Source: a bacterium (GTDB lineage: Bacteria > Babelota > Babeliae > Babelales > RVW-14). From it: DNA of 64,000 nucleotides. This document shows positions 1-64,000 of the stretch, piece by piece. The translations under genes and the position numbers were made by a program. The DNA lies in the NCBI GenBank assembly GCA_016699045.1, contig CP064957.1, forward strand, positions 409,784 through 473,783. Reading direction: 5' to 3'. Every line of letters starts with the position of its first letter. The first letter of the stretch is position 1. The notes under the pieces were generated by a model. That model saw only the letters and a list, made by a program, of their open reading frames with translations. It was not told the DNA's origin and did no database searches.

Positions 1-905
1 ATTTAAGTAACGTTCCTGGACCATTACGCGATCGTATGGAAATTATTCAACTTTCTGGTTATACCAACGATGAAAAATGCGAAATTGCGCAAAAACACTT
101 GGTTTCCAAAGCTATCAAAAATTCAGGCCTTAATGAAAAAGGCATGGTTTTAAGCAAAGAAATTATTGATTACATAATCCGCCATTATACCCAAGAAGCT
201 GGGGTTCGTGACCTTGATCGTTACATTCAAAAGCTCTGCTCAAAATACGCACGCCACTTGGTTGAAAAAAATAAGAAACTTGTTTTTACCGAAGACAACA
301 TTCAAAAGTATCTTGGACCTTCTCGCATCAGCCCAGAAGAATTAGTTAAATCACACAAAATTGGCGTCACTAACGGCCTTGCATGGACACCATTTGGTGG
401 CGAAATTTTGCAGGTTGAAGCAGCATTGATGCCAGGCAGCGGCAAGCTCTTGCTCACCGGCCAATTGGGCGATGTTATGAAAGAATCAGCTCAAGCCGCT
501 TTGACGTACGCAAAATCGCATGCACAAGACTTTGGTATTGCCGATAGCATGTTTACCAGCTACGATTTACACATCCATCTACCTGCAGGCGCCATTCCTA
601 AAGACGGCCCATCCGCCGGCATATCATTGCTATCATCAGTGCTTTCGGTTTTAACAGGCCGCCAAATTAATGGCGATTTTGCGATGACCGGCGAGCTCAA
701 CTTGCAAGGCAAAGTACTTCCGATTGGTGGACTTAAAGAAAAAATTTTGGCAGCAAAACAGCACGGACTCTGCAATGTTATTCTGCCAAAACTTAATCAA
801 AAGGATTTAACCACCTTGAAAAAAGTAGCTGAAGGTATGAATATCTTTTTGGTTGACGATGTTAAAGAAGTATTAAATCACGTTCTCTTGCCAAAACTAG
901 TCTAA
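1..905 (+). CDS. lon: Lon protease, C-terminal part (5' end outside window)
   Basis: The frame is open to the window edge. The product has the Lon lid region (IQLSGYTNDEK) and a proteolytic domain with catalytic Ser motif DGPSAGISL and Lys motif GGLKEKILAAKQHG. Confidence 0.9.
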   Translation, partial: LSNVPGPLRDRMEIIQLSGYTNDEKCEIAQKHLVSKAIKNSGLNEKGMVLSKEIIDYIIRHYTQEAGVRDLDRYIQKLCSKYARHLVEKNKKLVFTEDNIQKYLGPSRISPEELVKSHKIGVTNGLAWTPFGGEILQVEAALMPGSGKLLLTGQLGDVMKESAQAALTYAKSHAQDFGIADSMFTSYDLHIHLPAGAIPKDGPSAGISLLSSVLSVLTGRQINGDFAMTGELNLQGKVLPIGGLKEKILAAKQHGLCNVILPKLNQKDLTTLKKVAEGMNIFLVDDVKEVLNHVLLPKLV

Positions 906-913
906 TTAAAAAA

Positions 914-945
914 GGGGTGGCGCTGAGACAGCGCCACCCCTTTTA
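914..945. terminator. Bidirectional rho-independent terminator between convergent lon and 961..1479
   Basis: Perfect 10-bp GC-rich stem ggggtggcgc (914..923) / gcgccacccc (931..940) with a 7-nt loop, an A-run upstream and TTTT downstream. Confidence 0.65.
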
Positions 946-960
946 GCTAATCTTTACTTT

Positions 961-1479
961 TTATTTCTTACTCTCATCATCAGCAGCCAACCGATATCCA
1001 CGCAACAGTTCTTGCATATCCGCAATATTATAATCAAGAACTTCCATGTAGTACATCAGCGCCCGATATTTTTTCACTGGCATGGCCGAGCGCGAACCAC
1101 CTTTAACTTCCCAAATATATTCCCGCAGCTTTGTCCGTTCAAAAAGCAAGCGCTGCAAGATGCCAGAAACATAATCAACATCTAATTTTTTAGGATGCAT
1201 ATTATCAAAGCGGGCAACATGCTCACGCTTAACTGCCGAGCAATTATCAATCAATCTAATTAATTCGCCAAAATCGAAGGAGCTAACTTTCCCGCCAACA
1301 AGGGGATCTGAACCTTCGGTCAGCTCGCGAATACGAACTTTTTCAAGGTGATAAGGCAGGGGCGTACGAACGACATCGCCTTCTTCATGCAAAAAGCGAT
1401 AGGCTGCCCTCGTCGCAATTACGGCGGCAAAGGCGGTAAAAATGAGATACAAAAGGTACTTTTTAGTTAAATATTTCAT
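961..1479 (-). CDS. Hypothetical membrane-anchored protein
   Basis: 172-aa ORF with an N-terminal hydrophobic anchor (YLLYLIFTAFAAVIATRAA). No recognisable domain. Confidence 0.5.
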   Translation of the reverse strand: MKYLTKKYLLYLIFTAFAAVIATRAAYRFLHEEGDVVRTPLPYHLEKVRIRELTEGSDPLVGGKVSSFDFGELIRLIDNCSAVKREHVARFDNMHPKKLDVDYVSGILQRLLFERTKLREYIWEVKGGSRSAMPVKKYRALMYYMEVLDYNIADMQELLRGYRLAADDESKK

Positions 1480-1697
1480 GTTTCATACCTTACTCATGCC
1501 CTTCAAAATTAATTCAAAAAACAACTTTTTGGGTACTCCCTGCACAAAGACATACCTCTTCAATTTCTAATTGTAAATCATTTCAGCAAGAAAAGCAATA
1601 AATAAATGGCTCAAAATGCCGATTTTAAAACCATTTCTTAGACTTTTTTCAAACAATTGCAGGGCTATTAAGCCAAAAAGCCGATCTAAAGCCGGTA

Positions 1698-3425
1698 TTG
1701 ACAGAGTCCCTCAATCTTGATTACATTGTAACCACTATGAATATTTTTAGCCTAATTTTAGGTATTTTTTTTACTTTTATCAGCACGGCGACCTTGTCGT
1801 ATATATCGATTGCCACGATGGTTGGACCATGGATGGCCCCAACCCTCGTTTTGCTGGGCAAAATACTCTTTAAAATGTATCCAGCTTCTCTTAGCACTGA
1901 CAAGGTTAAACAAGAACTAGTTTTTACTCAAGCCGTAGGTGCTGTTGGCGGGACCATTGCAACCGGTATTGGCTTCACGTTGCCAATGCTTTATTTTCTG
2001 GATGAACACATTTTAAACTCCTGGCTTGCAAGCCCTGTTCAATTTTGCCTTTTTATCGCACTCTGCTGCCTTGCTGCCGGCAGCTTTGGCATCATGCTGG
2101 GACGCTTTTTTGTAAAGCCAATGATCCAAGAAGAAAAACTGTCCTTCCCTGTCAGCCAGCTAACGTACAGCGTAGCTAACTCAGATGCCAATGCCACGCA
2201 AGCAAAAAGCCTTGGCTGGGGCATAGCAAGCACAACCCTGCTTTGCGTAGCCCGAGACGGAATCTTTGCGCTCAAGGGATTTATACCCAAAACCGTAACA
2301 CTCCTTCCATCAGTTTTTGGCAGCGTCTTTGCGTTGTCAATTTGGCCCACCCTCTGGTCGATCGGCTTTACCGCAGGCCTTGGCGTTGCCATTCCGCTTT
2401 TGGTAGGCATTATTTCGCGCTATTATGTTTTACAGCCACTCAACGATCACGCAAATTATCTTTCCTTCAATTTGTTTACCCCTTTTGATTTTGTAACATT
2501 TTCGACCGCTTTTTGCTCCGGCCTGGTCCTGACCGATTTTCTTGCCGGCCTAGCAAAAAACCCCGCCATCATGGTCAACCGCTTTAAATTGTATGCCGCC
2601 AACATTGCCTACGTGGTAAATATTGCGGCTTCCACCATTAAAAATGCACTCGGCCTAACACAACGCTCAACAAAAACAAAACACGGGGCTGTTTTCAAAA
2701 ACATCAGCTTGTTCCATATTGAAACGGTTGCCGCCCTTGCAAGTTCAATAGGTCTTTTATGGTACTTAGAATTCAGTTGGTTGGCTCAAGGAGTATTTCT
2801 GCTCTCTACCGTTATTGCCACCTACGAAATTTGTTTTATTGGCGGCGAGATTGGGCTTATCCAATTTGGACGCTTTGCAACCTTTGTCTTAATTCCTATG
2901 CTGCTCTTTTTCAAACCGAACCCCATTCAAATTACCGTTATTTGCATGTTTTTTTCAATCTGCGCTTCAACCGCCTCAGATTATCTTTTTGATTTTAAAA
3001 CCGGCGAGCTTGCCGCCAGCAACCAACGCCGCCTGCACGGCGCGCAATGGCTGGGCCTTGTGGTAACAGCACTTTCCGTCGGCGCCATTTTATACTTACT
3101 GTTTACCAAGCTTGGCATTGGCTCGCAAGATCTTTTTGCACATCGCGGCAGAACCAAAGCGTTGCTCATTCAAACACTCAACTTTAATCCGTACGTTGTT
3201 GGTATGGGCTTTTTGTATGGCTTGTTTTTGAGACAAATAAAAGTTAACCCAACCATGACGTTGGGCGGCATTATCATGCCAAACCATATTTCTTTCGGTC
3301 TTATTCTTGGCGGCTTGTGCACAAAGCTTGTTAAAAACAAACAGCGCTACATGCCATTTTGTGCCGGTGTTTTTGCTTGTGAATCGCTTTGGATTTTGAT
3401 TTCTTTAATTCTCAAAATGTTCTAG
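1698..3425 (+). CDS. Polytopic membrane transporter, OPT (oligopeptide transporter) family-like
   Basis: 575-aa protein with many hydrophobic helices. The segment EEKLSFPVSQLTYSV resembles the conserved LxFPSGxA loop of OPT transporters (from memory). TTG start at 1698, alternative ATG at 1737. Confidence 0.5.
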   Translation: MTESLNLDYIVTTMNIFSLILGIFFTFISTATLSYISIATMVGPWMAPTLVLLGKILFKMYPASLSTDKVKQELVFTQAVGAVGGTIATGIGFTLPMLYFLDEHILNSWLASPVQFCLFIALCCLAAGSFGIMLGRFFVKPMIQEEKLSFPVSQLTYSVANSDANATQAKSLGWGIASTTLLCVARDGIFALKGFIPKTVTLLPSVFGSVFALSIWPTLWSIGFTAGLGVAIPLLVGIISRYYVLQPLNDHANYLSFNLFTPFDFVTFSTAFCSGLVLTDFLAGLAKNPAIMVNRFKLYAANIAYVVNIAASTIKNALGLTQRSTKTKHGAVFKNISLFHIETVAALASSIGLLWYLEFSWLAQGVFLLSTVIATYEICFIGGEIGLIQFGRFATFVLIPMLLFFKPNPIQITVICMFFSICASTASDYLFDFKTGELAASNQRRLHGAQWLGLVVTALSVGAILYLLFTKLGIGSQDLFAHRGRTKALLIQTLNFNPYVVGMGFLYGLFLRQIKVNPTMTLGGIIMPNHISFGLILGGLCTKLVKNKQRYMPFCAGVFACESLWILISLILKMF

Positions 3426-3433
3426 GAACAGAT

Positions 3434-4183
3434 ATGTACCCAAATAAAATTAAAGAAGCTGAAGCTCTCCAGCAAGAGATTGCCAGCTATCGCCCACTTA
3501 ATGATTTTCAACGCAATCAACTCAAAGAATATTTCAGAATCAGTTTAACGTACACCAGCAATGCCCTTGAAGGCAACTCGCTCACAGAAACTGAAACAAA
3601 AGTTATTTTAGAAGATGGCATTACCATCGGCGGCAAAACACTGCGCGAACATTACGAAGTTGTGGGCCATGCGCAAGCGTACAATTATCTGCTCACATTG
3701 GTACATCAAGATGGTTTTACCGAAGACGATATCAAAAAATTGCATCAACTTTTTTTTGAAAAAATAGACCGTTCAAACGCAGGCGTTTACCGCGCAGTGC
3801 CTGTTTTTGTTACTGGCTCAGATTTTGAATTTCCCGCTCCTCATAAAATTGCTTCGCTCGTGAACGATTTAGTCAACAATCAAAAAATCTTAAAAGCACA
3901 ACATCCCATTGAATATGCCGCCATCGCGCATAACCAATTAGTTACCATCCATCCCTTTGTTGATGGCAATGGTCGCACCGCACGCTTACTCATGAATCTT
4001 TTACTGATACAAGCCGGCTATCCAATAACTATTATTCCACCCGTTGTCCGAACCGACTATTTAACAAGCGTTAAGGCTGGCAACAAAGGCAATCACGAGC
4101 CTTTGATTAATTTTCTTTCCTGTATGACGTGGAAAAGCGCCAAAGATTACTTGAGAATGTTGCGCACCCTCAATCAAAAATAA
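3434..4183 (+). CDS. Fic-domain protein (AMPylase family), class II with intramolecular inhibitory helix
   Basis: Canonical Fic motif HPFVDGNGRTARLLMN. The N-terminal inhibitory motif (S/T)xxxE(G/N) is present as SNALEGN. The ATG at 3434 avoids overlap with the upstream transporter (the ORF track starts at 3389). Confidence 0.9.
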   Translation: MYPNKIKEAEALQQEIASYRPLNDFQRNQLKEYFRISLTYTSNALEGNSLTETETKVILEDGITIGGKTLREHYEVVGHAQAYNYLLTLVHQDGFTEDDIKKLHQLFFEKIDRSNAGVYRAVPVFVTGSDFEFPAPHKIASLVNDLVNNQKILKAQHPIEYAAIAHNQLVTIHPFVDGNGRTARLLMNLLLIQAGYPITIIPPVVRTDYLTSVKAGNKGNHEPLINFLSCMTWKSAKDYLRMLRTLNQK

Positions 4184-4283
4184 TCCACATTCATAATTCC
4201 CTTGTATTTCAAAATTACCTTTTCTTATAGTTAACTTACGTAGAATGTCTTTTATGAATTTATTTTGGGGAGAAGGGGACTTT

Positions 4284-4964
4284 ATGAATAGAATAAAGTT
4301 ATTTTTAGCATCGGCCTTACTGGTAAACGCAAGCATGCAACTTAACGGGGCAGCTCACGAAGAATTAAAACTCAAAAAAAACTGCGAAGGAGCAGCAATC
4401 GTTATTTTTGTTCACAATTCTAACGAAGATTATGAAGGCACACGCACGAGCGACATTATCACCGCCGTAAAAAAACTGCACAAAACAAACAAGATGTTTG
4501 CAAAACTTTTAACACACGAAGTAGACGCAGCAAAACACGACACCAGTAACGAATACTTAGCGGCATTAAAAACAGCTTACGAACAAGCGGGCGCTCGAGC
4601 AGTTAAGATAGTTTACCCTGAAAACCATACTCTCGAATTTCTTCAAGAACTCAATTCACAGGTCGCAGCCCCAAACAGCCGTGGATTCGACATTCATCAA
4701 ATGGAAGAAGACGTTCAAGACGTGGTAAAATTCGCCAACGAAAATTCAGAACAAATCCACGGTGCCTTGGAAGGAGCAACAGCTCTGGGCGATATTATTC
4801 AAAAACAAAGCGCAGAAAATGCCGCATTGCCACCAGCACAAAAAAGAAAATGGTACCAACGTGCGGGTGCTTGTATTTGTACCGCAGCTCAAGATCCAAA
4901 GGTACAAGAAGGCGTTGTAGATGCCGCTAAACTGGCTCTACAACTTGCTATGATGTTTGCTTAA
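4284..4964 (+). CDS. Hypothetical secreted protein
   Basis: Signal-peptide-like N-terminus MNRIKLFLASALLVNASMQLNGAA at an internal ATG of ORF 4245..4964. No known domain recognised. Confidence 0.5.
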   Translation: MNRIKLFLASALLVNASMQLNGAAHEELKLKKNCEGAAIVIFVHNSNEDYEGTRTSDIITAVKKLHKTNKMFAKLLTHEVDAAKHDTSNEYLAALKTAYEQAGARAVKIVYPENHTLEFLQELNSQVAAPNSRGFDIHQMEEDVQDVVKFANENSEQIHGALEGATALGDIIQKQSAENAALPPAQKRKWYQRAGACICTAAQDPKVQEGVVDAAKLALQLAMMFA

Positions 4965-4984
4965 AAAAACTAAAGGAAATAATT

Positions 4985-6064
4985 ATGAAAAGGCTTTTTT
5001 TTCTAAGTATTTTTGCTTTCGCTGCTTTTACACGCATGCTGCACGCTCAAGACGCCATCATTCTTACACATGGCGCTTTTGCTGCCTCAAACACCTGGAT
5101 GCTGCCTGGCTCAGCATTTTATAAAAACGTCGAGCTTGCAACTAAAAACACCGCCGATATTTATCCGTACTACTGGGAGCAACCATTTGGCGGCCTTTTT
5201 GATATTGAAAAAATTAACGCAGCCAAAGAACTCGCAACGTTGGTGATTATGCTCAAAGCAAGCGGTTACGATAAAATTTCTATCATTGCACATAGCTACG
5301 GCGGGCATGTAACAGCTCTTGCAAGCCAACTTTTAAATGCAAATAAGCCATCGATAGAAGTAGTCGATACCACACAACAACCAAGCGCACGCATCGCAAC
5401 AGATGCCTTGATATATTCAAACGATAACGAACAATCTTTTAATCAAAATTTTTGCAACGCACAGCAACAAATCGCTCAAACAAGTAGCTTGCTTAAAACA
5501 TTTGATGCCCTGCCAACAGCAACTCGCACCGAACAAGATGGCCAAAATTATTATATCAACATTGTTTACACGCTAGCAACCCCAACAGACCCGGTAGAAT
5601 TCCCAATCGACACGACCACCGTTCAGTATATTATTAATGGCTGGTCTGAAAACGATCTCGTACAAGAACTCGTAAGCGGCCAAAAAATAACAATCAATCC
5701 ATCGCGCGCCATTAATCTTGAATTTTTTATACCAGAAAACGAACAAGACACAGAAGGATTTTGGAACATTATGCTTGATTTTATTAACTGGCTTCTTGGT
5801 TATGAACAAGAAGCCAGCCCCGACCATATCGAAATGCGTAGCAGTATTATCGGTCGCTGGCTGCCAAAGGTACCTTTTGAATTGCAAGCACAAGGCATTA
5901 ATGGTTTTGAAAATTTTACGTTTGAAAAAGATGGGATACTAACATTTGATCAAAACCCCGAACTACCACCTTTTATAAAAGTGAATAAATTAACTGCTAT
6001 TTTTAAGTCAAAAATCAACCATTCTGGGGAAAGGCAAGCCTTTCCCCAGAATGTCACTCCATAA
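4985..6064 (+). CDS. Secreted alpha/beta-hydrolase (lipase/esterase-like)
   Basis: Signal peptide MKRLFFLSIFAFAAFTRMLHA, nucleophile-elbow motif IIAHSYGGHV (GxSxG type), and an early THGAF oxyanion-like segment. Confidence 0.6.
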   Translation: MKRLFFLSIFAFAAFTRMLHAQDAIILTHGAFAASNTWMLPGSAFYKNVELATKNTADIYPYYWEQPFGGLFDIEKINAAKELATLVIMLKASGYDKISIIAHSYGGHVTALASQLLNANKPSIEVVDTTQQPSARIATDALIYSNDNEQSFNQNFCNAQQQIAQTSSLLKTFDALPTATRTEQDGQNYYINIVYTLATPTDPVEFPIDTTTVQYIINGWSENDLVQELVSGQKITINPSRAINLEFFIPENEQDTEGFWNIMLDFINWLLGYEQEASPDHIEMRSSIIGRWLPKVPFELQAQGINGFENFTFEKDGILTFDQNPELPPFIKVNKLTAIFKSKINHSGERQAFPQNVTP

Positions 6065-6212
6065 TATTTTACAAAATCACTCAGAAACTAAAAATTAGTC
6101 AAAAAATCTAATACCATTTGTCGAGTAACGCCAAATAAAAAAATAACGTAAAAGCCCTATTTTTGATCTTGCACTATCTCTTTTTACTCAAAAAGGCCCT
6201 TATTTCACCCGT

Positions 6213-6240
6213 TTGACTATCTGAAAGCTTTAGTTAGAAT
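6213..6240 (+). promoter_or_regulatory. Candidate sigma70-type promoter upstream of the LexA-like gene
   Basis: TTGACT (6213..6218), 16-nt spacer, TAGAAT (6235..6240), about 90 nt upstream of the ATG at 6334. Confidence 0.3.
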
Positions 6241-6333
6241 AATAAGACATCTAAGTTACAAAATTAGCACCTTTGCGTCTAATAGCAATTAAATTTAGGG
6301 ATTTAAGTACTATCAATTGTAGGGGGAACTACC

Positions 6334-7008
6334 ATGTTATTATCTACAAGATTACGCGTTAAAGAACTCTTGAGAGAGCGTCGTTGGACGACTAAAGTTC
6401 TCGCGGAGAAAACAGGGATGTCAGAAAGTTATCTGACTCACATTAAAAATGGAACACGTCGCTGGAACGAAGACGCACTTAAAAAGCTGGCGGCAGCATT
6501 TGAACTTCTTCCTACGGATCTTTTTGATTATAAAAAAGACCGCACCAACGAAGTAAACGCAGACATTCAACTGCCATCAAGTGCAGAAAAAATCGATTTG
6601 GCTATTCAAGTAGTGCCTGTTGTTGGGCAAATTCCAGCACAGCCATCGGCTTATAATAACCAAATTACGCAACACGCTACCGGCTATAACAACCAATTTG
6701 TTCCGGTTTTGGGTACCAATGATGACGCCATGTTTTGTCTTCATGTCAAAGACAACATGCTTGCACCACGCTTTGCAAAAGGCGATTTCCTTGTTATTTC
6801 TCCTGGTCAATGGACCAATTCAGGCGATTTAGTTGCTGTTGAGTATGGCGATGAAAGCCCGGTTCGTGAAATTGCACAGGTAAATTACATGGAAGAATTT
6901 GTGGTTTTTGAATCAGTGAACCATAAAAAGGCGCCAATCGCCCTGGTACGCGGCAAAGACTCCTTCCGCATTATCGGCAAGGTAATTTATCGCTATCAAG
7001 CACTGTAA
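6334..7008 (+). CDS. XRE-type HTH regulator with LexA/S24-like C-terminal domain lacking catalytic residues
   Basis: N-terminal HTH (TKVLAEKTGMSESYLTHIKNG). The C-terminal segment FCLHVKDNMLAPRFAKGDFLVIS...LVAVEYGDESPVREI...RIIGKVIYRY aligns by eye to the LexA S24 fold, but the Ser position is Asn (DNM), the Lys position is Arg (VRE), and there is no Ala-Gly cleavage site (VGQIPAQP). Confidence 0.65.
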   Translation: MLLSTRLRVKELLRERRWTTKVLAEKTGMSESYLTHIKNGTRRWNEDALKKLAAAFELLPTDLFDYKKDRTNEVNADIQLPSSAEKIDLAIQVVPVVGQIPAQPSAYNNQITQHATGYNNQFVPVLGTNDDAMFCLHVKDNMLAPRFAKGDFLVISPGQWTNSGDLVAVEYGDESPVREIAQVNYMEEFVVFESVNHKKAPIALVRGKDSFRIIGKVIYRYQAL

Positions 7009-7169
7009 AATATCGAGTTGGGCCTTGAAGAAAGGCCTTTCTTTTGCTATAATATACTTTCTATTGAAATTCTTTGGGTACCGTTAGTAATGCATTGTTT
7101 GCATTGCTATCTCCCCCAATGTTGAACGTTTTATAGTTTAACCACCACCTATTCGGGAGAACCTGTATT

Positions 7170-7649
7170 ATGAATATTCGTTACGAAACACTTATGCTCG
7201 CGCCAACCGAGATTACCGATGACGAACTTTCAGCGATTGAAAGTAGCATTGAAAAAATCGCTGCTAACGCGAACGGTCAATTGACCAGTTTTGACAAATG
7301 GGGTAAGTTTCAACTTGCTTATCCAATCAAAGGCCATAGTTATGGCGTTTATGCTTTGGCACGCTATGAAGCACCAAAAGCAGTCCTTTTCCAAACGCTT
7401 GAAGAAATCAAAAGCCTTTTGCTTATCAAGCACAGCGAAACCATCATCAGACATGTAAGCGTACGGATTCCTGCTGATGCTCCTGCTGAGTACCATCGTC
7501 CAGATTCGCTTGATGCTACAAGAAGCAACAATAATTTCGATTCTTTCCTAAAAGAAAACAAAATCGAAAATTTACTTGATAGCGTAGAAGCAAATAGCAA
7601 TGATTTCGGTGCTGACGACTTTAATGTCGACATGAGACCATCCAAGTAA
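7170..7649 (+). CDS. rpsF: 30S ribosomal protein S6 with acidic C-terminal extension
   Basis: MNIRYETLMLAP...FDKWGKFQLAYPIKGHSYGVYALARYEAP matches the S6 core. It lies immediately upstream of rpsR. Confidence 0.85.
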   Translation: MNIRYETLMLAPTEITDDELSAIESSIEKIAANANGQLTSFDKWGKFQLAYPIKGHSYGVYALARYEAPKAVLFQTLEEIKSLLLIKHSETIIRHVSVRIPADAPAEYHRPDSLDATRSNNNFDSFLKENKIENLLDSVEANSNDFGADDFNVDMRPSK

Positions 7650-7670
7650 CCAGATTTAAGGAATTTCATT

Positions 7671-7961
7671 ATGTCAAAAAGATTTAGTCTTCGTATTAGC
7701 TCACGTCTTGTTAAGAAAAAATCACGTAAACAATCTTACTCAACGTCAAAGCATTGCCGCTTTTGCTCAAAGCCAGAACAAGAACGCTTGCTTGATTTTA
7801 AGAACACCGGACTCTTGAAAGTGTTTTTGACTGAACGTCACAAAATTCTTCCTTCACGCGTTTCCGGCAATTGTTTTTTCCATCAACGTACACTTTCTAG
7901 TGCCATTAAAACTGCTCGCAGTATGGCATTGTTACCGTTCTGTGCAATTCACCACATTTAA
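7671..7961 (+). CDS. rpsR: 30S ribosomal protein S18
   Basis: CRFCSK...LDFKNTGLLKVFLTERHKILPSRVSGNC..HQRTLSSAIKTARSMALLPF is the conserved S18 core. Confidence 0.9.
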   Translation: MSKRFSLRISSRLVKKKSRKQSYSTSKHCRFCSKPEQERLLDFKNTGLLKVFLTERHKILPSRVSGNCFFHQRTLSSAIKTARSMALLPFCAIHHI

Positions 7962-7972
7962 AATGGATATCC

Positions 7973-9778
7973 ATGAATAATCAGCAAATACGTACCGATA
8001 TTAGAAATATTGCTATTATAGCACACGTTGACCATGGCAAGACTACGTTAGTTGATCAAATGCTTACTCAATCTGGCACAGCTGTTGAACATGCTGAGCG
8101 GGTCATGGACTCCGGTGATATTGAGCGTGAACGTGGTATTACTATTCTCGCTAAAAACACCTCCATCCAACTGCCAAATGGCAAGATCAACATTGTTGAT
8201 ACCCCAGGCCACATGGACTTTGGTGGAGAAGTTGAACGAACATTACAAATGGTTGAAGGCTTCTTGTTGCTTGTTGATGCGGCAGAAGGCCCACTTCCAG
8301 GCACTCGTTTTGTATTACAAAAAGCATTACAACTCAATTTGAAACCAATTGTTGTTATTAATAAAATCGATCGTAAAGATGCCGACATCGAAAGAACAGA
8401 AGCCCTCATTCACGATTTATTTTTAGATTTGGTAACACATGAAGACCAATTGGTATTCCCAATTGTTTACGGATCTTCACGTGGCGGCTACATGTCCACA
8501 TCGCCAAACGTTACCAGCGGCACCATGCAACCATTGTTTGATGCTATTTTGGAACACATTCCGGCCCCAGTTGCAAAAGCAGAAACCTTACAATTGCTGA
8601 TTACCAACTTGGACTATTCAGACTACATGGGCAGAATTGGTATTGGTAGAATCTTTAGCGGCACGCTAAGCGTTGGTCAGCAAATTATTATTTGCAAGGG
8701 CGAAAAAGCAAGTGCACCGATCAAAGTAACCAAAATTTACCTTTTCGAAGGCCTTGAACGTAAAGAAACACAAAGCGCACGCTTTGGTGATATCGTTGCG
8801 GTTACCGGCTTTGCGGAAGAATTAACCATCGGCTCGACCTTGTGCGACGTTGGTTTCCCAATCCCATTGCCATACATCGACATCGATGAACCCACCTTGT
8901 CCATTTACGTTTCCGTAAACGATTCTCCGTTTGCCGGCAGAGAAGGCAGCTTGCTGACCTCGCGTCAAATTTGGGACCGCCTGGAAAAAGAAATTAAAAC
9001 AAACCTTGCGTTGCGTATTGAACAAACTGAAAACGGCGACACGTTCAAAGTGTCCGGTCGTGGCCAGCTTCATCTTGGTATCTTGATTGAAGAAATGCGT
9101 CGCGAAGGATTTGAATTGCAAGTTTCAGCACCTGAGGTTATTTATAAGACCGTTAATGGTGCTCGTCACGAACCATTCGAATTGTTAACGTTGGACGTTG
9201 AAGAAGAACACCAAGGCGTACTCATGGAAAACATTGGGAAGCGTAAAGGTCTCATGGAAAACATGACCCATTACGGCACGAACAAAGTTAAACTTGAGTT
9301 CAAAATTCCTGCTCGAACCTTGATTGGTTTCCGTAGTGAATTTGTGACCGACACGCGCGGTACCGGCTTGATGAGCCACCGTTTCCACAGCTACGGGCCT
9401 TATGCTGGCGACCTTGATCGTCGTTCAAAAGGCGCTATGATTTCTATGGAAGGCGGCAAAATTACCGCGTACGCGCTTGATGGCTTGCAACCTCGTGGGA
9501 TTCTGTTTGTTAAACCAACTCAAGAATGCTATGAAGGCATGATTGTTGGTGAACACAGCCGCGATAATGACCTTGACGTTAACCCAACCAAAGGTAAGAA
9601 ATTGACCAACATGCGTGCTTCAGGCACTGATGATGCGGTTAAACTTGCCCCACCAAAAGTCATGATACTGGAAACAGCACTTGACTGGATTAACGACGAT
9701 GAACTTATCGAAGTTACGCCGCAATCAATTCGCTTGAGAAAGCGTTATTTGAAAGCAGGCGAACGTAAACGTAAGTAA
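7973..9778 (+). CDS. typA: Translational GTPase TypA/BipA
   Basis: IRNIAIIAHVDHGKTTLVDQML G1 motif, DTPGHMDFGGEVER, NKIDR, about 600 aa, with the BipA-specific C-terminal domain. Confidence 0.95.
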   Translation: MNNQQIRTDIRNIAIIAHVDHGKTTLVDQMLTQSGTAVEHAERVMDSGDIERERGITILAKNTSIQLPNGKINIVDTPGHMDFGGEVERTLQMVEGFLLLVDAAEGPLPGTRFVLQKALQLNLKPIVVINKIDRKDADIERTEALIHDLFLDLVTHEDQLVFPIVYGSSRGGYMSTSPNVTSGTMQPLFDAILEHIPAPVAKAETLQLLITNLDYSDYMGRIGIGRIFSGTLSVGQQIIICKGEKASAPIKVTKIYLFEGLERKETQSARFGDIVAVTGFAEELTIGSTLCDVGFPIPLPYIDIDEPTLSIYVSVNDSPFAGREGSLLTSRQIWDRLEKEIKTNLALRIEQTENGDTFKVSGRGQLHLGILIEEMRREGFELQVSAPEVIYKTVNGARHEPFELLTLDVEEEHQGVLMENIGKRKGLMENMTHYGTNKVKLEFKIPARTLIGFRSEFVTDTRGTGLMSHRFHSYGPYAGDLDRRSKGAMISMEGGKITAYALDGLQPRGILFVKPTQECYEGMIVGEHSRDNDLDVNPTKGKKLTNMRASGTDDAVKLAPPKVMILETALDWINDDELIEVTPQSIRLRKRYLKAGERKRK

Positions 9779-9795
9779 GTTTCGTGTTTATAGAC

Positions 9796-9850
9796 TGACA
9801 AAAATTAGGGCCCACAAGTTCTTGGAACTTGTGGGCCCTAATTTTTGTCA
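9796..9850. terminator. Long perfect palindrome / typA terminator (copy 1 of a repeated hairpin)
   Basis: 26-nt arm tgacaaaaattagggcccacaagttc (9796..9821), 3-nt loop, perfect reverse-complement arm (9825..9850). The T-run lies within the right arm. Confidence 0.7.
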
Positions 9851-9950
9851 ACACTCATTCAAAAAACAGTTTTATTGATCAAAAATATTTTTAATGATAC
9901 GTTCTTAGTAGCCTGACAGGTAATTATTGTGAAACTCGTGGAGATTCGAC

Positions 9951-10247
9951 ATGATACCAACAATCGAAAACTATCAAGACAAATTACTTGAAATCATCAA
10001 CAAGCATCTTTCCGAATGCTCAGTATACCTTTTTGGCTCTCGAGCACGCAATACTCATCGAGAGGGTGCCGATATTGATTTGGCGCTTGATTGTGGGAAA
10101 AAACTCGATATTTCTACTTTATTCAAAATTAAATCTGATATTGAAGATTCAACCATTCCTATTTTTGTAGATCTCGTAGATCTGCAAGACGCCTCTCCAG
10201 ATCTAAAAAACGAAATTATGAATGACAGAATTTTATGGCAAAAATAG
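9951..10247 (+). CDS. Minimal nucleotidyltransferase (MNT; HI0073-type antitoxin)
   Basis: NTase signature LFGSRARNTHREGADIDLAL, C-terminal VDLVDL. Overlaps the downstream HEPN gene by 13 nt. Confidence 0.85.
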   Translation: MIPTIENYQDKLLEIINKHLSECSVYLFGSRARNTHREGADIDLALDCGKKLDISTLFKIKSDIEDSTIPIFVDLVDLQDASPDLKNEIMNDRILWQK

Positions 10248-10678
10248 AAGTAAAACATAAATATCTTTGCAAGGCCTTAGCTACCTTGGAAAATGCTATT
10301 GTAAACTTAGAAAAAGTAAAAAAAACAGCACCAAAAGAATACGCCGCCGATCTCGTACATGATCTCGAACTTCATATACGAGATTCCATGATCCAGCGCT
10401 TTGAATACACCATAGAAAATCTTTGGAAATATTTAAAAGATTACAGCTATGAAAAATTTAGAGTTGTACACGAAATTCAAGCATCAAGACCAATTATTCG
10501 CACATGTTGCCAAGCAATGATTATTTCTGAGCAAGAAGCAAGTCTTCTCATTGAAATGATTGATTATCGCAATGAGACCTCCCATCGCTACAAGGAAGAA
10601 GTTGCCGAAATTCTAAGCACCAAGATTGCACACTATTATCCAGCTATTGAAAAAATCGTTCGGCGCCTGAAACCATAA
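10235..10678 (+). CDS. HEPN-domain protein, HI0074 family (nucleotidyltransferase substrate-binding protein; putative toxin)
   Basis: RDSMIQRFEYTIENLWKYLK and the Rx4-6H HEPN motif RNETSH, typical of the HI0074 family paired with an MNT. Confidence 0.85.
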   Translation: MAKIEVKHKYLCKALATLENAIVNLEKVKKTAPKEYAADLVHDLELHIRDSMIQRFEYTIENLWKYLKDYSYEKFRVVHEIQASRPIIRTCCQAMIISEQEASLLIEMIDYRNETSHRYKEEVAEILSTKIAHYYPAIEKIVRRLKP

Positions 10679-10740
10679 AGAACGAATTTTATCTAACGTA
10701 AACTTAAGTAAGCTTCGTACACAAGTCCTGATAATTAAAA

Positions 10741-10771
10741 TGGCCCACAAGTTCTTAGAATTTGTGGGCCA
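10741..10771. terminator. Hairpin terminator, copy 2 of the typA-terminator palindrome (bidirectional)
   Basis: tggcccacaagttc / tta / gaatttgtgggcca, near-identical core to 9807..9839, flanked by an A-run and a T-run. It sits between the convergent HEPN gene and the antiporter gene. Confidence 0.6.
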
Positions 10772-10804
10772 TAATTTTTTTATAAGAAATAAAGATATTT
10801 AAAT

Positions 10805-12435
10805 CTATAGTCGTCTGCTTAACAAAGACAAAATTAAAACATTGCACACAAGCCCAGCGCCAAGCGAAGCGCCAGAGCTTATCAGCCATGAATGGCCGTT
10901 TGCCATCAACACACCGGCAATCAAAAATGCCAAAGCAGTTGAAATAATCGTTGGAAACGTAAGCTCAAATTGTGCACGCACCACATCAAGATGATACGCA
11001 CCCGCACTTGTTGAAGACATTAGCATCGTGTCAGAAATCGGCGAAACGTGGTTGCCCACCACCGCGCCAGAAATGATTGCGCCAATCAACGGATACAAAA
11101 TAGGCAAAGCCGCAACATCAATCGCCCCATGCACCGACGAAAAACTCGTTATCATAGGAACTGCAATCGGTACCAAAATGCCAATGCTACCCCAGGCCGA
11201 ACCCATCGTTGAAGCAGTCAAAACAGCGGTAACAAAAAACATGACCGGTAAAAACGCAAGCGGTAAGTGGCCAATTAAAACATTCGCCAAATACGTGCCA
11301 ATCGCCAAATCATTGATCATTAACTTACTTAATGTCCAAATTAAAATTAAAACAAAAACCGCTTGCCCCATCAATTTGATTCCGTCAACAAAAAGGCCGG
11401 GGATCTCGCGCAAATAAAATTTGCCTTCAATGAGGTAGAGCACCAAGCTGGCAATCAATGCAGCGACCGCACCCACAAATAAGGCCGGCGCTATTTTGGT
11501 TTGCTGCAAGGCCTCAATTAATGAGTTACTGCCACCCATGGCACTATAATTACCAAAATAAAGAATCCCAACAACAACGGCACCAAAGAGAACGCCAATG
11601 GGTAACATAAAATCAATGACAGAGCTTTTTTTCATTGAGTCATGATCAAGATTTCTCACGCGACGCGTAACTGGAATTTTTCCACCAAAAAGATTGCCAC
11701 TTTCAAGCGCTATGTTTTCATGCAATCTGACCAAGCCAAAAGACAAACGACTACTCACCATAAAAAACACAGATGCAACCAAAATGAATGAATAAAAATA
11801 AAGGGAATGACGTGCGTATAAATAAAAAATGGATCACCAACCACTAAAACATCAGATGCACCTGCTGCTGCAACACCAGACGTACGCAGCTGCATGGTAA
11901 TCTCTGCAACCCAACTTGAAACCGGCACGATAACCACCAACGGCACCGCCATCGAATTAACCAGTACCGCCAATTTGACGCGCGGAATACTGAAGCGGTC
12001 GGTAATGGCCTGCATTACCGATCCAACCGTTAAACAACTAAAATAATCATCAACAAAGAAAAAGAGTGACAGAACTAACGATGACCACTCGGCATGCTTT
12101 GGGCTTTTGAGACGCTTGCTCACCGCATCAGCGTAGGCGTACGCGCCACCTGATGCATTAATGACAACAATCAAAATGCCCAAAATTAATAAAAACAACA
12201 CGATAAAAAGATTCCACGTTGCCCAAAATGATTGCCATGAGGTAATGGTCCCCAACTCGGTTCGCGCCCAAATACGAGCGAGAAGTTGCGGCACCGCTTT
12301 CGTTATGGAAAAATCATTAACAATTAACAACGCGGTCAAAATACCAGACAACAGCGAAAATATTACACGCTGCGTCGTTGCTGCCAAGAAAACCACTATC
12401 AACGGTGGTAATAAAACAAGCCATGAGTTCTGCAC
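10805..12435 (-). pseudogene. NhaC-type Na+/H+ antiporter family gene split into two overlapping ORFs (frame disruption)
   Basis: ORFs 11755..12435 (226 aa, N-terminal half) and 10805..11782 (325 aa, C-terminal half) are both polytopic and together have the length and character of one NhaC-family transporter. The frames overlap in the T-rich tract 11757..11834. Confidence 0.55.
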
Positions 12436-12452
12436 ACAATTCCTTTATCTTT

Positions 12453-13337
12453 TTAATTTTCGACCATAACAACGTTATCAACAGGATCAATATAGCCATC
12501 AGCTTCAAGTGTTTCCATAAATGCTGCGAGAACTATGGCACTGATGCCAACAGTTGAACTACATTGAGTCAAATCCGCTACCGTACGATCAAAAGCAGGC
12601 TTCCAATAGTTTGCAGGGCAAGCTTGGTATGGCCAACGCTTCTCGTTATCGTAAATAGCATCTGCTATAAATTTTTTTACCGCAGATTCAACCTGAAGCA
12701 CTTCAACTTTATCACCAAGATTCATTTCTACAAGTTTATCCAAAAATGCATCGCTTTCTGAAGGAAAAAGTGCAAGTAATTCTTTCACAAACCGCCAACC
12801 ATAAGAGCAGTCAATTACTTCAGCAATTTCGTCCCAATACTTACTAACATCCCGAACTTCCCAATAATGTTTAAAAAACTGAGCAATAAGCGTTGTCGTA
12901 GCATCTTCAAAACTTTCCCTCGTAAATTTTCTTTTTTGCGAAGGAGATTTTATCCCACAAGACATTTTCAGAGCTTGAGAAAAAGATTTACTTTGTTTTT
13001 CATCAAAGTTCCCACGAAGACTCAATACACCAGAAATAAAAAGTTCAGCCAGATTTTGAATGTCAGCATTGGTATGTTTAAATTGAAAGCCTACTTTATA
13101 GTGACTATCAAACAGCTCATTTAGCTTATCTATATTGCCCGGCGTAAAAACTTCTTTTGCTAATTTTTCACGGACCTCATGACTAATTCCAACGGCTTGA
13201 GAGGCACAGACTCTTGCAATTCTTTGCTGTTCAAAATTTGCCATCAAATTGGATAGCCCAACTTCACAAAACATTGTAAAAACCAAGAAGCTCATTACTC
13301 TCTTCATTCTTCTCTCTCCCATAAAAAACACACTCAA
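12453..13337 (-). CDS. Hypothetical secreted protein
   Basis: 294-aa ORF. The internal start MKRVMSFLVFTMFCEVGLS (13307) looks like a signal peptide. No known domain. Confidence 0.45.
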   Translation of the reverse strand: MSVFFMGERRMKRVMSFLVFTMFCEVGLSNLMANFEQQRIARVCASQAVGISHEVREKLAKEVFTPGNIDKLNELFDSHYKVGFQFKHTNADIQNLAELFISGVLSLRGNFDEKQSKSFSQALKMSCGIKSPSQKRKFTRESFEDATTTLIAQFFKHYWEVRDVSKYWDEIAEVIDCSYGWRFVKELLALFPSESDAFLDKLVEMNLGDKVEVLQVESAVKKFIADAIYDNEKRWPYQACPANYWKPAFDRTVADLTQCSSTVGISAIVLAAFMETLEADGYIDPVDNVVMVEN

Positions 13338-13488
13338 TTAACGGCTACGTACAAACTATCTCTCAACTATTTTTTAATAAAAAAATTATTTCGAAAAACG
13401 CATGAATATTTTATCAGAAAACTTTAAATTTTTGTAAATATTTTGTATACCTTTATTCACTCTTCAAAAAATTATAATTAGGGATTTT

Positions 13489-13941
13489 GTGGCAACTGCA
13501 ATTAAACGATTAATATTTGACTGTATTAATCAAGAACATCGTTGGAAGATAACGCTTTTACAAAAGTGGGAAGATATCATTGGTCCCATGAAACAAAACG
13601 TTACACTTGAATCTATCACCAACGATTGTATTTATCTTGGCGTCACTCATCCCGCATGGGCTCAAGAGCTCATGATGCTGGCTCCAATGCTCAAAAGAAA
13701 AATTAATACGGTCTTACAAGAAGAGCGTGTTAAAGAAATTCGCTTCCGCATTTTAAAAACAAAAAAGCCGGACCCAACAAAAAAAAACCATCAGGACAAC
13801 AACTCCTTGCAAGAAGATGATCCAAAGCGATACGCTTTGAATAATGATGAATATGAGCACCTTGAAAAAGTTGAAGATAACGAACTACGCGCATCATTAC
13901 AAAAATTTCTTATTCATTGCAAAAAAACAAAGAGGAGTTAA
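13489..13941 (+). CDS. DUF721/DciA-like protein
   Basis: The N-terminal ~90 aa (LLQKWEDIIGPMKQNVTLESITNDCIYLGVTHPAWAQELMMLAPMLKRKINTVL...IRFRI) fits the DUF721 pattern W..ivG..l...t.p..l.dg.L.v.v.s.awaqeL (from memory). GTG start, basic/acidic tail. Confidence 0.45.
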   Translation: MATAIKRLIFDCINQEHRWKITLLQKWEDIIGPMKQNVTLESITNDCIYLGVTHPAWAQELMMLAPMLKRKINTVLQEERVKEIRFRILKTKKPDPTKKNHQDNNSLQEDDPKRYALNNDEYEHLEKVEDNELRASLQKFLIHCKKTKRS

Positions 13942-13943
13942 TT

Positions 13944-15545
13944 ATGAAGTGCTTAAGCACCTTCTTAGTTTTGATACTTGTTTTGGGAATTGAGTCATCA
14001 GCCAAATCATCAATTCAATTGAGTAAAGACACAACCAGTGGCAAGGCAGACCAATACGCACAATTTTTAGCCGCCAATTATCAGTACGGCAAAGGCAATG
14101 TTCAAAAAGCCTTGCAGAGCTTTCGTGCTCTTTTAGCAAAAAAACATTCGCCCTTCGTTTACGATTCATTCATACAACTATTGGCAGATACCGGTCAATT
14201 TGACGTCATAAAAAAACTCTACGCAACCAAAGGCAAAGAGTTCAAAGAACTTTTTAAAGATCAACACGAACATGATTTAATTCTTGCCCAAACGTACGCA
14301 TTTACCGGCCAAGAAGACAAAGCAGAAGATCTATTTCAAAAGCTGCTCAAAAAATTTCCCGACAATCCACAAATCGCTTACTTTACCGCGATGTCGTACA
14401 TCAAAAAAAATAATATCCCCAAAGCGCTCGAATTTCTTGAACAATGCATCAAAAATCCGCAACTTGCACAAAAACATTTTCTCTTTCTCTTTTTGCAATC
14501 AAAAATTTATTTGGATCAAAAAAAATATACCGAAGCCCTGCGCACCATCGAAGCAAGTATAAAAATGTTTCCTCAATTTGATCGCGGTTGGCTGGTCAAA
14601 GCGATGCTGATGGAACAACTGGGCAACACGAAAGAAGCAATCAAAGGCTATAAACATTTTCTCGATTTGACAGGCGGCGACGAACAAATAGAAAAACAAC
14701 TTGTTCAGCTCCTTTTTGTTGAAGAAAAATTTGATGAAGCTGCGTTGTACATGAGCCGCATCAAAAATGATACCCCGCGCCACCATTTTGATCTTGCACT
14801 CTTAAATTTTAGAGCAAAAAAATATGAAGAAGCACTCAAAGCCATCAACAACGTTGGCTAAAGAAGCTGGCTTTAAACAAGCACAATTGCTTAAAGTAGA
14901 AATTTTACTGGCTAATGCCAAACCAAAAGATGCCGTTTCCTTCATGGCCGGCCTGGTCGCCAACGACCCAATGAGCCAAACAACGCTGCACACATTTTTA
15001 TTGCTACGCAAAACAAATGTACCGGTCTCGCTTCTGGCTGATGCCTTACAAGAGCTGGTCTGCAAAATCCTGAAAATCTGCGATTAACATCAGCTCTGGC
15101 CGACCTTCATTTAGAAGCTGGACAAAAAGAGCAAGCGCTCCACGCGTACGAAAAAGTTTATAAGCTAGCGCAACACAACCAATTTAAATCACAAGTATTG
15201 TTCCAAATTGGCTACGTCCATTTTATGAACAAAAATGCCGATAGCGCACGCGAAAAACTTTTGCAAGCAATCCAACATGAACCGGCTTACCCTTCAGCCT
15301 ACAACCTCCTTGCCTATCTTTACGCCGACCAAGGCACCAAGCTTGAGCAAGCATTGGTTTTCGCGAATAAAGCACTTGAAAAAACACCCCAGCGCCATGA
15401 CTATTTAGATACCAAAGGATATGTTTTGTTGAAGCTTGGAAAAAACCAAGAAGCGACAGCCGTGTTTAAAAAGGCACTCGAACTGGCACCCAACGACAGT
15501 ATTATTGAACAACATTTAAAACAAGCAAAGTATGACATCAAATAA
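13944..15545 (+). pseudogene. Secreted TPR-repeat protein interrupted by two frame shifts (three ORF pieces)
   Basis: RBS agaggag plus ATG at 13944, signal peptide MKCLSTFLVLILVLGIESSA. TPR-like sequence continues through ORFs 13917..14861 (frame 0), 14824..15087 (frame 1) and 15042..15545 (frame 0 again). Confidence 0.6.
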
Positions 15546-16581
15546 AAGACCAACCATCGTTCTTGTTGGCGGCGGCTCTGGCGGCCATGTTATTCCCTGC
15601 CTCGTGCTTGGTAAGCGCTGGCTTGCACAATGCCCAGACGGCAACGTTGTGCTCATAACCGACGTTACGCGCCAGCGGCAATGGTTTAACGATGCGCTGA
15701 GCGACATGCCGACCACCAATTTTTCGACTAGTTTTTTATCACTGGCAAAACGCTCTGGCGGTCGTATTAAGCAAATGGTTATGCTGCCGCTCATGGCCGG
15801 GCAGTTGATAGCGGCGGTTGTAAAAAGTTTTTTTGTATTGCGCAAACTTAAACCGGAAAAAATTATTTCTACTGGCGGCTTTGTTTCGCTGCCGGTTTGT
15901 GTTGCGGCCTGGCTGCAAAGCTACCCAATCGAGTTGTATGAGTTGAATGCCGAGCCCGGCTTGGCGGTCATGTTTCTTGCACGTTTTGCTACAACCATCA
16001 TGCTGCCGTTTTCCATTACACACCCAAAGCTACCGGCAAGAAAATGCACAACGTACGATTATCCTCTGCGCTACAGTACGGCAGACCGCGATGATAGTAG
16101 TTTTAATAAACATGAATTTTTACAAACCATTGGCTTTGCTACCAACCGCACCACGTTGTTAATTTTGGGCGGCTCGCAAGGTTCGGTTTCGCTCAATAAA
16201 ACACTCAAAGATTTTTTTGTTACGATGCATGATGCGTCACAAAAAGTGCAAGTGATTCATCAGACGGGCGAGTACGATGCTGCCGGCTGGCAGGAGTTTT
16301 ATCGTGCACGTAACATTCCCGCTCACACGTTTGCGTACCAACAAAGTCTTAAAAATTTTTATCGCGCGGCTGATTTAGTAATCACGCGCGCTGGCGCTGG
16401 CACACTTTTTGAATTATTATTTTTTGGCAAGCACAGCATTGTGGTCCCGCTCATCACTAAAACAACGGCCCACCAACGAGAGAATGCGCTTGGTATCGCG
16501 CGTTTAAAACCTGAATTATTTACGGTTGTTCATGAATTGGCAGAGGTGCCAAAGACGCTTCAGTCCAAACTGATGGCGTAG
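15532..16581 (+). CDS. murG: Undecaprenyldiphospho-muramoylpentapeptide beta-N-acetylglucosaminyltransferase
   Basis: N-terminal VLVGGGSGGHVIPCL and C-terminal ADLVITRAGAGTLFELLFFGKHSIVVPL....HQRENA motifs. Confidence 0.9.
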   Translation: MTSNKRPTIVLVGGGSGGHVIPCLVLGKRWLAQCPDGNVVLITDVTRQRQWFNDALSDMPTTNFSTSFLSLAKRSGGRIKQMVMLPLMAGQLIAAVVKSFFVLRKLKPEKIISTGGFVSLPVCVAAWLQSYPIELYELNAEPGLAVMFLARFATTIMLPFSITHPKLPARKCTTYDYPLRYSTADRDDSSFNKHEFLQTIGFATNRTTLLILGGSQGSVSLNKTLKDFFVTMHDASQKVQVIHQTGEYDAAGWQEFYRARNIPAHTFAYQQSLKNFYRAADLVITRAGAGTLFELLFFGKHSIVVPLITKTTAHQRENALGIARLKPELFTVVHELAEVPKTLQSKLMA

Positions 16582-16919
16582 GGCTCTAATTGCCCAGCTT
16601 GTGCATAAACACGCTTTCCGCGTTTCTTAATGACGTAGCTCAGCGTAGAAGAATCTTGTGAATATTCGGCAAACTCTTCTGGGGTGTATACCAAAATATT
16701 TTTAGCAACATCAACACCAATCAGCGCTTTATGCCCCTCAGCCATCAAAGCATAACGCTGTTGAAGATTGGCATTTTCAACAATCACTAAAATGCTCACG
16801 TCAATTGTATAATCGTCGTTTTCAGGTTCAAGAAGATAGATAGCACGCGGATTATATGTTTTTACGAGACGCTTGTTTATCTCGTTGATCGTGCTTTGGT
16901 CTAATGGCTTGAGGTCCAT
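16560..16919 (-). CDS. MNT-like nucleotidyltransferase-fold protein with degenerate active site
   Basis: C-terminal VDVAKNILVYTPEEFAEYSQDSSTLSYVIKKRGKRVY matches the MNT/KNTase C-terminal pattern. The GS...DxD positions read LLEPENDDYTIDVSILV. The 3' end overlaps murG by 22 nt (convergent). Confidence 0.45.
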   Translation of the reverse strand: MDLKPLDQSTINEINKRLVKTYNPRAIYLLEPENDDYTIDVSILVIVENANLQQRYALMAEGHKALIGVDVAKNILVYTPEEFAEYSQDSSTLSYVIKKRGKRVYAQAGQLEPYAISLD

Positions 16920-16931
16920 GATCTGAATTTC

Positions 16932-17207
16932 TTACTTTTTTAAATCACGATAAAAATTTTCATGCGATCCAAGAGCAACTAATAACAAGCGTACTTCATT
17001 TTCATAAAATTCGTACGCCAACAACATCAGCTGATTAACCATTCTGAATTTATAAACTTGGAGACCATCCAAATCACCCTTTTTCATTTCACCAACCAAA
17101 GGGTTTGCTAAAATCGTACTGACAGCAACATCCAAATCTTTTTTTTGATTCTTGTGCAACTTTTTTACCTGCCGAGAAAAAGTTGGTGTTTGTACAATCT
17201 TAAGCAT
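16932..17207 (-). CDS. RelE/ParE-family type II toxin
   Basis: 91 aa. MLKIVQTPTFSRQVKKLHKNQKKDLDVAVSTILANPLVGEMKKGDLDGLQVYKF...LLAYEF fits the RelE/ParE addiction-module toxin pattern. Its start codon overlaps the antitoxin stop. Confidence 0.75.
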   Translation of the reverse strand: MLKIVQTPTFSRQVKKLHKNQKKDLDVAVSTILANPLVGEMKKGDLDGLQVYKFRMVNQLMLLAYEFYENEVRLLLVALGSHENFYRDLKK

Positions 17208-17431
17208 TATTTTTTGTCAAAAAGATATGGTTCTAAATCTTCTGATTTTGCTTCTTGCTGAGCTATGAGAATATTTTTAATAAACTCATACGTTAAATCG
17301 GGATTCTCTTCAGCAATTTTGCCAATCTTTGCCCAATGCTCAATCTGACCCGCCACCGAACGATTTAAAGCCTTTGAAATTTTCTTGGCTTTAGAAACAA
17401 TACTTTCTGACAATTTAACTGCAGTTGCCAT
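17207..17431 (-). CDS. ParD-like antitoxin
   Basis: 74 aa. AVKLSESIVSKAKKISKALNRSVAGQIEHWAKIGKIAEENPDL resembles the ParD-like antitoxin family. Located immediately upstream of the toxin. Confidence 0.6.
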   Translation of the reverse strand: MATAVKLSESIVSKAKKISKALNRSVAGQIEHWAKIGKIAEENPDLTYEFIKNILIAQQEAKSEDLEPYLFDKK

Positions 17432-17604
17432 GACTTCCTCCTCAAATTTATTGATAACAAGCTCTTATTTGGAGCATATCACAAACGGAAACCTTTTGCA
17501 ACTAATTTCAACCAAAGGGTGCTATTTGCTTACTTTGAAGCCATTCCGAACCATAGAAAAGGGGCCAGCCGCAAACCGCGATCAGCCCATTTCTAAAACT
17601 ATTT

Positions 17605-18633
17605 TTAATGCGAACTGAGCGCTACTTCAACCCAATTCATTGCGTCAGCGTCAAGTAAAAAATCAATATGAATATTTTTCATCAATTCTTCTGCTGGCGA
17701 TGCGGCAGCTTTTGCTGGCAACTGAACCTGTTGCCGCGCCATATCGTGCCACAGCATGGTTCCTAAAACTAAATCTGGCGATGTGCCAACACACTGTTCG
17801 GCCAAAAGACCGCGCCATGCCTGCGCCACTTTTTTGCCGGCAGCACCGTGCGGATCGGCACCAAGATTTTTCTTAATCTCTTGGTACAAACTTTCCCAAC
17901 GGCCAAGCCAATAAAACAGCAGCGCTCGTTGGAACCACAGATTACCTTCTCTGGTCAACGCCAAATCAGAAATATTGCCCACCTGGATGCTGCGTATGAT
18001 ATCAGCATTCAACTTGCGTAGTTGCGCAAGCGTGTCTTTGATTTTTTTATTAATATCAATCAATTGCAAAATAATCTCTTGCGCTTGCGCACTTTCAGGT
18101 TTGCCAAATTTCATCTCATTGATTTGCTCAATTAACTTTTCGTATAACTCAAATTCTTTGGGATGCTGCTTGCGAATCTCAATCCAATCTGCTAATTGAT
18201 TCTTATTAAGATTCTTTCCAGCCCATGTTTTCTTTATTGCTTCGCTCATACGATACCTTTCGATTAATGAAATTAAATCATTCCAATCGGGAATGCCTGA
18301 TGGTCCAAGACGAGCAATGACCGTTTCTAAAGCCTCATGTGCCTGACTCAACTGCGCCGCTTGTTCTTTGAGCATCTCTTGCTGCGCATGCAAATGTTGC
18401 CGAATCCCGAGCTTTTGTTGCAGCATGGTTTTAATCTGATTCAAATCAAAACCAAAAAACTTGAGTGCCAAAATTTGCTGCAACGTTGCCAAGTCTTGCT
18501 CATTGTACCAGCGGTACCCATTGGCCGAGCGCGCTGACGGTTTGAGCAGACCCATTTTATCGTAGTACCGCAACATGCGGACCGATATGTCCGTCAGATC
18601 GCTCATTTCTTTAATACGCCATTGTGCCATCAT
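17605..18633 (-). CDS. MerR-family transcriptional regulator with long C-terminal effector domain (TipA-like architecture)
   Basis: N-terminal MerR HTH IKEMSDLTDISVRMLRYYDKMGLLKPSARSANGYRWY plus coiled-coil dimerisation helix, followed by a ~230-aa C-terminal domain. Confidence 0.85.
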   Translation of the reverse strand: MMAQWRIKEMSDLTDISVRMLRYYDKMGLLKPSARSANGYRWYNEQDLATLQQILALKFFGFDLNQIKTMLQQKLGIRQHLHAQQEMLKEQAAQLSQAHEALETVIARLGPSGIPDWNDLISLIERYRMSEAIKKTWAGKNLNKNQLADWIEIRKQHPKEFELYEKLIEQINEMKFGKPESAQAQEIILQLIDINKKIKDTLAQLRKLNADIIRSIQVGNISDLALTREGNLWFQRALLFYWLGRWESLYQEIKKNLGADPHGAAGKKVAQAWRGLLAEQCVGTSPDLVLGTMLWHDMARQQVQLPAKAAASPAEELMKNIHIDFLLDADAMNWVEVALSSH

Positions 18634-18650
18634 TGTTCCCTTCTAAACCG

Positions 18651-18681
18651 ATCATAAAGTATGACATCGTGTCAGAGTCAA
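18651..18681 (-). promoter_or_regulatory. MerR-type promoter with 19-bp spacer and internal operator palindrome
   Basis: On the minus strand: TTGACT (18681..18676), 19-nt spacer containing the inverted repeat tgaca-tcg-tgtca (18662..18674), then TATGAT (18656..18651). Lies about 17 nt upstream of the merR-like ATG. Confidence 0.45.
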
Positions 18682-18837
18682 CAGGAAAAAAGCTCTTTTT
18701 AACTTTTAAAAAAGCACATAAATTAGCTAACATGCAATTTATGATGCTTTTCCATAGGCCTCTCGCTACAATTTAGAAGGACCTACATCGCCTTCTTCGG
18801 TTAATATAATAATATCTTCTTCAATATCATTTCCACT

Positions 18838-19425
18838 CTAGCCTTGCTCTTCAAGCTGTTTTTTGCCAGCTGCCTGAAGTATTTCCACACAAGCAACATG
18901 ACCTTTCAATTCAGCAAATTGCAAAGGTACTTGGCCATCATTATTCGCAAGAGTAACATCGGCACCATGTTGCATTAGCTCTAAAATACATTCAATATGA
19001 CCTTTTGCTGCTGCATGATGCAAAGGTGTATTGCCGTAGCAGTCTTGCACATTGACATTAGTAAGCGGTCTTTTAAGAAGCTCTTCCAAGCAAATAATAT
19101 AGCCCTTGCGAGCGACCATATGAAGCAGCGTACCCTGATCGCACTCTAGAACATCGGCATCAGCACCATGAACTAAAAGTACTCTCACACACTCAGCCTC
19201 GCCATTAATAACAGCCAGGGACAAAGCTGTATCATCATCCACGTTCTTAGCATCAACATTAATCCCAGGAATTTGTAGATGCTTCTTAACGCTTTTCAAA
19301 TCACCCCGCCAAGCAGCATCGATTAGATCCAACTCAGCCTCTGACGCTTTTTCAGCCGCTGGCATAGCATTGGTTGCACAAGCTAACGCAAGTAAAAATG
19401 ATCCTAAAAATTTTTTCTTCATCAC
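18838..19425 (-). CDS. Secreted ankyrin-repeat protein
   Basis: Signal peptide MMKKKFLGSFLLALACATNAMPA. About four ANK repeats (TALSLAVINGEAECVRVLLVHGADAD, TPLHHAAAKGHIECILELMQHGADV, and others). Confidence 0.9.
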   Translation of the reverse strand: MMKKKFLGSFLLALACATNAMPAAEKASEAELDLIDAAWRGDLKSVKKHLQIPGINVDAKNVDDDTALSLAVINGEAECVRVLLVHGADADVLECDQGTLLHMVARKGYIICLEELLKRPLTNVNVQDCYGNTPLHHAAAKGHIECILELMQHGADVTLANNDGQVPLQFAELKGHVACVEILQAAGKKQLEEQG

Positions 19426-19474
19426 ACAATCCTTCTCCTTACAATCAGCCTCTTTTGAAACTCACAAAAAAACA

Positions 19475-19702
19475 TTACTCATCTTTTTCGTCGCAAAATT
19501 TCAACAAATCACCCGGCTGACAGCTCAGTTCTTTGCAAAGTCGCTCCAGCGTTGCAAAACGAATCGCTTTCGCTTTTCCCATTTTTAAAATAGAAAGATT
19601 CGCTTCCGTAATGCCAACGCGCTCGGCCAATTCATTTAATCTCATTTTGCGCTCTACCAATAATGCATCAAGTTTCACTATAATACTCATAAAAAACCTC
19701 AA
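19475..19702 (-). CDS. Small XRE-family HTH regulator (YozG/COG3655-like)
   Basis: KLDALLVERKMRLNELAERVGITEANLSILKMGKAKAIRFATLERLCKELSCQPGDLLKF. The probable real start is MSIIV at 19690. Confidence 0.8.
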   Translation of the reverse strand: MRFFMSIIVKLDALLVERKMRLNELAERVGITEANLSILKMGKAKAIRFATLERLCKELSCQPGDLLKFCDEKDE

Positions 19703-20238
19703 ACCGTAAGATCTTGTTCAGATTTCAATTGGTACGCTTCATGCATCAATGAAGTAATCATTACCAAAAAACCAAACATAAAAATATTGAGCAGATCGTC
19801 ATGGCCAAACGTTATCGCAAGCACTCGATTACCCGACGAGTTGGTTGCGGTAGCCACCAACGTGCTCAAGGTTTTGCTGAGTGGTGAGTACACAGCCCAA
19901 CACAGCAATATTTTACTGATACGCTTAAAAAGTATGGTGGTGTGCAATGAAAAAAATTCGCCCCGCTGAAACAAACGCAAGCTTTTGGTAAACAACACAA
20001 TCCCGTAGCACAAAAGACCAAGGCCAACACCATCAATCATGATGCCAAAAAATCTAAAAATTAAAGGCAGCTCTACTGCTTCAAAATCGTATGCCAAACG
20101 AAGATAAAAATTACAAAAATTTCCGTCCATCGGAATTTTGCAAAAGAACCATTTCAATAAAAGAAAGCAGAAAGCCAGTGGCACCAAAGCCATACTTAAT
20201 AATTCGAGCCGACGAGCATAACGTTTAACGTTATTCAT
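19699..20238 (-). CDS. DUF2975-like integral membrane protein
   Basis: 179 aa, 4-5 hydrophobic helices, immediately upstream of the YozG-like HTH gene. This is the gene pairing I recall as typical for DUF2975. Confidence 0.45.
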   Translation of the reverse strand: MNNVKRYARRLELLSMALVPLAFCFLLLKWFFCKIPMDGNFCNFYLRLAYDFEAVELPLIFRFFGIMIDGVGLGLLCYGIVLFTKSLRLFQRGEFFSLHTTILFKRISKILLCWAVYSPLSKTLSTLVATATNSSGNRVLAITFGHDDLLNIFMFGFLVMITSLMHEAYQLKSEQDLTV

Positions 20239-20323
20239 AGAAAATTCCCTTCAGAAAAAGGTTGTTGATTTGTTTTACTCCGCTCAAATATTATCAGTTA
20301 AAATATCGAATATCAATAAGAAT

Positions 20324-20340
20324 TTATCGAATTTCGATAA
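20324..20340. promoter_or_regulatory. Candidate operator palindrome upstream of the DUF2975/HTH operon
   Basis: ttatcgaa-t-ttcgataa is a perfect 8+8 inverted repeat (20324..20340). A half-site-like atatcgaatat lies at 20303..20313. About 85 nt upstream of the start at 20238. Confidence 0.3.
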
Positions 20341-20516
20341 TTTTTTAATATAAAAAACAATTACAGAACATCAAACAAAAATTATTAAAAAAATTATTTT
20401 TCGACTAAATCGCAAACTATTGACTCGAATCAACAAAAAGACTAAAAATACTTGAAGCACGATCATACGATCATCTGAGGATATGCTTTATTGATTATTT
20501 AAAGAAAGGTATCCAC

Positions 20517-21464
20517 ATGCTTCTTATCGTTCCATTCTTTTTTATTGCCTTTCTCAGTATGCCACAGCTGCATTGCGCCGCCAACAAAGCAGAAAAGCCA
20601 GAAGATGGTAAAATAGCCATTCTGCACAACTTAAAAATTATTACCTATTTTTATAACCAATATGACAGACAAGAATCGCTTTTTAATGTAATTGTAACAA
20701 TCAAACAATTTATGACAGACGAAGAAATGTCGTCAGCACTATTTCCAAAACTGGGGCTGGGACCTAGCTTTCGGCAACAAGAAATTGACGAACTTGATAC
20801 ATTAGCATCCTTTCAACTGGATGGAGAAAAAAATCTTACTCCCCAAGAAACACCATCTTTTATTCAAGCTCTTACTATTCTCAAAGGAAGATTTTATTGC
20901 ATAAACAGTGATCTTTCAGAATTAGGAACAATGAACCGTGGCGATCGAGCATGGACGCAAAGCGTAATCAACCAAATTATAGAGAACATTAATAATGTTC
21001 TTCAGAGTTACCAGTACACCAGCAAATATAAAAATGCTATCATTGAAAGCATAAAAACTTTGTGGAGATTTCATACATACGCTCAGTCACATCCAACATT
21101 GCTTAAGTTGTTTCAGCAAATCAATTATTTCATTCGTTGCATAGCAACACCTTTAGAGCTCCTGCCACGGTTAGGCTTAGGACCAAATTTTACCAGTCAA
21201 GAAATAGACCTGCCGATCACTACGCCATTTGAAACTGATAATCAGGCATATACCAGCTTGATCAAGCAACTTAGAATCATCAAAAGAAATTTCTTACTCC
21301 TACAAAAAAAAGTCCGTTCATCAAAACATTATCTTTTGGCAGAGCAACAAAAAGATATCGAAAACCATATCGAAAATATACTAACATCAGTGAGCGAGAT
21401 TCTTACTCAAAATGACCTAGCAATACTGAATGTACAATTGAGCAGCATGAACTTTAATTATTAG
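20517..21464 (+). CDS. Hypothetical secreted protein, two-module member of a local paralog family
   Basis: Signal peptide MLLIVPFFFIAFLSMPQLHCAA. Two internal modules each contain LFPKLGLGPSFRQQEIDELD / LLPRLGLGPNFTSQEIDLP and ALTILKGRFYCI / LRIIKRNFLLLQKKV. Confidence 0.55.
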   Translation: MLLIVPFFFIAFLSMPQLHCAANKAEKPEDGKIAILHNLKIITYFYNQYDRQESLFNVIVTIKQFMTDEEMSSALFPKLGLGPSFRQQEIDELDTLASFQLDGEKNLTPQETPSFIQALTILKGRFYCINSDLSELGTMNRGDRAWTQSVINQIIENINNVLQSYQYTSKYKNAIIESIKTLWRFHTYAQSHPTLLKLFQQINYFIRCIATPLELLPRLGLGPNFTSQEIDLPITTPFETDNQAYTSLIKQLRIIKRNFLLLQKKVRSSKHYLLAEQQKDIENHIENILTSVSEILTQNDLAILNVQLSSMNFNY

Positions 21465-21550
21465 CAAGAACGCCACTCGAATTGAATAAATATTTTCAAA
21501 GTTTATAATCATAATCTGAAATCCTAACAATACCAACCCTCACCAAACTA

Positions 21551-22141
21551 TTGATAGAAAGACAACAGATGAATCGCATGATTTATATTTTATTGATCGC
21601 ATTTTTCAGCATAAAAACTCTTGTTGGAGCGGCAACAGAAACACATCAAAAAAAAGATTTTAAGACTACCATCTCGCTCAGCATGAAAACTATTCGCGAT
21701 TTTGATTTAAATTGCCTTCCTAAGACCACAAATAAAATAATGGACTTATTTGTCAAAATTCAACTGTTTATTGAAGAAGCAGATATTCACGGAAACAAAA
21801 AGTTATTTAAAAAGCTCAACATGGGGACAAGTTTTTCCCAAGAAGATTTGGACGATATAGATCTCCTCCCTCAACAATTTGAAAAGGACGTTACTCCAAA
21901 AAACAAAGAAAGTTTTTTGTATTTCATTAAAGCAATAAAAATTATCAAAAATAATTTCCATCTTTTACAAAAAAATATATCTCTAGCAGATTTTTTATCC
22001 TCTACAGAAAAAGAATGGCTCAACGATCAGATTGCAGAAATTATAGGTTTAGCAGGCACCATCCTCTACGGGGCTGAATTAGGGCGGAGAGTAGCAATAA
22101 TAAAGCTCAGATCCCAACAACAAAGTTTCCCTGCATCATGA
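21551..22141 (+). CDS. Hypothetical secreted protein, single-module paralog of 20517..21464
   Basis: Contains LFKKLNMGTSFSQEDLDDIDLLP and AIKIIKNNFHLLQKNI. Signal peptide at the internal start MNRMIYILLIAFFSIKTLVGAA (21569). The stop overlaps the mvaD start (ATGA). Confidence 0.55.
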   Translation: MIERQQMNRMIYILLIAFFSIKTLVGAATETHQKKDFKTTISLSMKTIRDFDLNCLPKTTNKIMDLFVKIQLFIEEADIHGNKKLFKKLNMGTSFSQEDLDDIDLLPQQFEKDVTPKNKESFLYFIKAIKIIKNNFHLLQKNISLADFLSSTEKEWLNDQIAEIIGLAGTILYGAELGRRVAIIKLRSQQQSFPAS

Positions 22142-23112
22142 AAAAGAACACCGTGTCTGTAACGACCACCGCCAACATCGCTCTCATAAAATATTGGGGC
22201 AAGCGCGACGAACGGCTCATGCTGCCAGCCAAAAGTAGTCTTTCTGTGGGACTTTCAGCACTCACAACGACAACAGAATTTGAAACAGCAGAGCACGACA
22301 AGATCGTAACAACAGAGCACCACCAATCAAATTTTGAAAAAAAAATTATGAACTTTGTCAACGAGTTACGCCGTGATTACGGTATTACCCAACCAATCAA
22401 AATCACCACACACAATCACTTTCCAACGGCAGCCGGCCTTGCTAGCAGCGCGAGTGGCTTTGCAGCTCTTACACTCGGTTTGAATAAATTATTTGATCTC
22501 AAACTCGGCAAGCAAGAACTTTCTCAACGCGCACGCTTGGGCTCAGGCTCTGCCGCTCGCTCAGTCCTTGGTGGCTTTGTTGTGTGGCATAAAGGCACTC
22601 TTGCAAACGGAAACAATTGCTTTGCCGAACAATTGTACGATGCCAACCATTGGCCAACATTACGCATTTTGGTGGTAGTCGTTGATGCATCAATAAAAAA
22701 AATGAGTTCACGAGACGGCATGCGCTTAACCGTTACCACCAGCCCATCATTTAACACCTGGTGCACAGAATCTGAAAAACGCATCAGTGCCATGCACCAA
22801 GCGATTGCAAAACGCGATTTAGAACAGGTCGGGATGTTAGCAGAAGCTGACTGGCACGGAATGTATAAGTCCATGCGCGATACACAACCACCACTCGAGT
22901 ATCTTTCAGGCGCATCGTGGGTAGTTATTAAAACGGTCCAGCGGCTGCGCGCTGCCGGCATACTCTGCTACTTTACCACCGACGCCGGCCCCAATGTTAA
23001 AATTTTGTGTGAAGAACGCGATGCGGCAATTATCGAACAAACACTCATGGCATTAAACGAAGTAAACAACATTATCCGTAATCGCATTGCATGTGAGCCA
23101 ATAATCACATGA
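22138..23112 (+). CDS. mvaD: Diphosphomevalonate decarboxylase
   Basis: TTTANIALIKYWGKRDERLMLPAKSSLSV and the GHMP motif PTAAGLASSASGFAAL, about 324 aa. Confidence 0.9.
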   Translation: MKKNTVSVTTTANIALIKYWGKRDERLMLPAKSSLSVGLSALTTTTEFETAEHDKIVTTEHHQSNFEKKIMNFVNELRRDYGITQPIKITTHNHFPTAAGLASSASGFAALTLGLNKLFDLKLGKQELSQRARLGSGSAARSVLGGFVVWHKGTLANGNNCFAEQLYDANHWPTLRILVVVVDASIKKMSSRDGMRLTVTTSPSFNTWCTESEKRISAMHQAIAKRDLEQVGMLAEADWHGMYKSMRDTQPPLEYLSGASWVVIKTVQRLRAAGILCYFTTDAGPNVKILCEERDAAIIEQTLMALNEVNNIIRNRIACEPIIT

Positions 23113-24185
23113 TTACCATTCACACGCCCGGCAAACTGATGCTCGCGGGCGAATGGAGCGTTCTTGAACCAGATAATCGCTGCATCGTTCTTCCTATCAA
23201 TCGTTTTGCAATCTGTCAGATTCAAGAAGCAACAGAATCAACACTATCAGCACCAACGCTGGGCATTGCCAATGCAATAATTACGTACGAAAATTATGCA
23301 TACAAAATTGCATCGAACGACTCACAACTTTTTATGGCACAAGCGGTACTCAACACCACATTGCGTTTTTTAAACGAACACAAGGTCACACTCAAAAAAT
23401 TTAATCTCACCATCAATACCGACCAATTTTTTTATCATCAACAAAAACTCGGCTTTGGCAGCAGTGCTGCCGTGTGCGTTGGCATAACACGCGCGTTACT
23501 TACGTTGCATCAATTTATTGCAGACGATCTTACTATTTTCAAACTAGCAACGCTGGCACATTATCACGCACAAAAAAAAATCGGCAGCGGGTTTGATATC
23601 GCTGCGTCAACGTACGCCCAGCCACTCAGCTACCAGCGCTTTGATGCCGCATGGCTTGCCACACAAAGAACCGATTCGATTAAAAAAATTATAGAACAAC
23701 CATGGCCAGGGCTGATCATCAAGCCAATCACACTGCCGCAAAAGTTTCATATGTGCGTCGGCTTCACCGGCGTAAGCGCTTCAACAACCACCCTTGCGCA
23801 GCGCATTTTACATTTTAAAAATGAGCATACCGAACAATACCAAAACTGGTGCACGACAACCAACAAAATTATTCTTGAACTAGAAACAGCTCTTGAAAAT
23901 AATAAACAACAAACAATTATTGATTTAATTAATCAACAACAAAAATCACTGCGAAATTTGTCAGATTTGTCTGACGCACAAATTGACATTCCCGTCATGA
24001 GTTCGCTTATTGCCGCGGCGCAAAAGCACGGCACTGGTGCCAAATTTTCTGGCGCTGGTGGAGGCGACTGCGTGATTGCAATCTGCTTTGAAAATAACCG
24101 CGAAAAAAACATCAATCACGAGTGGGCGGCAATGGGTATTAAAATTATCAACACGGTAATTTTGAACCCTATGAAAAAAAATTAA
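23109..24185 (+). CDS. mvaK2: Phosphomevalonate kinase (ERG8/MvaK2 type)
   Basis: HTPGKLMLAGEWSVLEP, GHMP motif KLGFGSSAAVCVG, C-terminal KFSGAGGGDCVIA. ATGA overlap with mvaD. Confidence 0.85.
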   Translation: MITIHTPGKLMLAGEWSVLEPDNRCIVLPINRFAICQIQEATESTLSAPTLGIANAIITYENYAYKIASNDSQLFMAQAVLNTTLRFLNEHKVTLKKFNLTINTDQFFYHQQKLGFGSSAAVCVGITRALLTLHQFIADDLTIFKLATLAHYHAQKKIGSGFDIAASTYAQPLSYQRFDAAWLATQRTDSIKKIIEQPWPGLIIKPITLPQKFHMCVGFTGVSASTTTLAQRILHFKNEHTEQYQNWCTTTNKIILELETALENNKQQTIIDLINQQQKSLRNLSDLSDAQIDIPVMSSLIAAAQKHGTGAKFSGAGGGDCVIAICFENNREKNINHEWAAMGIKIINTVILNPMKKN

Positions 24186-24240
24186 ATCTCTCTTAAAAAG
24201 TATCTACATTTACTTGACCAGAGCAGTTTTTTGTATCTTT

Positions 24241-24360
24241 CCGTTCGTGCTGAGCCTGTCGAAGCATCTGAACGGGCTCTTTTTTGTCTGTCTGAAAAGC
24301 CGAGAAGAATCGAAGCCCACTTCTATCCCGCCATACTTCGACAAGCTCAGCACGAGCGGG
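24241..24360. repeat. Pair of inverted extragenic hairpin elements (locus 1)
   Basis: Unit A is ccgttcgtgctgagcctgtcgaagcatctgaacgg (24241..24275). Unit B, inverted, is cccgccatacttcgacaagctcagcacgagcggg (24327..24360). The cores are complementary at 22/24 positions and both differences are transitions. Confidence 0.6.
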
Positions 24361-24594
24361 ATCATGATGCAAAAACAGAAAAATGTATGCAATCTTTTGG
24401 AATATACAAGTGTGGCCATCGACGGTGAGTAAAGGGTCAATCATTTAATTTACAAAAATCATAATGATCGAAAGAGCGTTATATAAACAGAAAACGTACC
24501 CCTACTTTTCTAAATAATATTCTTGGTGTAGCATAAAGAACGCTTGCTAGCCACCTGCCCTTATTTAATGTAATAATCAAACAAGGAGTTTTTC

Positions 24595-25344
24595 ATGTCA
24601 TTATTTTTCTATTGCCTCGTTATCGTCATTTTTGGCGTGGGGGTACTTTTTTACGTTCGCAGCACACAAGAAACATCAATACAGAAAACAACCACACGCG
24701 CACTGCGCACGTTTGGCGATCTCAAATATCCGTTTTCACTGCCAGCACTGCTGTATACTTACAATGCTCTTGAGCCACACATCGACGAAGCAACCATGAA
24801 TATTCATCACACCAAACATCATCAAGCGTACATCAACAGCTTGAATGAATGCCTTGAAAAACATCCAGAATTTCAAAGCAAGTCACTCGTTGATTTAATT
24901 GCTCACACCAAAACATTACCAGAAAGTTTACTCAAGGTCGTTGAAAATCATGGTGGTGGACATGCCAATCATTCAATGTTTTGGCTGATTATGTCACCAC
25001 AAGGCGGCGGACAACCTGAAGGCAAATTAGCACAAGCAATTGATAAGACATTTGGTTCTTTTGAAAATTTTAAGAAATTGTTTATTGAAGCAGCAAAAAC
25101 ACGTTTTGGCAGCGGTTGGGCATGGTTATGTGTTGATAGCGATAATAATTTGGTGATCACATCAACCGCCAATCAAGACAATCCCATGATGGATGGATTA
25201 ATCCCTGTTCTTGGCTTGGACATATGGGAACATGCGTATTATTTAAAATACCAAAACAAACGCATTGATTATGTTAACACGTGGTGGAATGTAATCAACT
25301 GGCCTGTGGTTGCTGAGTATTTTGCAAAGGCATGCTCAAAGTAA
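24595..25344 (+). CDS. Fe/Mn superoxide dismutase with N-terminal membrane anchor/signal extension
   Basis: FSLPALLYTYNALEPHIDEATMNIHHTKHHQAYINSLN and DIWEHAYYLKYQNKR are SOD core motifs. A ~45-aa extension contains the hydrophobic helix FFYCLVIVIFGVGVLFYV. Confidence 0.9.
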   Translation: MSLFFYCLVIVIFGVGVLFYVRSTQETSIQKTTTRALRTFGDLKYPFSLPALLYTYNALEPHIDEATMNIHHTKHHQAYINSLNECLEKHPEFQSKSLVDLIAHTKTLPESLLKVVENHGGGHANHSMFWLIMSPQGGGQPEGKLAQAIDKTFGSFENFKKLFIEAAKTRFGSGWAWLCVDSDNNLVITSTANQDNPMMDGLIPVLGLDIWEHAYYLKYQNKRIDYVNTWWNVINWPVVAEYFAKACSK

Positions 25345-26242
25345 CCGGCATCACAAAAAAATTTTGCGCTTGTAAAGCAGTAGCGACTTCGTGTTGCTGC
25401 TGCTTATTTTTTGTCAACGCAACAAGCGCCCCGCCAGCACCAGCTCCCGTCACTTTAACACTCAGCGCGCCGGCAGTAAGAGTCTTTTTGATAATAGCTT
25501 CAAGGTCCGCATTTGAAACACCAAGCTCTTTCAATAACTCATGATTCATGGTCATGCACATGCTCAATGCCGTAAGATTGCCTTGCTCAACAGCTTGCAC
25601 ACCCAACGAAAAAAGTTTCTCATAATCAGCACACAAGCGAGCAAAACATTCAGACCGCCTAGCACGATAACGTTGAACTGCAACCACTGCACCACTCGTT
25701 TGACTACGCATGCCACTGTCAATCACAACAAAGTGCAGGTCTGCTCGTGATCCAAAAAAATGTAGGTCTTTGCCTTTTTCAAAAATAAAAAAGCCACCAA
25801 ACGTTGCTGCCGTGTTATCAATCCCACTCGGGTTGCCGTGCGCTATTTTCTCAGCCTGCAAAGCAGCCATACTGATAGCATTATCATCAAGATTGAGATT
25901 ACATGTTTTGTTGATAGCTCGCGCAGTTGCCACCGCAGCTGCCGCACTGGAACCGGTACCGCCCGACATTACCACTAAATCGCCCGACAACGTAACTTCA
26001 AGCGATTGCGTGATGCCCAAAAAATTGATTATCGCTGATAAAAAATGATTCAGTTTTTCAGCCGAACATTTCAATGAATTATCAGCAAAACAACGCTGGT
26101 CAACAACGCGCGACGGACCACTAATAATTTTTGCAACCGCATGGGTTTGCTGCGGCAATGCAAATACAAGAGCTGGCAAGCCATACACAACAAAATGCTC
26201 ACCAAACAAAATTATTTTACCGTATCCACCCACATTACTCAT
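25295..26242 (-). CDS. mvk: Mevalonate kinase
   Basis: GKIILFGEHFVVYG, GHMP motif SGGTGSSAAAAVATARA, KVTGAGAGGALVAL. The 3' end overlaps the SOD gene by 50 nt (convergent). Confidence 0.9.
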   Translation of the reverse strand: MSNVGGYGKIILFGEHFVVYGLPALVFALPQQTHAVAKIISGPSRVVDQRCFADNSLKCSAEKLNHFLSAIINFLGITQSLEVTLSGDLVVMSGGTGSSAAAAVATARAINKTCNLNLDDNAISMAALQAEKIAHGNPSGIDNTAATFGGFFIFEKGKDLHFFGSRADLHFVVIDSGMRSQTSGAVVAVQRYRARRSECFARLCADYEKLFSLGVQAVEQGNLTALSMCMTMNHELLKELGVSNADLEAIIKKTLTAGALSVKVTGAGAGGALVALTKNKQQQHEVATALQAQNFFVMPVTLSMPLQNTQQPQAS

Positions 26243-26643
26243 GCGCGATGCTCCGGCACAAATTTAAGACCGTAATGAATGATGCCATTCAGTCCAGAAA
26301 CATAATATTTGCGCAGAGCTGCTCTTAAAGGCATACCAATGATCAGCTCTTCAAAATCAACATCAGCCAATTGCGTCATAATACGCGGACCATCTGCTAG
26401 TTGAACGAAACCAACACAGTACGGCTCATACATTTTATGCTCACGCGGCGCATGCATGACCTGCGTAAACGACAAGAGCGTCGCACAATGACTCAACTCA
26501 ACCGGCTTAAATTCCGTGCTTGCACACGTGCATAAATATTTTTTTGGATAAAATTTTTGATAACACACAGCACATTGCACCCCCATCAAGCGATATCGTT
26601 GAGGATACAAGCGCCAATCGATAATCGGACTATCGCTAAACAT
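26239..26643 (-). CDS. DUF35 Zn-ribbon/OB-fold protein (archaeal thiolase/HMG-CoA synthase scaffold type)
   Basis: RYRLMGVQCAVCYQKFYPKKYLCTCAST (rubredoxin-like ribbon) followed by the OB-fold segment PYCVGFVQLADGPRIMTQLADVDFEELIIGMPLRAALRKYY...IIHYGLKFVP. 4-nt overlap with mvk. Confidence 0.8.
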   Translation of the reverse strand: MFSDSPIIDWRLYPQRYRLMGVQCAVCYQKFYPKKYLCTCASTEFKPVELSHCATLLSFTQVMHAPREHKMYEPYCVGFVQLADGPRIMTQLADVDFEELIIGMPLRAALRKYYVSGLNGIIHYGLKFVPEHRA

Positions 26644-26701
26644 ACGCCACTCCTTATTTTTCTTGATCGATAAATATCACCAAAGTATAGGCGTATCTTT
26701 A

Positions 26702-26731
26702 TAAAAAAAAAGCCTGCGAATGCAATTCGCA
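26702..26731 (-). terminator. Rho-independent terminator downstream of ankyrin gene 26762..27265
   Basis: Stem tgcgaat / attcgca (26713..26729) with a 3-nt loop, followed on the minus strand by a run of T (complement of the A-run at 26703..26711). Confidence 0.5.
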
Positions 26732-26761
26732 AGCTCTCAATACATAACATTTCTATACAAT

Positions 26762-27265
26762 TTATTTATTACCAAAATTTTCAAGATCAGTAATCAACTC
26801 AGCAAGTTCTGCCGGCATAAGGCCTTCAAAATCTTTCTTTAAAACACTCGCCCCAGCATAAATTAGTGTTGCTTGAATTTCAACAAACTTGACTGCCACC
26901 GCAATATGCAAAGGCGTCCATCCACAACTTTTTTCTGGCTTATTAATAAAATAATGAAATTCGTCATCTGAAAGACATGCTCGCGCCCGTTTTATAAGAT
27001 TTTCTACCAATGAAAGATTTCCATCGTACACAGCACTATGAAGGATTGTAAGATCATTCTCGTTAGTTTCTAACAATAAAAAACGATCTCGTTCACGTGG
27101 CTCTAATTCGCGTCGCTCTAAAAAGGTCTGCTCAAAATTTTGCGAAAACTTTTGTATACAACCTTCAAAGTCTCCATACATTCGGCCCGTAAATTCTCGA
27201 CCAGCAAAAAGCAAACTCTGCGAACAAAGAAAAACAACTATCAATTTGACGTAAAAGTTACGCAT
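26762..27265 (-). CDS. Secreted ankyrin-repeat protein
   Basis: Signal peptide MRNFYVKLIVVFLCSQSLLFA. ANK-like repeats TILHSAVYDGNLSLVENLIKR and TPLHIAVAVKFVEIQATLIYAGASV. Confidence 0.8.
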   Translation of the reverse strand: MRNFYVKLIVVFLCSQSLLFAGREFTGRMYGDFEGCIQKFSQNFEQTFLERRELEPRERDRFLLLETNENDLTILHSAVYDGNLSLVENLIKRARACLSDDEFHYFINKPEKSCGWTPLHIAVAVKFVEIQATLIYAGASVLKKDFEGLMPAELAELITDLENFGNK

Positions 27266-27380
27266 AGAAAAATCCCTTGTTTCTTAGCTGTGTTTATAGA
27301 GTGAAGGCACATATTTTTTCCGTGCAAAAACTTTATCAAACAATGAGTTATTGTCAAACAACAAAAAATTATGGCATAAG

Positions 27381-27408
27381 AAAAGGCCGCTAAAAAAGCG
27401 GCCTTTTC
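27381..27408 (-). terminator. Hairpin terminator downstream of 27460..29256
   Basis: aaaaggccgc-taaaaaa-gcggcctttt: stem ggccgc (27385..27390) / gcggcc (27398..27403) flanked by A and T runs. Confidence 0.5.
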
Positions 27409-27459
27409 TTATTTTGCTAGCGAATTTAAAATTCACTCAAACTTAGTTAAAATTGGCGC

Positions 27460-29256
27460 TTATTTTTTGCCTTTTTTACCTTTGTATTCTTTCTTACCTT
27501 GGTATTTGTTGTATTTGTTGTATTTGCCACCTTGACCGCCTTGAGCTGCCATTGCTTGAAGATTTTTAACTTGGTCCATATAATACTGAATTGGCTGCAA
27601 CGCTGCCTGAACTAATGGATTATTTTGCGACTTAATATTCTTCAAATTTTGTAAATCTTCTTGTACTACAGTCACTACGGCAACTTGCTCATCAAGAGAT
27701 GTATTTGCAGCGTTTGGCATCATTTTAGCTACCACAGCAATATCAGTCAAAGTCTTAACAATCAACTGTGGCATTAGAGCAACAGTATTTCTCGCAGCCT
27801 GAATTGTTGGATTTTGATTTAAAGCAGCTTGAACTGATGAATCACTTGAAACCTCAGGAACAGCCAAAGCAGCATTAACCGCTTGAACTGCCGGTACTAC
27901 AGCAACCATATTTTTTACATTATTCCAATCCGAGATGTTAACTACTAGGCTGGCCAATGTTGCAATGTCAGTCAATGCTTGCGTAATTTGTTGAGCTGAC
28001 GCTGCTGATGTTCCAGAAACTTGAGTAACACCTTGTGGCACAACAAGAGCCGCTCTAATTGCTGGCGTCAAAGCAGCCACAACTGATGGATCATTAGCCA
28101 CAACCGGATCTGTTAAATCGTTGTTAACTGTTTGAACGGCTGACGTCATAGGAGCACCGGTAACTCCTGCATTAACAAGAACACTCAACGCAGCAATATC
28201 GCTCAATGTCCGCGTAACCGCTGGATTTGCAACTGGAGCTGGACCTGCCACTACGACTGGCGGCACTGGGTCAACAGAAACAACTACTGGAGGTACTGGA
28301 GTACCTGTTGGCGTTACTGGACTTACTGCAATCCTACCTTGTAAAGCAGTAATTGCTTGACTCAAAGCAGTTTGAATACTTGAATCCAACGATGGCATAC
28401 CTTGGAATGCTTGCAACGCATTAAGAGCTAATTGAGCTGGCGAAGAACCTGGAGCAGGGTTTGCCAACGCACTCAAAGCCGCTACTATTTTATCAGCTGC
28501 TACTTTTTCAGCTGCTGTTTTTTCAGCCAATATTTGAGCTGCCGCTTGTGTTGCTTGAGCTGCTGCTTGAGCTGCTTTATCTGCTGCTTGAGCTGCTTTT
28601 TCAGCTGCTGCTTGAGCTGCTGCCGTTGCATCAGGCGTTCCAGTCGAAGCTGCTACCGCCGCTGCTTGCGTCGCTGTCGCTGCTGCTTGCGTTGCAACCG
28701 CTGCTGCTTGTGTTGCTGCTGGCGTTCCTGTCGCTGCAGCTGTTACTGCTGCTTGTGTTGCTGCAGCTGCTGCTGTCGTTGCAGCTACTGCTGCTGCTGC
28801 CGACGTACCAGTCGCTGCTGATTCAGCTACTGCTTGCGTTGCCGAAGCTGCTGCTTGCGTTGCTGCTTGAGTTGCTGCCGCTGCTACCGGTGCCGAAGGA
28901 GTTGACCCCACTGCCGTCAAGCTTGCAATTACGGGAGTAATTGCTTTTTGATCAGCTTTTGATAACAATGGGGAAGAACTTAAAAATTGAAGCAATGTCT
29001 GTAATTGAGTAACACTCGCTGCATGTTCGCTTATCAATTGCATTAGCAAATTAGCAAACGCTTGCTGCGTTTGAGCAGTAAAAGTACCCGCGCTATTAGA
29101 AGTAGCCAACGATGTAACATTATTTATCAATGTACTATCAATCGATTGTCCACTGAATTGATTGATCGAATTTTGAACTGACGCATCATCTGCGTAAGCC
29201 ATGCTGGTTGCCAACATCGCAACCCCAGCAAGTGATTTTATAAACTTCTTATTCAT
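27460..29256 (-). CDS. Secreted Ala/Thr/Gln-rich repeat protein with Lys-rich C-terminal tail (family A, member 1)
   Basis: Signal peptide MNKKFIKSLAGVAMLATSMAYA. Conserved module AGTFTAQTQQAFANLL...SSSPLLSKADQKAITPVI. ~138-aa A/T/Q tract. Three ~65-aa LTDIA..L..LV repeats. Tail GGKYNKYNKYQGKKEYKGKKGKK. Confidence 0.6.
   Translation of the reverse strand: MNKKFIKSLAGVAMLATSMAYADDASVQNSINQFSGQSIDSTLINNVTSLATSNSAGTFTAQTQQAFANLLMQLISEHAASVTQLQTLLQFLSSSPLLSKADQKAITPVIASLTAVGSTPSAPVAAAATQAATQAAASATQAVAESAATGTSAAAAVAATTAAAAATQAAVTAAATGTPAATQAAAVATQAAATATQAAAVAASTGTPDATAAAQAAAEKAAQAADKAAQAAAQATQAAAQILAEKTAAEKVAADKIVAALSALANPAPGSSPAQLALNALQAFQGMPSLDSSIQTALSQAITALQGRIAVSPVTPTGTPVPPVVVSVDPVPPVVVAGPAPVANPAVTRTLSDIAALSVLVNAGVTGAPMTSAVQTVNNDLTDPVVANDPSVVAALTPAIRAALVVPQGVTQVSGTSAASAQQITQALTDIATLASLVVNISDWNNVKNMVAVVPAVQAVNAALAVPEVSSDSSVQAALNQNPTIQAARNTVALMPQLIVKTLTDIAVVAKMMPNAANTSLDEQVAVVTVVQEDLQNLKNIKSQNNPLVQAALQPIQYYMDQVKNLQAMAAQGGQGGKYNKYNKYQGKKEYKGKKGKK
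28483..28896 (-). repeat. Low-complexity GCTGC/TTG-rich DNA encoding the A/T/Q tract
   Basis: Imperfect reiteration of gctgc(t/c)gc(t/a)tg(a/c/t)g units. All frames on the opposite strand are also open, giving spurious Cys/Leu-rich ORFs. Confidence 0.7.
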
Positions 29257-29276
29257 GATTAAATTCTCCTATTTTT

Positions 29277-30074
29277 TTAATTTTGATCAGCGGATTGATC
29301 ATCTACAACTGAGTCTTCTGTCTCGGCATTGTCTGCTGCTACAGTTGTACCTGATGTGGCAGTAGTGGTACTTTTGGTTACTTTTTTCCCTTTACCTTTT
29401 TTACGTATTTTTTTGCCTGTTTTTTGACTACCAACATTGCCTACAGCTTTTTTACCAGCTTTTTTCACTTTGCCTACTTTAACTTTTCCGGCACGAGCTT
29501 TCTTAATATTCTTAGCGACTTGAGCTTTCGTAGAAACTTGTTTCTTACCAACGGAAGGTTGCCCCAACGTTGGAACATTTTGCATAGCTTGTGGCAAATT
29601 CGGTATCAATGTCGAGATAACATATTGTTGTTGTGCTTGTGCCAAAAGAGGCGAAGTACTTGCTTGTACTAACAAATTGCGCATTGCAGTTGTAAGATCA
29701 TTATGTTCTTTTAATACTTGTGCAACGCCACTACCAACCGCACGATGCGTTTTACCGGTAAAATCGCCAGCATCTGCTTCTGAGGCCAATTTAACCAATT
29801 CATTTATTTTATCAGCGTGCGATTTGTTACTTAAATCTTGCAATGACTTTTGAATGCTTTCATCGGTAAGATCTTTGGTAGAGGCTTTTGCCGAACCAGC
29901 CGGTTTAACAGCGACTAGCTTTTTAACTTTAACTACCTTCTTAGCTTTTTTCTTACCCGTTTTACCCGTCTTGACTGTCTTGACTGTCGAGTCTGATTTA
30001 GCTGCAAACATGGCACTTGATGCCAACGTAAGGGCTATTAACAAGAGCCCACTCAAACTTATCTTCTTCATCAT
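29277..30074 (-). CDS. Secreted Lys-rich protein (family A, member 2)
   Basis: Signal peptide MMKKISLSGLLLIALTLASSAMFA. Module AGDFTGKTHRAVGSGVAQVL...STSPLLAQAQQQYVISTLIPNL. Lys-rich blocks after the signal peptide and near the C-terminus, plus an acidic end. Confidence 0.6.
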   Translation of the reverse strand: MMKKISLSGLLLIALTLASSAMFAAKSDSTVKTVKTGKTGKKKAKKVVKVKKLVAVKPAGSAKASTKDLTDESIQKSLQDLSNKSHADKINELVKLASEADAGDFTGKTHRAVGSGVAQVLKEHNDLTTAMRNLLVQASTSPLLAQAQQQYVISTLIPNLPQAMQNVPTLGQPSVGKKQVSTKAQVAKNIKKARAGKVKVGKVKKAGKKAVGNVGSQKTGKKIRKKGKGKKVTKSTTTATSGTTVAADNAETEDSVVDDQSADQN

Positions 30075-30274
30075 CGATCTCCTTATTATTTCGATTCCTC
30101 AGCTTTCGCTGTAATCTCTTCCACTTCCTTTACTACTTTCTTACTTATTTACTTGTCGCTCATAATGAGATGCTTTGGTAACAGCGTAAGATTCTGTTCC
30201 TGCACCAAAGTTTAAAAAATAGCCTGCACTATGTTTCCACTCATCTCATATCTCCTCTTTTCATCATAATTCAT

Positions 30275-31549
30275 TTAATTCACACTATTCGTTTTAGGAT
30301 TTTTTTTCATCATCTTTTTGCCAATCTTGGCTCCCTTTCGAGCGCCACTTTTTTGCTGTTGAGCTTTTTTCCGTTGTTTTTTAGTGCCTACTCTTTTGCC
30401 AGGCTTGGTTGGAGTACCCGCTTGATTATCACGTACTACCACCACAGGCTTGATCTGCTCCGGTATCATGGTCGAAGAAACGTACGTTTGTTGGTCTTTA
30501 GTTAAAAGTGGAGACGTACGCGCTGCATTAAGCAAATCAAGTGTTTTCTTTGCAATATCTTTACTTTGCGTAGCAAGCGCTACCAATGCATCCGCATATG
30601 CTTGCTGCGTTGCGGTACTAAAAGCACCCGCACTAGCCCCTGCTGTTAATTTTGACAAAAAGCGCAACCGATCATCAAGCAACGGCTGTTTGCTAATACT
30701 TGCCAGCAAGCGCGTTACGCGGTCATCAGTCAATACTTGCTGCGTCACGTCTGCCGACTCAACCATTGATGCATTTGCTACCGTCGCAACCGCTGGCGAT
30801 ACACCAAGCACATTTGCTTGTTTTAAATCTTTGAATTTGTCCAACGCTGGCAATAATTGCTGGCTTACATACTGACGACGCACCTTATCCAGCAAAGGTA
30901 CATTGCCTTGCAAAACGTTTCGCATCAACTCACGCAATTGCGCTTGTGCCTGATCAGACTGACTGGCGCGTTGATCGTACAACTGAACAAGTGATTTATA
31001 AAACATATCACGAATGCCAGCATTAAGAACCACTCGCAAGCCACCCTTGGTAGAAAAGTTAGTTGGATTTGCAAGCGCTGAAAGACTTTGCAAACTATCC
31101 TGAAAGGTAGTTTTTTGTGCTGCCGCCATAACAAGACTCTTTAAAAGTCTTGGCACCATGGTTTTTGCCACATACTTTTGCTGGACCGGAGAAAGCAATG
31201 AACTCGCTTGTGCTCGAGAAAGAATCGGCAACATGGCAAGCTGCGTACCTTCAGTTGTAGCCAATTTGTTGGTAGCATCAAGTAAATTACCAAAATCAGT
31301 TTTGGTTCTAGCATTAAATGTCGCCCTACCAGAACGGTCAAGCAACAAAGATAGCGCTTGAATTTTCTGATCCACAACTGCCATAGCCCCAATTTTGGTA
31401 AAATAACTCTTAATAAGGGTATCAATATCTGCCTGACTTGCAAAATTGTCTGGAATATTAAAAGCCGCAAAAGCAACGGAATGCATTGTCAGCACAGCTA
31501 CCGCCAGCAACACACACACTTTCCTTACCATTGAGCACAATGTCGTCAT
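30275..31549 (-). CDS. Secreted protein (family A, member 3) with 2-3 copies of the family module and a Lys-rich tail
   Basis: Signal/anchor VCVLLAVAVLTMHSVAFA. Modules ...SSLLSPVQQKYVAKTMVPRL, ...VPLLDKVRRQYVSQQLLPAL and AGAFSTATQQAYADALVAL...RTSPLLTKDQQTYVSSTMIPEQ. Tail GKRVGTKKQRKKAQQQKSGARKGAKIGKKMMKK. Confidence 0.6.
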   Translation of the reverse strand: MTTLCSMVRKVCVLLAVAVLTMHSVAFAAFNIPDNFASQADIDTLIKSYFTKIGAMAVVDQKIQALSLLLDRSGRATFNARTKTDFGNLLDATNKLATTEGTQLAMLPILSRAQASSLLSPVQQKYVAKTMVPRLLKSLVMAAAQKTTFQDSLQSLSALANPTNFSTKGGLRVVLNAGIRDMFYKSLVQLYDQRASQSDQAQAQLRELMRNVLQGNVPLLDKVRRQYVSQQLLPALDKFKDLKQANVLGVSPAVATVANASMVESADVTQQVLTDDRVTRLLASISKQPLLDDRLRFLSKLTAGASAGAFSTATQQAYADALVALATQSKDIAKKTLDLLNAARTSPLLTKDQQTYVSSTMIPEQIKPVVVVRDNQAGTPTKPGKRVGTKKQRKKAQQQKSGARKGAKIGKKMMKKNPKTNSVN

Positions 31550-31680
31550 GATACTCCTTCCTTATTATTACCGCCTACTACTTACAAAAATATCAAATAG
31601 CAATTACTAATTGCAATGATTTTAGTAAAAATTATAAGAACGAAAGCATTTTCAAGAATAAAAGCCTCAAGAATAAGCAA

Positions 31681-31709
31681 TTGACAGAGGCCCGAATATC
31701 CATTACATT
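31681..31709 (+). promoter_or_regulatory. Candidate sigma70-type promoter of the HMGR-HMGCS-thiolase operon
   Basis: TTGACA (31681..31686), 17-nt spacer, TACATT (31704..31709), about 55 nt upstream of the GTG at 31764. Confidence 0.3.
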
Positions 31710-31763
31710 CCACGATATTCTTCAAATTAGAGATAAACAAGCAAGCCAAAATAGACTGATCTC

Positions 31764-33041
31764 GTGGTGGTTACATTGAAAGACAAAAACAGTCGAATCC
31801 CTGCTTTTCATAAAAAATCCCTCAGCGAGCGTTTAAAATACGTCGAAACCTTTGCCAACCTTACTCATCAAGAAATCAAAGAGCTAGAGTCGGGGGCCTC
31901 CCTTCCCATTCCTCTCGCCGAAAAAATGAGCGAAAATGTCATCTCAGTCATGTCTTTGCCTTTTGGCGTCGCCACCAATTTCATGATCAACGGTCAAGAT
32001 TATCTGATTCCAATGGTCACTGAAGAACCAAGCGTCATTGCAGCCGCCTCGCACGGCGCCAAACTCGCGCGAAATGCCGACGGTTTTACCACTAGTTGCG
32101 GCTATCCACTCATGATTGGCCAAATATTGTTAGCAAATATATCCAATTCTGCTAACGCACTCGAAGCTTTGAACAACAAAAAAAGAGAGCTCCTTGCGCT
32201 TGCCAACCAACTCGACCCCATACTGCTCGAGCATGGCGGAGGGGCAGTAGATCTGACTGCTCAAGAGCTTGTACTCAACAAAGACCTATGCCTTTCTATA
32301 AAATTGCACGTGAATGTCGGTGATGCCATGGGCGCCAACATTGTTAACACCATGACAGAATTTATTGCACCACTCATTCAAAAAGTATGCGGTGGCCTGG
32401 TCAGATTGTGTATTGTTTCAAATTTTTCTCCCGATCGCTTAGTCCACGTTACCGGCACCTGGGACCAAGAAACGCTGGGGTTACCAACTATCGATGCTAT
32501 CATACAAGCCAGTGCCTTTGCAGCAGCCGATATCTATCGAGCCGTAACACACAATAAAGGAATTATGAACGGCGTTATTGCGGTCGCGTTGGCCACCGGC
32601 AACGATACCCGGGCCATCGAAGCAGGAGCACATGGGTACGCCGCTCTCACGGGCCGCTACCAACCACTTAGCTGGTATGAAAAAAATGAAGCAGGCGATT
32701 TAGTGGGACACCTAGCAATGCCCCTACCCATCGCAACCGTTGGCGGAATAACTAAAAGTCATCCAACTGCCTGTATCGCCAGAAAAATTCTTACCATTAC
32801 CAGCGCACAAGAACTTGCCGGCGTTACTGCAGCTGTAGGACTGGCACAAAACTTTGCCGCCCTGCGTGCATTGGTAACTGAAGGAATTCAGCACGGGCAC
32901 ATGCGACTGCACAGCCAAAACATTGCCATTACCGCGGGCGCTACCGGCCAGGCTATCGACAATATTGCCCACCAAATGATCACAAAGAAAAAAATTTCAG
33001 TTGCGCATGCGCGCACACTTTTGACGAAAGGGTCCCTATGA
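31764..33041 (+). CDS. mvaA: HMG-CoA reductase, class II
   Basis: ENVISVMSLPFGVATNFMINGQDYLIPMVTEEPSVIAAASHGAK, VGDAMGANIVNTM, GNDTRAIEAGAHGYA, EGIQHGHMRLH. About 425 aa with no membrane domain. GTG start. Confidence 0.9.
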   Translation: MVVTLKDKNSRIPAFHKKSLSERLKYVETFANLTHQEIKELESGASLPIPLAEKMSENVISVMSLPFGVATNFMINGQDYLIPMVTEEPSVIAAASHGAKLARNADGFTTSCGYPLMIGQILLANISNSANALEALNNKKRELLALANQLDPILLEHGGGAVDLTAQELVLNKDLCLSIKLHVNVGDAMGANIVNTMTEFIAPLIQKVCGGLVRLCIVSNFSPDRLVHVTGTWDQETLGLPTIDAIIQASAFAAADIYRAVTHNKGIMNGVIAVALATGNDTRAIEAGAHGYAALTGRYQPLSWYEKNEAGDLVGHLAMPLPIATVGGITKSHPTACIARKILTITSAQELAGVTAAVGLAQNFAALRALVTEGIQHGHMRLHSQNIAITAGATGQAIDNIAHQMITKKKISVAHARTLLTKGSL

Positions 33042-34090
33042 TTGGTGGCATTATGGGCTACGGGGCTTACATTCCACGCTACCGAATCAGCGTTGAAAAA
33101 CTCGCACAAGCTCTTGACGACAATGCTACACAGATTATCAACTCACTAGCAATTGCCGAAAAATCAGTCCCGGGCAAAGATGAAGATAGCCTCACGATGG
33201 TCGTTGCTGCGGCAAAAAATGCTTTAAAACGGGCAACGTTACCAGCACCATCACTGCAAGCAGTTTATGTTGGCAGCGAAAGCCATCCCTACGCCGTCAA
33301 ACCTTCCGCAACAATTTTAGGTGAAGCTTTAGGGATTGGCACCAATTATATGGCTGCCGATTTTGAATTTGCTTGCAAAGGCGGCACCGCTGCCCTGCAA
33401 GCCGCTCTTGGTGTGGTTAAGGCTGGGATGGCCTCGTACGCGTTGGCCGCCGGCAGCGATACCGCTCAAGCAAAGCCAACAGATATTTTAGAATATGCCG
33501 CCGCCGCTGGGTCCGCCGCTTTTATTGTTTCAAACAATCTTGATGAAGCGTGCGCAATTGTTGAACGAACATTATCGTACAGTTCAGACACGCCAGATTT
33601 TTGGCGTCGTTCATCAGCTGCCTACCCAGAACATGGCGGACGTTTTACTGCACAACCAGCTTACTTTGCGCATGTTGTGGCGGCAACACAACAACTTTTA
33701 ACGGCACACAACCTCAAACCAACCGACATCGATCATGTTATTTTTCATCAACCAAATGGTAAATTCCCCGTGATGGCCGCCAGGCAACTTGGTTTTTCTC
33801 GGGCCCAACTGGCCAACGGCTTACTTGTTGAAAAAATGGGCAACTCGTACAGCGCTAATTCACTTTTGGGTCTTACGGCGGTACTGGACAACGCACTACC
33901 CAACCAAACTATTCTATTAGTTAGTTATGGCAGCGGCAGCGGCTGCGATGCTTTCGTAATTAAAACAACTGAAAAAATTTTATCGGTCCAAAATAAAGCA
34001 CGTCGCACCCAAGAATATTTGGCAGAAAAAAAGTATATTTCCTACGCAACATATCTTCATCATTTAACCTGCTTGTACGGTGCATTATGA
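33038..34090 (+). CDS. HMG-CoA synthase, short archaeal type
   Basis: 350 aa. GIMGYGAYIPRYRI, KDEDSLTMVVAAAKNAL, VGSESHPYAVKPSA, EFACKGGTAAL (catalytic Cys region). ATGA overlap with mvaA. Confidence 0.85.
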   Translation: MIGGIMGYGAYIPRYRISVEKLAQALDDNATQIINSLAIAEKSVPGKDEDSLTMVVAAAKNALKRATLPAPSLQAVYVGSESHPYAVKPSATILGEALGIGTNYMAADFEFACKGGTAALQAALGVVKAGMASYALAAGSDTAQAKPTDILEYAAAAGSAAFIVSNNLDEACAIVERTLSYSSDTPDFWRRSSAAYPEHGGRFTAQPAYFAHVVAATQQLLTAHNLKPTDIDHVIFHQPNGKFPVMAARQLGFSRAQLANGLLVEKMGNSYSANSLLGLTAVLDNALPNQTILLVSYGSGSGCDAFVIKTTEKILSVQNKARRTQEYLAEKKYISYATYLHHLTCLYGAL

Positions 34091-35244
34091 ACATTGCGAT
34101 TATCGGCATTGGCCAAACAAAATTCGGTGAATTGTGGGAAAGTTCGCTGCAAGATTTACTTGCATACAGCCAACTTGCAGCCCTCAAAGATGCTAATATT
34201 TCAGCACAAGAAATTGAAGCACTGGTGGTCGGCAACATGTGTGGAGAAAGTACCGGAGGTCAAGTACATCTTGGCGCACTAGCTGCACATATTTTAAATC
34301 TCAATGTTCCAAGTATGCGCGTTGAAGGAGCCTGTGCATCAGGTGCGTTAGCACTGCAACAAGGTATAGCACTTATTGAAGCCGGCAAGGCAGAAGTAGT
34401 ACTAGTCAGCGGCGTTGAAAAATTAACTGATGTTGATGCCGGCACACTGGCAACGAGTATGATTGGCGCCAGCTTACAGGAAACAGATCATTTTGTGGGC
34501 CTTACTTTCCCAAGCCTTTTTGCACTCATCACGCGTTTATATTTTAATGAGCACGGCATTACGCGTAAGCACCTTGCACACGTGAGCGTTAAAAATCATT
34601 TGCACGCAAGCTTAAACCCCAACGCACATTTTACCAAAGACATTTCTCTTGAAACGGCGCTACACGCACCAATGGTCGCCGACCCACTGGGTCTTTTTGA
34701 CTGCGCACCAGTTTCTGACGGCGCTGCATCGATCATTATCACAACACCAGAATTTGCGAAACGCAAAGGCATCAAGCCGGTGTTGATCATTGGCTCTGGC
34801 GTTGCCACTGATTCATTAATGTTTGGCGAACGCACGACACTCACATCTTTTGTCGCCACAAAATTAGCCGCACATAGTGCTTATCAACAAGCTGGCATTG
34901 AGCCGGAAAATATTGATCTGGTTGAAGTGCACGATGCATTTACCATGGCCGAAATTATGGCGCTTGAAGATTTAGGTTTTTTTGAACCGGGACAAGCAGC
35001 TTACGCAACACAAAAAGGCACCACAAAATTCAATGGCACCCTACCCGTCAACATGTCTGGTGGACTCAAAGCACAAGGACATCCCGTTGGCGCCACTGGC
35101 CTTGCACAAATTATTGAACTTATCAGACAGCTACGCGGCACTGCCGGCAAACGACAAATTGCCAATGCACGCACTGGCCTTGCACACAACATGGGCGGCA
35201 TTGGCTCTACCGTAGCGGTTCATATTCTTGCAAGTAACCATTGA
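34087..35244 (+). CDS. Acetyl-CoA C-acetyltransferase (thiolase), archaeal/SCP-x-like type
   Basis: MNIAIIGIGQTKFGE, RVEGACASGALAL (active-site Cys), NMSGGLKAQGHPVGATG, NMGGIGS. ATGA overlap with the HMGCS gene. Confidence 0.85.
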   Translation: MNIAIIGIGQTKFGELWESSLQDLLAYSQLAALKDANISAQEIEALVVGNMCGESTGGQVHLGALAAHILNLNVPSMRVEGACASGALALQQGIALIEAGKAEVVLVSGVEKLTDVDAGTLATSMIGASLQETDHFVGLTFPSLFALITRLYFNEHGITRKHLAHVSVKNHLHASLNPNAHFTKDISLETALHAPMVADPLGLFDCAPVSDGAASIIITTPEFAKRKGIKPVLIIGSGVATDSLMFGERTTLTSFVATKLAAHSAYQQAGIEPENIDLVEVHDAFTMAEIMALEDLGFFEPGQAAYATQKGTTKFNGTLPVNMSGGLKAQGHPVGATGLAQIIELIRQLRGTAGKRQIANARTGLAHNMGGIGSTVAVHILASNH

Positions 35245-35340
35245 CCAGCACTTCTTTTTTGGCATAATTTTTTAGCGTGCTATAATCCAGTCATAACAAA
35301 AGATCGAAATCATTTTTTTTAAAATTATGGAGAATCTGTT

Positions 35341-35982
35341 ATGAAGAAAACATTTCACTACTCGCTAATTTTTGCTGTAATATTTGCCAGCACCGCCATA
35401 GCAGCAGGAACTGCTACAGAAAAAGAATTTTCCATCTGCCCAAGCATTCCCGATGACTTTTGCCTTGAAGACAAACAACTGATCACGGCGGTAAAAAAAG
35501 GGCTTCACGAAGCATTAGAACGAATTCTTCTTTTCCATAAAAATGTTAATCTTGAATATGAAGAAGGCTCGTTGCTTCATCATGCAGCGAGTGAAGGACA
35601 TCTTAAATGTGCTGAATTACTCGTTAATAACGGTGCTGATATTTCTGCCACCACACCACACGGCGGCACACCTCTCCATTGCGCTGCATGGAAAGGCTAC
35701 ACAGACATCGTACAATTTCTTTTGAATAATAATGCACCAATTAATGCAATTAATTTCATTGAACAAGCAACACCATTACATTGGGCAGCAAAACAAAATC
35801 ACACTAATTGCATAGCGCTGCTTCTAGCTGCCGGCGCCAACCCAACACTAAAAAATGCCACAAACAAAACAGCAGCAGATTACGCAGAAGAACTCGGTCA
35901 CCAAGAGCTTGCAGCCCTACTACGCACAGCAGAAATAACATGGCAAAAAGAACATAAGCAAAAAGCGTGTACCATATCATGA
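35341..35982 (+). CDS. Secreted ankyrin-repeat protein
   Basis: Signal peptide MKKTFHYSLIFAVIFASTAIAAG. ANK repeats SLLHHAASEGHLKCAELLVNNGADI, TPLHCAAWKGYTDIVQFLLNNNAPI, TPLHWAAKQNHTNCIALLLAAGANP. Confidence 0.9.
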   Translation: MKKTFHYSLIFAVIFASTAIAAGTATEKEFSICPSIPDDFCLEDKQLITAVKKGLHEALERILLFHKNVNLEYEEGSLLHHAASEGHLKCAELLVNNGADISATTPHGGTPLHCAAWKGYTDIVQFLLNNNAPINAINFIEQATPLHWAAKQNHTNCIALLLAAGANPTLKNATNKTAADYAEELGHQELAALLRTAEITWQKEHKQKACTIS

Positions 35983-36677
35983 AAAAAATATTATTAAAAA
36001 TAGGCTTACTGTTTGGCATATTTTTTAGCTTTGGATCGTTATTCTCAACAAACATTTCAGATATAGACATGTTAATGTCGCTCAATTTTAATCAAAAAAT
36101 AGATACACTCAATCTACTCATTAAAACAACACCAAAAGACGCTTTAAATGAAGCAATACAACAAGATATTAAAGCTATTTTTATGAGTCTTTTTTACGAA
36201 CTGCCAACACAAGGGCCAGAAGAAAAACTTGCGTTCAAAAAACTCTTGCTCAATCTTTTGCAGTCACCACTTCCATCGCACGAGCAGCGAGATTACATAA
36301 CCAAATTGGTACTGCCACTCATAGACCCTTCAGGCAATTATGTTATTCCAACGCCAGAAACGCAACGCGCTCTACCAACAACAGAAGAAAAACAAGAACC
36401 GACAGTAAAAGATTCTGCCGAAGAACAAGGACGCATTTTGCAGGAACCACTCATGGTTCCTGTCATTACCAAAGCATGGGTGGTAAATGAAGATGGCAAC
36501 CGTGAACAAATAACTGATATTACCTTTAGAACTATCGCACCAAAAACAGCGCAACCAACATCAGAAAAAAAAACAACGGGTGCCCCGCCAAGTATCATAC
36601 CAACGCCAGAAGAAGGCGTGCGCTTTGGCAAAGGTCGCAGGCCACTGAGCAAACGAGCAGGCATTTATCGCTGCTGA
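35979..36677 (+). CDS. Hypothetical secreted protein, possible distant relative of family A
   Basis: The ATG at 35979 overlaps the ankyrin stop (ATGA). Signal peptide MKKILLKIGLLFGIFFSFGSLFS. The segment LLQSPLPSHEQRDYITKLVLPLI resembles the family A motif SPLL..DQQ.Y....(I/V)P. Basic C-terminal end. Confidence 0.45.
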   Translation: MKKILLKIGLLFGIFFSFGSLFSTNISDIDMLMSLNFNQKIDTLNLLIKTTPKDALNEAIQQDIKAIFMSLFYELPTQGPEEKLAFKKLLLNLLQSPLPSHEQRDYITKLVLPLIDPSGNYVIPTPETQRALPTTEEKQEPTVKDSAEEQGRILQEPLMVPVITKAWVVNEDGNREQITDITFRTIAPKTAQPTSEKKTTGAPPSIIPTPEEGVRFGKGRRPLSKRAGIYRC

Positions 36678-36705
36678 TATTATTTCACAAAAAACAAGGC
36701 CCATC

Positions 36706-37089
36706 ATGAAAAACGATACCAACACAACACTCCGAGAACTCAGCGAACTTACACAAAAATTCATCAACGAACGCGACTGGGCAAAGTACCACAGCCCAAA
36801 AGATATATCTGCCAGTTTAAGCGTTGAGGCTGGCGAACTTTTGGAATTATTTTTGTGGCGCTCAACCGAAAAAATTTATACAGAGCTTGAACAAAATGAA
36901 AAATTCAAAACTCAAGTTAAAGAAGAACTAGCCGATATTTTATTTTGCTGCCTAAATTTTGCGAACCTTACCAACATTGATATATCACAAGCATTTAGAG
37001 ACAAACTCGCCAAGTCGGCACTCAAATATCCGACATCGCAAGTCAACACAGTTGAAAAATATTTTGCACTCAAATACAAGGATAAATGA
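36706..37089 (+). CDS. MazG-like nucleotide pyrophosphohydrolase (dCTPase/DCTPP1-like)
   Basis: LRELSELTQKFINERDWAKYHSPKDISASLSVEAGELLELFLW and EELADILFCCLNFANLTNIDISQAFRDKLAKSALKYP are the two metal-binding helices of the all-alpha NTP-PPase fold. Confidence 0.8.
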   Translation: MKNDTNTTLRELSELTQKFINERDWAKYHSPKDISASLSVEAGELLELFLWRSTEKIYTELEQNEKFKTQVKEELADILFCCLNFANLTNIDISQAFRDKLAKSALKYPTSQVNTVEKYFALKYKDK

Positions 37090-37138
37090 GGCGAACTCGA
37101 TAATTTTAGCCTGCCTTCCCCCCAATGCACTATTTTTT

Positions 37139-37238
37139 CCGTTCACACTGAGGAGCGCCATAGGCGCATCTCGAAGTGTTGAATATACATCGACCCTTCG
37201 AGACGATCGATTACATCGATCTCCTCAGGGAGAACGGG
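37139..37238. repeat. Pair of inverted extragenic hairpin elements (locus 2, expanded-loop variant)
   Basis: Unit A is ccgttcacactgaggagcgccataggcgcatctcgaagtgttgaa (37139..37183). Unit B, inverted, is cttcgagacgatcgattacatcgatctcctcagggagaacggg (37196..37238). They share the CCGTTC...CTGAG...TCGAAG frame with locus 1. Confidence 0.55.
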
Positions 37239-37258
37239 ACTTAGAACATACCTATTTA

Positions 37259-39145
37259 TTATGTCGCTATTGTCTTGTTAATTATTGTTTGCAATTGCAA
37301 ATACGCTTGTTTCGCTTCTTCAAGCGACGCGCCATCTTCAAGCGTACTCACATCACCAACCGGCGATCCTTCAACAACCGCCTTAAGCAAGCGACGCATA
37401 ATTTTTCCTGAACGTGTTTTAGGCAATTTATCAACACAATAAATGCCACACAACATCACAAAAGCACCAATGTACTCACGCACTACCTGGGTAATCTGTT
37501 GTTTGACATGATCGTGAGATTCACTACCACTATTTTTCAAAATAACAAACAACACCACCGCCTCACCGCGCAATTCATCGTGCACGCCAATCGCTGCCGC
37601 TTCTGCAATCATCAGCAACGTTACCACAGCACTTTCTATTTCTGCCGTACCAATGCGATGCCCTGCAATGTTAACTACTTCGTCAGCTCGACCAAGTAAC
37701 CAAAAATAACCGTCTTCATCAACGCGCGCATAATCGCCGGTATAATACATGCCCTTAAAGCGACTCCAATAAACTTCTTTAAATCGCTCTGGATCATTGT
37801 ACACACCAATCGTCATACCGGGCCATGGTTTTTTGATAACTAAATATCCCTTGGTTCCTGCCGGCACTGGATTGCCATGCGTATCAACAACTTCTGCAGC
37901 TATGGTTGGCAGTGGCACGGTTGCAGAACCAGGTTTGAGCGCTACCAAATCAAGGCCCGCGGTTGGCGCAATCATAAAGCCACCAGTTTCTGTTTGCCAC
38001 CAGGTATCAATCACTGGACAACGCCCGGCACCAATGCGTTCATGATACCAGCGCCACACGTCAGGATTGATTGGCTCCCCAACGGTTCCCAATATTTTTA
38101 AACTTGAAAGATCGCACGCTGCCGGCCATTGATCACCATACTTTATGCACATGCGAATAGCAGTTGGAGACGTGTAAAAAATTGAAACACGATATTTTTC
38201 AACCAAACGCCACCATGCCGATGGATCTGGATAGTCCAACGTGCCTTCATGAATGACGGAGGTAAGTCCAAGCAATAATGGTGCATAGACAACATACGAA
38301 TGACCAGTAATCCAGCCAATGTCTGCCGTACACCAATAAACCGACGTATGATCTGGATCAAACGCCCACTCCATCGTCGTTCGTGCGTACGTCAAGTAGC
38401 CGCCAGTTGAATGCATTAAGCCTTTTGGTTTTCCCGTAGTTCCTGACGTGTACAATATAAACAACGGATGATTTGCTTCAACCGCAACCGGTTCAACAAA
38501 AACATTCTCTTCAAAAAAATCATCCGCAACAACATCACGACCTGGTTGTAAAAAAACTTCTTGTTCAAAGCGTTTTATCACCAACACTTTTTCAATTGAA
38601 GAACATTCGCTCACGGCATGATCGACAATTTTTTTAAGTTCAATTCTTTTCCCACGACGAACACCCGCATCAGCGGTGATAACAAATTTTGCTTGCGTAT
38701 CATCAATTCGATCTTTGAGCGCATGACTACTAAAACCTGAAAACACCACCGAATGCGTAGCACCAAGGCGTGCGATTGCCAAAATGGCTGCAATCGCTTG
38801 CGGAATCATTGGCAGGTAGACCATCACAATATCATTTTTGCTCACGCCAATTTTTTGCAACGCATGCGCATACTGATTAACTTGTTTATACAACTCGGCA
38901 TAGGTCCAAGTAACAGCATTTCCTTGCTCGTCTTCACAATGGTAGGCAACTTTATTACCAAGACCATTTTTGATATGCACGTCAACGCAAGCGTACGACG
39001 CGTTGAGCGTGCCGCCAGAAAACCAATGCGCGTACGGTTCTTGCCAATCAAGAACCCTCTTCCAACGCTTAAACCATGCTAACTTTTCAGCTTGTTGTTC
39101 CCAAAAATTTTCTCTATTTAATCGATCATCACGAGCGGGCATCAT
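37259..39145 (-). CDS. acs: Acetyl-CoA synthetase (acetate--CoA ligase)
   Basis: YTSGTTGKPKG AMP-binding motif, WWQTETGG, YYTGDYARVDEDGYFWLLGRADEVVNIAGHRIGTAEIE, KLPKTRSGKIMRR. The start is set at ATGATG 39145 behind the RBS aaggatga (the ORF track extends to 39244). Confidence 0.9.
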   Translation of the reverse strand: MMPARDDRLNRENFWEQQAEKLAWFKRWKRVLDWQEPYAHWFSGGTLNASYACVDVHIKNGLGNKVAYHCEDEQGNAVTWTYAELYKQVNQYAHALQKIGVSKNDIVMVYLPMIPQAIAAILAIARLGATHSVVFSGFSSHALKDRIDDTQAKFVITADAGVRRGKRIELKKIVDHAVSECSSIEKVLVIKRFEQEVFLQPGRDVVADDFFEENVFVEPVAVEANHPLFILYTSGTTGKPKGLMHSTGGYLTYARTTMEWAFDPDHTSVYWCTADIGWITGHSYVVYAPLLLGLTSVIHEGTLDYPDPSAWWRLVEKYRVSIFYTSPTAIRMCIKYGDQWPAACDLSSLKILGTVGEPINPDVWRWYHERIGAGRCPVIDTWWQTETGGFMIAPTAGLDLVALKPGSATVPLPTIAAEVVDTHGNPVPAGTKGYLVIKKPWPGMTIGVYNDPERFKEVYWSRFKGMYYTGDYARVDEDGYFWLLGRADEVVNIAGHRIGTAEIESAVVTLLMIAEAAAIGVHDELRGEAVVLFVILKNSGSESHDHVKQQITQVVREYIGAFVMLCGIYCVDKLPKTRSGKIMRRLLKAVVEGSPVGDVSTLEDGASLEEAKQAYLQLQTIINKTIAT

Positions 39146-39331
39146 ACGATCATCCTTTTTTATTAGCCACACATTACACTCACAAAAAGCGTTTATTACT
39201 AACTGCTTGCTGCACAATGTAACGGAAAAAATATGCTTGAGCAAACTACAATCTCACAACTCACAAATAACGAGAGGGGCACTCTTTTTCGAATGCCCCT
39301 CAGACAAAAATTCTCTTTAAATGTTAAAAAA

Positions 39332-42300
39332 TTATTCTTTAACCTGGCAGTTATCGCAGGTTTCATGCAAGTTTGCAACGCGAACATTCTTACACGTATC
39401 CTCATCTACCAACACTTTTGCTCGTCCGTTTTCATCCTGCATTTGCGCAGCCCTTGCATAAAGCTCAGGAGATACCGTAAACGATTTGTCTGAATCTAGA
39501 CACGGCATCACGTTTGTCCACAAAGACGAACGATGTGGCAATTGCCTCCAACGACGAGTACCATCTTCACACTTAAATACATCTACATTTGCTTCAGCAT
39601 GCGGCGCAAGAGCCCACGCCGTTTTATCTTTATTTGCAAAAAGTTCATTGCCATCATCAAGAGAGCAACAGTCATGATCCGCTAGCTCACAGGAAGCTGG
39701 GGCTGTATTTAGTAGCCACATGTGTTGTGCAGGATCCCACGTTGCAAAACGTGCACCATCATTCCACGTCACCAATTGAGATTTTGCAACGTCAGTTGGG
39801 CTGAAAAGCTCAAATTGACTGGCTTGCTCATTCAACTTAAACAACCGATTATCCGGGCCCAAACAATATTCTTGTCCCGCAAAGTCTTTACAATCAGGAA
39901 CATTGGCCCATCGTCCGGTTTCGTCTTCACTTTCTCCGCGATGCCAATATTTCACTGCATTATTTTCAGCGTCACTGTCTTCATTAATGCAAAACAATGC
40001 AGAGTCATTGTTGCAATCATCAGACATTAAAACCCATTCAGTCAAATCATCATTAAGTATAAAGACGCGACCATCTGGCCCCATACACATGCCATCGCGT
40101 TCATTACCAGTACACATTGGCGCATCATACCAACCATAATCATCACAATCTGAATGCCAATAATAAACATCGCCATTTAGATCACAATATGCCAAATTAC
40201 CTGCGTTATCAAAAAAGCAATCAGAACCGCTTAACGAAACCCACGCATTAGCATTATCATTTGGTATAAAGATTTTACCATCTTTACCAACAAATTTACC
40301 CGCACAGACTTCTGATGATTCCTCATCCCAATACGGAACATCTTGCCACGAAAGTACACCATCCTCAAAATGGCGGTAAAAAATACGCCCATTTTGCAGC
40401 ATACAATCTGCCTCTTCAAGCGTACATGGCATTCCCTCAGTCCAAACACCAGAATCTTTTTTTGAATAAAACGTTGTTGCATAATCGGTTCTGGTATCAA
40501 CTTCACAGATACCAGCACTCAAATCACACGGTGGATTTAACGAACAATGACCATTTTCATCACAAAATACATTTATCTTTTTGCCAGCTTTATTAACAAA
40601 ACGATACAATACTTGTTGATCATTCCAATCTTCAGGCGTATTTTGCCACTGCTGATTTGCCGCACTCCAAAATTCCAAAACACCGCCTAGATCGCATACT
40701 TCTCCCGATACACCAACACCACATGGAGAAACCTCACTATACGTTCCATCAGAACGCAAATAAAGCTTGAGATCACCAACACGACAAAGCACCGAATCTT
40801 TTTCACATGAAGGCTCTAAGCTCCATTGATTGCCATGGCGATACAGAATCGTTTTTTCATCACTTTGCCTACAATATGGCACAGATGATTTATCGCCACA
40901 TAAATCGGCCGGCTTCCATCCATCATTGCCAAACCAAAAATACGCACCATCTCCAAATCTAATCAAGCGAACATCTAGTGCAACATCAAGATTTAAAAGC
41001 CACAGCGTCTTGCCATCAAGCGTACCAGCATACAGTCTATTGCCATCATCAAGTGTACAATAGCCCTTTGTTTGACCAGTAAGCCTCATTAACAATCCAC
41101 CACTATTCGCTTTTTTACAAGCCTGCGGTGCATCATTAATAAGCCACTTCTTTTGCTCAGGATCCCAGGTTGCGTAGTTTCTACCATCGCCAAAATCAAC
41201 TAAACGAGATTTGATTACATCTTCAGGTTCTTTTAACTCAACAAAGTATCCGGCAGCATTGCGTTGAAATAACGTACCATCAACGCCCACACAATAATTA
41301 AGGTCGGCAAAATCATCACAAGAAGGGATATCACTCCACCAGCAGCCATTACCCATATTCTTCCAATATTTAACCTTGCCATCTTTGGTACAGTAGCTTA
41401 GGGTCGTTCCTTGAATCATGCACTTACTTGCATCTTCAAGACGAACCCAGCCCGTGCAATCATCATTTGGTATAAAAATACGTCCATCAGGTCCTTTAAA
41501 AACACCTTGGTGCGATACAGACCAATCCCACGCTGGCGTATCTTCCCAAGAACTGGTTCCATTCTTTATGTGAGGATAGTACACGGCATCATTTTCAAGA
41601 ACGCAGTATTTGTCCGAGTACGCATCGCACGGCATACCCTCAGTCCAACTCGAAGCATCTTTTTTTCTGAAAAATTCAGTCCCATCAACAATGCAAATTC
41701 CTTCACGCGGTTGGCAAGGAAATTTGACGCTGCAACTACCATCTTTGTTGCAAAAAACTAAAACGCCACTTTGATCAGATTTAATAAAGCGATAGAGCTT
41801 TTTGTTTGCAGCCCAATTAACCGGTTTATTCTGCCATTTTTTTTCTTGGTAATTCCAAAATTCTATGATGTTTTCATCAAAAATACAGACAGCCTCTGAG
41901 TGCTCGCCATCAGCACACGGCGACGTTTCTTTATACGATCCATCTTCATGAAGGTAAAATTTTAAATCATCAACAGTACAAATTTTAACACCATTGCCAC
42001 ATGGCGGGGTCAGCAGCATATCATTGCCATGTCGGTACAATCGCAAGCCATCTGGCAAATCACAATATAGCTTATCTCTATCACAAAAAGGTTTTTCAAC
42101 TCCTTCGCGAATCACCGGCAAGTTTTGAAAACACAAGCGACCGTCTGGTAAAAAATGAAATCCTTTTTTTCCAACGGAACAATGCCATGCGCCCGGAGTT
42201 ACATCGCCAACAAAAGCTAAGTTTTTCCCATTACAAAGTATTATTGGCAACAAACTTGACCCATCATTTTTCGACGCATTAATACAAGAAAAATCAATCT

Positions 42301-43237
42301 TATCATTAATCGAATATTCTTGTTTTTTGCAACGAATTTGCCATGCATTTATACACGTAGGTCCTGCAAACAGGTGGGTATCGCATTGATTTGGATTCCA
42401 TAGCGCATCTTTTACATCATGAGCTTTTTCTGAAATCGCCACACGATTTTCATAAATGCCAGCGCCTACCAACAATGCCAACAAACCATACCCACAAGCT
42501 TTGATGACCCATGATTGACTTTGAGCAGACTCATCGTCATACAAAATATGCGGACAATCAAGAATTTGATCGCCATTAATAAACGTCTCCGTAGGAAATG
42601 ATTTTGTTTCCATCGATTCTTTTTCATCGTCATATGAAATCAGAATCGTTACAAGTGGTGATTTTTTGACAAGAGCACCACCTGACCTATCATTCGTCAA
42701 TCGAACTTGTATCGAACGTGGATCAAAAAAATCGACAATCAAATTAAATAAGCGCTCAAGAAATTCTCGTTTATTATAATTTTTTACACTCATATGACAA
42801 TATGTACCACCACCATCATGCCTGTCAGCACGCTCACACACGGCAGCATTAATTAACATCAATTGCTGCTGAATTTGATCTTGAATACCAGGTAGCTCTG
42901 GCATTCTTGGCGTCAGCAACTTATCAAGCTCATCGGCAGAAAAACGAAACGCTTCACTGTATGCAAGATCAGTATAAAGATGTGCCATAACAGCAGGCAT
43001 CATCTCTGCTTGCAGCCGACTCAGTGATCGTTTTTGTAAATCTGTTAATTGATTTCCCCCGTCAAACACTACTTTTTTAAAAATGCTTTTCCATTTGGCA
43101 TCAAGATCAAACTGACACCGTTGTTTCAGAAAATTATTAAATTGATGATCGTACACAACATATTCATGCTTTACTGCATTCAATGACATTGAACATAAAA
43201 AAAGAACACTGAACAACAGCGCACGTGGCATACCCAT
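39332..43237 (-). CDS. Giant secreted Cys/Trp/Asp-rich protein with two tandem ~360-420-aa repeats, no recognisable domain
   Basis: 1301-aa uninterrupted ORF. Signal peptide MGMPRALLFSVLFLCSMSLNAV. One hydrophobic stretch at aa ~247-262. Repeat 1 is aa ~390-750 (nt 40988..42070) and repeat 2 is aa ~787-1210 (nt 39608..40879). The two repeats are alignable along their length. Confidence 0.7.
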   Translation of the reverse strand: MGMPRALLFSVLFLCSMSLNAVKHEYVVYDHQFNNFLKQRCQFDLDAKWKSIFKKVVFDGGNQLTDLQKRSLSRLQAEMMPAVMAHLYTDLAYSEAFRFSADELDKLLTPRMPELPGIQDQIQQQLMLINAAVCERADRHDGGGTYCHMSVKNYNKREFLERLFNLIVDFFDPRSIQVRLTNDRSGGALVKKSPLVTILISYDDEKESMETKSFPTETFINGDQILDCPHILYDDESAQSQSWVIKACGYGLLALLVGAGIYENRVAISEKAHDVKDALWNPNQCDTHLFAGPTCINAWQIRCKKQEYSINDKIDFSCINASKNDGSSLLPIILCNGKNLAFVGDVTPGAWHCSVGKKGFHFLPDGRLCFQNLPVIREGVEKPFCDRDKLYCDLPDGLRLYRHGNDMLLTPPCGNGVKICTVDDLKFYLHEDGSYKETSPCADGEHSEAVCIFDENIIEFWNYQEKKWQNKPVNWAANKKLYRFIKSDQSGVLVFCNKDGSCSVKFPCQPREGICIVDGTEFFRKKDASSWTEGMPCDAYSDKYCVLENDAVYYPHIKNGTSSWEDTPAWDWSVSHQGVFKGPDGRIFIPNDDCTGWVRLEDASKCMIQGTTLSYCTKDGKVKYWKNMGNGCWWSDIPSCDDFADLNYCVGVDGTLFQRNAAGYFVELKEPEDVIKSRLVDFGDGRNYATWDPEQKKWLINDAPQACKKANSGGLLMRLTGQTKGYCTLDDGNRLYAGTLDGKTLWLLNLDVALDVRLIRFGDGAYFWFGNDGWKPADLCGDKSSVPYCRQSDEKTILYRHGNQWSLEPSCEKDSVLCRVGDLKLYLRSDGTYSEVSPCGVGVSGEVCDLGGVLEFWSAANQQWQNTPEDWNDQQVLYRFVNKAGKKINVFCDENGHCSLNPPCDLSAGICEVDTRTDYATTFYSKKDSGVWTEGMPCTLEEADCMLQNGRIFYRHFEDGVLSWQDVPYWDEESSEVCAGKFVGKDGKIFIPNDNANAWVSLSGSDCFFDNAGNLAYCDLNGDVYYWHSDCDDYGWYDAPMCTGNERDGMCMGPDGRVFILNDDLTEWVLMSDDCNNDSALFCINEDSDAENNAVKYWHRGESEDETGRWANVPDCKDFAGQEYCLGPDNRLFKLNEQASQFELFSPTDVAKSQLVTWNDGARFATWDPAQHMWLLNTAPASCELADHDCCSLDDGNELFANKDKTAWALAPHAEANVDVFKCEDGTRRWRQLPHRSSLWTNVMPCLDSDKSFTVSPELYARAAQMQDENGRAKVLVDEDTCKNVRVANLHETCDNCQVKE

Positions 43238-43419
43238 AACTACTCTCCTCGTTGGATAAAAACCGAAAAATGTGAATAAAAAACATGCGCATAATGTAGC
43301 AAAACAATAATGGCCTGCAAATAAAAACTATCAACATTTTTTTTCAAATTGTGTACATCACGCATTATTTTTTGCAATATTTTTTGTTTTGATGCTAAAA
43401 AATGCTTTGTTATTGCCTG

Positions 43420-44065
43420 TTGTAAGCATTGTATGCAAGATGATCAACCAACATCTGCCGATACTCTGCAAGCTCAGAAACAGAAGCTCCCACCGTTTTT
43501 GCGCTTTCTTCTAAACGACGTATCATCAATTTTTCTTTAAACAATGGATCTTTTTCAAAAGCTTCAGCTTCTTGTTCAGTCATAGCCCCGCCTTGACGCT
43601 TTAATGTTTCCTGACTTGCGGGCGAAATCTGCTGTAAATAATCGGGTTGCCGAGAAACAAGATACCCGCTTGCACATGAGCTCCGACAAGTGCTGCAACA
43701 AGATCTGAAAATCCATGTTGTTTCAAAAAATCAGCGCCAATATCTTCATGATGCGCAACGCCATAGCCATCCATTTGCTCGCTATCTTTTGCAGCACACA
43801 AGTGGCCAATGTCGTGAAGCAAGGCAGCAATAACAATTTGGTCATCGCAGCCGGCCAACCTCGCTTGATACGCGCATTGAATGGCGTGTTCATACTGCGT
43901 AATTGCTTCGCCGATATAATCATAATCTTTACCTAACTCAATAATGCTCATGACTTTATCAACAACAGACTCTACCGATAGCAACTCATTTGGCATTGCT
44001 CGCAAAGATACAGAAAACACACAGAACACTAATAAACTCATAATTTTTGAAAATAAACGATTCAT
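43420..44065 (-). pseudogene. HD-domain protein of the PhnZ-like (HD phosphohydrolase/oxygenase) family, frame-shifted
   Basis: ORF 43601..44065 has QYEHAIQCAYQARLAGCDDQIVIAALLHDIGH and HHEDIGADFL...GAHVQA, then loses frame. The adjacent frame continues as GYLVSRQPDYLQQISPASQETLKRQGGAMTEQEAEAFEKDPLF...RRLEESAKTVG to a stop at 43420. The shift maps to the C/G run at about 43665..43668. Confidence 0.55.
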
Positions 44066-44264
44066 GACAATAATCTCCTTTCATAACTTTTTTAGACAAC
44101 ATTAACCAGCCAAAGCCTAGCACGAAAAAATGAAAGTCTAAAAAATTCTACACTTTCCTAAAATCACGCTCATGATTGTTTTTCTCGACATCACGCAACC
44201 CATCGGCTATAAAAATAAACATAGTATTTTTGAATGGTCTACGCATCACAACCGGAGAATTTTA

Positions 44265-44936
44265 ATGAAGAAAATAAGCTTATTGTTGTGCGCACTCTCG
44301 CTCATACTTTCGTCAGCACACAGCGTTACCACGCGATCGCAAGCAAGAAAAATAAGAGCCGTTTTTTTAAACTATGGCATTAAGTTATGCCAAGAAAATG
44401 AAACAAAAGAAGTCATAAACTTACTTGAAACAAATACGCCAACACCAAGCGAGCTCAGCACATTTATGGCCGCATGCACTCAGCAAGGAAACGTACAGTG
44501 CTTGAGCGTCCTTCTCGCTCAACCTGAAGTATCGCATGCCCTTAAAATTGATGGAGAACCATTGCTCAACGCACTTTATTGGTGGAATCATAATAAAAAT
44601 AACTGTGCATGCGTTAAACTTTTATTGCAATCCGGTGCAAACGCCAACCCTGCCACTGCATACAAAAATACCGCTCTTCATCTTGCCAGCAAAAGAGGTT
44701 GCCTTAAGTGCATTGAAAGACTCATCAAATCTGGCGCTGATATATTTGCAGAAAATTTTGAAAAAGAAACTCCCATAGAAATTTTTTACAACAATTACAA
44801 AGAATTTTTTAATGAAGGCACGATCGACCCGATTAATTTATTTATTAGTATGGTACCTAAATCTCACGATGAAGACACGTCAGAAGATGAAGACACCTCG
44901 GAATTTGTTAACATAGTCACCGAATCTCACTCTTAA
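44265..44936 (+). CDS. Secreted ankyrin-repeat protein with acidic C-terminal tail
   Basis: RBS ggaga plus ATG at 44265. Signal peptide MKKISLLLCALSLILSSAHS. ANK repeats (TALHLASKRGCLKCIERLIKSGADI). Tail HDEDTSEDEDTSEF. Confidence 0.85.
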   Translation: MKKISLLLCALSLILSSAHSVTTRSQARKIRAVFLNYGIKLCQENETKEVINLLETNTPTPSELSTFMAACTQQGNVQCLSVLLAQPEVSHALKIDGEPLLNALYWWNHNKNNCACVKLLLQSGANANPATAYKNTALHLASKRGCLKCIERLIKSGADIFAENFEKETPIEIFYNNYKEFFNEGTIDPINLFISMVPKSHDEDTSEDEDTSEFVNIVTESHS

Positions 44937-44949
44937 TAATTCAGACACC

Positions 44950-45615
44950 ATGATAAAACCAACCCACCAAGCCCTTTTATTATTGTTCATATTGACACTG
45001 ACCGTGCCGGCCAACCCGCGCACGGTCATCATGTTTGATCCAGCCGGGGACTCGCATGAGCTGGGCCGCAAACTTGCGCAAGGTTATGAGCGCGGCGCAA
45101 CGCTCACGCTGGCCGAAAAATTGCACCACGAGCTCTCGCAAGAACCAGGACTTTATCCGCTATTAAGCCGCCAACCAGGCGAGCAATGCCTCCCGCTACA
45201 GGCAGCATCTTTTGCCAACCGGCTTCAGACAAACCTGTTTGTGCGCTTGCATTGTTACCACGAGCTCACGGCAAAGCCGCGCATGTACATTTACTACAAG
45301 CTTCATAACCCTCTCACCGACCTTGCCCCCCGCCCGACCGTAAACGATCGTACGTTTACCCCCCTTTCCCAAGCCCATCTACCTAACCTGCGCCTCTCGA
45401 TCAAGCGAGCTGAAAGCATAAAAGAGACACTATCAAGCACCGACTACCAACAACTTTTCGATTGTTATGGCCCCTCTGGTCGACCGCTTAAGGCATTAAC
45501 CGGCATCCAGCCAAGCGCTCTGGTTATTGAAATTGGCCTGAGTGGATCAACCAAATTAGAAAGTCTAGTTCAACCCCTCAAAAATGCCATACTCAACGCC
45601 CTGCTCGTTGTATAA
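44950..45615 (+). CDS. Divergent Amidase_3 (N-acetylmuramoyl-L-alanine amidase)-like protein
   Basis: The layout matches AmiC/CwlD by eye: VIMFDPAGDSHELG (vs DPGHGG), YERGATLTLAEKL, NLFVRLHCYH (vs lfvSiHaD), PSALVIEIGL (vs psvLvEtgF). The first Zn-ligand His is displaced. Confidence 0.4.
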   Translation: MIKPTHQALLLLFILTLTVPANPRTVIMFDPAGDSHELGRKLAQGYERGATLTLAEKLHHELSQEPGLYPLLSRQPGEQCLPLQAASFANRLQTNLFVRLHCYHELTAKPRMYIYYKLHNPLTDLAPRPTVNDRTFTPLSQAHLPNLRLSIKRAESIKETLSSTDYQQLFDCYGPSGRPLKALTGIQPSALVIEIGLSGSTKLESLVQPLKNAILNALLVV

Positions 45616-45722
45616 AATAAATACACCAAAGCATACGATTTCTCTGGCCATTTTGGACTCCTCATGTTATGATTTTCATAACATATTATCTGTTTTATTT
45701 GAGAACAAAAAAGAGTTCCATT

Positions 45723-46229
45723 ATGATCTTTTTAGATTCACTCGTTGTTTTTTTCGAACAACTCCTTTACCCCCATTTTTCATCATTCACAACGCCTGAA
45801 GCCCTCATCAGCCTGGGGTGGTTTGTTCTTGGCATCTTTGTGCTCATTATTGAAATCAACATGCCGGGGCTTTTTTATTGCATCGCTTTGGCTTGTGGCT
45901 GTTTTACTGCGAGCGTGTTAGCACTGCTTGACTACAGCCTTTTTTCCCAGTGCCTTGTAGCGCTGGGCATTACAACACTCGCTTTTGCCAGCCTGCGCTC
46001 CTACTTTGGCGCACCAGCACAACCAACATTGCCCACCAACAGCGAAGCATTAATCAATAAACATGGAATTGTTGTAAAAACCATTGAGACCCATACCGCA
46101 GGCCGTGTAAAAATTAACGGTGAAGAATGGCCAGCATTAAGCGCCAACCACACGATCATTTTACAAAAAGGAACCTCAGTTCGCATTATTGGCATCAAAG
46201 GCAATAAAGTTATTGTCAAAACAGATTAA
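45723..46229 (+). CDS. NfeD-family membrane protein
   Basis: Hydrophobic N-terminal helices plus the C-terminal OB-fold segment GRVKINGEEWPALSANHTIILQKGTSVRIIGIKGNKVIV. Located immediately upstream of the SPFH gene, the classic operon arrangement. Confidence 0.75.
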   Translation: MIFLDSLVVFFEQLLYPHFSSFTTPEALISLGWFVLGIFVLIIEINMPGLFYCIALACGCFTASVLALLDYSLFSQCLVALGITTLAFASLRSYFGAPAQPTLPTNSEALINKHGIVVKTIETHTAGRVKINGEEWPALSANHTIILQKGTSVRIIGIKGNKVIVKTD

Positions 46230-46250
46230 TTAGACATAAAGGAACCCACT

Positions 46251-47237
46251 ATGATTTTTCTCATTTTTTTCGGCATTCTCTTTTTGTTCTTGGCTTTTTT
46301 GCTGATCAAAGCAACGTACGTTGTCAAACAAGCTGAAGTTGTAATCATCGAACGCTTTGGTAGTTTTCAACGTGTTTTAAAGCCAGGCCTCAATTTTGTT
46401 ATGCCATTTGCAGACAAACCCCGCCAAGTATTGTGGACATTTATTCAAGAAGAAGCACGCAGCGGAAAAATGTATCGATTCTCTCGCTATATTGAACGTA
46501 TTGATTTGCGCGAAAGCGTTTACGATTTTCCAAAACAAAACGTTATTACCAAAGACAACGTTACCATGGAAATTAACGCCCTGCTTTATTTCCAAATTAC
46601 CGATCCAATAGCTGCAACGTACGAAATAGACAACTTGCCACAAGGTATTGAAAAACTCACCCAGACAACCTTACGTAACATTATAGGCTCATTGGATCTT
46701 GATGAATCGCTCACTTCACGCGATATGATCAACGAAAAACTTACGCTCATTCTTGATGAAGCAACCGATAAATGGGGCGTTAAAGTTAATCGCGTTGAGC
46801 TCCAAGAAGTCAACCCACCACGCGATATTAGAGATGCGATGGAAAAACAAATGCGAGCAGAACGTGATCGCCGTGCCCACATTTTAGAAGCTGAAGGTTT
46901 TAAAACAGCTGCGGTTCTGGAAGCTGAAGGTAAAAAGAGTGCGGCCATCTTAGAAGCTGAAGGCGTGCAAATGTCTCAAGTCATGCGCGCAAAAGGTGAG
47001 TCTGATGCTCGTCGCTTGCTGGCGCAAGGTGAAGCAGATGCTATAAAATTGGTGCGAGATGCAATTCCAAACCAAGACCCACTGCCATACATGACCGCCA
47101 TCAATTACATCAAGGTATTACCAGAAATGATGAAAGATAAAAATGGCAAACTCATTGTAATTCCGTATGAAGCAAGTGCTGTTATGGGTTCATTAAGTGG
47201 CATTAAAACACTTTTTAAGGACCTTGATAAATCTTAA
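46251..47237 (+). CDS. SPFH/band-7 (stomatin/prohibitin-like) protein
   Basis: N-terminal anchor, then VVKQAEVVIIERFGSFQRVLKPGLNFVMPF...DFPKQNVITKDNVTMEINALLYFQITDP...RAERDRRAHILEAEG. Confidence 0.9.
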   Translation: MIFLIFFGILFLFLAFLLIKATYVVKQAEVVIIERFGSFQRVLKPGLNFVMPFADKPRQVLWTFIQEEARSGKMYRFSRYIERIDLRESVYDFPKQNVITKDNVTMEINALLYFQITDPIAATYEIDNLPQGIEKLTQTTLRNIIGSLDLDESLTSRDMINEKLTLILDEATDKWGVKVNRVELQEVNPPRDIRDAMEKQMRAERDRRAHILEAEGFKTAAVLEAEGKKSAAILEAEGVQMSQVMRAKGESDARRLLAQGEADAIKLVRDAIPNQDPLPYMTAINYIKVLPEMMKDKNGKLIVIPYEASAVMGSLSGIKTLFKDLDKS

Positions 47238-47262
47238 TTAATAAAAAAAGGAGCTTACAAAG

Positions 47263-47559
47263 ATGGTTAACCGCATTAAAATTCCTGTTATGTTTTTAGG
47301 CGGCTTACTGTTTTTTTGGTGGGCATTTTTATTATTTGCACGTAACAACACGGAAGATGCTCACCTTTATAGTAAAAACGCTTACTGCCAAAATACCAGT
47401 AAAATTTATGCTGATTTGGGCGAACTTGCGGAAAAAAGGCAAGACTTCCAGCAAGCAATTAGACACTATACAACAGCGCTGAATTTTCAGTCAGATCATG
47501 ACATTACTAAAAAACTTAATGCATGTTACAAGTTTCTGAATACAACTCATGCTACTTAA
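47263..47559 (+). CDS. Small membrane-anchored protein with one TPR-like motif
   Basis: 98 aa. Anchor IPVMFLGGLLFFWWAFLLFA. LGELAEKRQDFQQAIRHYTTALNF is TPR-like. Confidence 0.4.
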   Translation: MVNRIKIPVMFLGGLLFFWWAFLLFARNNTEDAHLYSKNAYCQNTSKIYADLGELAEKRQDFQQAIRHYTTALNFQSDHDITKKLNACYKFLNTTHAT

Positions 47560-47590
47560 AGAATAAACACGTTTTCTTATATTTATCGTA

Positions 47591-47623
47591 AAAAGGCACG
47601 GAACAAAATACCGTGCCTTTTTT
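47591..47623 (+). terminator. Rho-independent terminator
   Basis: Stem ggcacgg (47595..47601) / ccgtgcc (47611..47617) with a 9-nt loop, followed by TTTTTT. Confidence 0.55.
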
Positions 47624-47751
47624 GATTATAACCATAGAATCTAGACTATTTTTTATTCTAAAAAACATTATTTGCTTTTTTTTTAGTAACCATGCTACTG
47701 TACCTAAACAAGTAATTTTTTAAAATAATCTTTCATAATGCGAAGGAAAAA

Positions 47752-48423
47752 ATGCTTAAAAAAATATTCGTAGCATTGGGAATCTTCGTAAATATTTATG
47801 CTCCTTCCAATTACGGAGCAGCACCTCTAACGGCACGTCCCAAGCCCACCCACGAAGAATTAATCAAAAAAATGGTTTTTCTTACCGCGTCAGAAATCAA
47901 AATTCCCTACCTGTTATTTCAAGAAATACACGAAAAAATAGTCTACCTTTGTGAAATGTTTTATCGGGCAAAAACATATCACAAGCAAGAAGAAGCAGCT
48001 TGTTTGTTAATGTTATTAGAAGCTTTTCATACAAACGCACCAAAGACAGCCTTTTCTGAAAATGTCATCATCGCGGCTACGCGTTATGGCCTTACCAAAT
48101 CTTGCAAGCAATCACTCTTCTTCATTGGCGATGATAATACCATGTCGGACATGATTTATCACAGCATTCAACTGATACTTTACCAACAACAATCAGGCTA
48201 TTTTTGGTATAACATGATCTCAGATCTTGAGTATTGTAAAGCTGTGCAAATCTCAGATATCGTCAATCAATACAATCAACCTAAAAAAGAATCACAAAAG
48301 AAAAAAAATATTCGAATCAAAAAAAATGCAAAAAAAAGAATTGTCCTAACTAAAAAAGCAAAAAACAAATTCTGCCACAGGTCTTCTGAAAAGCACATAA
48401 GATTATGGAAAAAAAAACAATAG
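47752..48423 (+). CDS. Hypothetical secreted protein (family B, member 1) with Lys-rich tail
   Basis: Signal peptide MLKKIFVALGIFVNIYAPSNYGAA. Core IPYLLFQEIHEKIVYLCEMF...YGLTKSCKQSLFFIGDDNTMSDMIYHSIQLILYQ...FWYNMISDLEYCK. Tail KKESQKKKNIRIKKNAKKRIVLTKKAKNK. Confidence 0.55.
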   Translation: MLKKIFVALGIFVNIYAPSNYGAAPLTARPKPTHEELIKKMVFLTASEIKIPYLLFQEIHEKIVYLCEMFYRAKTYHKQEEAACLLMLLEAFHTNAPKTAFSENVIIAATRYGLTKSCKQSLFFIGDDNTMSDMIYHSIQLILYQQQSGYFWYNMISDLEYCKAVQISDIVNQYNQPKKESQKKKNIRIKKNAKKRIVLTKKAKNKFCHRSSEKHIRLWKKKQ

Positions 48424-48962
48424 CAGCTTTAAGCCTCATAAATATTTTTTATACAATAAGCGGATACGGAACAGCACGCGAACTTTTTCTGTACAGATCT
48501 AAAAGCGAATTATCTGCCGCTCAACAAAGCGTCATTATCATTGTTGCAACAAATACTCAAATTCCTTTTTTATATTTTAAAGAAATAGAAAAAAAAATTG
48601 ATACCATATTTTCGCATCTCGCTCATATAAAAAAATTACAACCACGCGAAGAAGAACGCTTTTTTAATTTTTTCAAACACCTTCTTGCCGCTCGACCAGG
48701 CCAAGCTCTTACTCACGACATTATGGTATTTGCTCAAGAATTTGGTTTAACACAATCAATGCATAATGCTTTTTTTCTTATCAAAAATAATGGCATGATA
48801 ACCGACATGGCACATCAATGCATTCAAGTAATTATTACCGAGCTCATTGAAGATTTTTATTGTCATTTCACTATTAATGAATTAGAAAAAATGAGAAAAA
48901 TAAAAATTAAAAAAAATAAAAACCAATATGGTAAAAAAGAATCAATTTTTCAACACAATTAA
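48405..48962 (+). CDS. Hypothetical secreted protein (family B, member 2) with Lys-rich tail
   Basis: Signal peptide MEKKTIAALSLINIFYTISGYG. Core IPFLYFKEIEKKIDTIFSHL...FGLTQSMHNAFFLIKNNGMITDMAHQCIQVIITE. Tail MRKIKIKKNKNQYGKKE. 19-nt overlap with member 1. Confidence 0.55.
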   Translation: MEKKTIAALSLINIFYTISGYGTARELFLYRSKSELSAAQQSVIIIVATNTQIPFLYFKEIEKKIDTIFSHLAHIKKLQPREEERFFNFFKHLLAARPGQALTHDIMVFAQEFGLTQSMHNAFFLIKNNGMITDMAHQCIQVIITELIEDFYCHFTINELEKMRKIKIKKNKNQYGKKESIFQHN

Positions 48963-48972
48963 CAACAAGACA

Positions 48973-49926
48973 ATGCAGATCGTGAAAAAAATAATATTCA
49001 TGGGATTAATGACAACACTCTCATGCCGCATAAAAATTCATGGTGCAGCCAATTTACCATTGCAATTTATTACACTTGATACAGAAGATCCTTCGAGCAA
49101 AATAGTCAAAATCGTCTCATCAAAAACAAAAGTTCCTTACCTTTTTTTTGAAGAAATACATAAAAAAATAGTTGAGTTATGCACATTGCTCGGCGAAACA
49201 AAAAAATTAAGACTTGAAACTGAAACAACAATTTTATGTTATCTGTGCAATTTTTTACTTACTTATCCAAAAGAATATCAAAAGCAAGATACCAAGATAG
49301 GGCTCCTTCTTGACAAAATAACCAAGTTTGTAGCCGACAAACTCCCCCCATCACCAGACATACCTGATATTGAAAAAATCTTAATAGATTACACTTTATA
49401 CTTTTTTGAAGATGATGAAAACATAAGATTGGCAGAAAATGTAGCCGAATGCATACAAATAATTTTATATAACGCCGGCAATAATTTTTATTGGTATAAT
49501 CTAATTGAAACATTAGAATACAACAAAGAAATCGTTATTTATACGCCACAATCACCCTTCTCTTCGCTCAAACAAGGCAGCAGCCGTATAAGATCGACTT
49601 TTTCAAACAGCCCGGTCAGCAGCAGCGGCAATGAATCAGACGATAAAATCAAAAGGCATTCAAGTATGCCAACTACGCCAACGATAGAACATGGATTATC
49701 CCTCAAACAACACCATCTCGACAGAATAGACAGAAGCCCAGACTGCGATGGCGACTTCACGCACAACCCTCCTAAACATGGATACTCGTCGCCACTCACA
49801 CGCATAAGCCCCGTAAAAAAAGTGGCTCCTTTAGAAATTCATCAGCCAAAAAGCAGCCAAAGCAATTCAACTAAAGTTACTATCATGGAATGCTTAATGG
49901 AAAAGAAATATCCCCAAGAACTCTAG
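48973..49926 (+). CDS. Hypothetical secreted protein (family B, member 3) with Ser/Pro-rich tail
   Basis: ATG at 48973. Signal peptide MQIVKKIIFMGLMTTLSCRIKIHGAA. Core VPYLFFEEIHKKIVELCTLL...RLAENVAECIQIILYNAGNNFYWYNLIETLEYNK, followed by an S/P/T-rich region. Confidence 0.55.
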   Translation: MQIVKKIIFMGLMTTLSCRIKIHGAANLPLQFITLDTEDPSSKIVKIVSSKTKVPYLFFEEIHKKIVELCTLLGETKKLRLETETTILCYLCNFLLTYPKEYQKQDTKIGLLLDKITKFVADKLPPSPDIPDIEKILIDYTLYFFEDDENIRLAENVAECIQIILYNAGNNFYWYNLIETLEYNKEIVIYTPQSPFSSLKQGSSRIRSTFSNSPVSSSGNESDDKIKRHSSMPTTPTIEHGLSLKQHHLDRIDRSPDCDGDFTHNPPKHGYSSPLTRISPVKKVAPLEIHQPKSSQSNSTKVTIMECLMEKKYPQEL

Positions 49927-50390
49927 ACGAAGAAAAACCTAAACGTCCCTCTCCACCACTCAAAAAATCAAGCGTTATCAATCCCCGCGGCAGCCTAGAT
50001 GAAGTTGTGCACAAAAAAGACACAAGCTCGCCTCCTCAAACAAATCCTTTGATAAAACGACTCTCTCTGCGCGAAGATGGACGCCCTTCTTCAGGAAGTC
50101 CTCACCGTCCAGGCACGCCATCGCAAAAATCTAGCGAAGAATACCCACCTCATGCACCAAGAAAAATGCTGGGCAATTTACGCATCAGCAAAGCACTTCA
50201 AAGAAACAAGACCGAGCTTCCATCGCAATTCAGCAGAAGCAAAGCCTCATCGCCCGCTGCTAACTCACCACACACGCCATCGCCACACAGCCAAAGCTCA
50301 ACATCATCGCTGCTCACATCAGCATCTTACTCAAAGCCTTTTGAAAGCGACAAAGGAGAAGAGGATGAGCAAAGCCGACAATTTAGTTAA
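49890..50390 (+). CDS. Ser/Pro-rich disordered ORF, probably the frame-shifted continuation of 48973..49926
   Basis: 166 aa with no signal peptide. Its composition (SPPLKKSS, SPHRPGTPSQKSS, SPHTPSPHSQSS) continues that of the upstream tail. The two frames overlap at 49873..49926. Confidence 0.4.
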   Translation: MLNGKEISPRTLDEEKPKRPSPPLKKSSVINPRGSLDEVVHKKDTSSPPQTNPLIKRLSLREDGRPSSGSPHRPGTPSQKSSEEYPPHAPRKMLGNLRISKALQRNKTELPSQFSRSKASSPAANSPHTPSPHSQSSTSSLLTSASYSKPFESDKGEEDEQSRQFS

Positions 50391-51961
50391 AAAATAGTTG
50401 CCAATGAACGATGATACGTAATGGCAAAATGATGAACGTAATCACGCAAACCTATCAGCAATTGGGCAGCATGCGTTTTTTGATCAAGCATTAACCCGTG
50501 GGGAAATCGTTTTGAAAAAACGGTTTCTTCGCGTTTTGCAAGGCTGACAAATTCGGTTTGAGGAAATAAGTGTTCTACGGCACTCAGTTGCCCCTTGCCG
50601 CCATCAATAACGATCAGGTCAGGTAGCTCGGCAACGTTGTGATAACGCCGCGACACAATTTCACGCAAGCAGGCATAATCATCTTGCCCGTGCACGGTTT
50701 TGATTTTAAAACGTCTAAAGTTATCTTTGTCGGGCTGCCCATCTTTAAATCGCACGCAGGCCCCAACCATAAACGTTCCTTGTTTGTGCGAAATATCAAA
50801 ACAATCGATAGTACGCGGCTCGAGAGGCAGCTTAAGTAACCGCTTAAGCTCTTTACCCAAAGTTGCATGTTTTTTAAGCTCTTCTTCGACATGAATGAGC
50901 GCCATGCGCACAATACCCGCGTGATGATCTTGCGTTGGCTTGCTGATCGAAATATCACCCTCTCGCTCATGCCAGGTTTCTAAAAACTTTTCAAGCAATG
51001 TGCGCTCATGTTTGGGAATATCAATGTTCGTTAAAATAGTTGAAGCGGGCGGCATCATGCGATAGTAACTTAAAAAATATTCTATAACAATCTCAAGCTG
51101 CGCATCTTTTTCGCTAAAAAATGGTAAATAAAAAAGTCGTTTTTTTTGCAACACGCCATCACGCTCAACAAAGAAAAAAAGCACGAGATTATCAAGCGAT
51201 AGTATCCAAACATGCTTAAGGCCAACTATTTCAACCCGAGTTGGTTTCACATCAAGCGTCATAAAAACACGCTCAAATGCCTGCTGATACCCGTGCAACT
51301 CACGCGCTTTTTCAAATTCACGGTTGGCACTATAATCTTTTATCTGTTTTTCAAGATAAGTAAAAAACTTTTTATGGCCTTGTACTAAGGCCTTTTTCGC
51401 TAACTCAAGCCGAGCTTTGTAAGCTTCTTGATCAAAATCTGCACGACACGAACCCGCACACATACCAAGATGGTAATACAAACAGCCATTCGCAATTTTT
51501 TTGCCACACAATTTTAAGCGAAATGTTTTCATCAAAAAATCAAAAACGCGACGCACGGGGCCCTTTTCAATAAATGGACCAAAATAAGTGCCCTTGGCTT
51601 TTTTTTGCCGTACCATAGAAAGCCGCGGCAAATCGCCCGATGAAATCATCAAATACAAAAAAGGCTGCCCCGTTTTGTACATGATATTGTGCTTTGGCTT
51701 GTGGCTCTGAATCAGCTTTGCTTCAAGCAGCATTGCCTCAAGCTCAGTATCGGTCGCCACAAAATCAAGCGCACAGCTGGATTCTACAATGGCATGCGCG
51801 CGAAAATCTGCATGAGCACTCACATAACTCCCCACACGCGAACGCAAATTTTTTGCTTTGCCAATGTAAACAATATCATCTAAGGCATCTTTAAAAAAAT
51901 AGACGCCCGACGTTTGTGGTAGGCGTTTTATCTGGTCGAGCAATTGATTTTTTTCTTTCAT
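50387..51961 (-). CDS. uvrC: Excinuclease ABC subunit C, short form lacking the C-terminal (HhH)2 domain
   Basis: GIY-YIG domain (SGVYFFKDALDDIVYIGKAKNLRSRVGSY), UVR-like helix pair (ANREFEKARELHGYQQAFE), and an RNase H-like endonuclease domain (FDISH...PDLIVIDGGKGQL). The protein ends right after the HHFAITYHR region. Start ATG at 51961 behind the RBS aagga. Confidence 0.85.
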   Translation of the reverse strand: MKEKNQLLDQIKRLPQTSGVYFFKDALDDIVYIGKAKNLRSRVGSYVSAHADFRAHAIVESSCALDFVATDTELEAMLLEAKLIQSHKPKHNIMYKTGQPFLYLMISSGDLPRLSMVRQKKAKGTYFGPFIEKGPVRRVFDFLMKTFRLKLCGKKIANGCLYYHLGMCAGSCRADFDQEAYKARLELAKKALVQGHKKFFTYLEKQIKDYSANREFEKARELHGYQQAFERVFMTLDVKPTRVEIVGLKHVWILSLDNLVLFFFVERDGVLQKKRLFYLPFFSEKDAQLEIVIEYFLSYYRMMPPASTILTNIDIPKHERTLLEKFLETWHEREGDISISKPTQDHHAGIVRMALIHVEEELKKHATLGKELKRLLKLPLEPRTIDCFDISHKQGTFMVGACVRFKDGQPDKDNFRRFKIKTVHGQDDYACLREIVSRRYHNVAELPDLIVIDGGKGQLSAVEHLFPQTEFVSLAKREETVFSKRFPHGLMLDQKTHAAQLLIGLRDYVHHFAITYHRSLATIF

Positions 51962-52091
51962 TTCGAATCCTTGCAATAAAATCATTCTCTCTCTCTTCAT
52001 TTTATGGTAATTTACAGAAAATAAAACCGTCGGTCGGGAAAGTAGAAAAAGAAATCAAAAAACACCTTTTTTCAATAAACAGAAAGACGCC

Positions 52092-53309
52092 ATGTTCCAC
52101 AAACTTAAAATTCCATTGCTCGTTATTTTTATTGGTGGTACCAGCTTTTGGTTCGGCAATAAAATGTATTTTTATTACACGCACGAAAGCGCACCTGTCG
52201 TCAGTTTGAGCGGCATTACTCAAGACGGAACGTATCAGGGTGTTGTTGCCTGTTCAATCTTTGCCAATAACGATTATAAAATTAGCTCTATCGCCCCATT
52301 TTTAGATGGCCAACCTTATAATTTGAATACCAATACCAACGTCCGCAGCCGTACTTTTACGCTACCATTTTCTCTCGATACAACACAATTGGCAGATGGT
52401 AAACACAGCTTTGAAATACAGGCACAAGATTCAAGCTATCACGCCAACAAAGCAAATCATCATTGGGATTTTTATGTGGACAACGTACCGCTTAAAGCTG
52501 ACTTTTTACGTCCAAGTTATAAAGTTGAGCAAGGCAAGACGATGCACGTCAGCATTCAAGCAAATAAAATTTTAGCAAAAGCATCTCTCTCCTTTTTGGG
52601 TAAAACGTTCAACTGCTACCAAAGTTCACCAACCAACACAACATACGAATGCTTTATTGGCATCGATTGTGAAGAACATCCAGTGGAACAAATGCTGGTC
52701 GCCGACCTTGAAGATGCTGCACAAAACAGTATCAAACTGACCGCCAAGGCAGAAGTAGCCGCCTTCCCATTTCCACGCCAAAAGAACGGCTTTTCAGTCA
52801 ACAGCAAAAAGCTTGAGCATGAAAAAGAAATCAGCATGAATACCAAAATTTTGGAAGAAGCGGTTGGCAAGTGGTCACAAGATTCTGCCAAGCAAAAAAT
52901 GTGGAATAGCCCATTTGAAATGCCAACACAAATTCGTCGCATTTCCACGCCATTTGGCGAAGTGCGCGTAACGCCTGAACGCGGCCGCTACCTCCACAAA
53001 GGACTTGATTTGGTTAATGATCCCAAGAGCGTTGTGTGGGCAAGCCAAAACGGCAAAGTGATTATTAAAGAACGTTATTTGATGACCGGCAACACGATGG
53101 TTATCGACCATGGCCTTGGCGTCACCACGTTGTACGCACATCTTGAAGAATTTATGGGCGACCTTGAAGTCGGCGATTTTGTTAAAAAGGGCAATCCAAT
53201 TGGCAAGATTGGTATGACTGGTTATGCCAGCGGCTACCATCTGCATTGGGAACTGCGCGTTAACAACACGCCGGTTGATCCAACTGAGTGGACACAAAAT
53301 ATTTATTAA
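52092..53309 (+). CDS. M23 (LytM-type) metallopeptidase with N-terminal anchor
   Basis: Anchor IPLLVIFIGGTSFWF. C-terminal M23 motifs LHKGLDL (HxxxD) and GYHLHWELRVNNTPVDP (HxH). Confidence 0.85.
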   Translation: MFHKLKIPLLVIFIGGTSFWFGNKMYFYYTHESAPVVSLSGITQDGTYQGVVACSIFANNDYKISSIAPFLDGQPYNLNTNTNVRSRTFTLPFSLDTTQLADGKHSFEIQAQDSSYHANKANHHWDFYVDNVPLKADFLRPSYKVEQGKTMHVSIQANKILAKASLSFLGKTFNCYQSSPTNTTYECFIGIDCEEHPVEQMLVADLEDAAQNSIKLTAKAEVAAFPFPRQKNGFSVNSKKLEHEKEISMNTKILEEAVGKWSQDSAKQKMWNSPFEMPTQIRRISTPFGEVRVTPERGRYLHKGLDLVNDPKSVVWASQNGKVIIKERYLMTGNTMVIDHGLGVTTLYAHLEEFMGDLEVGDFVKKGNPIGKIGMTGYASGYHLHWELRVNNTPVDPTEWTQNIY

Positions 53310-53360
53310 GAGCGTATCACATTAAATAAACAACACGTTAACCGAAGAGGAAAATACATC

Positions 53361-53795
53361 ATGCAAACAAAATTTTTAGGATCATTGTTCGTTGCCTTGG
53401 CTTTTGCTACCACCGCAACACTAGCAGCCAATCCGCTACATGAAGCAGCTAAAAATGGCGACAAGGCGAGTATAAGAAGATTTTTGGCAGACACAAATTG
53501 CAATATTGAAGATCGAGATGATTTCGGCAGGACGCCACTTATTTTGGCTGCTGAGTATGGCCATTTGAATTGTATCAAAATACTTACATCTTGTGGTGCT
53601 GATATTAAAAAAAATGGCACAACAGCTCTGCATGCAGCTGCTAAAAATGGCCATACTAGCTGCGTAGATTATTTGAAAGCTAAAATTACAGCTGATTGTG
53701 CAGCAAAAAATCCATATGGCAACACACCACAAGAGCTAGATGGAGAGTATCTTTTTGGTTATGAAAGCTATCTTTTTGACGATGAAGCATTTTAA
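53361..53795 (+). CDS. Secreted ankyrin-repeat protein
   Basis: Signal peptide MQTKFLGSLFVALAFATTATLAA. ANK repeats NPLHEAAKNGDKASIRRFLAD, TPLILAAEYGHLNCIKILTSCGADI, TALHAAAKNGHTSCVDYL. Confidence 0.9.
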   Translation: MQTKFLGSLFVALAFATTATLAANPLHEAAKNGDKASIRRFLADTNCNIEDRDDFGRTPLILAAEYGHLNCIKILTSCGADIKKNGTTALHAAAKNGHTSCVDYLKAKITADCAAKNPYGNTPQELDGEYLFGYESYLFDDEAF

Positions 53796-53855
53796 ACTTC
53801 TGAAATCAACAAATAAATCTAAAAATTACAAGGGCTGCAGAAATGCGGCCCTTTT

Positions 53856-55097
53856 TTATTCGTTAACCACACTTAAAAGTTCTTCAAGACTGATAATGCC
53901 AGCAGCAACTTTAAGCAGGCCATCATGCAAAAGCGAAGGCATGTTATCACGCAAGCCTTGATGCCGAATAAGATCGGCAGAAGCTTTTTTGAGAACCAGG
54001 TCGCGAATGCTGTCATTTAATAAAATTAACTCAAAAATACCCGATCGACCTTTGTGCCCAACATTAAAACATTGTTTGCAACCAACAGCTTTAAAGCGGG
54101 TATTAACGTCGATATTATACGCTTCCATAATTTTTTTCTCATCATCAGAAAGCGGCACTTCTTCTTTGCAGGCTCTGCATAAACTGCGCACTAAGCGCTG
54201 AGAAAGAACGCCGGTCAAGGTCGCATTAATTAAAAATGGCTCAACCTGCATATCCAACAACCGCGTTACCGCACCGGCCGCATCGTTGGTGTGCAACGTG
54301 CTCAGTACCAAATGGCCCGTTAACGCAGACTGCACCGCAATTTGCACGGTTTGTTTGTCGCGAATTTCGCCGATCATGATAACATCCGGATCTTGGCGCA
54401 ACATCGAGCGCAAGCCATTTTCAAAATCAAAACCGGTCTTACTATTAACTTGGCTTTGCGTAATGCCAGGCAAATCGTATTCAACAGGATCTTCCATGGT
54501 AACAATATTACGCTCAGTGCTATTTAAACGCGACAGCAGGGCGTAGAGCGTTGTTGTCTTGCCCGAGCCAGTTGGGCCCGTCACTAAAAAAAAACCTTGT
54601 GGATGGTCAACTATGGCCGCCAGCGCTTTAAAAATATCAGGACGCATGCCCAAAGATTCAAGGGCTAGAATATTTGTCGTGCGATCAAGAATTCGCACAA
54701 CAATTTTTTCTCCATAAATTGATGGAAAGGTGGCAACGCGCAAATCAATTGGTTGAGCATCTGGCTGGTCGAGTATAACTTTAAATTTGCCATCCTGCGG
54801 CACACGCTTTTCTGCAATATCAAGAGCAGCCAAGATTTTAACGCGTGAAAGAACTTGCGGCATAAGCTCGTGATCAAACGTTTCGTGATCGTGCAAAAAA
54901 CCATCAACACGCAAACGAACACGCAAAACACTATTGTCCGGCTGCAAATGAACATCAGAAGCACCCATGGCAATAGCCTTACACAACAAGGTATCAACAC
55001 TATCAACAACGTGATCGCTCACGATGCCTTGCTTGAGCTTTTGTTCGGCATCAAGCAAAACGTAAGCTCCGTGTTCTTCTCGTTCATTCCCAACCAT
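53856..55097 (-). CDS. GspE/PilB-family secretion ATPase (core only, no N1 domain)
   Basis: Walker A GPTGSGKTTTLYA, Asp box MEDPVEY, Walker B DPDVIMIGEIRD, His box LVLSTLHTND, tetracysteine CRACK...CKQC. 413 aa. Confidence 0.85.
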   Translation of the reverse strand: MVGNEREEHGAYVLLDAEQKLKQGIVSDHVVDSVDTLLCKAIAMGASDVHLQPDNSVLRVRLRVDGFLHDHETFDHELMPQVLSRVKILAALDIAEKRVPQDGKFKVILDQPDAQPIDLRVATFPSIYGEKIVVRILDRTTNILALESLGMRPDIFKALAAIVDHPQGFFLVTGPTGSGKTTTLYALLSRLNSTERNIVTMEDPVEYDLPGITQSQVNSKTGFDFENGLRSMLRQDPDVIMIGEIRDKQTVQIAVQSALTGHLVLSTLHTNDAAGAVTRLLDMQVEPFLINATLTGVLSQRLVRSLCRACKEEVPLSDDEKKIMEAYNIDVNTRFKAVGCKQCFNVGHKGRSGIFELILLNDSIRDLVLKKASADLIRHQGLRDNMPSLLHDGLLKVAAGIISLEELLSVVNE

Positions 55098-55121
55098 GCC
55101 CCACCCTTTTAATCTTTATCT

Positions 55122-55520
55122 TTAGCTAATTTTATAGCCAATCAAAAATCCTACGCTACCAGAAACGAAAAGAATGATGTTAGCCTTGATCCATGCAAAA
55201 ATTATTGATGAGATAGTCGTAAGATCGGCGGTTGGTTCAAGACCGACAAGCGCATTAACACCCGCCCAATCAATGGTGATTAATGCATTGTGCTCCAAAA
55301 CTTTGATGATTATGAACGCCATGAACAGCGATCCAAAAAGAAACTTAAAGTATTTCTTAAACAAAAATCCTACCGCAAAGGCCCCACCAAAAAATACCGC
55401 CGCTTGCAAAGCCTCTGCAGACGAACCCGCCATATTTTCTGACCATTGCTTAAAATCAAACGTTTGCCAATAAGTTCTGATTGTTTCGGTATAATAAGAT
55501 AACGTATCCATGATTGCCAT
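55122..55520 (-). CDS. Small integral membrane protein
   Basis: 132 aa, about 3-4 hydrophobic helices. No family recognised. Confidence 0.4.
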   Translation of the reverse strand: MAIMDTLSYYTETIRTYWQTFDFKQWSENMAGSSAEALQAAVFFGGAFAVGFLFKKYFKFLFGSLFMAFIIIKVLEHNALITIDWAGVNALVGLEPTADLTTISSIIFAWIKANIILFVSGSVGFLIGYKIS

Positions 55521-55765
55521 TGCTCAGCCTCCTGCAAAAAAATTACAAAATCAGACCATTTAAAAAATAGTACCCATACTTACATCATTTCAAATTTATA
55601 TTAGCAAATAATAATATACTAATACTAGCAAACCTAAACAAAATAAAAAAAGGCCCATACGTACAACTAATTATTTAGATCTTTTTTCGCCAGAATTTGA
55701 CAAAAAAAAGGGCAGGAATGAAAAACATCCCTGCCAAAACTATTATAAATAGTCGAGAAGGCTTA

Positions 55766-56044
55766 TCAGCCACCTTTAACTATGTCTTTAAGTTTTTTAC
55801 CTGCTTTAAATTTAGGCACTTTTTTGCCAGCAATTTTCATTTTCTTACCAGTTGCAGGGTTAATACCGGTACGTTCTTTTCTTTTAAGAACTGAGAATGT
55901 ACCAAAACCTGTGATAACAACTGATTTGCTTTTCTTAAGAGTTGATTCAATACCTCTCAATATTGATTCAAGTGCATCTTTGCATGTCGTCTTGGCAAGC
56001 TTAGTGTCTTTTGACATAAATTCAATTAATTCAGCTTTATTCAT
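55766..56044 (-). CDS. hup: HU/IHF-family DNA-binding protein
   Basis: MNKAELIEFMSK...VVITGFGTFSVLKRKERTGINPATGKKMKIAGKKVPKFKAGKKLKD, the canonical HU beta-arm. Confidence 0.9.
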   Translation of the reverse strand: MNKAELIEFMSKDTKLAKTTCKDALESILRGIESTLKKSKSVVITGFGTFSVLKRKERTGINPATGKKMKIAGKKVPKFKAGKKLKDIVKGG

Positions 56045-56354
56045 GAATAAAACTCCTTATTTAAAATCTAGATTACATCCAATAAAAATACTTGTGGCAG
56101 TCAACACACAATAAACACACGCTCATCAGAATTGTTCATCCCACAATTTTTGTCAAGCTTATGCAAAACAAAAAAAAGAGCACGCGACATCGCACGTTTT
56201 CTGCACTTCACGCAAATAGTTTAACCCTTCAACAAGCTCCGGGCATACGGGGATTCAAATTTATCTGTAAAAACTGACCGGACAAGCAAAGCAGAGAAAC
56301 TTATATTTTAAGTTTTACCACAGGCTAACTTGCCAGGCATTTTTCACAAATGAT

Positions 56355-56442
56355 TGGTGCCGAGGGCCGGAATCGAACCGGCACGAGTAAAAAACTCGAG
56401 GGATTTTAAGTCCCTTGCGTCTACCAGTTCCGCCACCCCGGC
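56355..56442 (-). tRNA. tRNA-Leu (anticodon UAA), CCA encoded
   Basis: Minus strand gccggggtggcggaactggtagacgcaagggaCTTAAAAtccct...gccggttcgattccggccctcggcacca. 7-bp acceptor stem (one G-U pair), anticodon loop cuUAAaa, long variable arm, TTCGATT T-loop. Confidence 0.9.
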
Positions 56443-56450
56443 ACACATAT

Positions 56451-56524
56451 TGGAGGCGGCACCCGGAATTGAACCGGGGATCGCGGTTTTGCAGACCACT
56501 GCCTTACCACTTGGCTATGCCGCC
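56451..56524 (-). tRNA. tRNA-Cys (anticodon GCA), CCA encoded
   Basis: Minus strand ggcggcatagccaagtggtaaggcagtggtCTGCAAAaccgcgatccccggttcaattccgggtgccgcctcca. Perfect acceptor stem, anticodon GCA, discriminator U. Confidence 0.9.
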
Positions 56525-56575
56525 AAAAAATTTCAAATTTCATAATAATAAGCGATAATACACAGTTTTGAAACT

Positions 56576-57982
56576 TTATACAAGCGTTCCAAACATATTT
56601 GCTACACCAGCCTCATTAATCTTTACATTAACGAAGGAACTAATGAGCGCATCATCGCCATCAAACAGAACTCGAACATTTCCTTCTGTTCTTGCTAAAA
56701 GTTTACCATTTGGGAGGCGTTTTTCAACTAAAGATTTCATTATTTTGCCAATATGTGCATCATTTTTTTCTCGAGAGATAATCCGCTGCCGTTCTTGCAG
56801 AGCTTCCAAGCGCTGCGTTTTAACTTCTGCGAGCGTAGAATCAACCAATTTGGCGGCTGGCGTATAGTTGCGCGGCGAGTAAATAAATGAGTAAACCAAG
56901 TCGTAGCGCACCTTTTCAAGCAGCGCCATCGTTTGCTGATAATCTTCTTCTGTCTCGCCTGGGTACCCAACGATCAAATCGGTCGAAATCGTAGCATCTG
57001 GCAAGCGGCTACGCAGCCAATCGATCTGTTCAAGATACAACTCAATCGTATGATTGCGACCCATTTCAAACAACATGCGCGTAGAACCAGACTGAACCGG
57101 AAAATGAACATAGGGCGGAATTTTATCACGATGCTGAGCGATCACATCAAACAACTCGATGGTCATATCTTGTGGATGCGGACTAACCCAACGAATCCAA
57201 AATTCTCCATCAATTGCCGCCACACGACGTAACAGCTCAGAAAAATCAGCCCCAGTTTGCGGATCACGATAAGAATTAACATTTTGTCCAATCAGCGTTA
57301 TTTCTTTAATTTCGCAAGCAACATCGTGCTTCACACGCTCAATAATTTCAGTCATATCATAGCTCACTTCACGACCACGCGTAAACGGCACAATGCAATA
57401 TTTACAAAACTTGTTGCAGCCGGTCATGATATTGATAAACGATGCGGCCATCTCTTTTTCTGTCTTAAATGGCTTAACATCAGCAGATGGTTTTTTAAAA
57501 AATGGCATCGATTTGGCAAAAAGACCCTTGCTTTGCACATACTGCTTCACGTTGCGGTCTTGCCCTCCCGATTTAACAATGGCCGTAGGATCTTCGCGAC
57601 GCATTTGTTTCTTGGTTTCAAGCTTAACGACCATGTCAGTCAAATACGCCAGGAACGTTTTCATCTCTTCCCGCGCACCATAAACAAAGTTAACTTGATC
57701 AAACCGCTTATAAATTTCGTCTTTTTTATAACTTGCAACGCAACCAATAACGCCAATATTAACGTACGGCTTTTGTTTCTTAATTTCGCTCAAGCGACCC
57801 AAATATGAAAACAGCTTCTGCTCGGCCTTGTCCCGCACGGCGCAGGTATTTACAATCAGCAGATCAGCCTCTTCTTCGGTTGCCACGTCATCACAGCCCA
57901 ATGATTTCAAAAATTTCGCTATTTCTTCAGAATCGGCAACGTTGGCCTGACATCCGTAAGTTTTAAAAAAAAAGGTAATCAT
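56576..57982 (-). CDS. miaB: tRNA methylthiotransferase MiaB (radical SAM, TRAM domain)
   Basis: FKTYGCQANVADSE (UPF0004 N-domain), radical-SAM cluster GCNKFCKYCIVPFTRGRE, C-terminal TRAM-like segment. ATG at 57982 (the ORF track uses the GTG at 57997). Confidence 0.8.
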   Translation of the reverse strand: MITFFFKTYGCQANVADSEEIAKFLKSLGCDDVATEEEADLLIVNTCAVRDKAEQKLFSYLGRLSEIKKQKPYVNIGVIGCVASYKKDEIYKRFDQVNFVYGAREEMKTFLAYLTDMVVKLETKKQMRREDPTAIVKSGGQDRNVKQYVQSKGLFAKSMPFFKKPSADVKPFKTEKEMAASFINIMTGCNKFCKYCIVPFTRGREVSYDMTEIIERVKHDVACEIKEITLIGQNVNSYRDPQTGADFSELLRRVAAIDGEFWIRWVSPHPQDMTIELFDVIAQHRDKIPPYVHFPVQSGSTRMLFEMGRNHTIELYLEQIDWLRSRLPDATISTDLIVGYPGETEEDYQQTMALLEKVRYDLVYSFIYSPRNYTPAAKLVDSTLAEVKTQRLEALQERQRIISREKNDAHIGKIMKSLVEKRLPNGKLLARTEGNVRVLFDGDDALISSFVNVKINEAGVANMFGTLV

Positions 57983-58145
57983 AAGTTCCCCACGCACACA
58001 CCAGATGGTACTAAATTCTTTCGAATATTATATCACTTTTTTCAATTCTTACCTACCAATCAAACTAACGGCCTTGGCAGCTGCCCAAAAAAACTATAGA
58101 ATGTAGAGTATATTTGCATATTATTTCACTAAACGAAAGGTTCTG

Positions 58146-59270
58146 ATGGGCATTCAAGCTGGACTTGTAGGTTTGCCAAATGTCGGTAAATCAACACTCT
58201 TTAACGCTTTAACCAAATCAAGTATCCCAGCCGCAAATTATCCTTTTTGCACGGTTGATCCGCACGTTGCCATAACGTACGTGCCCGACGAACGCTTGGA
58301 CAATTTGGCAAAGATATTTAAATCTGAAAAAAAACTTCCGACCATGGTTAAGTTTGTGGACATCGCAGGCTTAGTAAAAGGCGCGGCAGAAGGCGAAGGC
58401 CTGGGCAACCAGTTCCTTGGTACCATCATGGAAGTCGATTTGGTTTTGCACGTACTCCGCTGCTTTGACGATGGCGACATTACCCATGTTCAGGGAACCG
58501 TCAATCCCATTAACGATTTTGAAATAATCTGCGCTGAACTCATGCTCAAAGACCTTGAGTCCCTGGCAAAACGCGAAGAGCGGCTGCATGGGCTTATGAA
58601 AAAGAAGCTGGCAGCAAGCCCACAACAAGTTAAAGAATGGGAAGCTGAAAAAGAATACATTCCGCTTCTCAAAGACGCACTTAACAAGTTTGACTTGGCA
58701 AAAGTGCAAGAACTTTTCCGCAAAGCAAAAGCAGAAAAAATCCCACTGCAACCATTGCTTTCTGGCAAAAATTATATGCTCATCGCTAACTTATCAGAAG
58801 ATGATTATGCGGGCACTAACTACGAAAACAACCGACACTACCAAGCATTGGTAGCAAAGTTTGGCAAAGAAAACGTTATTCCTGTGTCTGCTAAAATTGA
58901 ATCTGAATTGGCTCAAATGGACGATGCCGACGCACAAGAAATGATGCACGACCTGGGCATTGTACAAAAAGGCTTGGATAATATTATCGCACGCGCTTAC
59001 CAAGAACTTGGTTTGATAACCTTCTTTACTTGTGGCCCCAAAGAGGCTCATGCGTGGAGCTTGCATAAAAATACCAAGGTGCCTCAAGCAGCTGGTGAAA
59101 TTCACTCAGACCTTGAACGCGGCTTTATTTGCGCTGAAGTGTACAACTATCGCGACATCTTGCAAGCTGGTAGCGAACAAAAACTTAAAGAAACCGGCAA
59201 AATGCGCACCGAAGGCAAAGAATATATTGTCCAAGATGGCGATCTGTTAAATATCCGGTTTAACGTTTAA
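58146..59270 (+). CDS. ychF: Ribosome-binding ATPase YchF
   Basis: GLVGLPNVGKSTLFNALT, DIAGLVKGAAEGEGLGNQFL, C-terminal TGS-like FFTCGPKEAHAW...IHSDLERGFICAEV. Confidence 0.95.
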   Translation: MGIQAGLVGLPNVGKSTLFNALTKSSIPAANYPFCTVDPHVAITYVPDERLDNLAKIFKSEKKLPTMVKFVDIAGLVKGAAEGEGLGNQFLGTIMEVDLVLHVLRCFDDGDITHVQGTVNPINDFEIICAELMLKDLESLAKREERLHGLMKKKLAASPQQVKEWEAEKEYIPLLKDALNKFDLAKVQELFRKAKAEKIPLQPLLSGKNYMLIANLSEDDYAGTNYENNRHYQALVAKFGKENVIPVSAKIESELAQMDDADAQEMMHDLGIVQKGLDNIIARAYQELGLITFFTCGPKEAHAWSLHKNTKVPQAAGEIHSDLERGFICAEVYNYRDILQAGSEQKLKETGKMRTEGKEYIVQDGDLLNIRFNV

Positions 59271-59282
59271 AAAAATAGTTAT

Positions 59283-59327
59283 AAAAAAAGAGCGGCTTGG
59301 AAGAAAATTCCAAGCCGCTCTTTTTTT
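59283..59327. terminator. Bidirectional rho-independent terminator
   Basis: Perfect 11-bp stem gagcggcttgg (59290..59300) / ccaagccgctc (59310..59320), flanked by A7 and T7 runs. Lies between convergent ychF and the PQ-loop gene. Confidence 0.7.
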
Positions 59328-59341
59328 ATATTTTTCTTTAA

Positions 59342-59968
59342 TTAACGTTTGCGATACAGATAAAATTGTAGGCAAAACAGGATATAAAAAAACAAGCCAC
59401 GAATTGCCATAAATTGCGTTGGCACGGGCAGTGGCTTTGCAAACGAAACTATCATTTCCAATATGGTACCAAAGCCCACAATAGAGACAAAAACAAAACT
59501 AAAGCCGTGCACACTTTTTTGACGATACATTTTCAACACTTGTGGAATCTGATTGGTTGAGAAAAAAATGGCAGCTATCCAACCACACACAGTCCCAAAC
59601 TCAAGCGGCCACCACAACCCCAACGGGAAGCTGACAACACCTAAAACAACATAAAAAGCGACAAACGCAAAAAATCTTTTGTGCGCTGCTAAACCTTCAT
59701 ACCACAATCGTTGACAAAGAATAAAGCACACGCCCGCCAATTCAAGCGGAACAAACACTTTATATGCCATCATCAAATTGCAATGAAAGACGTAGTACAC
59801 GCAAGTAATGTAGGCAATAAGAAACGAGAGAAGGTAGGCATCACTCAAGCCGGCGGTCGTTTTAAGCCGATAATTTTTTATAATTTGCGGCAAGAAACTG
59901 ACGGCATAGGACAACAATGATACCCACGCAAAAATACTAATAATAAAAGGAGACATTAAACACTTCAT
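59342..59968 (-). CDS. Seven-TM PQ-loop family membrane protein (two PQ motifs)
   Basis: Two PQ-loop signatures, SFLPQIIKNYRLKTTAGLS and TNQIPQVLKMYRQKSVHGFS, separated by ~3 helices. Seven hydrophobic helices by eye. Start taken at MKCLMSPF (59968), which avoids overlap with the ABC-F gene. Confidence 0.65.
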   Translation of the reverse strand: MKCLMSPFIISIFAWVSLLSYAVSFLPQIIKNYRLKTTAGLSDAYLLSFLIAYITCVYYVFHCNLMMAYKVFVPLELAGVCFILCQRLWYEGLAAHKRFFAFVAFYVVLGVVSFPLGLWWPLEFGTVCGWIAAIFFSTNQIPQVLKMYRQKSVHGFSFVFVSIVGFGTILEMIVSFAKPLPVPTQFMAIRGLFFYILFCLQFYLYRKR

Positions 59969-59975
59969 TTCGGTC

Positions 59976-61862
59976 TTACTTTGGCGGTTGAAGAGTCTCC
60001 CACTCGCCATAAGCAATCTTTAAATCTTTCTTAATCTGCTCAACCAAGTCGGCATTTTTGTCGAATTCCTTGGTTCCATACTCCAGAATGGCAAACTTTT
60101 CGCCACATTCTGTAAGTTGTTTTTCAAGCTTTTCAATATGACGCTCAAGCTTAGCCAATTTTTTAGCTGCGTCATATTGCTGCTTATCTTTTTGTGCTGC
60201 CTGCTGGCCTTCGGTTTCTGGCTCATCAGCAATGGGTGCATTTTGAGCCATAAGTGCTTCACGCGCTTCTTTTTGATACAAATACGAGCTATAGTCACCG
60301 CTGTAGCTAATAATCCCATCTTGTGTTAATTCAAAAATACGATTTGGCAACGCATCCAAGAACGTACGATCGTGAGAAACAAACAAAATAGTACCAGGAT
60401 ATTCTTGCAACGCTTTCAACAAAATTTCTTTAGATTGAAGATCCAAATGGTTGGTAGGTTCGTCCAATATTAAAAAGTTTGATGATTGCAACAGCACTTT
60501 AACCATTGCTACTCGGTTCTTTTCACCACCGCTTAACACACCAATCTTTTTGTACACATCATTGCCTGGAAACAAGAAGGCACCCAACAACGCACGAACA
60601 CGTGCACGTTGCTCACTTGTTTTACATACATCTTCAACGTCCTGCAAAATTTCTTTGTGTTTATTGAGCAACTTGTCTTGATCTTGTTCAAACATCGACC
60701 ATAGCACGTTGTAACCAAATTCAAACGTACCAGAATCTTGCTTGCACAAACCAGCAATAACACTCAACAAGGTTGTTTTACCTTTACCGTTGGCAGCCAC
60801 AATAGCAGCTTTATCGCCCCGATTCAGTTCAAACGAAACATTATGAAAAATAGTTTGGCTGTCATACTTTTTAGCTAAATTTTCAACTTTAAGTACCACA
60901 TTACCAGCACGCACCACATCAGGAAAATTAAATCTCACCGACTTATTCCGTCTGATCGGCTCAAGTACCTCCATTTTTTCAAGCGACTTGATCATACTTT
61001 GTGCCATTTTTGCTTTAGAAACTTTGGCACGGAAACGCTCGATCGTTTCTTTCTTTTCTTTTATTTCTTTTTGTTGACGCACATACGCCGATTCATGAGC
61101 AGCTTCTTCTTCTTCTCTTTGTTCCATATAGCGAGAATAGTTGCCATAATACAAACGACCCTTCGCGCGATCAAGCTCAAAAATATAATCTACCGCATGG
61201 TCAAGGAAATAACGATCATGAGAAACCAATAAAAAGCCGGCAGGACAATTTCTTAAAAAGCCCAAAAACCAATCTTTTGCCACAACGTCCAAGTGGTTAG
61301 TTGGTTCGTCGAACAGGAAAAAGTCTGGCTCTTGTAACAACAGCTTGGCCAATACCACCCGCATACGCCAGCCAACACTCAACTGATCAACGGTCTTGTT
61401 CATATGCTCAGGCGTAAAACCAAGACCTTCCAAAATATTGCGCGCTTTAAGGAGTTGTTGATCAAAATTCGCTTCAGCATACAAGGCTTGAACATGCGCA
61501 TAGCGCTCAATTTTATCTTCTGCAAAATCAGTAATGCCTGAATGAAAATAAGCATCCAATTCTTCAAGTTCTTTTTTAAGCGAGGTCAAATCAGCAAATA
61601 CTGTCATTGCTTCTTCAAGTACCGGCAAATTGGATGAAAGCACTACTTCTTGAGGTAGGTAGCCCACTTTCTTTTTCTTTTCAAAAGAAACGGTTCCACG
61701 ATCAAGACCAATATGTCCGGACAAAACTTTAAGCAAGGTTGACTTGCCCGCACCATTTGAACCGACAACACCAATTTTTTGATCGTCTTGAAAACAAAAA
61801 GAAATGTTATCAAAAACAAGCTTACTACCTAATTCTAAGAAAATATCATCTGCTATAAACAT
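59976..61862 (-). CDS. ABC-F family ATPase (two ABC domains, no TMD, C-terminal coiled coil)
   Basis: Walker A GVVGSNGAGKSTLLK and AIVAANGKGKTTLLS. Signatures LSVGWRMRV and LSGGEKNRV. Inter-domain linker rich in E/K/R. Confidence 0.9.
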   Translation of the reverse strand: MFIADDIFLELGSKLVFDNISFCFQDDQKIGVVGSNGAGKSTLLKVLSGHIGLDRGTVSFEKKKKVGYLPQEVVLSSNLPVLEEAMTVFADLTSLKKELEELDAYFHSGITDFAEDKIERYAHVQALYAEANFDQQLLKARNILEGLGFTPEHMNKTVDQLSVGWRMRVVLAKLLLQEPDFFLFDEPTNHLDVVAKDWFLGFLRNCPAGFLLVSHDRYFLDHAVDYIFELDRAKGRLYYGNYSRYMEQREEEEAAHESAYVRQQKEIKEKKETIERFRAKVSKAKMAQSMIKSLEKMEVLEPIRRNKSVRFNFPDVVRAGNVVLKVENLAKKYDSQTIFHNVSFELNRGDKAAIVAANGKGKTTLLSVIAGLCKQDSGTFEFGYNVLWSMFEQDQDKLLNKHKEILQDVEDVCKTSEQRARVRALLGAFLFPGNDVYKKIGVLSGGEKNRVAMVKVLLQSSNFLILDEPTNHLDLQSKEILLKALQEYPGTILFVSHDRTFLDALPNRIFELTQDGIISYSGDYSSYLYQKEAREALMAQNAPIADEPETEGQQAAQKDKQQYDAAKKLAKLERHIEKLEKQLTECGEKFAILEYGTKEFDKNADLVEQIKKDLKIAYGEWETLQPPK

Positions 61863-62005
61863 GACTCTGCGCCTCTAATGCTTTAATCACAACTAAAAAC
61901 CCTCACGGGAATAACCTTGTTTGCTAGAAAAAACCGAATGGCTCTTAAGAAAAAACAACATGTCTGATTGTAGCAGACAAAGGGCTTTTTCGCAAGAAAG
62001 ACCCT

Positions 62006-63163
62006 TTATATCCCAATACCGCGCTTTTTGATACTTTTTTGGGAGGCAAAAACCTGCTTATTGCGCTCTATACCAACTTTTCTGATAAGGCTAAAAAAGA
62101 ACTCCCGATCAGCACCTTTGACCACAGCCTGCTCATGAGCCTCGGCCAAAGCAACCGGATACCCCCGCCCTTTAATGGCCTGATCAATGAGAACCTTACA
62201 CACAAAATCTACCATCTGCGAATCCTTGACCATCCAGCCAGGCAACTCAACCCGTACCGTTTCTTTTTCAACATTCAAATAAAAAAAGCAGGGCTTTAAA
62301 AAACGGGGATAGAACTCGGTAATACTTGAGCGGCTAAAAAAAATCGTGGTTCGATGAAAAGGCGGCAGAAAATTTTGCAAAAGCTGCGTATCAACCAACA
62401 ACTCAAACTGCTTGCACGGACACCCAGCAACCCGTCCCTGACAGGGAACAAACGATTCTTTTTTATGCTCACACGCCCGCAACCTGATCATGTTCACCAG
62501 CTCTTTACTTTTGGGCATACTGATATATCCAGCAATGGGCAACTGCTGCTCATACAACCGGTGCAAATACAATAAATATTTTTGTAAAAAAGCATCGCGA
62601 ATTTCTTCTGGCTTACTTTCCAAATGCCAAAAAATTAAGCTACCATCAAAGAGCGTGAGTAAGGGCCGCTCAGCAACTCGTGCTTGAGCGGCCCGTTGAC
62701 TTGCAATCTCGAATTCCAGCTCTTCACGTTTTAAATCTACAAAATCGACAGAAAACGAAAGTTCGCTCGTTGGGGGCACTACCTGCTCGGGCAAAAATAA
62801 TCGTGGCTCAGAAAAAAAATTTGCCTTACTAGTATCTGAATACGAAAGCAAGACGCCACCACAATTGATCAGAAAACATCCCACGCCGGCAATATGCCGA
62901 TCGGGATAAATCTGTGATCCATCAACGGCCAAGACGTCATAATGCTTAAGATCATCAACTACGGCAACACGCGCGCCCAACTGGTCCATCCACACGGGCA
63001 AACCAGCAGCGCCGCGCGCTTGCTGCAAACGCTCAACAAATGGTTCATCTTTGAGCAAATGTTTCCATGCCTGCTGGCCTAAATTACTCTGCGGCGTATC
63101 GTGCAGGAATAATTTTTCGGCCAACCCTGAAACTTCTTGAGCCAATTTATCGTGCTTGAGCAT
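62006..63163 (-). CDS. NurA-like nuclease domain protein
   Basis: VLAVDGSQIYPDRH...LFDGSLIFW...GYISMPKS...YPVALAEAHEQAVV resembles the bacterial NurA-domain pattern (from memory). No HerA-like ATPase is adjacent. Confidence 0.45.
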   Translation of the reverse strand: MLKHDKLAQEVSGLAEKLFLHDTPQSNLGQQAWKHLLKDEPFVERLQQARGAAGLPVWMDQLGARVAVVDDLKHYDVLAVDGSQIYPDRHIAGVGCFLINCGGVLLSYSDTSKANFFSEPRLFLPEQVVPPTSELSFSVDFVDLKREELEFEIASQRAAQARVAERPLLTLFDGSLIFWHLESKPEEIRDAFLQKYLLYLHRLYEQQLPIAGYISMPKSKELVNMIRLRACEHKKESFVPCQGRVAGCPCKQFELLVDTQLLQNFLPPFHRTTIFFSRSSITEFYPRFLKPCFFYLNVEKETVRVELPGWMVKDSQMVDFVCKVLIDQAIKGRGYPVALAEAHEQAVVKGADREFFFSLIRKVGIERNKQVFASQKSIKKRGIGI

Positions 63164-63182
63164 GGTGCCTACTTTTCATAAT

Positions 63183-64000
63183 TTATGAACGACCGCAGCA
63201 ATGTTTATATTTCTTTGCTGATCCGCACGAACACAAATCGTTACGCCCTACTTTTGGCGCTTCACGTCGTACCGTTGCCGCATCAGGACTGCCTGAATCG
63301 TCGCCAATCAACTGAACTTCTGAAAGTTCTTTTTCTTTACGTTTTTCAATTTCATGAATTTGAGCAACACTAAAGTCGTCAGGCTTCATTTTGAAAATGC
63401 GGTACACAATGTCCCACATAATTTGGCCCATCATTTTTTCAAATTCAGAAAACGCTTCTTTTTTGTACTCAGTCAGCGGGTTCTTTTGGCCATAACCACG
63501 AAGACCAATACCTTCTTTTAAATGGTCAATGTTTTGCAAATGAATCTTCCACGCTTGATCAACCGTTTCAAGCAAGACCCATTTTTCAGCTTCATCGATA
63601 ATTTCTGGAGAAAGCGAGCCACGATATTGCTCATACTGATAGCACAAAAACTCAGAAATGCTCTGCTGCATTGAAGCATCTTTACTATTTGCTGCATATG
63701 CTTGCGTGAAGTAATGCTTCTCTAAGCCTGTCAAGCGCTCAAGTGCGTGCAAAATCTCTTCCAAGCTTTGCTGATCGCACGAACCTTGCGGACAATGAAT
63801 GGCAAATAAATGATGAACCATATCCGCAATCATATCTCGAACTAAGCCCTTGATCTGGTCAGCACCTTCAAGAATTTCACGGCGATATTGGTAAATAACC
63901 GTACGCTGATTGTTCAACACGTCATCGTACTCAAGCAAATGTTTACGCATATCAAAGTTACGTTTTTCAACTTTTTCTTGAGCCTTTTCAATGCTGCGCG
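63183..64000 (-). CDS. secA: Preprotein translocase ATPase SecA, C-terminal part (5' end outside window)
   Basis: The frame is open to the window edge (..EKAQEKVEKRNFDMRKHLLEYDDVLNNQRTVIYQYRREIL). C-terminal Zn-finger tail CSCGSAKKYKHCCG. Confidence 0.9.
   Translation of the reverse strand, partial: RSIEKAQEKVEKRNFDMRKHLLEYDDVLNNQRTVIYQYRREILEGADQIKGLVRDMIADMVHHLFAIHCPQGSCDQQSLEEILHALERLTGLEKHYFTQAYAANSKDASMQQSISEFLCYQYEQYRGSLSPEIIDEAEKWVLLETVDQAWKIHLQNIDHLKEGIGLRGYGQKNPLTEYKKEAFSEFEKMMGQIMWDIVYRIFKMKPDDFSVAQIHEIEKRKEKELSEVQLIGDDSGSPDAATVRREAPKVGRNDLCSCGSAKKYKHCCGRS

What the first reader, a model, noticed from the sequence alone, without database searches (positions are those of the whole stretch)
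27460..48962. Lys-rich C-terminal tails are shared by otherwise unrelated secreted-protein families
Family A members end in GGKYNKYNKYQGKKEYKGKKGKK, KKARAGKVKVGKVKKAGKK...KKIRKKGKGKK and GKRVGTKKQRKKAQQQKSGARKGAKIGKKMMKK. Family B members end in KKESQKKKNIRIKKNAKKRIVLTKKAKNK and MRKIKIKKNKNQYGKKE. The protein at 35979..36677 ends in GKGRRPLSKRAG. Convergent acquisition of polybasic tails on signal-peptide proteins suggests a common function. Options include anchoring to an anionic surface (peptidoglycan, LPS or host membrane phosphoinositides), nucleic-acid binding, an NLS-like host-targeting signal, or a second-step secretion signal.
Basis: inference. Interest (0 to 1): 0.55.

Follow-up and report, generated by a model that had tools for sequence, protein, structure and literature searches.

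The report
Polylysine tails on secreted Dependentiae proteins
The lysine-rich tails are real and non-random, but they mark one large unannotated family of exported helical-repeat proteins of intracellular Dependentiae bacteria (plus a small orphan family), not secreted proteins in general, and most likely act as electrostatic tethers to negatively charged surfaces.

Summary
The tails exist at the stated coordinates. Five of 61 window proteins have at least 8 Lys in a 20-residue window of their last 60 residues, against 0.17 expected from shuffling. The proteome is not Lys-rich (6.9% K).

The "unrelated families" claim shrinks. The protein at 35979 is a fourth Family A member, so only two families remain in the window (A and B). 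None of 13 other signal-peptide proteins has such a tail.

Family A has no Pfam, NCBIfam or PDB match. It is built from 1-25 copies of a roughly 95-residue module, and 110 representative clusters were found. All loci with a taxonomic label look like Dependentiae/Babeliales. In 64 of 104 representatives there is a polybasic tract, and in 53 of those it lies after the last module (K:R 7.4:1).

AlphaFold2 predicts the module as a confident five-helix bundle and the tail as disordered. Orthologues keep the tail's position and charge. Tails grow by 9/18-bp tandem repeats and A-run slippage; an A7/A8 indel truncates one orthologue. Family B is an orphan trio whose K-rich stretches sit at non-homologous positions.

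Best reading: a disordered polycationic tether to a polyanionic surface, either the bacterium's own envelope or a host membrane or glycan. This is inferred, not shown.

The parts
27460..29256 (-). A598: Family A protein of 598 aa. Signal peptide (MNKKFIKSLAGVAMLATSMAYA|DD), one N-terminal Family A module (about res 22-119), an Ala/Thr/Gln low-complexity centre and three C-terminal repeats.
   Evidence: (P0018)
27463..27531 (-). A598 polybasic tail GGKYNKYNKYQGKKEYKGKKGKK, truly C-terminal. It is made of 9- and 18-bp tandem repeats and is followed by a terminator-like GC hairpin with a T run.
29277..30074 (-). A265: Family A protein of 265 aa. Signal peptide, N-terminal polyK tract, one module, C-terminal polyK tract, then an acidic end.
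29919..29999 (-). A265 N-proximal polyK tract (KSDSTVKTVKTGKTGKKKAKKVVKVKK) directly after the predicted signal-peptide cleavage site. Conserved in orthologue P0016.
29379..29519 (-). A265 C-proximal polybasic tract (NIKKARAGKVKVGKVKKAGKK...KKIRKKGKGKK). It contains the A7 run whose A8 variant truncates the orthologue in L018.
29280..29378 (-). A265 Thr-rich then acidic terminal segment (TKSTTTATSGTTVAADNAETEDSVVDDQSADQN). It is conserved at DNA level in L018 beyond that locus's frameshift.
30275..31549 (-). A424: Family A protein of 424 aa (identical to P0001, IPF37_01955). Signal peptide and three modules (about res 40-144, 137-245, 266-375). Transcribed divergently from HMG-CoA reductase.
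30278..30409 (-). A424 polybasic tail (res 381-424, net charge about +17). AlphaFold2 predicts it as disordered. Position and charge are conserved in Babeliales orthologues (motif KKQ.K...QKSG.R.G.K.GK).
35979..36677 (+). A232: fourth Family A member (module at res 37-117), with a signal peptide.
36615..36674 (+). A232 C-terminal basic motif GVRFGKGRRPLSKRAGIYRC. Mixed Arg/Lys and conserved at sequence level in P0025 and P0059 (RRP..K.AGI.R). Not a polyK tract.
47752..48423 (+). B223: Family B protein with a signal peptide and a core of about 160 aa. No homologue outside its own genome was found.
48280..48420 (+). B223 K/N/I/R-rich tail (res 177-223), 58% A with A6-A9 runs. Predicted disordered. 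Its last 19 nt overlap the B185 start.
48405..48962 (+). B185: Family B paralogue.
48882..48959 (+). B185 K-rich end (LEKMRKIKIKKNKNQYGKKESIFQHN), 63% A with short tandem repeats. Its K-rich part aligns to a non-K-rich stretch of B223.
48973..49926 (+). Third Family B paralogue with a Ser/Pro-rich tail and no polybasic tract. It serves as a negative control within the family.

Best explanation
Shown: the window comes from a Dependentiae (TM6) Babeliales-like intracellular bacterium. Four of the six cited proteins belong to one large, unannotated family of Sec-signal-bearing proteins. The family is built from 1-25 copies of a roughly 95-residue module, predicted to fold as a five-helix bundle. 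In this family a Lys-dominated, intrinsically disordered tract placed after the last module is a recurrent architectural element. The tract is usually reached through an Ala/Thr/Pro/Gly-rich linker and is often followed by a short Ala/Thr/acidic end. Orthologues keep its position and net charge. Its length changes through short tandem duplications and slippage in A-runs.

Inferred: the tract works as a non-covalent polycationic tether that holds the exported helical-repeat protein on a polyanionic surface. That surface could be the bacterium's own outer membrane (LPS) or envelope, or a host membrane or glycan coat. The folded modules, or added domains such as a tectonin lectin propeller, would then project outward and make the specific contacts.

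Family B is a genome-specific tandem trio. Two of its copies acquired K-rich ends independently, by the same mutational route, and possibly for the same purpose.
For: Identity of the genome:
- Housekeeping genes are 68-86% identical and syntenic to a Candidatus Babeliales genome.
- The closest A424 relative is from Babeliales.

The family:
- Pairwise BLASTP and hhalign link A424, A265, A598 and A232.
- A profile search with the tails excluded finds 110 representative proteins with 1-25 modules each.
- There is no Pfam, NCBIfam or PDB-sequence hit.

Architecture:
- 64 of 104 representatives have a tract with at least 8 K/R in 20 residues.
- In 53 of those 64 the tract lies after the last module, and in 49 of the 104 representatives it lies within the last 60 residues.
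- K:R is 629:85 in the tracts, against 1.75 in the window proteome.
- 76 of 104 pass the crude signal-peptide rule.

Structure:
- AlphaFold2 gives the module pLDDT of about 95 (five helices) and the tail pLDDT of 55-62 with no secondary structure.
- Hydrophobic moment is low and mean hydrophobicity strongly negative, so the tails are electrostatic rather than amphipathic.

Conservation:
- A424, P0002 and L010 tails align, with net charges of +17, +13 and +11.
- A265 and P0016 keep both tracts.

Specificity:
- 0 of 13 other signal-peptide proteins in the window and 2 of 43 in the enlarged sample have such tails.

Surface or host context:
- The family member P0029 fuses a tectonin/Hyd_WA propeller to the modules and an AKKPVAKK tail.
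- Linkers are Ala/Thr/Pro/Gly-rich.
- Neighbouring signal-peptide ankyrin proteins end in a polybasic stretch plus a CaaX box. This implies that exported proteins of these bacteria meet host membranes.

Precedents: the Lys-rich C-terminal domain of HBHA binds heparan sulfate (PMC3293801), and the Arg-rich C-terminal domain of PE_PGRS3 is tied to host-cell adhesion and acquisition of anionic phospholipids (PMC8007152, abstract).
Against: - No binding partner is shown. Every functional step is inferred.
- About 40% of family representatives have no polybasic tract, and many end right at a module. The tract is therefore dispensable for the family's core function.
- The tracts are indel-prone, as expected also for neutral low-complexity sequence.
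- The background sample (window plus about 20 loci) is small and centred on Family A genes.
- Signal peptides were called with a crude rule.
- The polyK tract of A265 directly after the signal peptide would hinder Sec export in E. coli-type systems (own knowledge). Export of that member is therefore uncertain.
- Own-surface and host-surface binding cannot be distinguished.
Confidence: 0.5

Rival explanations
1. Neutral by-product. The tails are low-complexity expansions produced by replication slippage in A-rich runs at the 3' ends of genes. They are tolerated because disordered ends of exported proteins are under weak constraint, and they have no specific function.
For: - A-runs of 6 or more occur at 23 per kb in tail DNA against 2.5 per kb in other CDS.
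- 9- and 18-bp tandem repeats lie inside the A598, A265 and B185 tails.
- An A7/A8 difference truncates the A265 orthologue in L018.
- Tail length differs between close orthologues.
- About 40% of Family A representatives lack a tract.
- The K-rich stretches of B223 and B185 sit at non-homologous alignment positions, and the third paralogue has none.
Against: - The tracts are confined to a few families. None of 13 other signal-peptide proteins and none of 36 non-signal-peptide proteins in the window has one, although A-runs exist elsewhere.
- In 53 of 64 cases the tract sits after the last module.
- The tract persists across more than 50 clusters that are less than 50% identical to each other.
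- Net charge and a sequence motif are conserved between orthologues whose full-length proteins are 52-58% identical.
- K:R of 7.4 far exceeds the proteome ratio of 1.75.
- Tail DNA (48-63% A) is far more A-rich than intergenic DNA (34% A).
Confidence: 0.2
2. Host-directed nucleic-acid or nuclear targeting. After delivery into the host, the polyK tract acts as an NLS or as a histone-H1-like DNA/RNA-binding tail, making the proteins nucleomodulin-type effectors.
For: - Every tail contains K-K/R-x-K/R patterns.
- Some family members carry AKKPVAKK-type repeats, which resemble H1, AlgP and PhaF tails (own knowledge), for example P0029, P0076 and P0085.
- CaaX-ended signal-peptide ankyrin proteins nearby suggest that exported proteins reach the host cytosol.
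Against: - The NLS pattern is met trivially by any polyK tract and does not discriminate.
- Tracts of 20-50 near-homopolymeric Lys far exceed what an NLS needs.
- The proteins have Sec signal peptides, and some are giants of 2,000-4,700 aa with up to 25 modules. These are poor candidates for nuclear import.
- No DNA-binding fold was detected.
Confidence: 0.12
3. Sorting or translocation signal. The polycationic tract is recognised by a second-step secretion pathway, or it acts as a cell-penetrating polycation that carries Sec-exported proteins across the outer or host vacuolar membrane.
For: - The tract has a consistent C-proximal position.
- A T2SS/T4P-type ATPase is encoded in the window at 53856-55097.
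- Dependentiae export very many signal-peptide 'effectors' without a described injectisome (PMC6561590, and own knowledge).
- A subfamily ends in [ILPVM]P[LM]A-COOH after the tract, 6 observed against 0.04 expected.
Against: - Most signal-peptide proteins, including all five signal-peptide ankyrin proteins in the window, lack the tract.
- About 40% of family members lack it.
- The tract is often not terminal (median of 41 residues follow it).
- Known T2SS substrates have no linear signal, and Lys is a poorer cell-penetrating residue than Arg (both own knowledge).
Confidence: 0.08
4. Covalent or topological role. One version is that C-terminal Lys residues are cross-linked to peptidoglycan, as in Braun's lipoprotein. 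The other, for A265, is that the polyK next to the hydrophobic N-terminus makes it a signal anchor with the protein kept in the cytoplasm.
For: - A598 ends in Lys (...GKKGKK).
- A265 has about +12 net charge just after its hydrophobic segment.
Against: - Only A598 ends in Lys.
- No lipobox Cys is present in any member.
- Most family tails end in non-basic residues.
- Other members have neutral or acidic early mature regions typical of exported proteins.
Confidence: 0.03

Closest known systems
Mycobacterial heparin-binding haemagglutinin (HBHA) and laminin-binding protein: Lys/Ala/Pro-rich C-terminal domains
   Same: An alpha-helical body is followed by a disordered, Lys-dominated C-terminal repeat tract that binds polyanions (heparan sulfate) and mediates adhesion (PMC3293801). 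Some Family A relatives carry very similar AKKPVAKK repeats (P0029, P0076, P0085).
   Different: - No sequence or fold relationship was found.
- HBHA has no Sec signal peptide (own knowledge).
- The window tails are K/G/Q-rich rather than K/A/P repeats.
- Family A bodies are modular five-helix bundles in 1-25 copies, not a coiled coil.
- Binding has not been tested here.
Polybasic-region membrane anchors (K-Ras4B polybasic region plus CaaX; Legionella AnkB CaaX or di-lysine; PE_PGRS3 Arg-rich C-terminus)
   Same: A C-terminal cationic stretch is used for electrostatic attachment to anionic membranes (PMC2916131, PMC5506055, PMC8007152). Neighbouring signal-peptide ankyrin proteins in this window and in L010/L021 do carry a polybasic stretch plus a CaaX box.
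   Different: - Family A and B tails have no Cys at position -4, so no prenylation box.
- The tracts are much longer (20-50 residues).
- The proteins carry Sec signal peptides. AnkB is instead translocated by the Dot/Icm T4SS (PMC13081727 for the system; own knowledge for AnkB).
Histone H1-like Lys/Ala/Pro tails of bacterial proteins (AlgP, PhaF/PhaM, Chlamydia Hc1, mycobacterial HupB)
   Same: These are Lys-rich low-complexity C-terminal tails attached to a helical domain, and they bind a polyanion (DNA). This comparison rests on own knowledge.
   Different: Those proteins are cytoplasmic and have no signal peptide. Family A and B proteins have N-terminal Sec-type signal peptides. No homology was detected.
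C-terminal cell-surface sorting signals ending in a basic cluster (LPXTG, PEP-CTERM)
   Same: A C-terminal location and positive charges on signal-peptide proteins.
   Different: Those signals need a motif plus a hydrophobic transmembrane helix before a short basic cluster. The tails here contain no hydrophobic segment.

Membership tests
Family A (new, unnamed: Dependentiae 'SPLL...QQxYV' five-helix module family) | At least one copy of the roughly 95-aa module (...F[DN]xxTQxAF...LLxxAxx[ST]PLLxxxQQxYVxxxM[IL]P) | tested here: met
   A424 has three copies; A265, A598 and A232 have one each. hmmsearch gives E from 9e-58 to 9e-16. hhalign for A232 gives probability 90%. Family B proteins and all other window proteins give no hit.
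Family A (new, unnamed) | N-terminal Sec-type signal peptide | tested here: met
   All four window members and 76 of 104 representatives pass a crude n/h/c-region rule. Many of the failures are N-terminally truncated metagenomic fragments. SignalP was not available.
Family A (new, unnamed) | Polybasic tract after the last module (frequent but not universal) | tested here: met
   A598, A265 and A424 meet it. A232 has only a short Arg/Lys motif. Family-wide, 53 of 104 representatives have the tract after the last module.
HBHA-type Lys-rich heparin-binding adhesins | Sequence homology to HBHA or K-A-P repeat units (KKAAPA/KKAAAKK) | tested here: not met
   No Pfam, NCBIfam or PDB-sequence match. 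The window tails are K/G/Q/Y-rich. K-A-P-like repeats occur only in some distant family members.
HBHA-type Lys-rich heparin-binding adhesins | Binding of sulfated glycans or other polyanions through the tail | not testable with these tools
   Needs heparin, LPS or lipid binding assays.
Polybasic + CaaX prenylated membrane anchors | Cys at position -4 followed by two aliphatic residues and X at the C-terminus | tested here: not met
   None of A598, A265, A424, A232, B223 or B185 has it. The neighbouring ankyrin protein at 35341-35982 (CTIS) and seven signal-peptide proteins with ankyrin repeats in L010/L021 do (Pfam Ank hits shown for the window protein and L021).
LPXTG / PEP-CTERM type sorting signals | Sorting motif plus a hydrophobic helix preceding the basic cluster | tested here: not met
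   There is no hydrophobic stretch in the last 60 residues. Mean hydrophobicity of the tails is -0.3 to -0.6.
Braun lipoprotein-type peptidoglycan attachment | Lipobox Cys at the signal-peptide cleavage site and a C-terminal Lys as the last residue | tested here: not met
   No lipobox is present in any member. Only A598 ends in Lys.
Classical NLS / di-lysine (KKXX) eukaryotic motifs | K-K/R-x-K/R pattern, or KKXX-COOH on a membrane protein's cytosolic tail | tested here: inconclusive
   The NLS pattern is present in all tails, but any polyK tract meets it trivially. Only B223 (KKKQ-COOH) fits KKXX formally, and no transmembrane segment precedes it.
T4SS positively charged C-terminal translocation signals | A substrate of a type IV secretion system that lacks a Sec signal peptide | tested here: not met
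   All members carry Sec-type signal peptides. No T4SS gene is in the window; the only secretion ATPase is T2SS/T4P type.

The most novel reading that the evidence does not exclude
The polylysine tract is a dedicated, slippage-tunable address label of Dependentiae. It would be a polycationic module that sticks Sec-exported giant helical-repeat proteins to host or vacuolar membranes, or carries them across, in a phylum with no described injectisome. Its length and reading frame would be switched on and off by A-run slippage (A7/A8), giving phase-variable surface or effector display.
Probability: 0.1. Interest if true: 0.75.

Novelty: new variant of a known kind. Interest (0 to 1): 0.4.

Why it matters
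Dependentiae are widespread, mostly uncultured intracellular parasites of protists. A very large share of their proteins carry signal peptides (44% in C. destructans, PMC6561590), and how those proteins are retained or delivered is unknown.

This work defines a large protein family with no Pfam, NCBIfam or PDB match in the libraries searched. At least 110 clusters were found, with members up to 4,728 aa and a module confidently predicted as a five-helix bundle. A polylysine tract is a recurrent appendage.

This gives concrete candidates for surface-coat, adhesin or host-membrane-binding proteins, and a simple testable handle: the tail. Together with the polybasic-CaaX ankyrin proteins next door, it suggests that electrostatic and lipid anchoring to host membranes is a theme in this phylum.

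It does not reveal a new mechanism. Polycationic anchoring tails are already known.

Tried and rejected
1. Global Lys richness as the explanation: rejected. K is 6.9% of window residues, and shuffles expect 0.17 tails against 5 observed.
2. A secretome-wide property: rejected on the available sample. None of 13 other signal-peptide proteins in the window has a tail, and 2 of 43 against 3 of 82 in the enlarged set gives p=1.0.
3. The 35979 protein as a third unrelated family: rejected.
4. Hidden homology between Families A and B: rejected (hhalign probability below 1%; improved HMM).
5. Family B tails as translated ordinary intergenic spacer: rejected. The tails are 58-63% A and spacers 34% A.
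6. Amphipathic-helix membrane insertion: not supported.
7. Structural analogues: Foldseek against PDB gave no match better than E=0.47 for the Family A module, only generic helical repeats, and nothing for Family B. PDB sequence searches were empty.
8. Pfam and NCBIfam gave nothing for any member.
9. Searches that led nowhere:
   - The word-indexed search with the A3 profile found one fragment only.
   - Family B has no homologue beyond its own genome.
   - The exact look-up of A424 failed.
   - The degenerate DNA pattern returned only 20 loci, 5 of them chance hits.
   - Cluster look-up gave almost no taxonomy.
10. No paper in the held library links Dependentiae with polylysine tails or CaaX boxes.
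11. Rfam found only two tRNAs, outside the region.

Full report
**Source of the window**

The window is 41% G+C. A424 is identical to a protein of a 1.45-Mb MAG contig (locus tag IPF37_01955), and its nearest relative is from a Candidatus Babeliales bacterium. A 21.5-kb locus of that Babeliales genome is syntenic with the window, with mevalonate-pathway genes, superoxide dismutase and the A424 orthologue in matching order. Housekeeping proteins are 68-86% identical. The window also encodes five ankyrin-repeat proteins with signal peptides and a T2SS/T4P-type ATPase. This fits published descriptions of Dependentiae (TM6), where 44% of C. destructans CDS carry signal peptides, ankyrin proteins included (PMC6561590).

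**Checking the observation**

All quoted tails are present. Three corrections apply.
- The basic block of A265 is followed by 33 Thr-rich and then acidic residues. A265 also has a second polyK tract right after its signal peptide.
- The protein at 35979 ends in a short mixed Arg/Lys motif (GKGRRPLSKRAGIYRC), not in polylysine.
- The third Family B paralogue (48973-49926) has a Ser/Pro-rich tail.

As a statistic I counted proteins with at least 8 Lys in any 20-residue window of the last 60 residues. Five of 61 window proteins of at least 100 aa qualify: A598, A265, A424, B223 and B185. Residue shuffles give a mean of 0.17 and a maximum of 2 in 2000. The window proteome is 6.9% Lys with K:R of 1.75. 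Only one protein has an internal tract of that density, and that is the N-proximal tract of A265.

**How many families**

BLASTP links A424 to A265 (E=1e-12) and to A598 (E=2e-5) through a shared module of about 80-100 aa. A profile of five module copies matches the 35979 protein at hhalign probability 90%, E=1.4e-6, and HMMs confirm this. That protein is therefore a fourth Family A member.

B223, B185 and the 48973 protein are tandem paralogues (E=7e-17). Families A and B show no relationship (hhalign probability below 1%), and an improved module HMM finds no further member in the window. The window thus holds two independent families, not three.

**What Family A is**

I searched 1.84 billion representative proteins with a module profile from which the tails had been excluded. 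This returned 110 proteins at E of 1e-3 or better and 56 at 1e-10 or better. They carry 1-25 module copies and are 44-4,728 aa long.
- None has a Pfam or NCBIfam family for the module, and there is no PDB sequence match.
- AlphaFold2 with a 44-sequence module alignment predicts a five-helix bundle at pLDDT of about 95.
- Foldseek finds only generic helical-repeat resemblances, with a best E of 0.47.
- Loci recovered with a degenerate DNA pattern are labelled TM6, Babeliales or 'bacterium'. Three are labelled 'uncultured Pseudomonadota', and at least one of them (L002) shares gene order with a Babeliales locus (L004).

**The tail as a family feature**

The figures below are, for 104 representatives of at least 150 aa.
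- 64 have a tract with at least 8 K/R in 20 residues.
- In 53 of those 64 the densest tract lies after the last module, and in 49 of the 104 representatives a tract lies within the last 60 residues.
- K outnumbers R by 629 to 85.
- A median of 41 residues follows the tract, so it is C-proximal rather than strictly terminal.
- 76 pass the crude signal-peptide rule.

Linkers between the last module and the tract have a median length of about 45 residues and are Ala/Thr/Pro/Gly-rich. Several tracts are near-homopolymeric, for example in P0006, P0041 and P0067. Others are AKKPVAKK-type repeats, in P0029, P0076 and P0085.

The A424 tail is predicted to be disordered (pLDDT 55-62), and so is the B223 tail (pLDDT below 40). 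Hydrophobic moments are low.

**Conservation and turnover**

The A424 tail aligns with its Babeliales orthologues (KKQ.K...QKSG.R.G.K.GK), with net charges of +17, +13 and +11. The full-length proteins are 52-58% identical over the aligned parts. A265 and P0016 share both tracts, and A232, P0025 and P0059 share RRP..K.AGI.R.

The tails are also mutationally unstable.
- A-runs of 6 or more occur at 23 per kb in tail DNA against 2.5 per kb in other CDS.
- 9- and 18-bp tandem repeats build the A598, A265 and B185 tails.
- In the metagenomic locus L018 the A265 orthologue stops early because an A8 run replaces the window's A7. Deleting one A restores a co-linear 255-aa protein ending in the same ...SADQN.

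**Is it a property of secreted proteins?**

In the window, 5 of 20 signal-peptide proteins and 0 of 36 other proteins have tails (Fisher p=0.004). All five belong to Family A or B, and none of 13 other signal-peptide proteins has one.

Adding about 16 Dependentiae-like loci gives Family A 10 of 27, other signal-peptide proteins 2 of 43, and proteins without a signal peptide 3 of 82. Other signal-peptide proteins do not differ from proteins without one (p=1.0). Family A differs from other signal-peptide proteins (p=8e-4).

Four of the five non-Family-A proteins with tails form a further small family with a ..DRR.ALF.. motif. These are L003 5386-6096 and 6175-7134, L014 19-918 and L005 577-1029. 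They lie beside Family A genes and are not detected by the Family A HMM. The fifth, an ABC-F-like protein in L011, only just reaches the threshold.

Polylysine tracts therefore recur in a few clustered families of proteins, most of them with signal peptides. They are not spread across the secretome. The sample is small and centred on Family A loci, and a whole-genome test remains to be done.

**Family B**

Family B has no homologue outside its own genome, no family or structure match, and a moderately confident helical core.

In the paralogue alignment, B185's K-rich stretch lies before the shared NQYxxKKES motif, opposite a non-basic stretch of B223. B223's K-rich stretch lies after that motif. 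The two stretches therefore arose separately. They are 58-63% A, against 34% A for co-directional intergenic DNA, so they are not simply translated spacer.

**Mechanism**

Shown:
- signal peptides, by a crude rule;
- a folded helical module;
- a disordered, Lys-dominated tract after the last module;
- conservation of position and charge among orthologues;
- restriction to a few families.

Inferred: the tract acts as an electrostatic tether to a polyanionic surface. Three observations support a surface or host interface.
- One family member fuses a tectonin/Hyd_WA propeller to the modules and the tail.
- The linkers have the low-complexity composition of stalks.
- Neighbouring signal-peptide ankyrin proteins end in a polybasic stretch plus a CaaX box. 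The window protein at 35341-35982 ends KQKACTIS, and seven proteins in L010/L021 end CVIC, CIIC, CAIC or CIIS. This motif only makes sense if exported proteins meet host prenyltransferases, as shown for Legionella AnkB (PMC2916131).

Precedents for Lys- or Arg-rich C-terminal anchoring and adhesion domains are HBHA (PMC3293801) and PE_PGRS3 (PMC8007152).

I cannot tell whether the target is the bacterium's own envelope or the host. The main rival is neutral slippage. NLS or DNA binding, a secretion or translocation signal, and covalent or topological roles are less likely, for the reasons given under the rival explanations.

**Verdict**

The tails are a family-level architecture, not a secretome-wide convergent signal. 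The kind of feature, a polycationic anchoring tail, is already known. The carrier family and its setting in Dependentiae are undescribed in the libraries I could search.

Noticed in passing
window 35341-35982 (+); L010 140-1213, 1229-1816, 1801-2715 (-); L021 11736-12866, 12903-13817, 13802-14389, 16502-17860 (+): Proteins with a signal peptide and ankyrin repeats end in CaaX-type boxes, mostly preceded by basic residues (KQKACTIS, KEKCVIC, SKKCIIC, KEKCAIC, NKKCIIS; the exception is HPMCIIS). They resemble Legionella AnkB and K-Ras4B, which implies host prenylation of Sec-signal-bearing Dependentiae proteins. No paper in the held library reports this.
   Followed up: partly
L018 about 1201-1215, compared with window 29379-29519: The A265 orthologue in a metagenomic relative is truncated (it is P0016, 213 aa) because an A8 run replaces the window's A7 inside the polyK-coding tract. 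Removing one A restores a co-linear 255-aa ORF ending in the same SADQN. This is either phase-variation-like slippage or an assembly error.
   Followed up: yes
L003 5386-6096 and 6175-7134 (-); L014 19-918 (-); L005 577-1029 (-): A further small protein family (shared ..DRR.ALF.. region), two members with clear signal peptides. It has K/G/D/H-rich tails such as KKDKHDKKDKHDKKDKPKK and GKKGKGKGKKKGKGKK. It always lies next to Family A genes and is not detected by the Family A HMM.
   Followed up: partly
Family A relatives P0024, P0061, P0062, P0067, P0078, P0088: After the polyK tract these proteins end in [ILPVM]P[LM]A-COOH (SGPPLA, IPMA, IPLA, LPLA). Six were seen against 0.04 expected from composition. 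Three others carry VPLE near the end. This may be a subfamily C-terminal signal or simply shared ancestry.
   Followed up: partly
window 30275-33041; L010 2948-5925; L021 8511-11557; L008 6-2170: A Family A gene is transcribed divergently from HMG-CoA reductase (head of an HMGR, HMG-CoA synthase, thiolase cluster, with a DUF35/OB-fold gene and mevalonate kinase nearby or following) in at least three genomes. The Family A proteins at this position are very different (424-518 aa with three modules, against 241 aa with one module). This suggests positional conservation with fast sequence turnover.
   Followed up: no
P0029 / L001 207-1442: One Family A relative fuses a tectonin/Hyd_WA beta-propeller (a lectin-like eukaryote-type domain) to the modules and an AKKPVAKK-type tail.
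   Followed up: no
window 48973-50390 (+): The ORF at 49890-50390 (Ser/Pro/Lys-rich) overlaps the end of the third Family B paralogue in another frame and continues its composition. It is probably one gene interrupted by a frameshift, real or from assembly.
   Followed up: no
window 39332-43237 (-): A 1301-aa Cys-rich protein with a signal peptide and an evident internal duplication (LYRHGN...SPC segments occur twice). It has no Pfam or NCBIfam match.
   Followed up: no
window 28481-28878 (within A598): The Ala/Thr/Gln low-complexity centre of A598 is built from many 12-87-bp tandem repeats. The long antisense ORFs listed there are artefacts of this composition.
   Followed up: no
window 7973-9778 (+): The TypA/BipA-like GTPase (named by eye, not tested) is the only protein without a signal peptide in the window with a strongly basic C-end (RLRKRYLKAGERKRK, Arg-rich rather than Lys-rich).
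   Followed up: no
L002, L007, L011: Three MAG contigs titled 'uncultured Pseudomonadota' carry Family A genes. L002 shares gene order and near-identical proteins with Babeliales locus L004, and L007 carries a similar Family A gene pair. The taxonomic label is probably wrong, at least for L002.
   Followed up: partly
window 48409-48423: B223 ends in KKKQ, which formally fits a eukaryotic KKXX di-lysine retrieval motif (compare AnkB-Paris, PMC5506055). No transmembrane segment precedes it, so it is probably a coincidence.
   Followed up: no
window 56358-56524 (-): Two adjacent tRNA genes are the only Rfam hits in the window.
   Followed up: no

Follow-up and report, generated by a model that had tools for sequence, protein, structure and literature searches.

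A candidate exported hairpin-repeat protein from a Dependentiae-type intracellular bacterium

Introduction

The largest open reading frame in a 64,000-nucleotide stretch of bacterial DNA (CP064957.1:409784-473783, hereafter the window) encodes a protein of 1301 aa, which raises the question of how this protein is built, where it resides, and what it does. The original prediction had rightly singled it out as the largest product of the window (the runner-up has 661 aa). Dependentiae are obligate intracellular bacteria of protists, and their ORFans with signal peptides are the presumed host-interaction repertoire; they have been viewed as a repertoire for host manipulation (PMC6561590). A conserved, selectable, and structurally predictable ORFan family is therefore a concrete candidate for work on binding and its blocking. 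We tentatively favor, at somewhat less than an even chance, the reading that the protein is an exported, disulfide-braced hairpin-repeat rod for contact with the host or the envelope, most likely the host, in a Dependentiae-type intracellular bacterium.

Results and discussion

Gene organization and selection

The gene and its flanking signals are as follows.

39332..43237, minus strand: complete, intact CDS of 1301 codons and a stop; its product belongs to an orphan family restricted to Dependentiae
43243..43250, minus strand: Shine-Dalgarno sequence GAGGAGAG, 5 nt 5' of the start codon (ATG, 43237), as seen in the sequence itself
43307..43334, minus strand: promoter-like site TTGATA-16-CATTAT 5' of the gene, from a consensus scan (pattern match only)
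39274..39301, minus strand: intrinsic-terminator-like hairpin, its stem of 11 bp (seven of them G-C) followed by a tail rich in T

The gene is equipped with a Shine-Dalgarno sequence of its own and is followed, 30 nt beyond its stop codon, by the terminator-like hairpin, in agreement with its earlier description as monocistronic. The consensus scan that yielded the promoter-like site gave 18 sites in the region versus 13.4 expected. Also as described before, the gene lies between acs and a decayed HD gene and has no conserved partner gene. Compared with a 99% relative, the HD gene has lost 4 nt and, with them, its reading frame.

The gene is single-copy and adjoins gltX in all eight homolog loci read (six/seven homolog clusters). 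The 99% relative and each of the eight 90%-identity clusters that make up the family keep the reading frame intact, at lengths of 797-1301 aa, and the family alignment has many invariant columns of Cys, Trp, and Pro. The dN/dS values were 0.13 and 0.25 for the gene overall and 0.107 and 0.086 within the repeat unit, compared with 0.02-0.04 for the adjacent gltX. As judged from these alignments, the gene is functional and under purifying selection, and the assumption of function made at the outset is borne out by conservation. A decaying or spurious ORF without function, which the frameshifted HD neighbor and the orphan status of the family might suggest, is scarcely credible in view of the intact frames in 8/8 clusters, the dN/dS range of 0.09-0.25, and the invariant columns. 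Purifying selection, single copy number, and gltX synteny fit a housekeeping role in the envelope and a role as adhesin equally well. Thirty nucleotide differences separate the gene from its counterpart in a near-identical strain, compared with 0 and 2 across 36000-40500 and 44000-48700, respectively. Like the differences in module number among lineages (see below), this speaks for a host interface.

Family and distribution

Pfam and NCBIfam gave no match for the window protein, and searches against PHROGs and PDB sequences returned nothing significant, in line with the original statement that no domain could be placed. By sequence comparison, the protein falls outside all described families. 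Six sequences, all of them family members, were recovered in an exhaustive profile search of 1.84 billion representative proteins, and a scan of IMG/VR viral contigs for the family gave no match. The sole named homolog comes from Candidatus Dependentiae. On the basis of these searches, the family is confined to a few amoeba-associated Dependentiae bacteria, and an origin from eukaryotic modules, which the unusual composition had brought to mind, found no support.

N-terminal region and membrane topology

The part of the protein that precedes the repeats consists of four segments.

43175..43237, minus strand: signal-peptide-like N-terminus, aa 1-21 (MGMPR / ALLFSVLFLCSMSL / NA), with n-h-c layout and L-x-A motif
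42509..43174, minus strand: N-terminal alpha/beta domain (N-domain), aa 22-243, beginning with a conserved YDHQxxNF...CxFD motif
42449..42508, minus strand: Gly/Ala-rich, moderately hydrophobic helix, aa 244-263, assigned by Kyte-Doolittle and Hessa scales and flanking charges
42071..42448, minus strand: Cys-rich pre-unit region, aa 264-389, ending in the first hairpin module GAWxCxxGKxxFHFLxDGRLC, from homolog alignments

By inspection, the N-terminus has the features of a Sec-type signal: a basic n-region, a hydrophobic h-region of 14 residues, and an L-x-A type cleavage motif with a small residue at -1 and an aliphatic or small one at -3. The n-h-c layout and the motif are kept across all homologs, so that the proposed Sec signal peptide stands at the level of inspection. 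The AlphaFold2 pLDDT of this segment is low; it is therefore not packed against the domain. We conclude that the 1301-aa protein is probably exported, judging from its N-terminus. The N-domain was modeled with a pLDDT of about 65-90 over aa 22-215 and has a dN/dS of 0.16-0.32; its invariant residues were taken from the homolog alignment. It showed no fold or sequence match (top Foldseek PDB match, E = 0.18). AlphaFold2 confidence is low over aa 258-350 of the pre-unit region.

The predicted internal hydrophobic stretch ACGYGLLALLVGAGIY at aa 247-262 was confirmed, and a similar segment occurs in 9/9 family sequences examined. Its Kyte-Doolittle 19-residue mean is 1.2-1.75 in all family members, and its unweighted Hessa sum of +1.9 to +3.8 is marginal. 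A Lys/Arg cluster lies before the helix and an acidic flank after it; summed over nine sequences, 27 K/R residues lie upstream and 11 downstream. This bias is the reverse of that of a stop-transfer anchor leaving the repeats cytoplasmic. A signal peptide combined with an internal hydrophobic helix allows two topologies, with the N-domain on either side of the membrane.

In formal terms, a cleaved signal peptide and one transmembrane helix would make a type I membrane protein, with a periplasmic N-domain and cytoplasmic, metal-binding Cys-rich repeats. This topology is highly improbable, given the opposite charge bias, the only marginal hydrophobicity of the helix, the near absence of CxxC motifs, and cysteines that are gained and lost pairwise like disulfide partners (see below).

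The charge bias favors an N-in/C-out orientation, as in a structural envelope protein in which a disulfide-rich rod, held by an inner-membrane Gly/Ala anchor, binds the bacterium's own wall polymers and not the host. Such a rod would span or organize the periplasm or wall, or cross-link the envelope of the extracellular stage like chlamydial cysteine-rich proteins. OmcA and OmcB of Chlamydia are cysteine-rich envelope proteins, and the Cys richness found here parallels envelope proteins of obligate intracellular bacteria. A single-copy gene beside gltX under strong purifying selection likewise speaks for this explanation. The conserved signal-like N-terminus, however, lacks an explanation if the N-domain is cytoplasmic. 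Moreover, nearly all Dependentiae among the 1.84 billion representatives are without the family, a rarity not expected of a core function in the envelope, and the gene is a variable spot between near-identical strains. We regard an envelope role as somewhat unlikely. The likeness to OmcB/OmcA is a functional analogy only, namely, that of cysteine-rich exported proteins in obligate intracellular bacteria that pass through an extracellular stage; no sequence-family match was found, and the repeat architecture is unrelated. OmcB has been described as both an envelope component and an adhesin (PMC5067637).

Tandem units and nested repeats

The remainder of the protein is made up of two repeat units and a tail.

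40898..42070, minus strand: repeat unit R1, aa 390-780, about 11-12 hairpin modules, one nested ~70-aa copy missing
39500..40876, minus strand: repeat unit R2, aa 788-1246, about 14 three-stranded modules
39890..40306, minus strand: nested tandem sub-duplication in R2, aa 978-1042 and 1042-1116, from BLASTP and unit alignment
39335..39499, minus strand: conserved C-terminal tail, aa 1247-1301, modeled by AlphaFold2 as a small helix plus beta-hairpin domain

Self-BLAST aligned aa 400-660 with aa 798-1062 (40% identity, E = 7e-60), and the whole units share 43.8% identity over 338 aligned residues. The two tandem units of ~400 aa in the original prediction were thus real, but their boundaries had been drawn too short; those given above were set by alignment with single-unit homologs. 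The unit is present in two copies in the 1301-aa protein and in one copy in every relative. Within R2, the nested copies, each of ~65-75 aa, are 36% identical (BLASTP, E = 6e-8), and each carries three hairpins, of the GxDGxxFIxND, Cys, and YWH types. Only one such copy is present in R1, and the second copy in R2 had been taken for an extra insertion. Because it is present in every single-unit homolog, the extra sub-repeat is ancestral, as is the R2 layout as a whole, and R1 has lost a copy. Differences from the 99% relative are concentrated in the C-terminal half of R1. The tail has a pLDDT of about 82-91 and a dN/dS of about 0.10.

A recent local duplication of the unit was rejected, since R2 pairs with homolog P0016 (98% bootstrap) and R1 falls outside that pair. 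Among lineages, module number differs by unit duplication, module-triplet deletion, and acidic tails. Each level of the hierarchy (25-aa module, 70-aa triplet, and 400-aa unit) has been duplicated or deleted in different lineages, and this three-level hierarchy makes the family a clean case of repeat-protein evolution.

Hairpin module and cysteines

The repeats are assembled from copies of a ~25-aa motif, xCxxxDGxxxYx7WxxxPxC. With P0017, a divergent homolog, as the sole source of a hairpin HMM, aa 390-1260 of the window protein scored 13.8 bits; 100 shuffles gave 0.0 +/- 1.6 bits with a maximum of 4.0. The short recurring motifs noticed by eye are therefore real. The protein contains 4.8% Cys, 3.1% Trp, 9.7% Asp, 7.2% Gly, and 5.8% Asn. 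Cys and Trp are clearly enriched, as claimed, but a composition "dominated" by these five residues was an overstatement, Leu amounting to 8.5%.

Among the variable Cys columns, at least six pairs have an identical pattern of presence and absence across the homologs (for example, 451/491, 382/390, 305/481, 537/571, and 245/256-257). This paired gain and loss in the repeat region points to disulfides and to an extracytoplasmic location, as far as covariation can tell. It also indicates intramolecular and not intermolecular disulfides, which argues against the cross-linking envelope protein considered above. With only 0-2 CxxC motifs per protein among 19-57 cysteines, the region is not zinc-finger-like. 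No Dsb-type gene was found within the window.

Predicted structure and related folds

The AlphaFold2 model of R2 (pLDDT 78.8, pTM 0.58) is all-beta according to DSSP, with three short strands per module. Each ~25-aa module is thus predicted to be a three-stranded mini-sheet, and the repeats are predicted to form a disulfide-braced rod of about 26 such small modules.

The best Foldseek PDB matches were CW_binding_1/CROP-type repeats (probability up to 1.00), with E-values of 5e-6 to 1e-3 that are probably inflated, as for repetitive beta structures in general. The CROPs of TcsL and TcdB were leading (E about 5e-6, probability 0.98-1.00), and glucansucrase and choline-binding repeats and virus fibre shafts were also at the top. 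Every TM-score was <=0.23, with an rmsd of 11-44 A among the matches listed; as far as the models go, the matches share local hairpin geometry only. Both systems have long tandem arrays of ~20-25-aa, aromatic-rich beta-hairpins in exported proteins, C-terminal to a hydrophobic region. CW/CROP-type repeats bind glycans, choline, or receptors via aromatic faces. The Dependentiae modules differ in being cysteine-bracketed, whereas CW repeats are not known to contain cysteines, in having a third strand, and in belonging to a diderm intracellular bacterium. The window protein had no Pfam match at E <= 10, and six homologs had no match to CW_binding_1. In hhalign, the sub-repeat profile reached a probability of 6% against LytA/TcdA repeats and lacked the consensus GW..G.WYYF..G. 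A search of PDB with the GPDG-hairpin profile found no toxin chain.

That the nearest folds belong to hairpin repeats that bind cell walls, choline, or glucan agrees with the envelope role discussed above. The CROP matches, together with the order of N-domain, hydrophobic segment, and C-terminal hairpins, also mirror large clostridial toxins. A secreted AB-like effector or toxin would combine an effector N-domain, a glycine-zipper helix that inserts into the host or vacuolar membrane, and receptor-binding hairpin repeats. Membrane segments of secreted effectors are marginally hydrophobic and rich in small residues, as is this helix. Dependentiae secrete many signal-peptide ORFans (PMC6561590). 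Nevertheless, we consider a toxin quite improbable: the N-domain is without an enzymatic or other fold match (best E = 0.18), no HMM similarity to any toxin family was found, a single short helix is very unlike the large translocation domains of clostridial toxins, and release from the cell is unsupported.

Beta-propeller lectins and sensors (tectonin, tachylectin, Kelch, BT4663-type) also have short beta-strand repeats with GxDG turns, but their modules are four-stranded and not three-stranded, and the 40-50 aa blade periodicity is absent here. Their Foldseek matches ranked lower (E 1e-4 to 5e-3, TM 0.08-0.19; Tectonin, E = 5e-4, TM 0.10/0.17). The only lectin hint was a Tachylectin HMM match of homolog P0014 (E = 0.065, 13.4 bits versus a 29.8-bit cut-off), and the GPDG-hairpin profile weakly matched propeller lactonases (E = 0.1). 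The propeller- or lectin-like repeats suggested originally were therefore not sustained, hairpin arrays such as CROPs and glucan- or choline-binding repeats ranking higher and TM staying at or below 0.23 throughout; membership was rejected with all matches below family thresholds. An Rhs/YD-repeat identity was likewise rejected (no Pfam match; Foldseek probability 0.28-0.44, TM about 0.1).

The modules resemble the WW domain (PF00397) in the three-stranded antiparallel mini-sheet predicted by AlphaFold2 and may also share its beta2-beta3 hairpin, which has the pattern Gly-x-x-Tyr...Trp-x-x(x)-Pro. Aligned with a WW profile, the sub-repeat gave an hhalign probability of 84% and a score of 20.8 over 17 columns; 400 column-permuted controls scored about 6.5 +/- 1.7 (maximum 15). 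The weak PDB matches of the sub-repeat profile were mostly WW domains (YAP1, PRP40, TCERG1, and FBP11; E 0.02-6). Pfam PF00397, however, matched neither the window protein nor six homologs. Instead of two Trp residues 20-22 residues apart, the module has the second Trp only, a Cys-containing strand replacing the first structural one. Modules of ~25 aa, compared with 35-40 aa in WW domains, are presumably disulfide-bracketed and extracytoplasmic and come in arrays of 11-14. The likeness may be a convergent hairpin design. It is unlikely, in our estimate, that the modules are undescribed extracellular, disulfide-stapled WW-like mini-domains whose ~26-module rod forms, together with the glycine-zipper helix, a device by which one Dependentiae clade attaches to and enters its protist host; they would then have branched off from the WW fold in bacteria or have reinvented it independently. 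If true, this would be a novel design for an extracellular rod, namely, WW-like three-stranded modules linked in a chain and braced by disulfides.

A possible role in host contact

For the reading favored here, in which a lineage-restricted envelope or secreted protein forms an exported rod for host contact, we infer export, disulfides, surface display, and host binding of the repeat protein. The architecture would run from the Sec-type signal peptide through the ~220-aa alpha/beta domain, the Gly/Ala-rich helix, and the rod to the C-terminal cap. The rod would lie outside the cytoplasm, tethered or oligomerized via the hydrophobic helix. Its aromatic-rich hairpin faces would bind a host-surface ligand, glycan or protein, during attachment to or uptake by the protist host, and the second unit would double reach and valency. 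As to the outer-membrane route, no autotransporter barrel, lipobox, or known sorting signal was evident in the protein. A type II secretion system belongs to the core of the Dependentiae phylum (PMC4776705), and secretin genes are located 7-10 kb away in three homolog loci (L002, L005, and L009).

Genomic context of the 1301-aa gene

The original prediction had named a 1301-aa ORF as the largest of the window, which proved correct: it is uninterrupted, and none larger is present. Two features are relevant here.

39332–43237, minus strand: gene of the 1301-aa protein
43400–44065, minus strand: PhnZ-like HD gene

The ATG is preceded at 5 nt by a Shine-Dalgarno sequence (GAGGAGAG) and, further upstream, by a promoter-like site; 30 nt past the stop codon follows a strong hairpin resembling a terminator, with an 11-bp stem and a T tail. 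Given these signals of its own, the gene is monocistronic, and its predicted place between acs and a decayed HD gene was confirmed as well. The acs neighbour matched the NCBIfam acetate-CoA ligase model with E=2e-264. The HD gene is frameshifted by a 4-nt deletion at about 43667–43668 relative to L001, the locus of a near-identical (99%) relative, which has an intact 219-aa ORF; in the window, the 5' ORF comprises 154 aa. The break could represent real pseudogenisation or an assembly error. Of the 32 2-kb bins, 31 showed a negative GC skew, and the window thus lies within one replichore; the minus strand, which encodes the 1301-aa protein, is the G-rich one.

At the homolog loci L002–L010, the family gene is oriented head-to-head with a gltX-like gene for a class I aminoacyl-tRNA synthetase, from which it diverges at a distance of about 50–130 bp. 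All eight homolog loci read, taken from six of the seven homolog clusters, showed this arrangement. A GspD-type secretin is encoded 7–10 kb downstream in L002, L005, and L009. Among the lineages read, only that of the window and L001 has the family gene relocated, to the acs/HD position, and internally duplicated.

Family and distribution

No domain had been placed in the protein, and the database searches agree. The window protein was without Pfam matches at E≤10; at the same cut-off, the window protein together with six homologs yielded nothing but sub-threshold noise (DUF7908, 0.015–0.019; Tachylectin, 0.065). NCBIfam and PHROGs gave no significant match, nor did PDB searches with profiles of the full-length protein, the repeat unit, the module, and the GPDG hairpin. 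By every test run, the gene belongs to no described family.

A word-indexed search of 5.8 billion proteins recovered the 99% twin P0001/P0005 (QQR49595.1) and six more 90%-identity clusters of 924–1066 aa, one of which includes MBS1988366.1, annotated "Candidatus Dependentiae bacterium". As to the taxonomic spread of homologs, hmmsearch was run over the complete set of 1.84 billion representatives of 50%-identity clusters. Just six proteins passed E≤0.001, and each was a family member; one of the six, P0017 (797 aa), is a new divergent member, which retrieved itself alone in phmmer. No further loci emerged from two scans of the GTDB species representatives or from scans of the JGI metagenomes and the IMG/VR viral contigs. 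The yield of six family members and the empty scans mark the family as a true orphan confined to a small clade. The window itself is probably of Dependentiae origin, to judge from the single named homolog and from the genes that it carries (several ankyrin-repeat ORFs, Fic, a PQ-loop protein, and numerous ORFans). A literature search on cysteine-rich or adhesin proteins of Dependentiae found nothing specific.

Domain plan and repeat hierarchy

The 1301-aa protein contains 4.8% Cys, 3.1% Trp, 9.7% Asp, 7.2% Gly, and 5.8% Asn. The family members share a common plan, which comprises the following elements in N- to C-terminal order.

N-terminus: signal-peptide-like in all members, with a basic n-region, a 13–15-residue h-region, and an L-x-A motif
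N-domain: about 220 aa, opening with YDHQxxNF...CxFD
Gly/Ala-rich segment: aa 244–263 of the window protein, found in all nine sequences
Cys-rich pre-unit region: between the Gly/Ala segment and the repeat unit
Repeat unit: R1 (aa 390–780) and R2 (aa 788–1246) in the window protein
Tail: about 55 aa, conserved across the family

A lipoprotein was considered and rejected, the family having no conserved lipobox. P0002, P0014, P0015, and P0017 carry an additional acidic low-complexity C-terminal extension of ~110–160 aa, which is absent from the window protein and contains an imperfect internal repeat in P0002 and P0014. With a dN/dS of 0.69 (P0002 vs P0014), it evolves fast and almost neutrally.

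The two long tandem units of the original prediction are beyond doubt, as aa 400–660 and 798–1062 align with 40% identity (E=7e-60). Every homolog has one unit; two occur in the window lineage only. The smallest element is a module of ~25 aa with the consensus xCxxxDGxxxYx7WxxxPxC, and P0017 shows it in its most regular form. Trained on the P0017 modules alone, an HMM placed 14 copies in the window protein and scored 13.8 bits on aa 390–1260, compared to 0.0 ± 1.6 (maximum 4.0) for shuffled sequences. Between module and unit stands a block of three modules (~65–75 aa), which is tandemly duplicated in R2 and in every homolog (36% identity, E=6e-8) and single in R1. What had been read as an extra insertion in the second repeat is therefore ancestral, and R1 lost one copy. 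A shifted BLAST HSP had given the impression of a 67-aa periodicity, which was rejected because the ~70-aa indel that separates R1 from R2 accounts for it. When the units were placed in a neighbour-joining tree, R2 grouped with P0016 (98% bootstrap) and R1 was sister to this pair (90%). This topology rules out a recent, lineage-specific local duplication: the unit duplication is old, or R1 was imported.

Predicted structure and likenesses

AlphaFold2 modelled R2 plus tail from a 9-row alignment with a mean pLDDT of 78.8 and a pTM of 0.58; pLDDT reached about 88–92 over aa ~936–1086. The model is all-beta, each module consisting of three short strands (xCx, an aromatic strand, and xWx). In Foldseek against the PDB, hairpin repeats of clostridial toxins, namely the CROPs of TcsL and TcdB, ranked first (E about 5e-6, probability 0.98–1.00), followed by the glucan-binding repeats of glucansucrases and pneumococcal choline-binding proteins; Rhs cocoons and various propellers ranked below these hairpin arrays. 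The best BFVD matches were an uncharacterised Edafosvirus protein (E=8e-7) and fibre proteins of adenovirus and phages. All TM-scores were ≤0.23, and the likeness thus lies in the local hairpin-repeat geometry of elongated proteins and not in a global fold. For aa 22–215 of the N-domain, AlphaFold2 gave a moderately confident alpha/beta domain without a fold match in the PDB (best Foldseek E=0.18).

The window sequence GVFKGPDGRIFIPND resembles GVFKGPNGFEYFAPAN, the long repeat of TcdA. Homology was rejected, since the hairpin profile retrieved no toxin chain and only propeller lactonases at E=0.1; we treat the resemblance as that of a generic GPDG turn. Likewise, the module showed no profile-level likeness to CW/CROP repeats (hhalign probability 6%, with CW sequences entered by hand). 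An AB-toxin-like or host-membrane effector, to which the first-ranked CROP regions might point, is placed among the improbable readings. The beta2–beta3 hairpin of WW domains was similar to the module over 17 columns (hhalign probability 84%, score 20.8, with WW sequences entered by hand); 400 column-permuted controls scored at most 15, and WW domains accounted for most of the module profile's weak PDB matches. We treat this as resemblance, not membership.

Location of the repeat region

Two independent lines lead us to infer that the repeat region is probably extracytoplasmic. Firstly, variable Cys columns are gained or lost pairwise, with identical presence patterns across homologs (at least six pairs), and in R2 and P0016 one pair gives way to another, as expected of partners in putative disulfides. 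Secondly, a Lys/Arg cluster precedes the Gly/Ala segment and acidic residues follow it (27 Lys/Arg upstream vs 11 downstream in the nine sequences), a bias opposite to that of a stop-transfer anchor with a cytoplasmic C-terminal part. The segment itself is only moderately hydrophobic (Kyte-Doolittle mean 1.2–1.75; unweighted Hessa sum +1.9 to +3.8). The mature protein may be wholly translocated, the marginal helix passing through Sec and serving at a later stage in oligomerisation or in a different membrane; alternatively, the helix may be an N-in/C-out anchor, leaving the signal-like N-terminus unused. A cytoplasmic metal-binding protein is a very improbable reading; CxxC motifs are almost absent from the family, which led us to reject a zinc-finger-like cytoplasmic domain. 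No Dsb-type gene was found within the window.

Selection and strain variation

According to the Nei-Gojobori method, dN/dS of the family gene was 0.13 for the ortholog pair L005 vs L009 and 0.25 for L002 vs L010. Within the unit, the values were 0.107 and 0.086, and the adjacent gltX gene gave 0.02–0.04. These low ratios show that the gene is functional; a non-functional ORF is scarcely credible.

Compared to L001, the family gene has 30 nucleotide differences; positions 36000–40500 have 0 and 44000–48700 have 2. Those in the family gene concentrate in two places: R1, over its C-terminal half, where pS is about 0.10, and the N-domain, which has five non-synonymous and no synonymous changes. 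The overall pN/pS is 0.36, from numbers too small for a claim of positive selection. The cluster looks like a recombination tract and marks the family gene as the variable locus of its neighbourhood.

Possible function

The best-supported description is that of a rod, exported and braced by disulfides, in which about 26 WW-like modules of three strands each follow one another, and which is joined to an N-domain without a fold match and to a glycine-rich helix. The rod might be displayed at the host interface and bind a ligand through its aromatic hairpin faces, a function that we tentatively favour. It would agree with the lineage restriction, the plasticity of module number, and the strain-level variability, with a local fold common to receptor-, glycan-, and choline-binding arrays and virus fibres, and with the presumed host-manipulation repertoire of Dependentiae, which is enriched in signal-peptide ORFans (PMC6561590). 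The main rival, a structural periplasmic or envelope role, would fit the anchor-like charge bias at the Gly/Ala helix as well as a single-copy gene of conserved synteny under strong constraint; we consider it rather unlikely. Exported tandem hairpin-repeat proteins are already familiar as a kind, and the phylum abounds in secreted ORFans; novel as variants are the WW-like module bracketed by cysteines and the repeat hierarchy of three levels. With host-interface display as the tentative reading, these proteins offer a well-defined candidate for contact with the host that lends itself to testing.

Other genes of the window

Further features of the window are as follows.

3389–4183: Fic/DOC-domain protein
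31764–33041: HMG-CoA reductase
33038–34090: HMG-CoA synthase-like gene
53856–55097: type II/IV secretion ATPase (T2SSE)
59342–60016: PQ-loop protein, of a family more typical of eukaryotes

The mevalonate pathway looks complete, which stands out in a reduced intracellular bacterium. It is encoded in two clusters, one with diphosphomevalonate decarboxylase and GHMP kinases (22138–26242), the other with HMG-CoA reductase, synthase, and thiolase (31764–35244). Positions 31000–34500, covering the reductase, the synthase-like gene, and the beginning of the gene for thiolase, are about 15–16% divergent from L001, which looks like allele replacement by recombination.

ORFans are numerous in the window. 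Three consecutive ORFs at 27460–31549, one of 598 aa, and four at 47752–50390 are without Pfam match, and both runs may encode further lineage-specific proteins. At least four small ankyrin-repeat ORFs are present (18838–19425, 26762–27265, 35341–35982, and 44172–44936); the one adjoining the HD gene bears a weak likeness in NCBIfam to Legionella Dot/Icm Ank effectors, with an E of 4e-10 that falls far short of the cut-off.

Follow-up and report, generated by a model that had tools for sequence, protein, structure and literature searches.

A tandem trio of paralogous proteins with signal-peptide-like N-termini, an unmatched predicted core fold and divergent tails in an uncultured Dependentiae bacterium

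Small proteins that carry a Sec signal and no recognisable domain occur in the amoeba-infecting bacterium Legionella pneumophila, whose lineage-restricted type II secretion system (T2SS) substrates of the NttA-NttG class are secreted folded, include some novel folds and are needed in particular protist hosts; their secretion has been shown experimentally. Nucleomodulins such as Legionella RomA and Anaplasma AnkA are instead delivered by type III or type IV systems and contain recognisable enzymatic or ankyrin domains. Dependentiae are obligate parasites of protists (PMC6561590). In Chromulinavorax destructans, export proceeds by Sec, and signal peptides are present in 44% of CDS, among which ORFans are overrepresented (PMC6561590). 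T2SS components and two gspD copies belong to the core of TM6 genomes (PMC4776705).

The DNA analysed here is a window of 64,000 nucleotides, whose positions are used throughout. It comes from an uncultured, intracellular member of the Dependentiae (TM6/Babeliales), and its TypA is nearest to those of TM6/Dependentiae MAGs (62-73% identity). Between a TPR gene and uvrC the window carries three tandem genes, hereafter genes 1, 2 and 3, which code for proteins m1, m2 and m3. The features of this locus are as follows.

47595-47623, plus strand: intrinsic-terminator-like hairpin 3' of the TPR gene (GGCACGG, 9 nt loop, CCGTGCC, then TTTTTT)
47624-47751, plus strand: presumed promoter and 5' UTR of gene 1, with an AAGGA Shine-Dalgarno-like motif ending 5 nt before the ATG
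47752-50390, plus strand: three-gene unit m1-m2-m3, between the TPR gene and uvrC
47752-48423, plus strand: gene 1, 223 aa (QQR49601.1, IPF37_02030); signal-peptide-like residues 1-24, alpha/beta core ~25-172, Lys/Arg-rich tail 173-223
48405-48962, plus strand: gene 2, 185 aa (QQR49602.1, IPF37_02035); signal-peptide-like N-terminus, core, short Lys-rich tail
48982-49926, plus strand: gene 3, N-terminal part, GTG start, 314 aa (QQR49603.1, IPF37_02040); signal-peptide-like segment, core with a ~20 aa insertion, first stretch of a Ser/Pro/Thr-rich tail
49901-49908, plus strand: frameshift site, with A-runs at 49901-49904 and 49906-49908, from DNA and joined-frame protein alignments
49905-50390, plus strand, +2 frame: gene 3, C-terminal part (ORF 49890-50390), from alignment to the ortholog P0004
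50387-52000, minus strand: uvrC, convergent with gene 3, the two stops overlapping by 4 nt

A preliminary description of this DNA had listed the three ORFs as tandem paralogs, and they are true paralogs, with similarity well beyond chance: BLASTP aligned m1 with m2 at E = 7e-17 (27% identity over 183 aa), m1 with m3 at E = 4e-17 (30% over 153 aa) and m2 with m3 at E = 3e-9 (23% identity). When an HMM of the core was run against all six-frame ORFs of the window, it recovered three copies only, the next match having an E-value of 0.26. All three proteins share one layout, in which a signal-peptide-like N-terminus is followed by a core of ~140-160 aa and a low-complexity tail. Four core motifs had been proposed; all three genes have motif 1, which reads (I/V)P(Y/F)L.F.EI..KI, as well as F(Y/W)..(I)..LE, but (Y/F)GLT(K/Q)S and, from the third motif, the (S/T)DM part are confined to genes 1 and 2. 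In gene 3 the corresponding sequences are DKITKF and AENVAECIQII, with the ~20 aa insertion between them. The end of gene 1 and the start of gene 2 share 19 nt (48405-48423), an overlap also present at the corresponding locus of a sister species (L001).

Gene 3 most likely starts at the GTG at position 48982, which is an ATG in the ortholog and is also the start annotated by NCBI; an alternative in-frame ATG at 48928 is conserved as well. With a start at 48982, gene 3 does not overlap gene 2. Its end had been placed at 49926, which alignment to P0004 overturned: this ortholog (495 aa) spans both gene 3 and the next ORF, running ~170 residues past the N-terminal part, and the gene 3 protein is ~160 aa longer than described. 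The C-terminal part shares 72% amino acid identity with the P0004 C-terminus, at a dN/dS of 0.37 (155 codons). ORF 49890-50390 is the C-terminal continuation of gene 3, with the true end at 50390. At the frameshift site, DNA alignment places a 17-nt stretch here against 15 nt in the ortholog, one extra A within 49901-49908 regains a single reading frame, and the stop at 49924-49926 results from the frameshift. The break is a one-base loss in an A-run, as expected either of slippage that happened very recently or of a mistake in the assembly. Programmed frameshifting was rejected, because the 0 frame offers no slippery heptamer (X-XXY-YYZ) and the ortholog is encoded without a break in frame. 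The gene model IPF37_02040 is corrected here for this frameshift or assembly error.

In the sister species, too, the TPR gene and uvrC enclose this trio, with its gene order unchanged. DNA identity across the locus is 81.6%, and the orthologs of genes 1 and 2 are 91% and 79% identical, respectively. Comparison of orthologs between the two species gave dN/dS values of 0.17, 0.31, 0.31 and 0.37, and omega for the cores only was 0.04, 0.27 and 0.27 for m1, m2 and m3, respectively; the cores are under purifying selection and the genes are real. In the tails, omega was 0.38 for m3, and only the short tail of m1 reached ~1.3, a value based on 14.5 versus 2.5 substitutions. The diversification that had been suggested applies to the tails at most. 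Paralog dN/dS, a check proposed along with that suggestion, is not meaningful because synonymous sites are saturated at 23-30% amino acid identity, which is why orthologs were compared. The purifying selection acting on the cores, most of all on that of m1, gives no sign of an arms race. A neighbour-joining tree grouped the proteins into three orthologous pairs with the sister species (100% bootstrap), its deep nodes, at only 55-62%, being of no use for dating the duplications. Since all three were already paired as orthologs in the sister species and the copies are 23-30% identical, the triplication is old, contrary to the recent event implied by the phrase "local gene amplification".

These comparisons also bear on the possibility that the ORFs are decaying remnants or pseudogenes of a reduced genome, which we consider very improbable. 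Gene 3 is frameshifted in this assembly, a nearby HD-domain gene (43601-44065) has lost 4 nt and is truncated when compared with a second assembly of the species, and GC3 of the trio (0.215-0.35, with 0.215 in gene 2) lies below that of the neighbours (0.37-0.44). However, the trio of the sister species is intact, syntenic and under purifying selection, with an omega of 0.3-0.4 in both halves of m3; the single-base loss sits in an A-run; and the core is predicted to fold with confidence (see below). For m1 and m2, decay is largely refuted. Foreign origin was also considered from composition and set aside, GC3 being somewhat low but not decisive.

The N-termini follow a single pattern: behind MxKK comes a hydrophobic stretch of 10-14 residues, which leads to a conserved G-[AT]-A located at residues 20-24. 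In m1, m2 and m3, respectively, the n-regions are MLKK, MEKK and MKK, the h-regions IFVALGIFVN, IAALSLINIF and IIFMGLMTTL, and the c-regions G-A-A, G-T-A and G-A-A; the best 10-mer Kyte-Doolittle values are 2.1-2.5. All nine family sequences (9/9) have this n/h/c architecture despite sharing less than 30% identity. By a heuristic pattern check, the basic n-region, the h-region of 7-15 residues and the small residues at -3/-1 expected for Sec and signal peptidase I are all present, so that the signal peptides of the preliminary description were confirmed as signal-peptide-like N-termini, an assignment that is a heuristic reading of the n/h/c pattern. The signal peptidase II lipobox L-[AS]-[GA]-C was absent from all three: m1 and m2 contain no Cys in their first 60 residues, and m3 has T-L-S-C at residues 12-15 (I-F-S-C in its ortholog), with a Cys that is not conserved in m1, m2, P0008 or P0009. 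The signature of type IV pilins and T2SS pseudopilins was likewise absent, since the hydrophobic stretch directly follows MxKK and there is no G-F-T-L-x-E.

The hydrophobic segment could alternatively be an uncleaved signal anchor that tethers a periplasmic core and tail to the inner membrane. In m1 a Pro directly follows G-A-A (+1), which disfavours cleavage at that bond and makes the exact bond uncertain, and the c-region of m3 carries Arg and Lys (RIKIHGAA); both features weaken the signal peptidase I site. Yet hydrophobic stretches of ~10-14 residues are below a typical membrane span, and 9/9 members, for all their low identity, retain small-x-small residues (G-[AT]-A or S-A-A) at a constant distance. 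An anchor is accordingly improbable in our view. A signal peptide is proof of inner-membrane crossing only, and the sequence is just as compatible with a role in the periplasm or envelope.

AlphaFold predicted residues 24-178 of m1 with a pLDDT of 89.1, all five models reaching 88-89, and a pTM of 0.82. This run used an alignment of seven sequences; a prediction from four sequences, in which one of five models folded (pLDDT 76 versus ~37), was not relied on. The predicted order of elements is beta-beta-alpha-alpha-alpha-loop-alpha-beta-beta-alpha-beta, with five beta strands. Foldseek searches of PDB and BFVD detected no similar fold (best E ~1, TM <0.3), and a profile search of PDB sequences returned no match. 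With an E-value limit of 1, the three proteins drew only noise from Pfam-A and NCBIfam (Mnt, 0.17), and searches with all seven family members gave a sub-threshold WH_CYT4 match in one member (E = 0.0031). The core, a compact alpha/beta domain of ~140 aa, has a confidently predicted fold without a match among solved structures, and the preliminary description's failure to recognise a known domain extends to all of these databases. Because the conserved core residues are almost all hydrophobic and include no conserved Cys/His/Ser/Asp set, the core is most likely a binding module and not an enzyme.

One match raised the prospect that the core belongs, in divergent form, to a known family, for instance the saposin-like helical lipid-binding domains. 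P0007, a protein of 1231 aa with eight saposin-type repeats, was found at E = 4.2e-4 over seven short stretches (profile positions 57-90), an E-value that arises because repeated weak matches are summed. When the aligned saposin repeats of P0007 were compared with the family by hhalign, the probability was 1.6% over 22 columns; moreover, conserved cysteines are absent from the family but number six in each saposin repeat, and the core is predicted to mix alpha and beta elements rather than to form the four-helix bundle of saposins. The link via P0007 was therefore rejected, and membership of a known family is barely credible.

The tails are variable, as had been described: those of m1 and m2 are polybasic (41% and 35% Lys+Arg, respectively) and that of m3 is Ser/Pro-rich (35% Ser+Thr+Pro). 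The tail of m3 is ~290 aa long, with conserved short blocks and an acidic end; in the C-terminal part of gene 3, Ser+Thr+Pro reaches 38% and there are nine [ST]P sites. The tails differ by paralog, and we propose that they are disordered and that each opens with a basic patch. A scan for nuclear localization signals (NLS) found K(K/R)x(K/R) once in the tail of m1 and once in that of m2, but no bipartite signal; matches to the former, low-information pattern are expected from composition in tails with 35-41% Lys+Arg. Phospho-motif readings, like the NLS-like ones, are based on patterns that are short and poor in information.

Upstream of gene 1, the stem and T-run of the hairpin at 47595-47623 are also conserved in the sister species; a consensus terminator scan missed this hairpin because the loop limit of the scan was 8 nt. 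We propose from its sequence that it sets the TPR gene apart from the transcription unit of the family. The segment 47557-47766 is 93% identical between the two species, and nearly 100% over its last ~100 nt, versus 81.6% for the whole locus. A sigma-70 consensus scan found no site in 47624-47751, and neither its hits nor those of the terminator scan were enriched over shuffled sequence; Rfam assigned no family to the conserved upstream region, and its fold was not significant (z = -0.85). Further genes of the surroundings are the following.

44172-44936: ankyrin protein (Pfam Ank) with a hydrophobic, signal-peptide-like N-terminus
53361-53795: ankyrin protein, from its translation, a paralog of other ankyrin ORFs, with a hydrophobic signal-peptide-like N-terminus
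53856-55097: T2SS-type ATPase (T2SSE family), 4 kb away, 91% identical to an ortholog with PF00437

The family is lineage-restricted, very rare and previously undescribed. Libraries of 5.8 billion and 1.84 billion sequences contained ~7 distinct family proteins, with 5 matches among the 1.84 billion representative sequences, and the family was seen in ~5 assemblies. A query built from the full-length alignment was swamped by the low-complexity tails; a cores-only query found P0009, which is annotated as Candidatus Babeliales and has a syntenic locus. Pattern scans gave 600 matches in GTDB representative genomes, which evidently do not include the window's own genome, with 0 confirmed by tblastn, and two scans with different patterns revealed no relatives in JGI metagenome contigs. 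In the genome of P0009, a more distant member of the Babeliales, the flanking genes are 53-95% identical, the single family member is 27% identical and the slot holds a different set of genes; with flanks conserved and the family member at 27%, the TPR-uvrC slot is hypervariable. In Babeliales genome GCA_019749895.1 (L084), the same slot holds neighbouring ORFs of 143, 248 and 209 aa with signal-peptide-like N-termini and no Pfam domain. These have in common with the family a weak segment, LS..-helix-GL/GF...F.II(D)..G.I, for which the hhalign match was weak, at 20% probability (E 1e-3, 40 columns). Unlike the family, the proteins of 248 and 209 aa have acidic N-terminal regions, and no homologs of the L084 slot proteins were found in the window.

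Both neighbourhood and distribution bear on the possible, if rather unlikely, explanation that the proteins stay in the cell as periplasmic or outer-envelope proteins whose basic tails bind LPS, peptidoglycan or anionic lipids, and whose partners might be the neighbouring NfeD, Band-7 and TPR membrane proteins. The NfeD-Band7-TPR-family gene order is kept in three genomes, the core of m1 is strongly constrained and the signal peptide alone shows translocation across the inner membrane only, all of which would suit such a role. However, a strong terminator lies between the TPR gene and the family, and long Ser/Pro-rich disordered tails such as that of m3 are unusual for periplasmic proteins. 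Divergence of the family well beyond its flanks between genera, with changing copy number and slot content, would also be unusual for envelope housekeeping, and the family is missing from nearly all other genomes, as judged from the negative GTDB scan and the 5 matches among 1.84 billion representatives.

The explanation we favour, with confidence evenly balanced between belief and doubt, is that m1, m2 and m3 are binding proteins that have modular tails, are exported by Sec, probably leave the cell by type II secretion and face the host. We infer a course in which one transcript, begun in the conserved region that follows the hairpin, would cover the three genes, Sec would export the proteins and the signal peptide would be removed. 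The folded core would then leave the cell by the T2SS, which is core to the phylum, or by outer-membrane vesicles, and would arrive in a host-facing compartment of the protist host, where it may act by binding rather than by catalysis. The tails may provide paralog-specific targeting or docking, the polybasic tails of m1 and m2 to anionic membranes, nucleic acids or the nucleus, and the tail of m3 as a eukaryote-like linear-motif or phosphorylation scaffold. As for the earlier label of "host-interaction factors", the Dependentiae context and the hypervariable slot speak for it, but secretion to the host is presumed.

A bolder claim, which is in our judgement quite unlikely, is that the core is a genuinely new fold defining Babeliales-specific effectors that use Sec and the T2SS, with tails retargeting them to host compartments. 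If so, the m1 and m2 tails would lead to the nucleus, nucleolus or anionic membranes, the m3 tail would mimic phospho-regulated linear motifs of the host, and the TPR-uvrC slot, weakly similar L084 genes included, would be a dedicated effector nursery of reduced genomes.

Dependentiae are widespread, almost uncultured protist parasites. Export signals mark close to half of their proteins, and the majority of the proteins so marked lack a known function. The trio is a small, well-bounded case, with three paralogs, a confident model, orthologs and a defined slot, that can be used to ask how such bacteria reach their hosts without type III or type IV secretion and whether disordered tails retarget a common domain. 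It establishes no new principle; functioning as proposed, it would be one more lineage-specific effector family.

Like the NttA-NttG class of L. pneumophila, the family consists of small proteins with a Sec-type signal and no known domain, its secretion being a presumption here; unlike that class, it forms a tandem trio with modular disordered tails, and sequence, PDB and Foldseek searches detected no sequence or fold similarity between the two. With nucleomodulins it shares, in m1 and m2, Lys/Arg-rich tails whose K(K/R)x(K/R) resembles a monopartite NLS, but it differs in its Sec signal, its unrecognised core and the absence of a bipartite NLS. It also resembles the "effector" repertoire of signal-peptide-bearing ORFans and ankyrin-repeat proteins of the Dependentiae themselves (Chromulinavorax destructans and Babela massiliensis; PMC6561590, PMC4776705), which belongs to the same phylum and likewise combines a Sec-type signal with no recognisable domain. 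As in that repertoire, the trio sits among ankyrin proteins with signal-peptide-like N-termini, and a Sec plus T2SS or vesicle route and host manipulation are presumed. The family is a further lineage-specific case within the familiar class of signal-peptide ORFans that is common in the phylum. It is apparently not described in those two reports, and is set apart from the repertoire by its occurrence in ~5 assemblies, its confident predicted fold and its location in one conserved hypervariable slot.

The three family B genes (m1, m2 and m3) are arranged head to tail between a TPR gene and uvrC. The preliminary description had placed all three ORFs, including the m1/m2 overlap, where the window sequence has them.

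Features of the family B locus
47595-47623, strong terminator-like hairpin 3' of the TPR gene, conserved in the sister-species contig L001
47752-48423, + strand, m1, 223 aa
48405-48962, + strand, m2, 185 aa, overlapping m1 by 19 nt
48928-49926, + strand, m3 as first placed, 332 aa

The products, deposited at NCBI as QQR49601-03 (IPF37_02030/35/40; 'MAG: bacterium', 1.45-Mb contig), align with each other in all combinations (BLASTP E 7e-17 and 27% identity for m1/m2, 4e-17 and 30% for m1/m3, 3e-9 and 23% for m2/m3), indicating homology far above chance level. Their alignment holds 25 invariant columns, in and near the motifs noticed by eye, and among the six-frame ORFs of the whole window a core HMM matched only m1, m2 and m3 (E ≤1e-55; next E 0.26), confirming the proposed tandem paralogs with a shared core. 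Two of the four motifs described as common to the family occur in all three genes, whereas (Y/F)GLT(K/Q)S and the (S/T)DM part are confined to m1 and m2; m3 has a different sequence at both positions, plus an insertion of ~20 aa. Each N-terminus runs from MxKK through 10-14 hydrophobic residues (best 10-mer Kyte-Doolittle 2.1-2.5) to G-[AT]-A at residues 20-24, a layout like that of Sec signal peptides and in keeping with those predicted for all three proteins. Composition likewise confirmed the contrasting tails, Lys-rich in m1 and m2 (41% and 35% Lys+Arg) and Ser/Pro/Thr-rich in m3 (35% Ser+Thr+Pro).

Apart from the three window proteins, a word-indexed search of 5.8 billion proteins gave a single match, P0004 (495 aa), the m3 ortholog of the sister species. 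P0004 aligns first with m3 and beyond it with the following ORF (49890-50390) in the +2 frame, which is 72% identical to the P0004 C-terminus (dN/dS 0.37). DNA alignment placed the frame break inside TTAATGGAAAAGAAATA, a stretch of 17 nt in the window compared to 15 nt in the ortholog, with A-runs at 49901-49904 and 49906-49908; addition of one A produces a single frame. Because P0004 is collinear across both ORFs and one A restores the frame, position 49926, previously taken as the end of m3, is a frameshift stop, and m3 extends to 50390, 4 nt within the convergent uvrC. Programmed frameshifting is unlikely, as the break lacks a slippery heptamer and the ortholog is in one frame. The missing base is either real or an assembly error; GCA_020049755.1, from the same species, is 99.5% identical over 37758-48711 and ends within m2, upstream of the break. 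The most likely start of m3 is GTG 48982, which is ATG in the ortholog and the NCBI start; it gives MKKIIF..., resembling MLKKIF and MEKKTI of the other two proteins. An in-frame ATG upstream, at 48928, is conserved too.

An HD-domain gene (43601-44065, minus strand) codes for 154 aa in the window compared to 219 aa in GCA_020049755.1, having been cut short by a 4-nt deletion at ~43667 (CCGCTTGGCTTGC to CC-C---GCTTGC). At least one other nearby gene is therefore broken in this assembly, and the two broken genes within 7 kb reflect either assembly indel errors or real gene decay in the strain. Of the 48 substitutions that separate the window from GCA_020049755.1, about 30 cluster at 40828-43071, inside a 1301-aa ORF (39332-43237, minus strand) with no Pfam domain, which is therefore a strain-variable giant ORFan.

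The sister-species contig L001 (identical to L002; sources ENA ERZ27258499 and Logan SRR33128029) shares 81.6% DNA identity with the window and carries the same trio in the same order, from the TPR gene through the m1, m2 and m3 orthologs (231, 179 and 495 aa) to uvrC. Since the m1/m2 overlap is also present in L001 and our scan found no + strand terminator-like site between the three genes, we infer that m1-m2-m3 form one operon. The 128 nt from the hairpin to the m1 ATG (47624-47751) are 93-100% identical between the two species; this non-coding region is thus more conserved than the coding DNA, suggesting a constrained promoter, leader or regulatory element. Searches there for a sigma-70 consensus, an Rfam family and a significant fold were negative. 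A neighbor-joining tree grouped every orthologous pair with 100% bootstrap, its deeper nodes lacking resolution, and the triplication is older than the split of the two species.

dN/dS between the window and L001 (Nei-Gojobori)
m1, whole: 0.17
m1 core: 0.04 (97% aa identity)
m1 Lys-rich tail: about 1.3 (14.5 non-synonymous vs 2.5 synonymous, plus indels)
m2, whole: 0.31
m2 core: 0.27
m3, N-terminal part: 0.31
m3 core: 0.27
m3 tail: 0.38
m3, C-terminal ORF: 0.37
TPR gene: 0.12
uvrC, C-terminal 93 codons: 0.06

The low core values show that the cores are conserved. Of the proposed diversifying tails, only that of m1 evolves freely, and its composition stays the same. The dS of m1 is unusually low (0.26 vs 0.70 for uvrC). 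Over a 53-nt stretch that encodes motif 1 (KIPYLLFQEIHEKIV; window 47890-47942 against L001 1855-1907, and the equivalent m1/m3 pair within L001), m1 and m3 are 81-83% identical in DNA, although the proteins are otherwise 30% identical; the cause is either strong constraint or gene conversion over a small tract.

The nearest relatives of the window TypA are TM6/Dependentiae/Babeliales MAGs (62-73% identity). When 1.84 billion cluster representatives were searched exhaustively with the HMM (E up to 1e-3), only five proteins matched: m3 itself, P0005 (182 aa), P0006 (an m1 fragment from another assembly), P0008 (236 aa) and a spurious prosaposin-like repeat protein. A relationship to saposins was rejected (hhalign probability 1.6%, no conserved cysteines, five-strand predicted fold). 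P0009 (235 aa, MBY0353619.1, Candidatus Babeliales bacterium) came from a further profile search restricted to the cores, and family patterns found no relatives in GTDB species representatives or JGI metagenome contigs. Given these few matches and negative scans, the family is tiny, with about seven distinct proteins in about five assemblies. P0008 lies near a contig end amid leucine-rich-repeat, ricin-like and other hypothetical proteins with hydrophobic N-termini.

P0009 lies in L084, a locus of the more distant GCA_019749895.1, whose gene order matches the window: acetyl-CoA synthetase, ankyrins, amidase-like, NfeD, Band-7 and TPR genes, then the slot holding P0009, then uvrC, M23 peptidase, T2SS-type ATPase, FUN14, HU and radical-SAM genes.

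Amino acid identity, L084 vs window
Band-7: 93%
T2SSE ATPase: 91%
UvrC: 82%
M23 peptidase: 82%
TPR: 53%
Family member P0009: 27%

Besides its one family member, the L084 slot (7389-10058) holds three genes (143, 248 and 209 aa) without counterpart in the window, all with signal-peptide-like N-termini, the latter two paralogous to each other (1e-12). These proteins share a segment, 'F/W-x-I-I-D-P-x-G', the one part with a weak, tentative resemblance to family B (hhalign probability 20%, E 1e-3, 40 columns). The P0005 contig repeats this arrangement; P0005 is apparently truncated by a frameshift relative to P0009. The ankyrin-repeat region, with one gene in the window (44172-44936) and five or six in tandem in L084 (518-4639), is a second hypervariable slot among surroundings that are otherwise conserved.

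Elsewhere in the window, three consecutive paralogous ORFs (27460-31549, minus strand; 598, 265 and 424 aa; BLASTP 1e-10 and 8e-9) are probably 'family A' of the preliminary description; the two proteins scanned, of 598 and 424 aa, have no Pfam domain. Two adjacent paralogous ORFs (20517-22141, + strand; 315 and 196 aa; BLASTP 5e-12) lie within the lowest-GC stretch (0.33). An HMG-CoA reductase gene (Pfam 2e-100) followed by two co-oriented ORFs (31764-35244, + strand) suggests a mevalonate-pathway cluster in this 1.45-Mb Dependentiae genome, and an acetyl-CoA synthetase gene lies at 37259-39244.

As anticipated, family B matched no known domain in Pfam, NCBIfam or PDB sequence searches. AlphaFold2 modelled the m1 core (residues 24-178, 7-sequence alignment) consistently (pLDDT 89.1, pTM 0.82; all five models at 88-89) as a beta-hairpin followed by three helices, a long loop and another helix, and then two short strands, one short helix and a last strand. 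In this model, motif 1 would reach from the last part of strand 2 into the beginning of the long helix, IQ.I would form helix 5, F(Y/W)WY...LE strand 4 plus the short helix, and the final I.I the last strand, with the m3 insertion predicted in the long loop. Across the wider family, the invariant residues comprise F, I, L, E and I; because these sequences hold no conserved Cys/His/Ser/Asp set, we read the core not as an enzyme but as a putative binding module.

The Dependentiae live as obligate parasites inside protist cells. On the reading with the best support, Sec would export all three proteins, and T2SS or vesicles would then release them to the host-facing side, where the conserved core may bind a target and the tails may confer paralog-specific localisation or docking. 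A T2SS-type ATPase is encoded 4 kb downstream, and two nearby ankyrin proteins have signal-peptide-like N-termini. The tails carry low-information matches: K(K/R)x(K/R) patterns in the basic tails of m1 and m2, and in that of m3 16 [ST]P sites, among them SPHR, together with several [KR][KR]x[ST] sites. The main rival, a purely periplasmic or envelope role, agrees with the signal peptide and with how tightly m1 is constrained, but accounts less well than release to the host-facing side for the hypervariable slot and for the family's extreme rarity. Family B is thus a real gene family, correctly noticed, whose 3' boundary is now corrected; the family is new, and its predicted core is possibly a new fold. 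In C. destructans, signal peptides occur in 44% of CDS, ORFans are over-represented in that set, and the export route is given as Sec (PMC6561590); T2SS components, among them two copies of gspD, belong to the core of the Dependentiae phylum (PMC4776705). Dependentiae genomes are already known to be dominated by the class to which family B belongs, the exported, lineage-specific ORFans of an intracellular bacterium.
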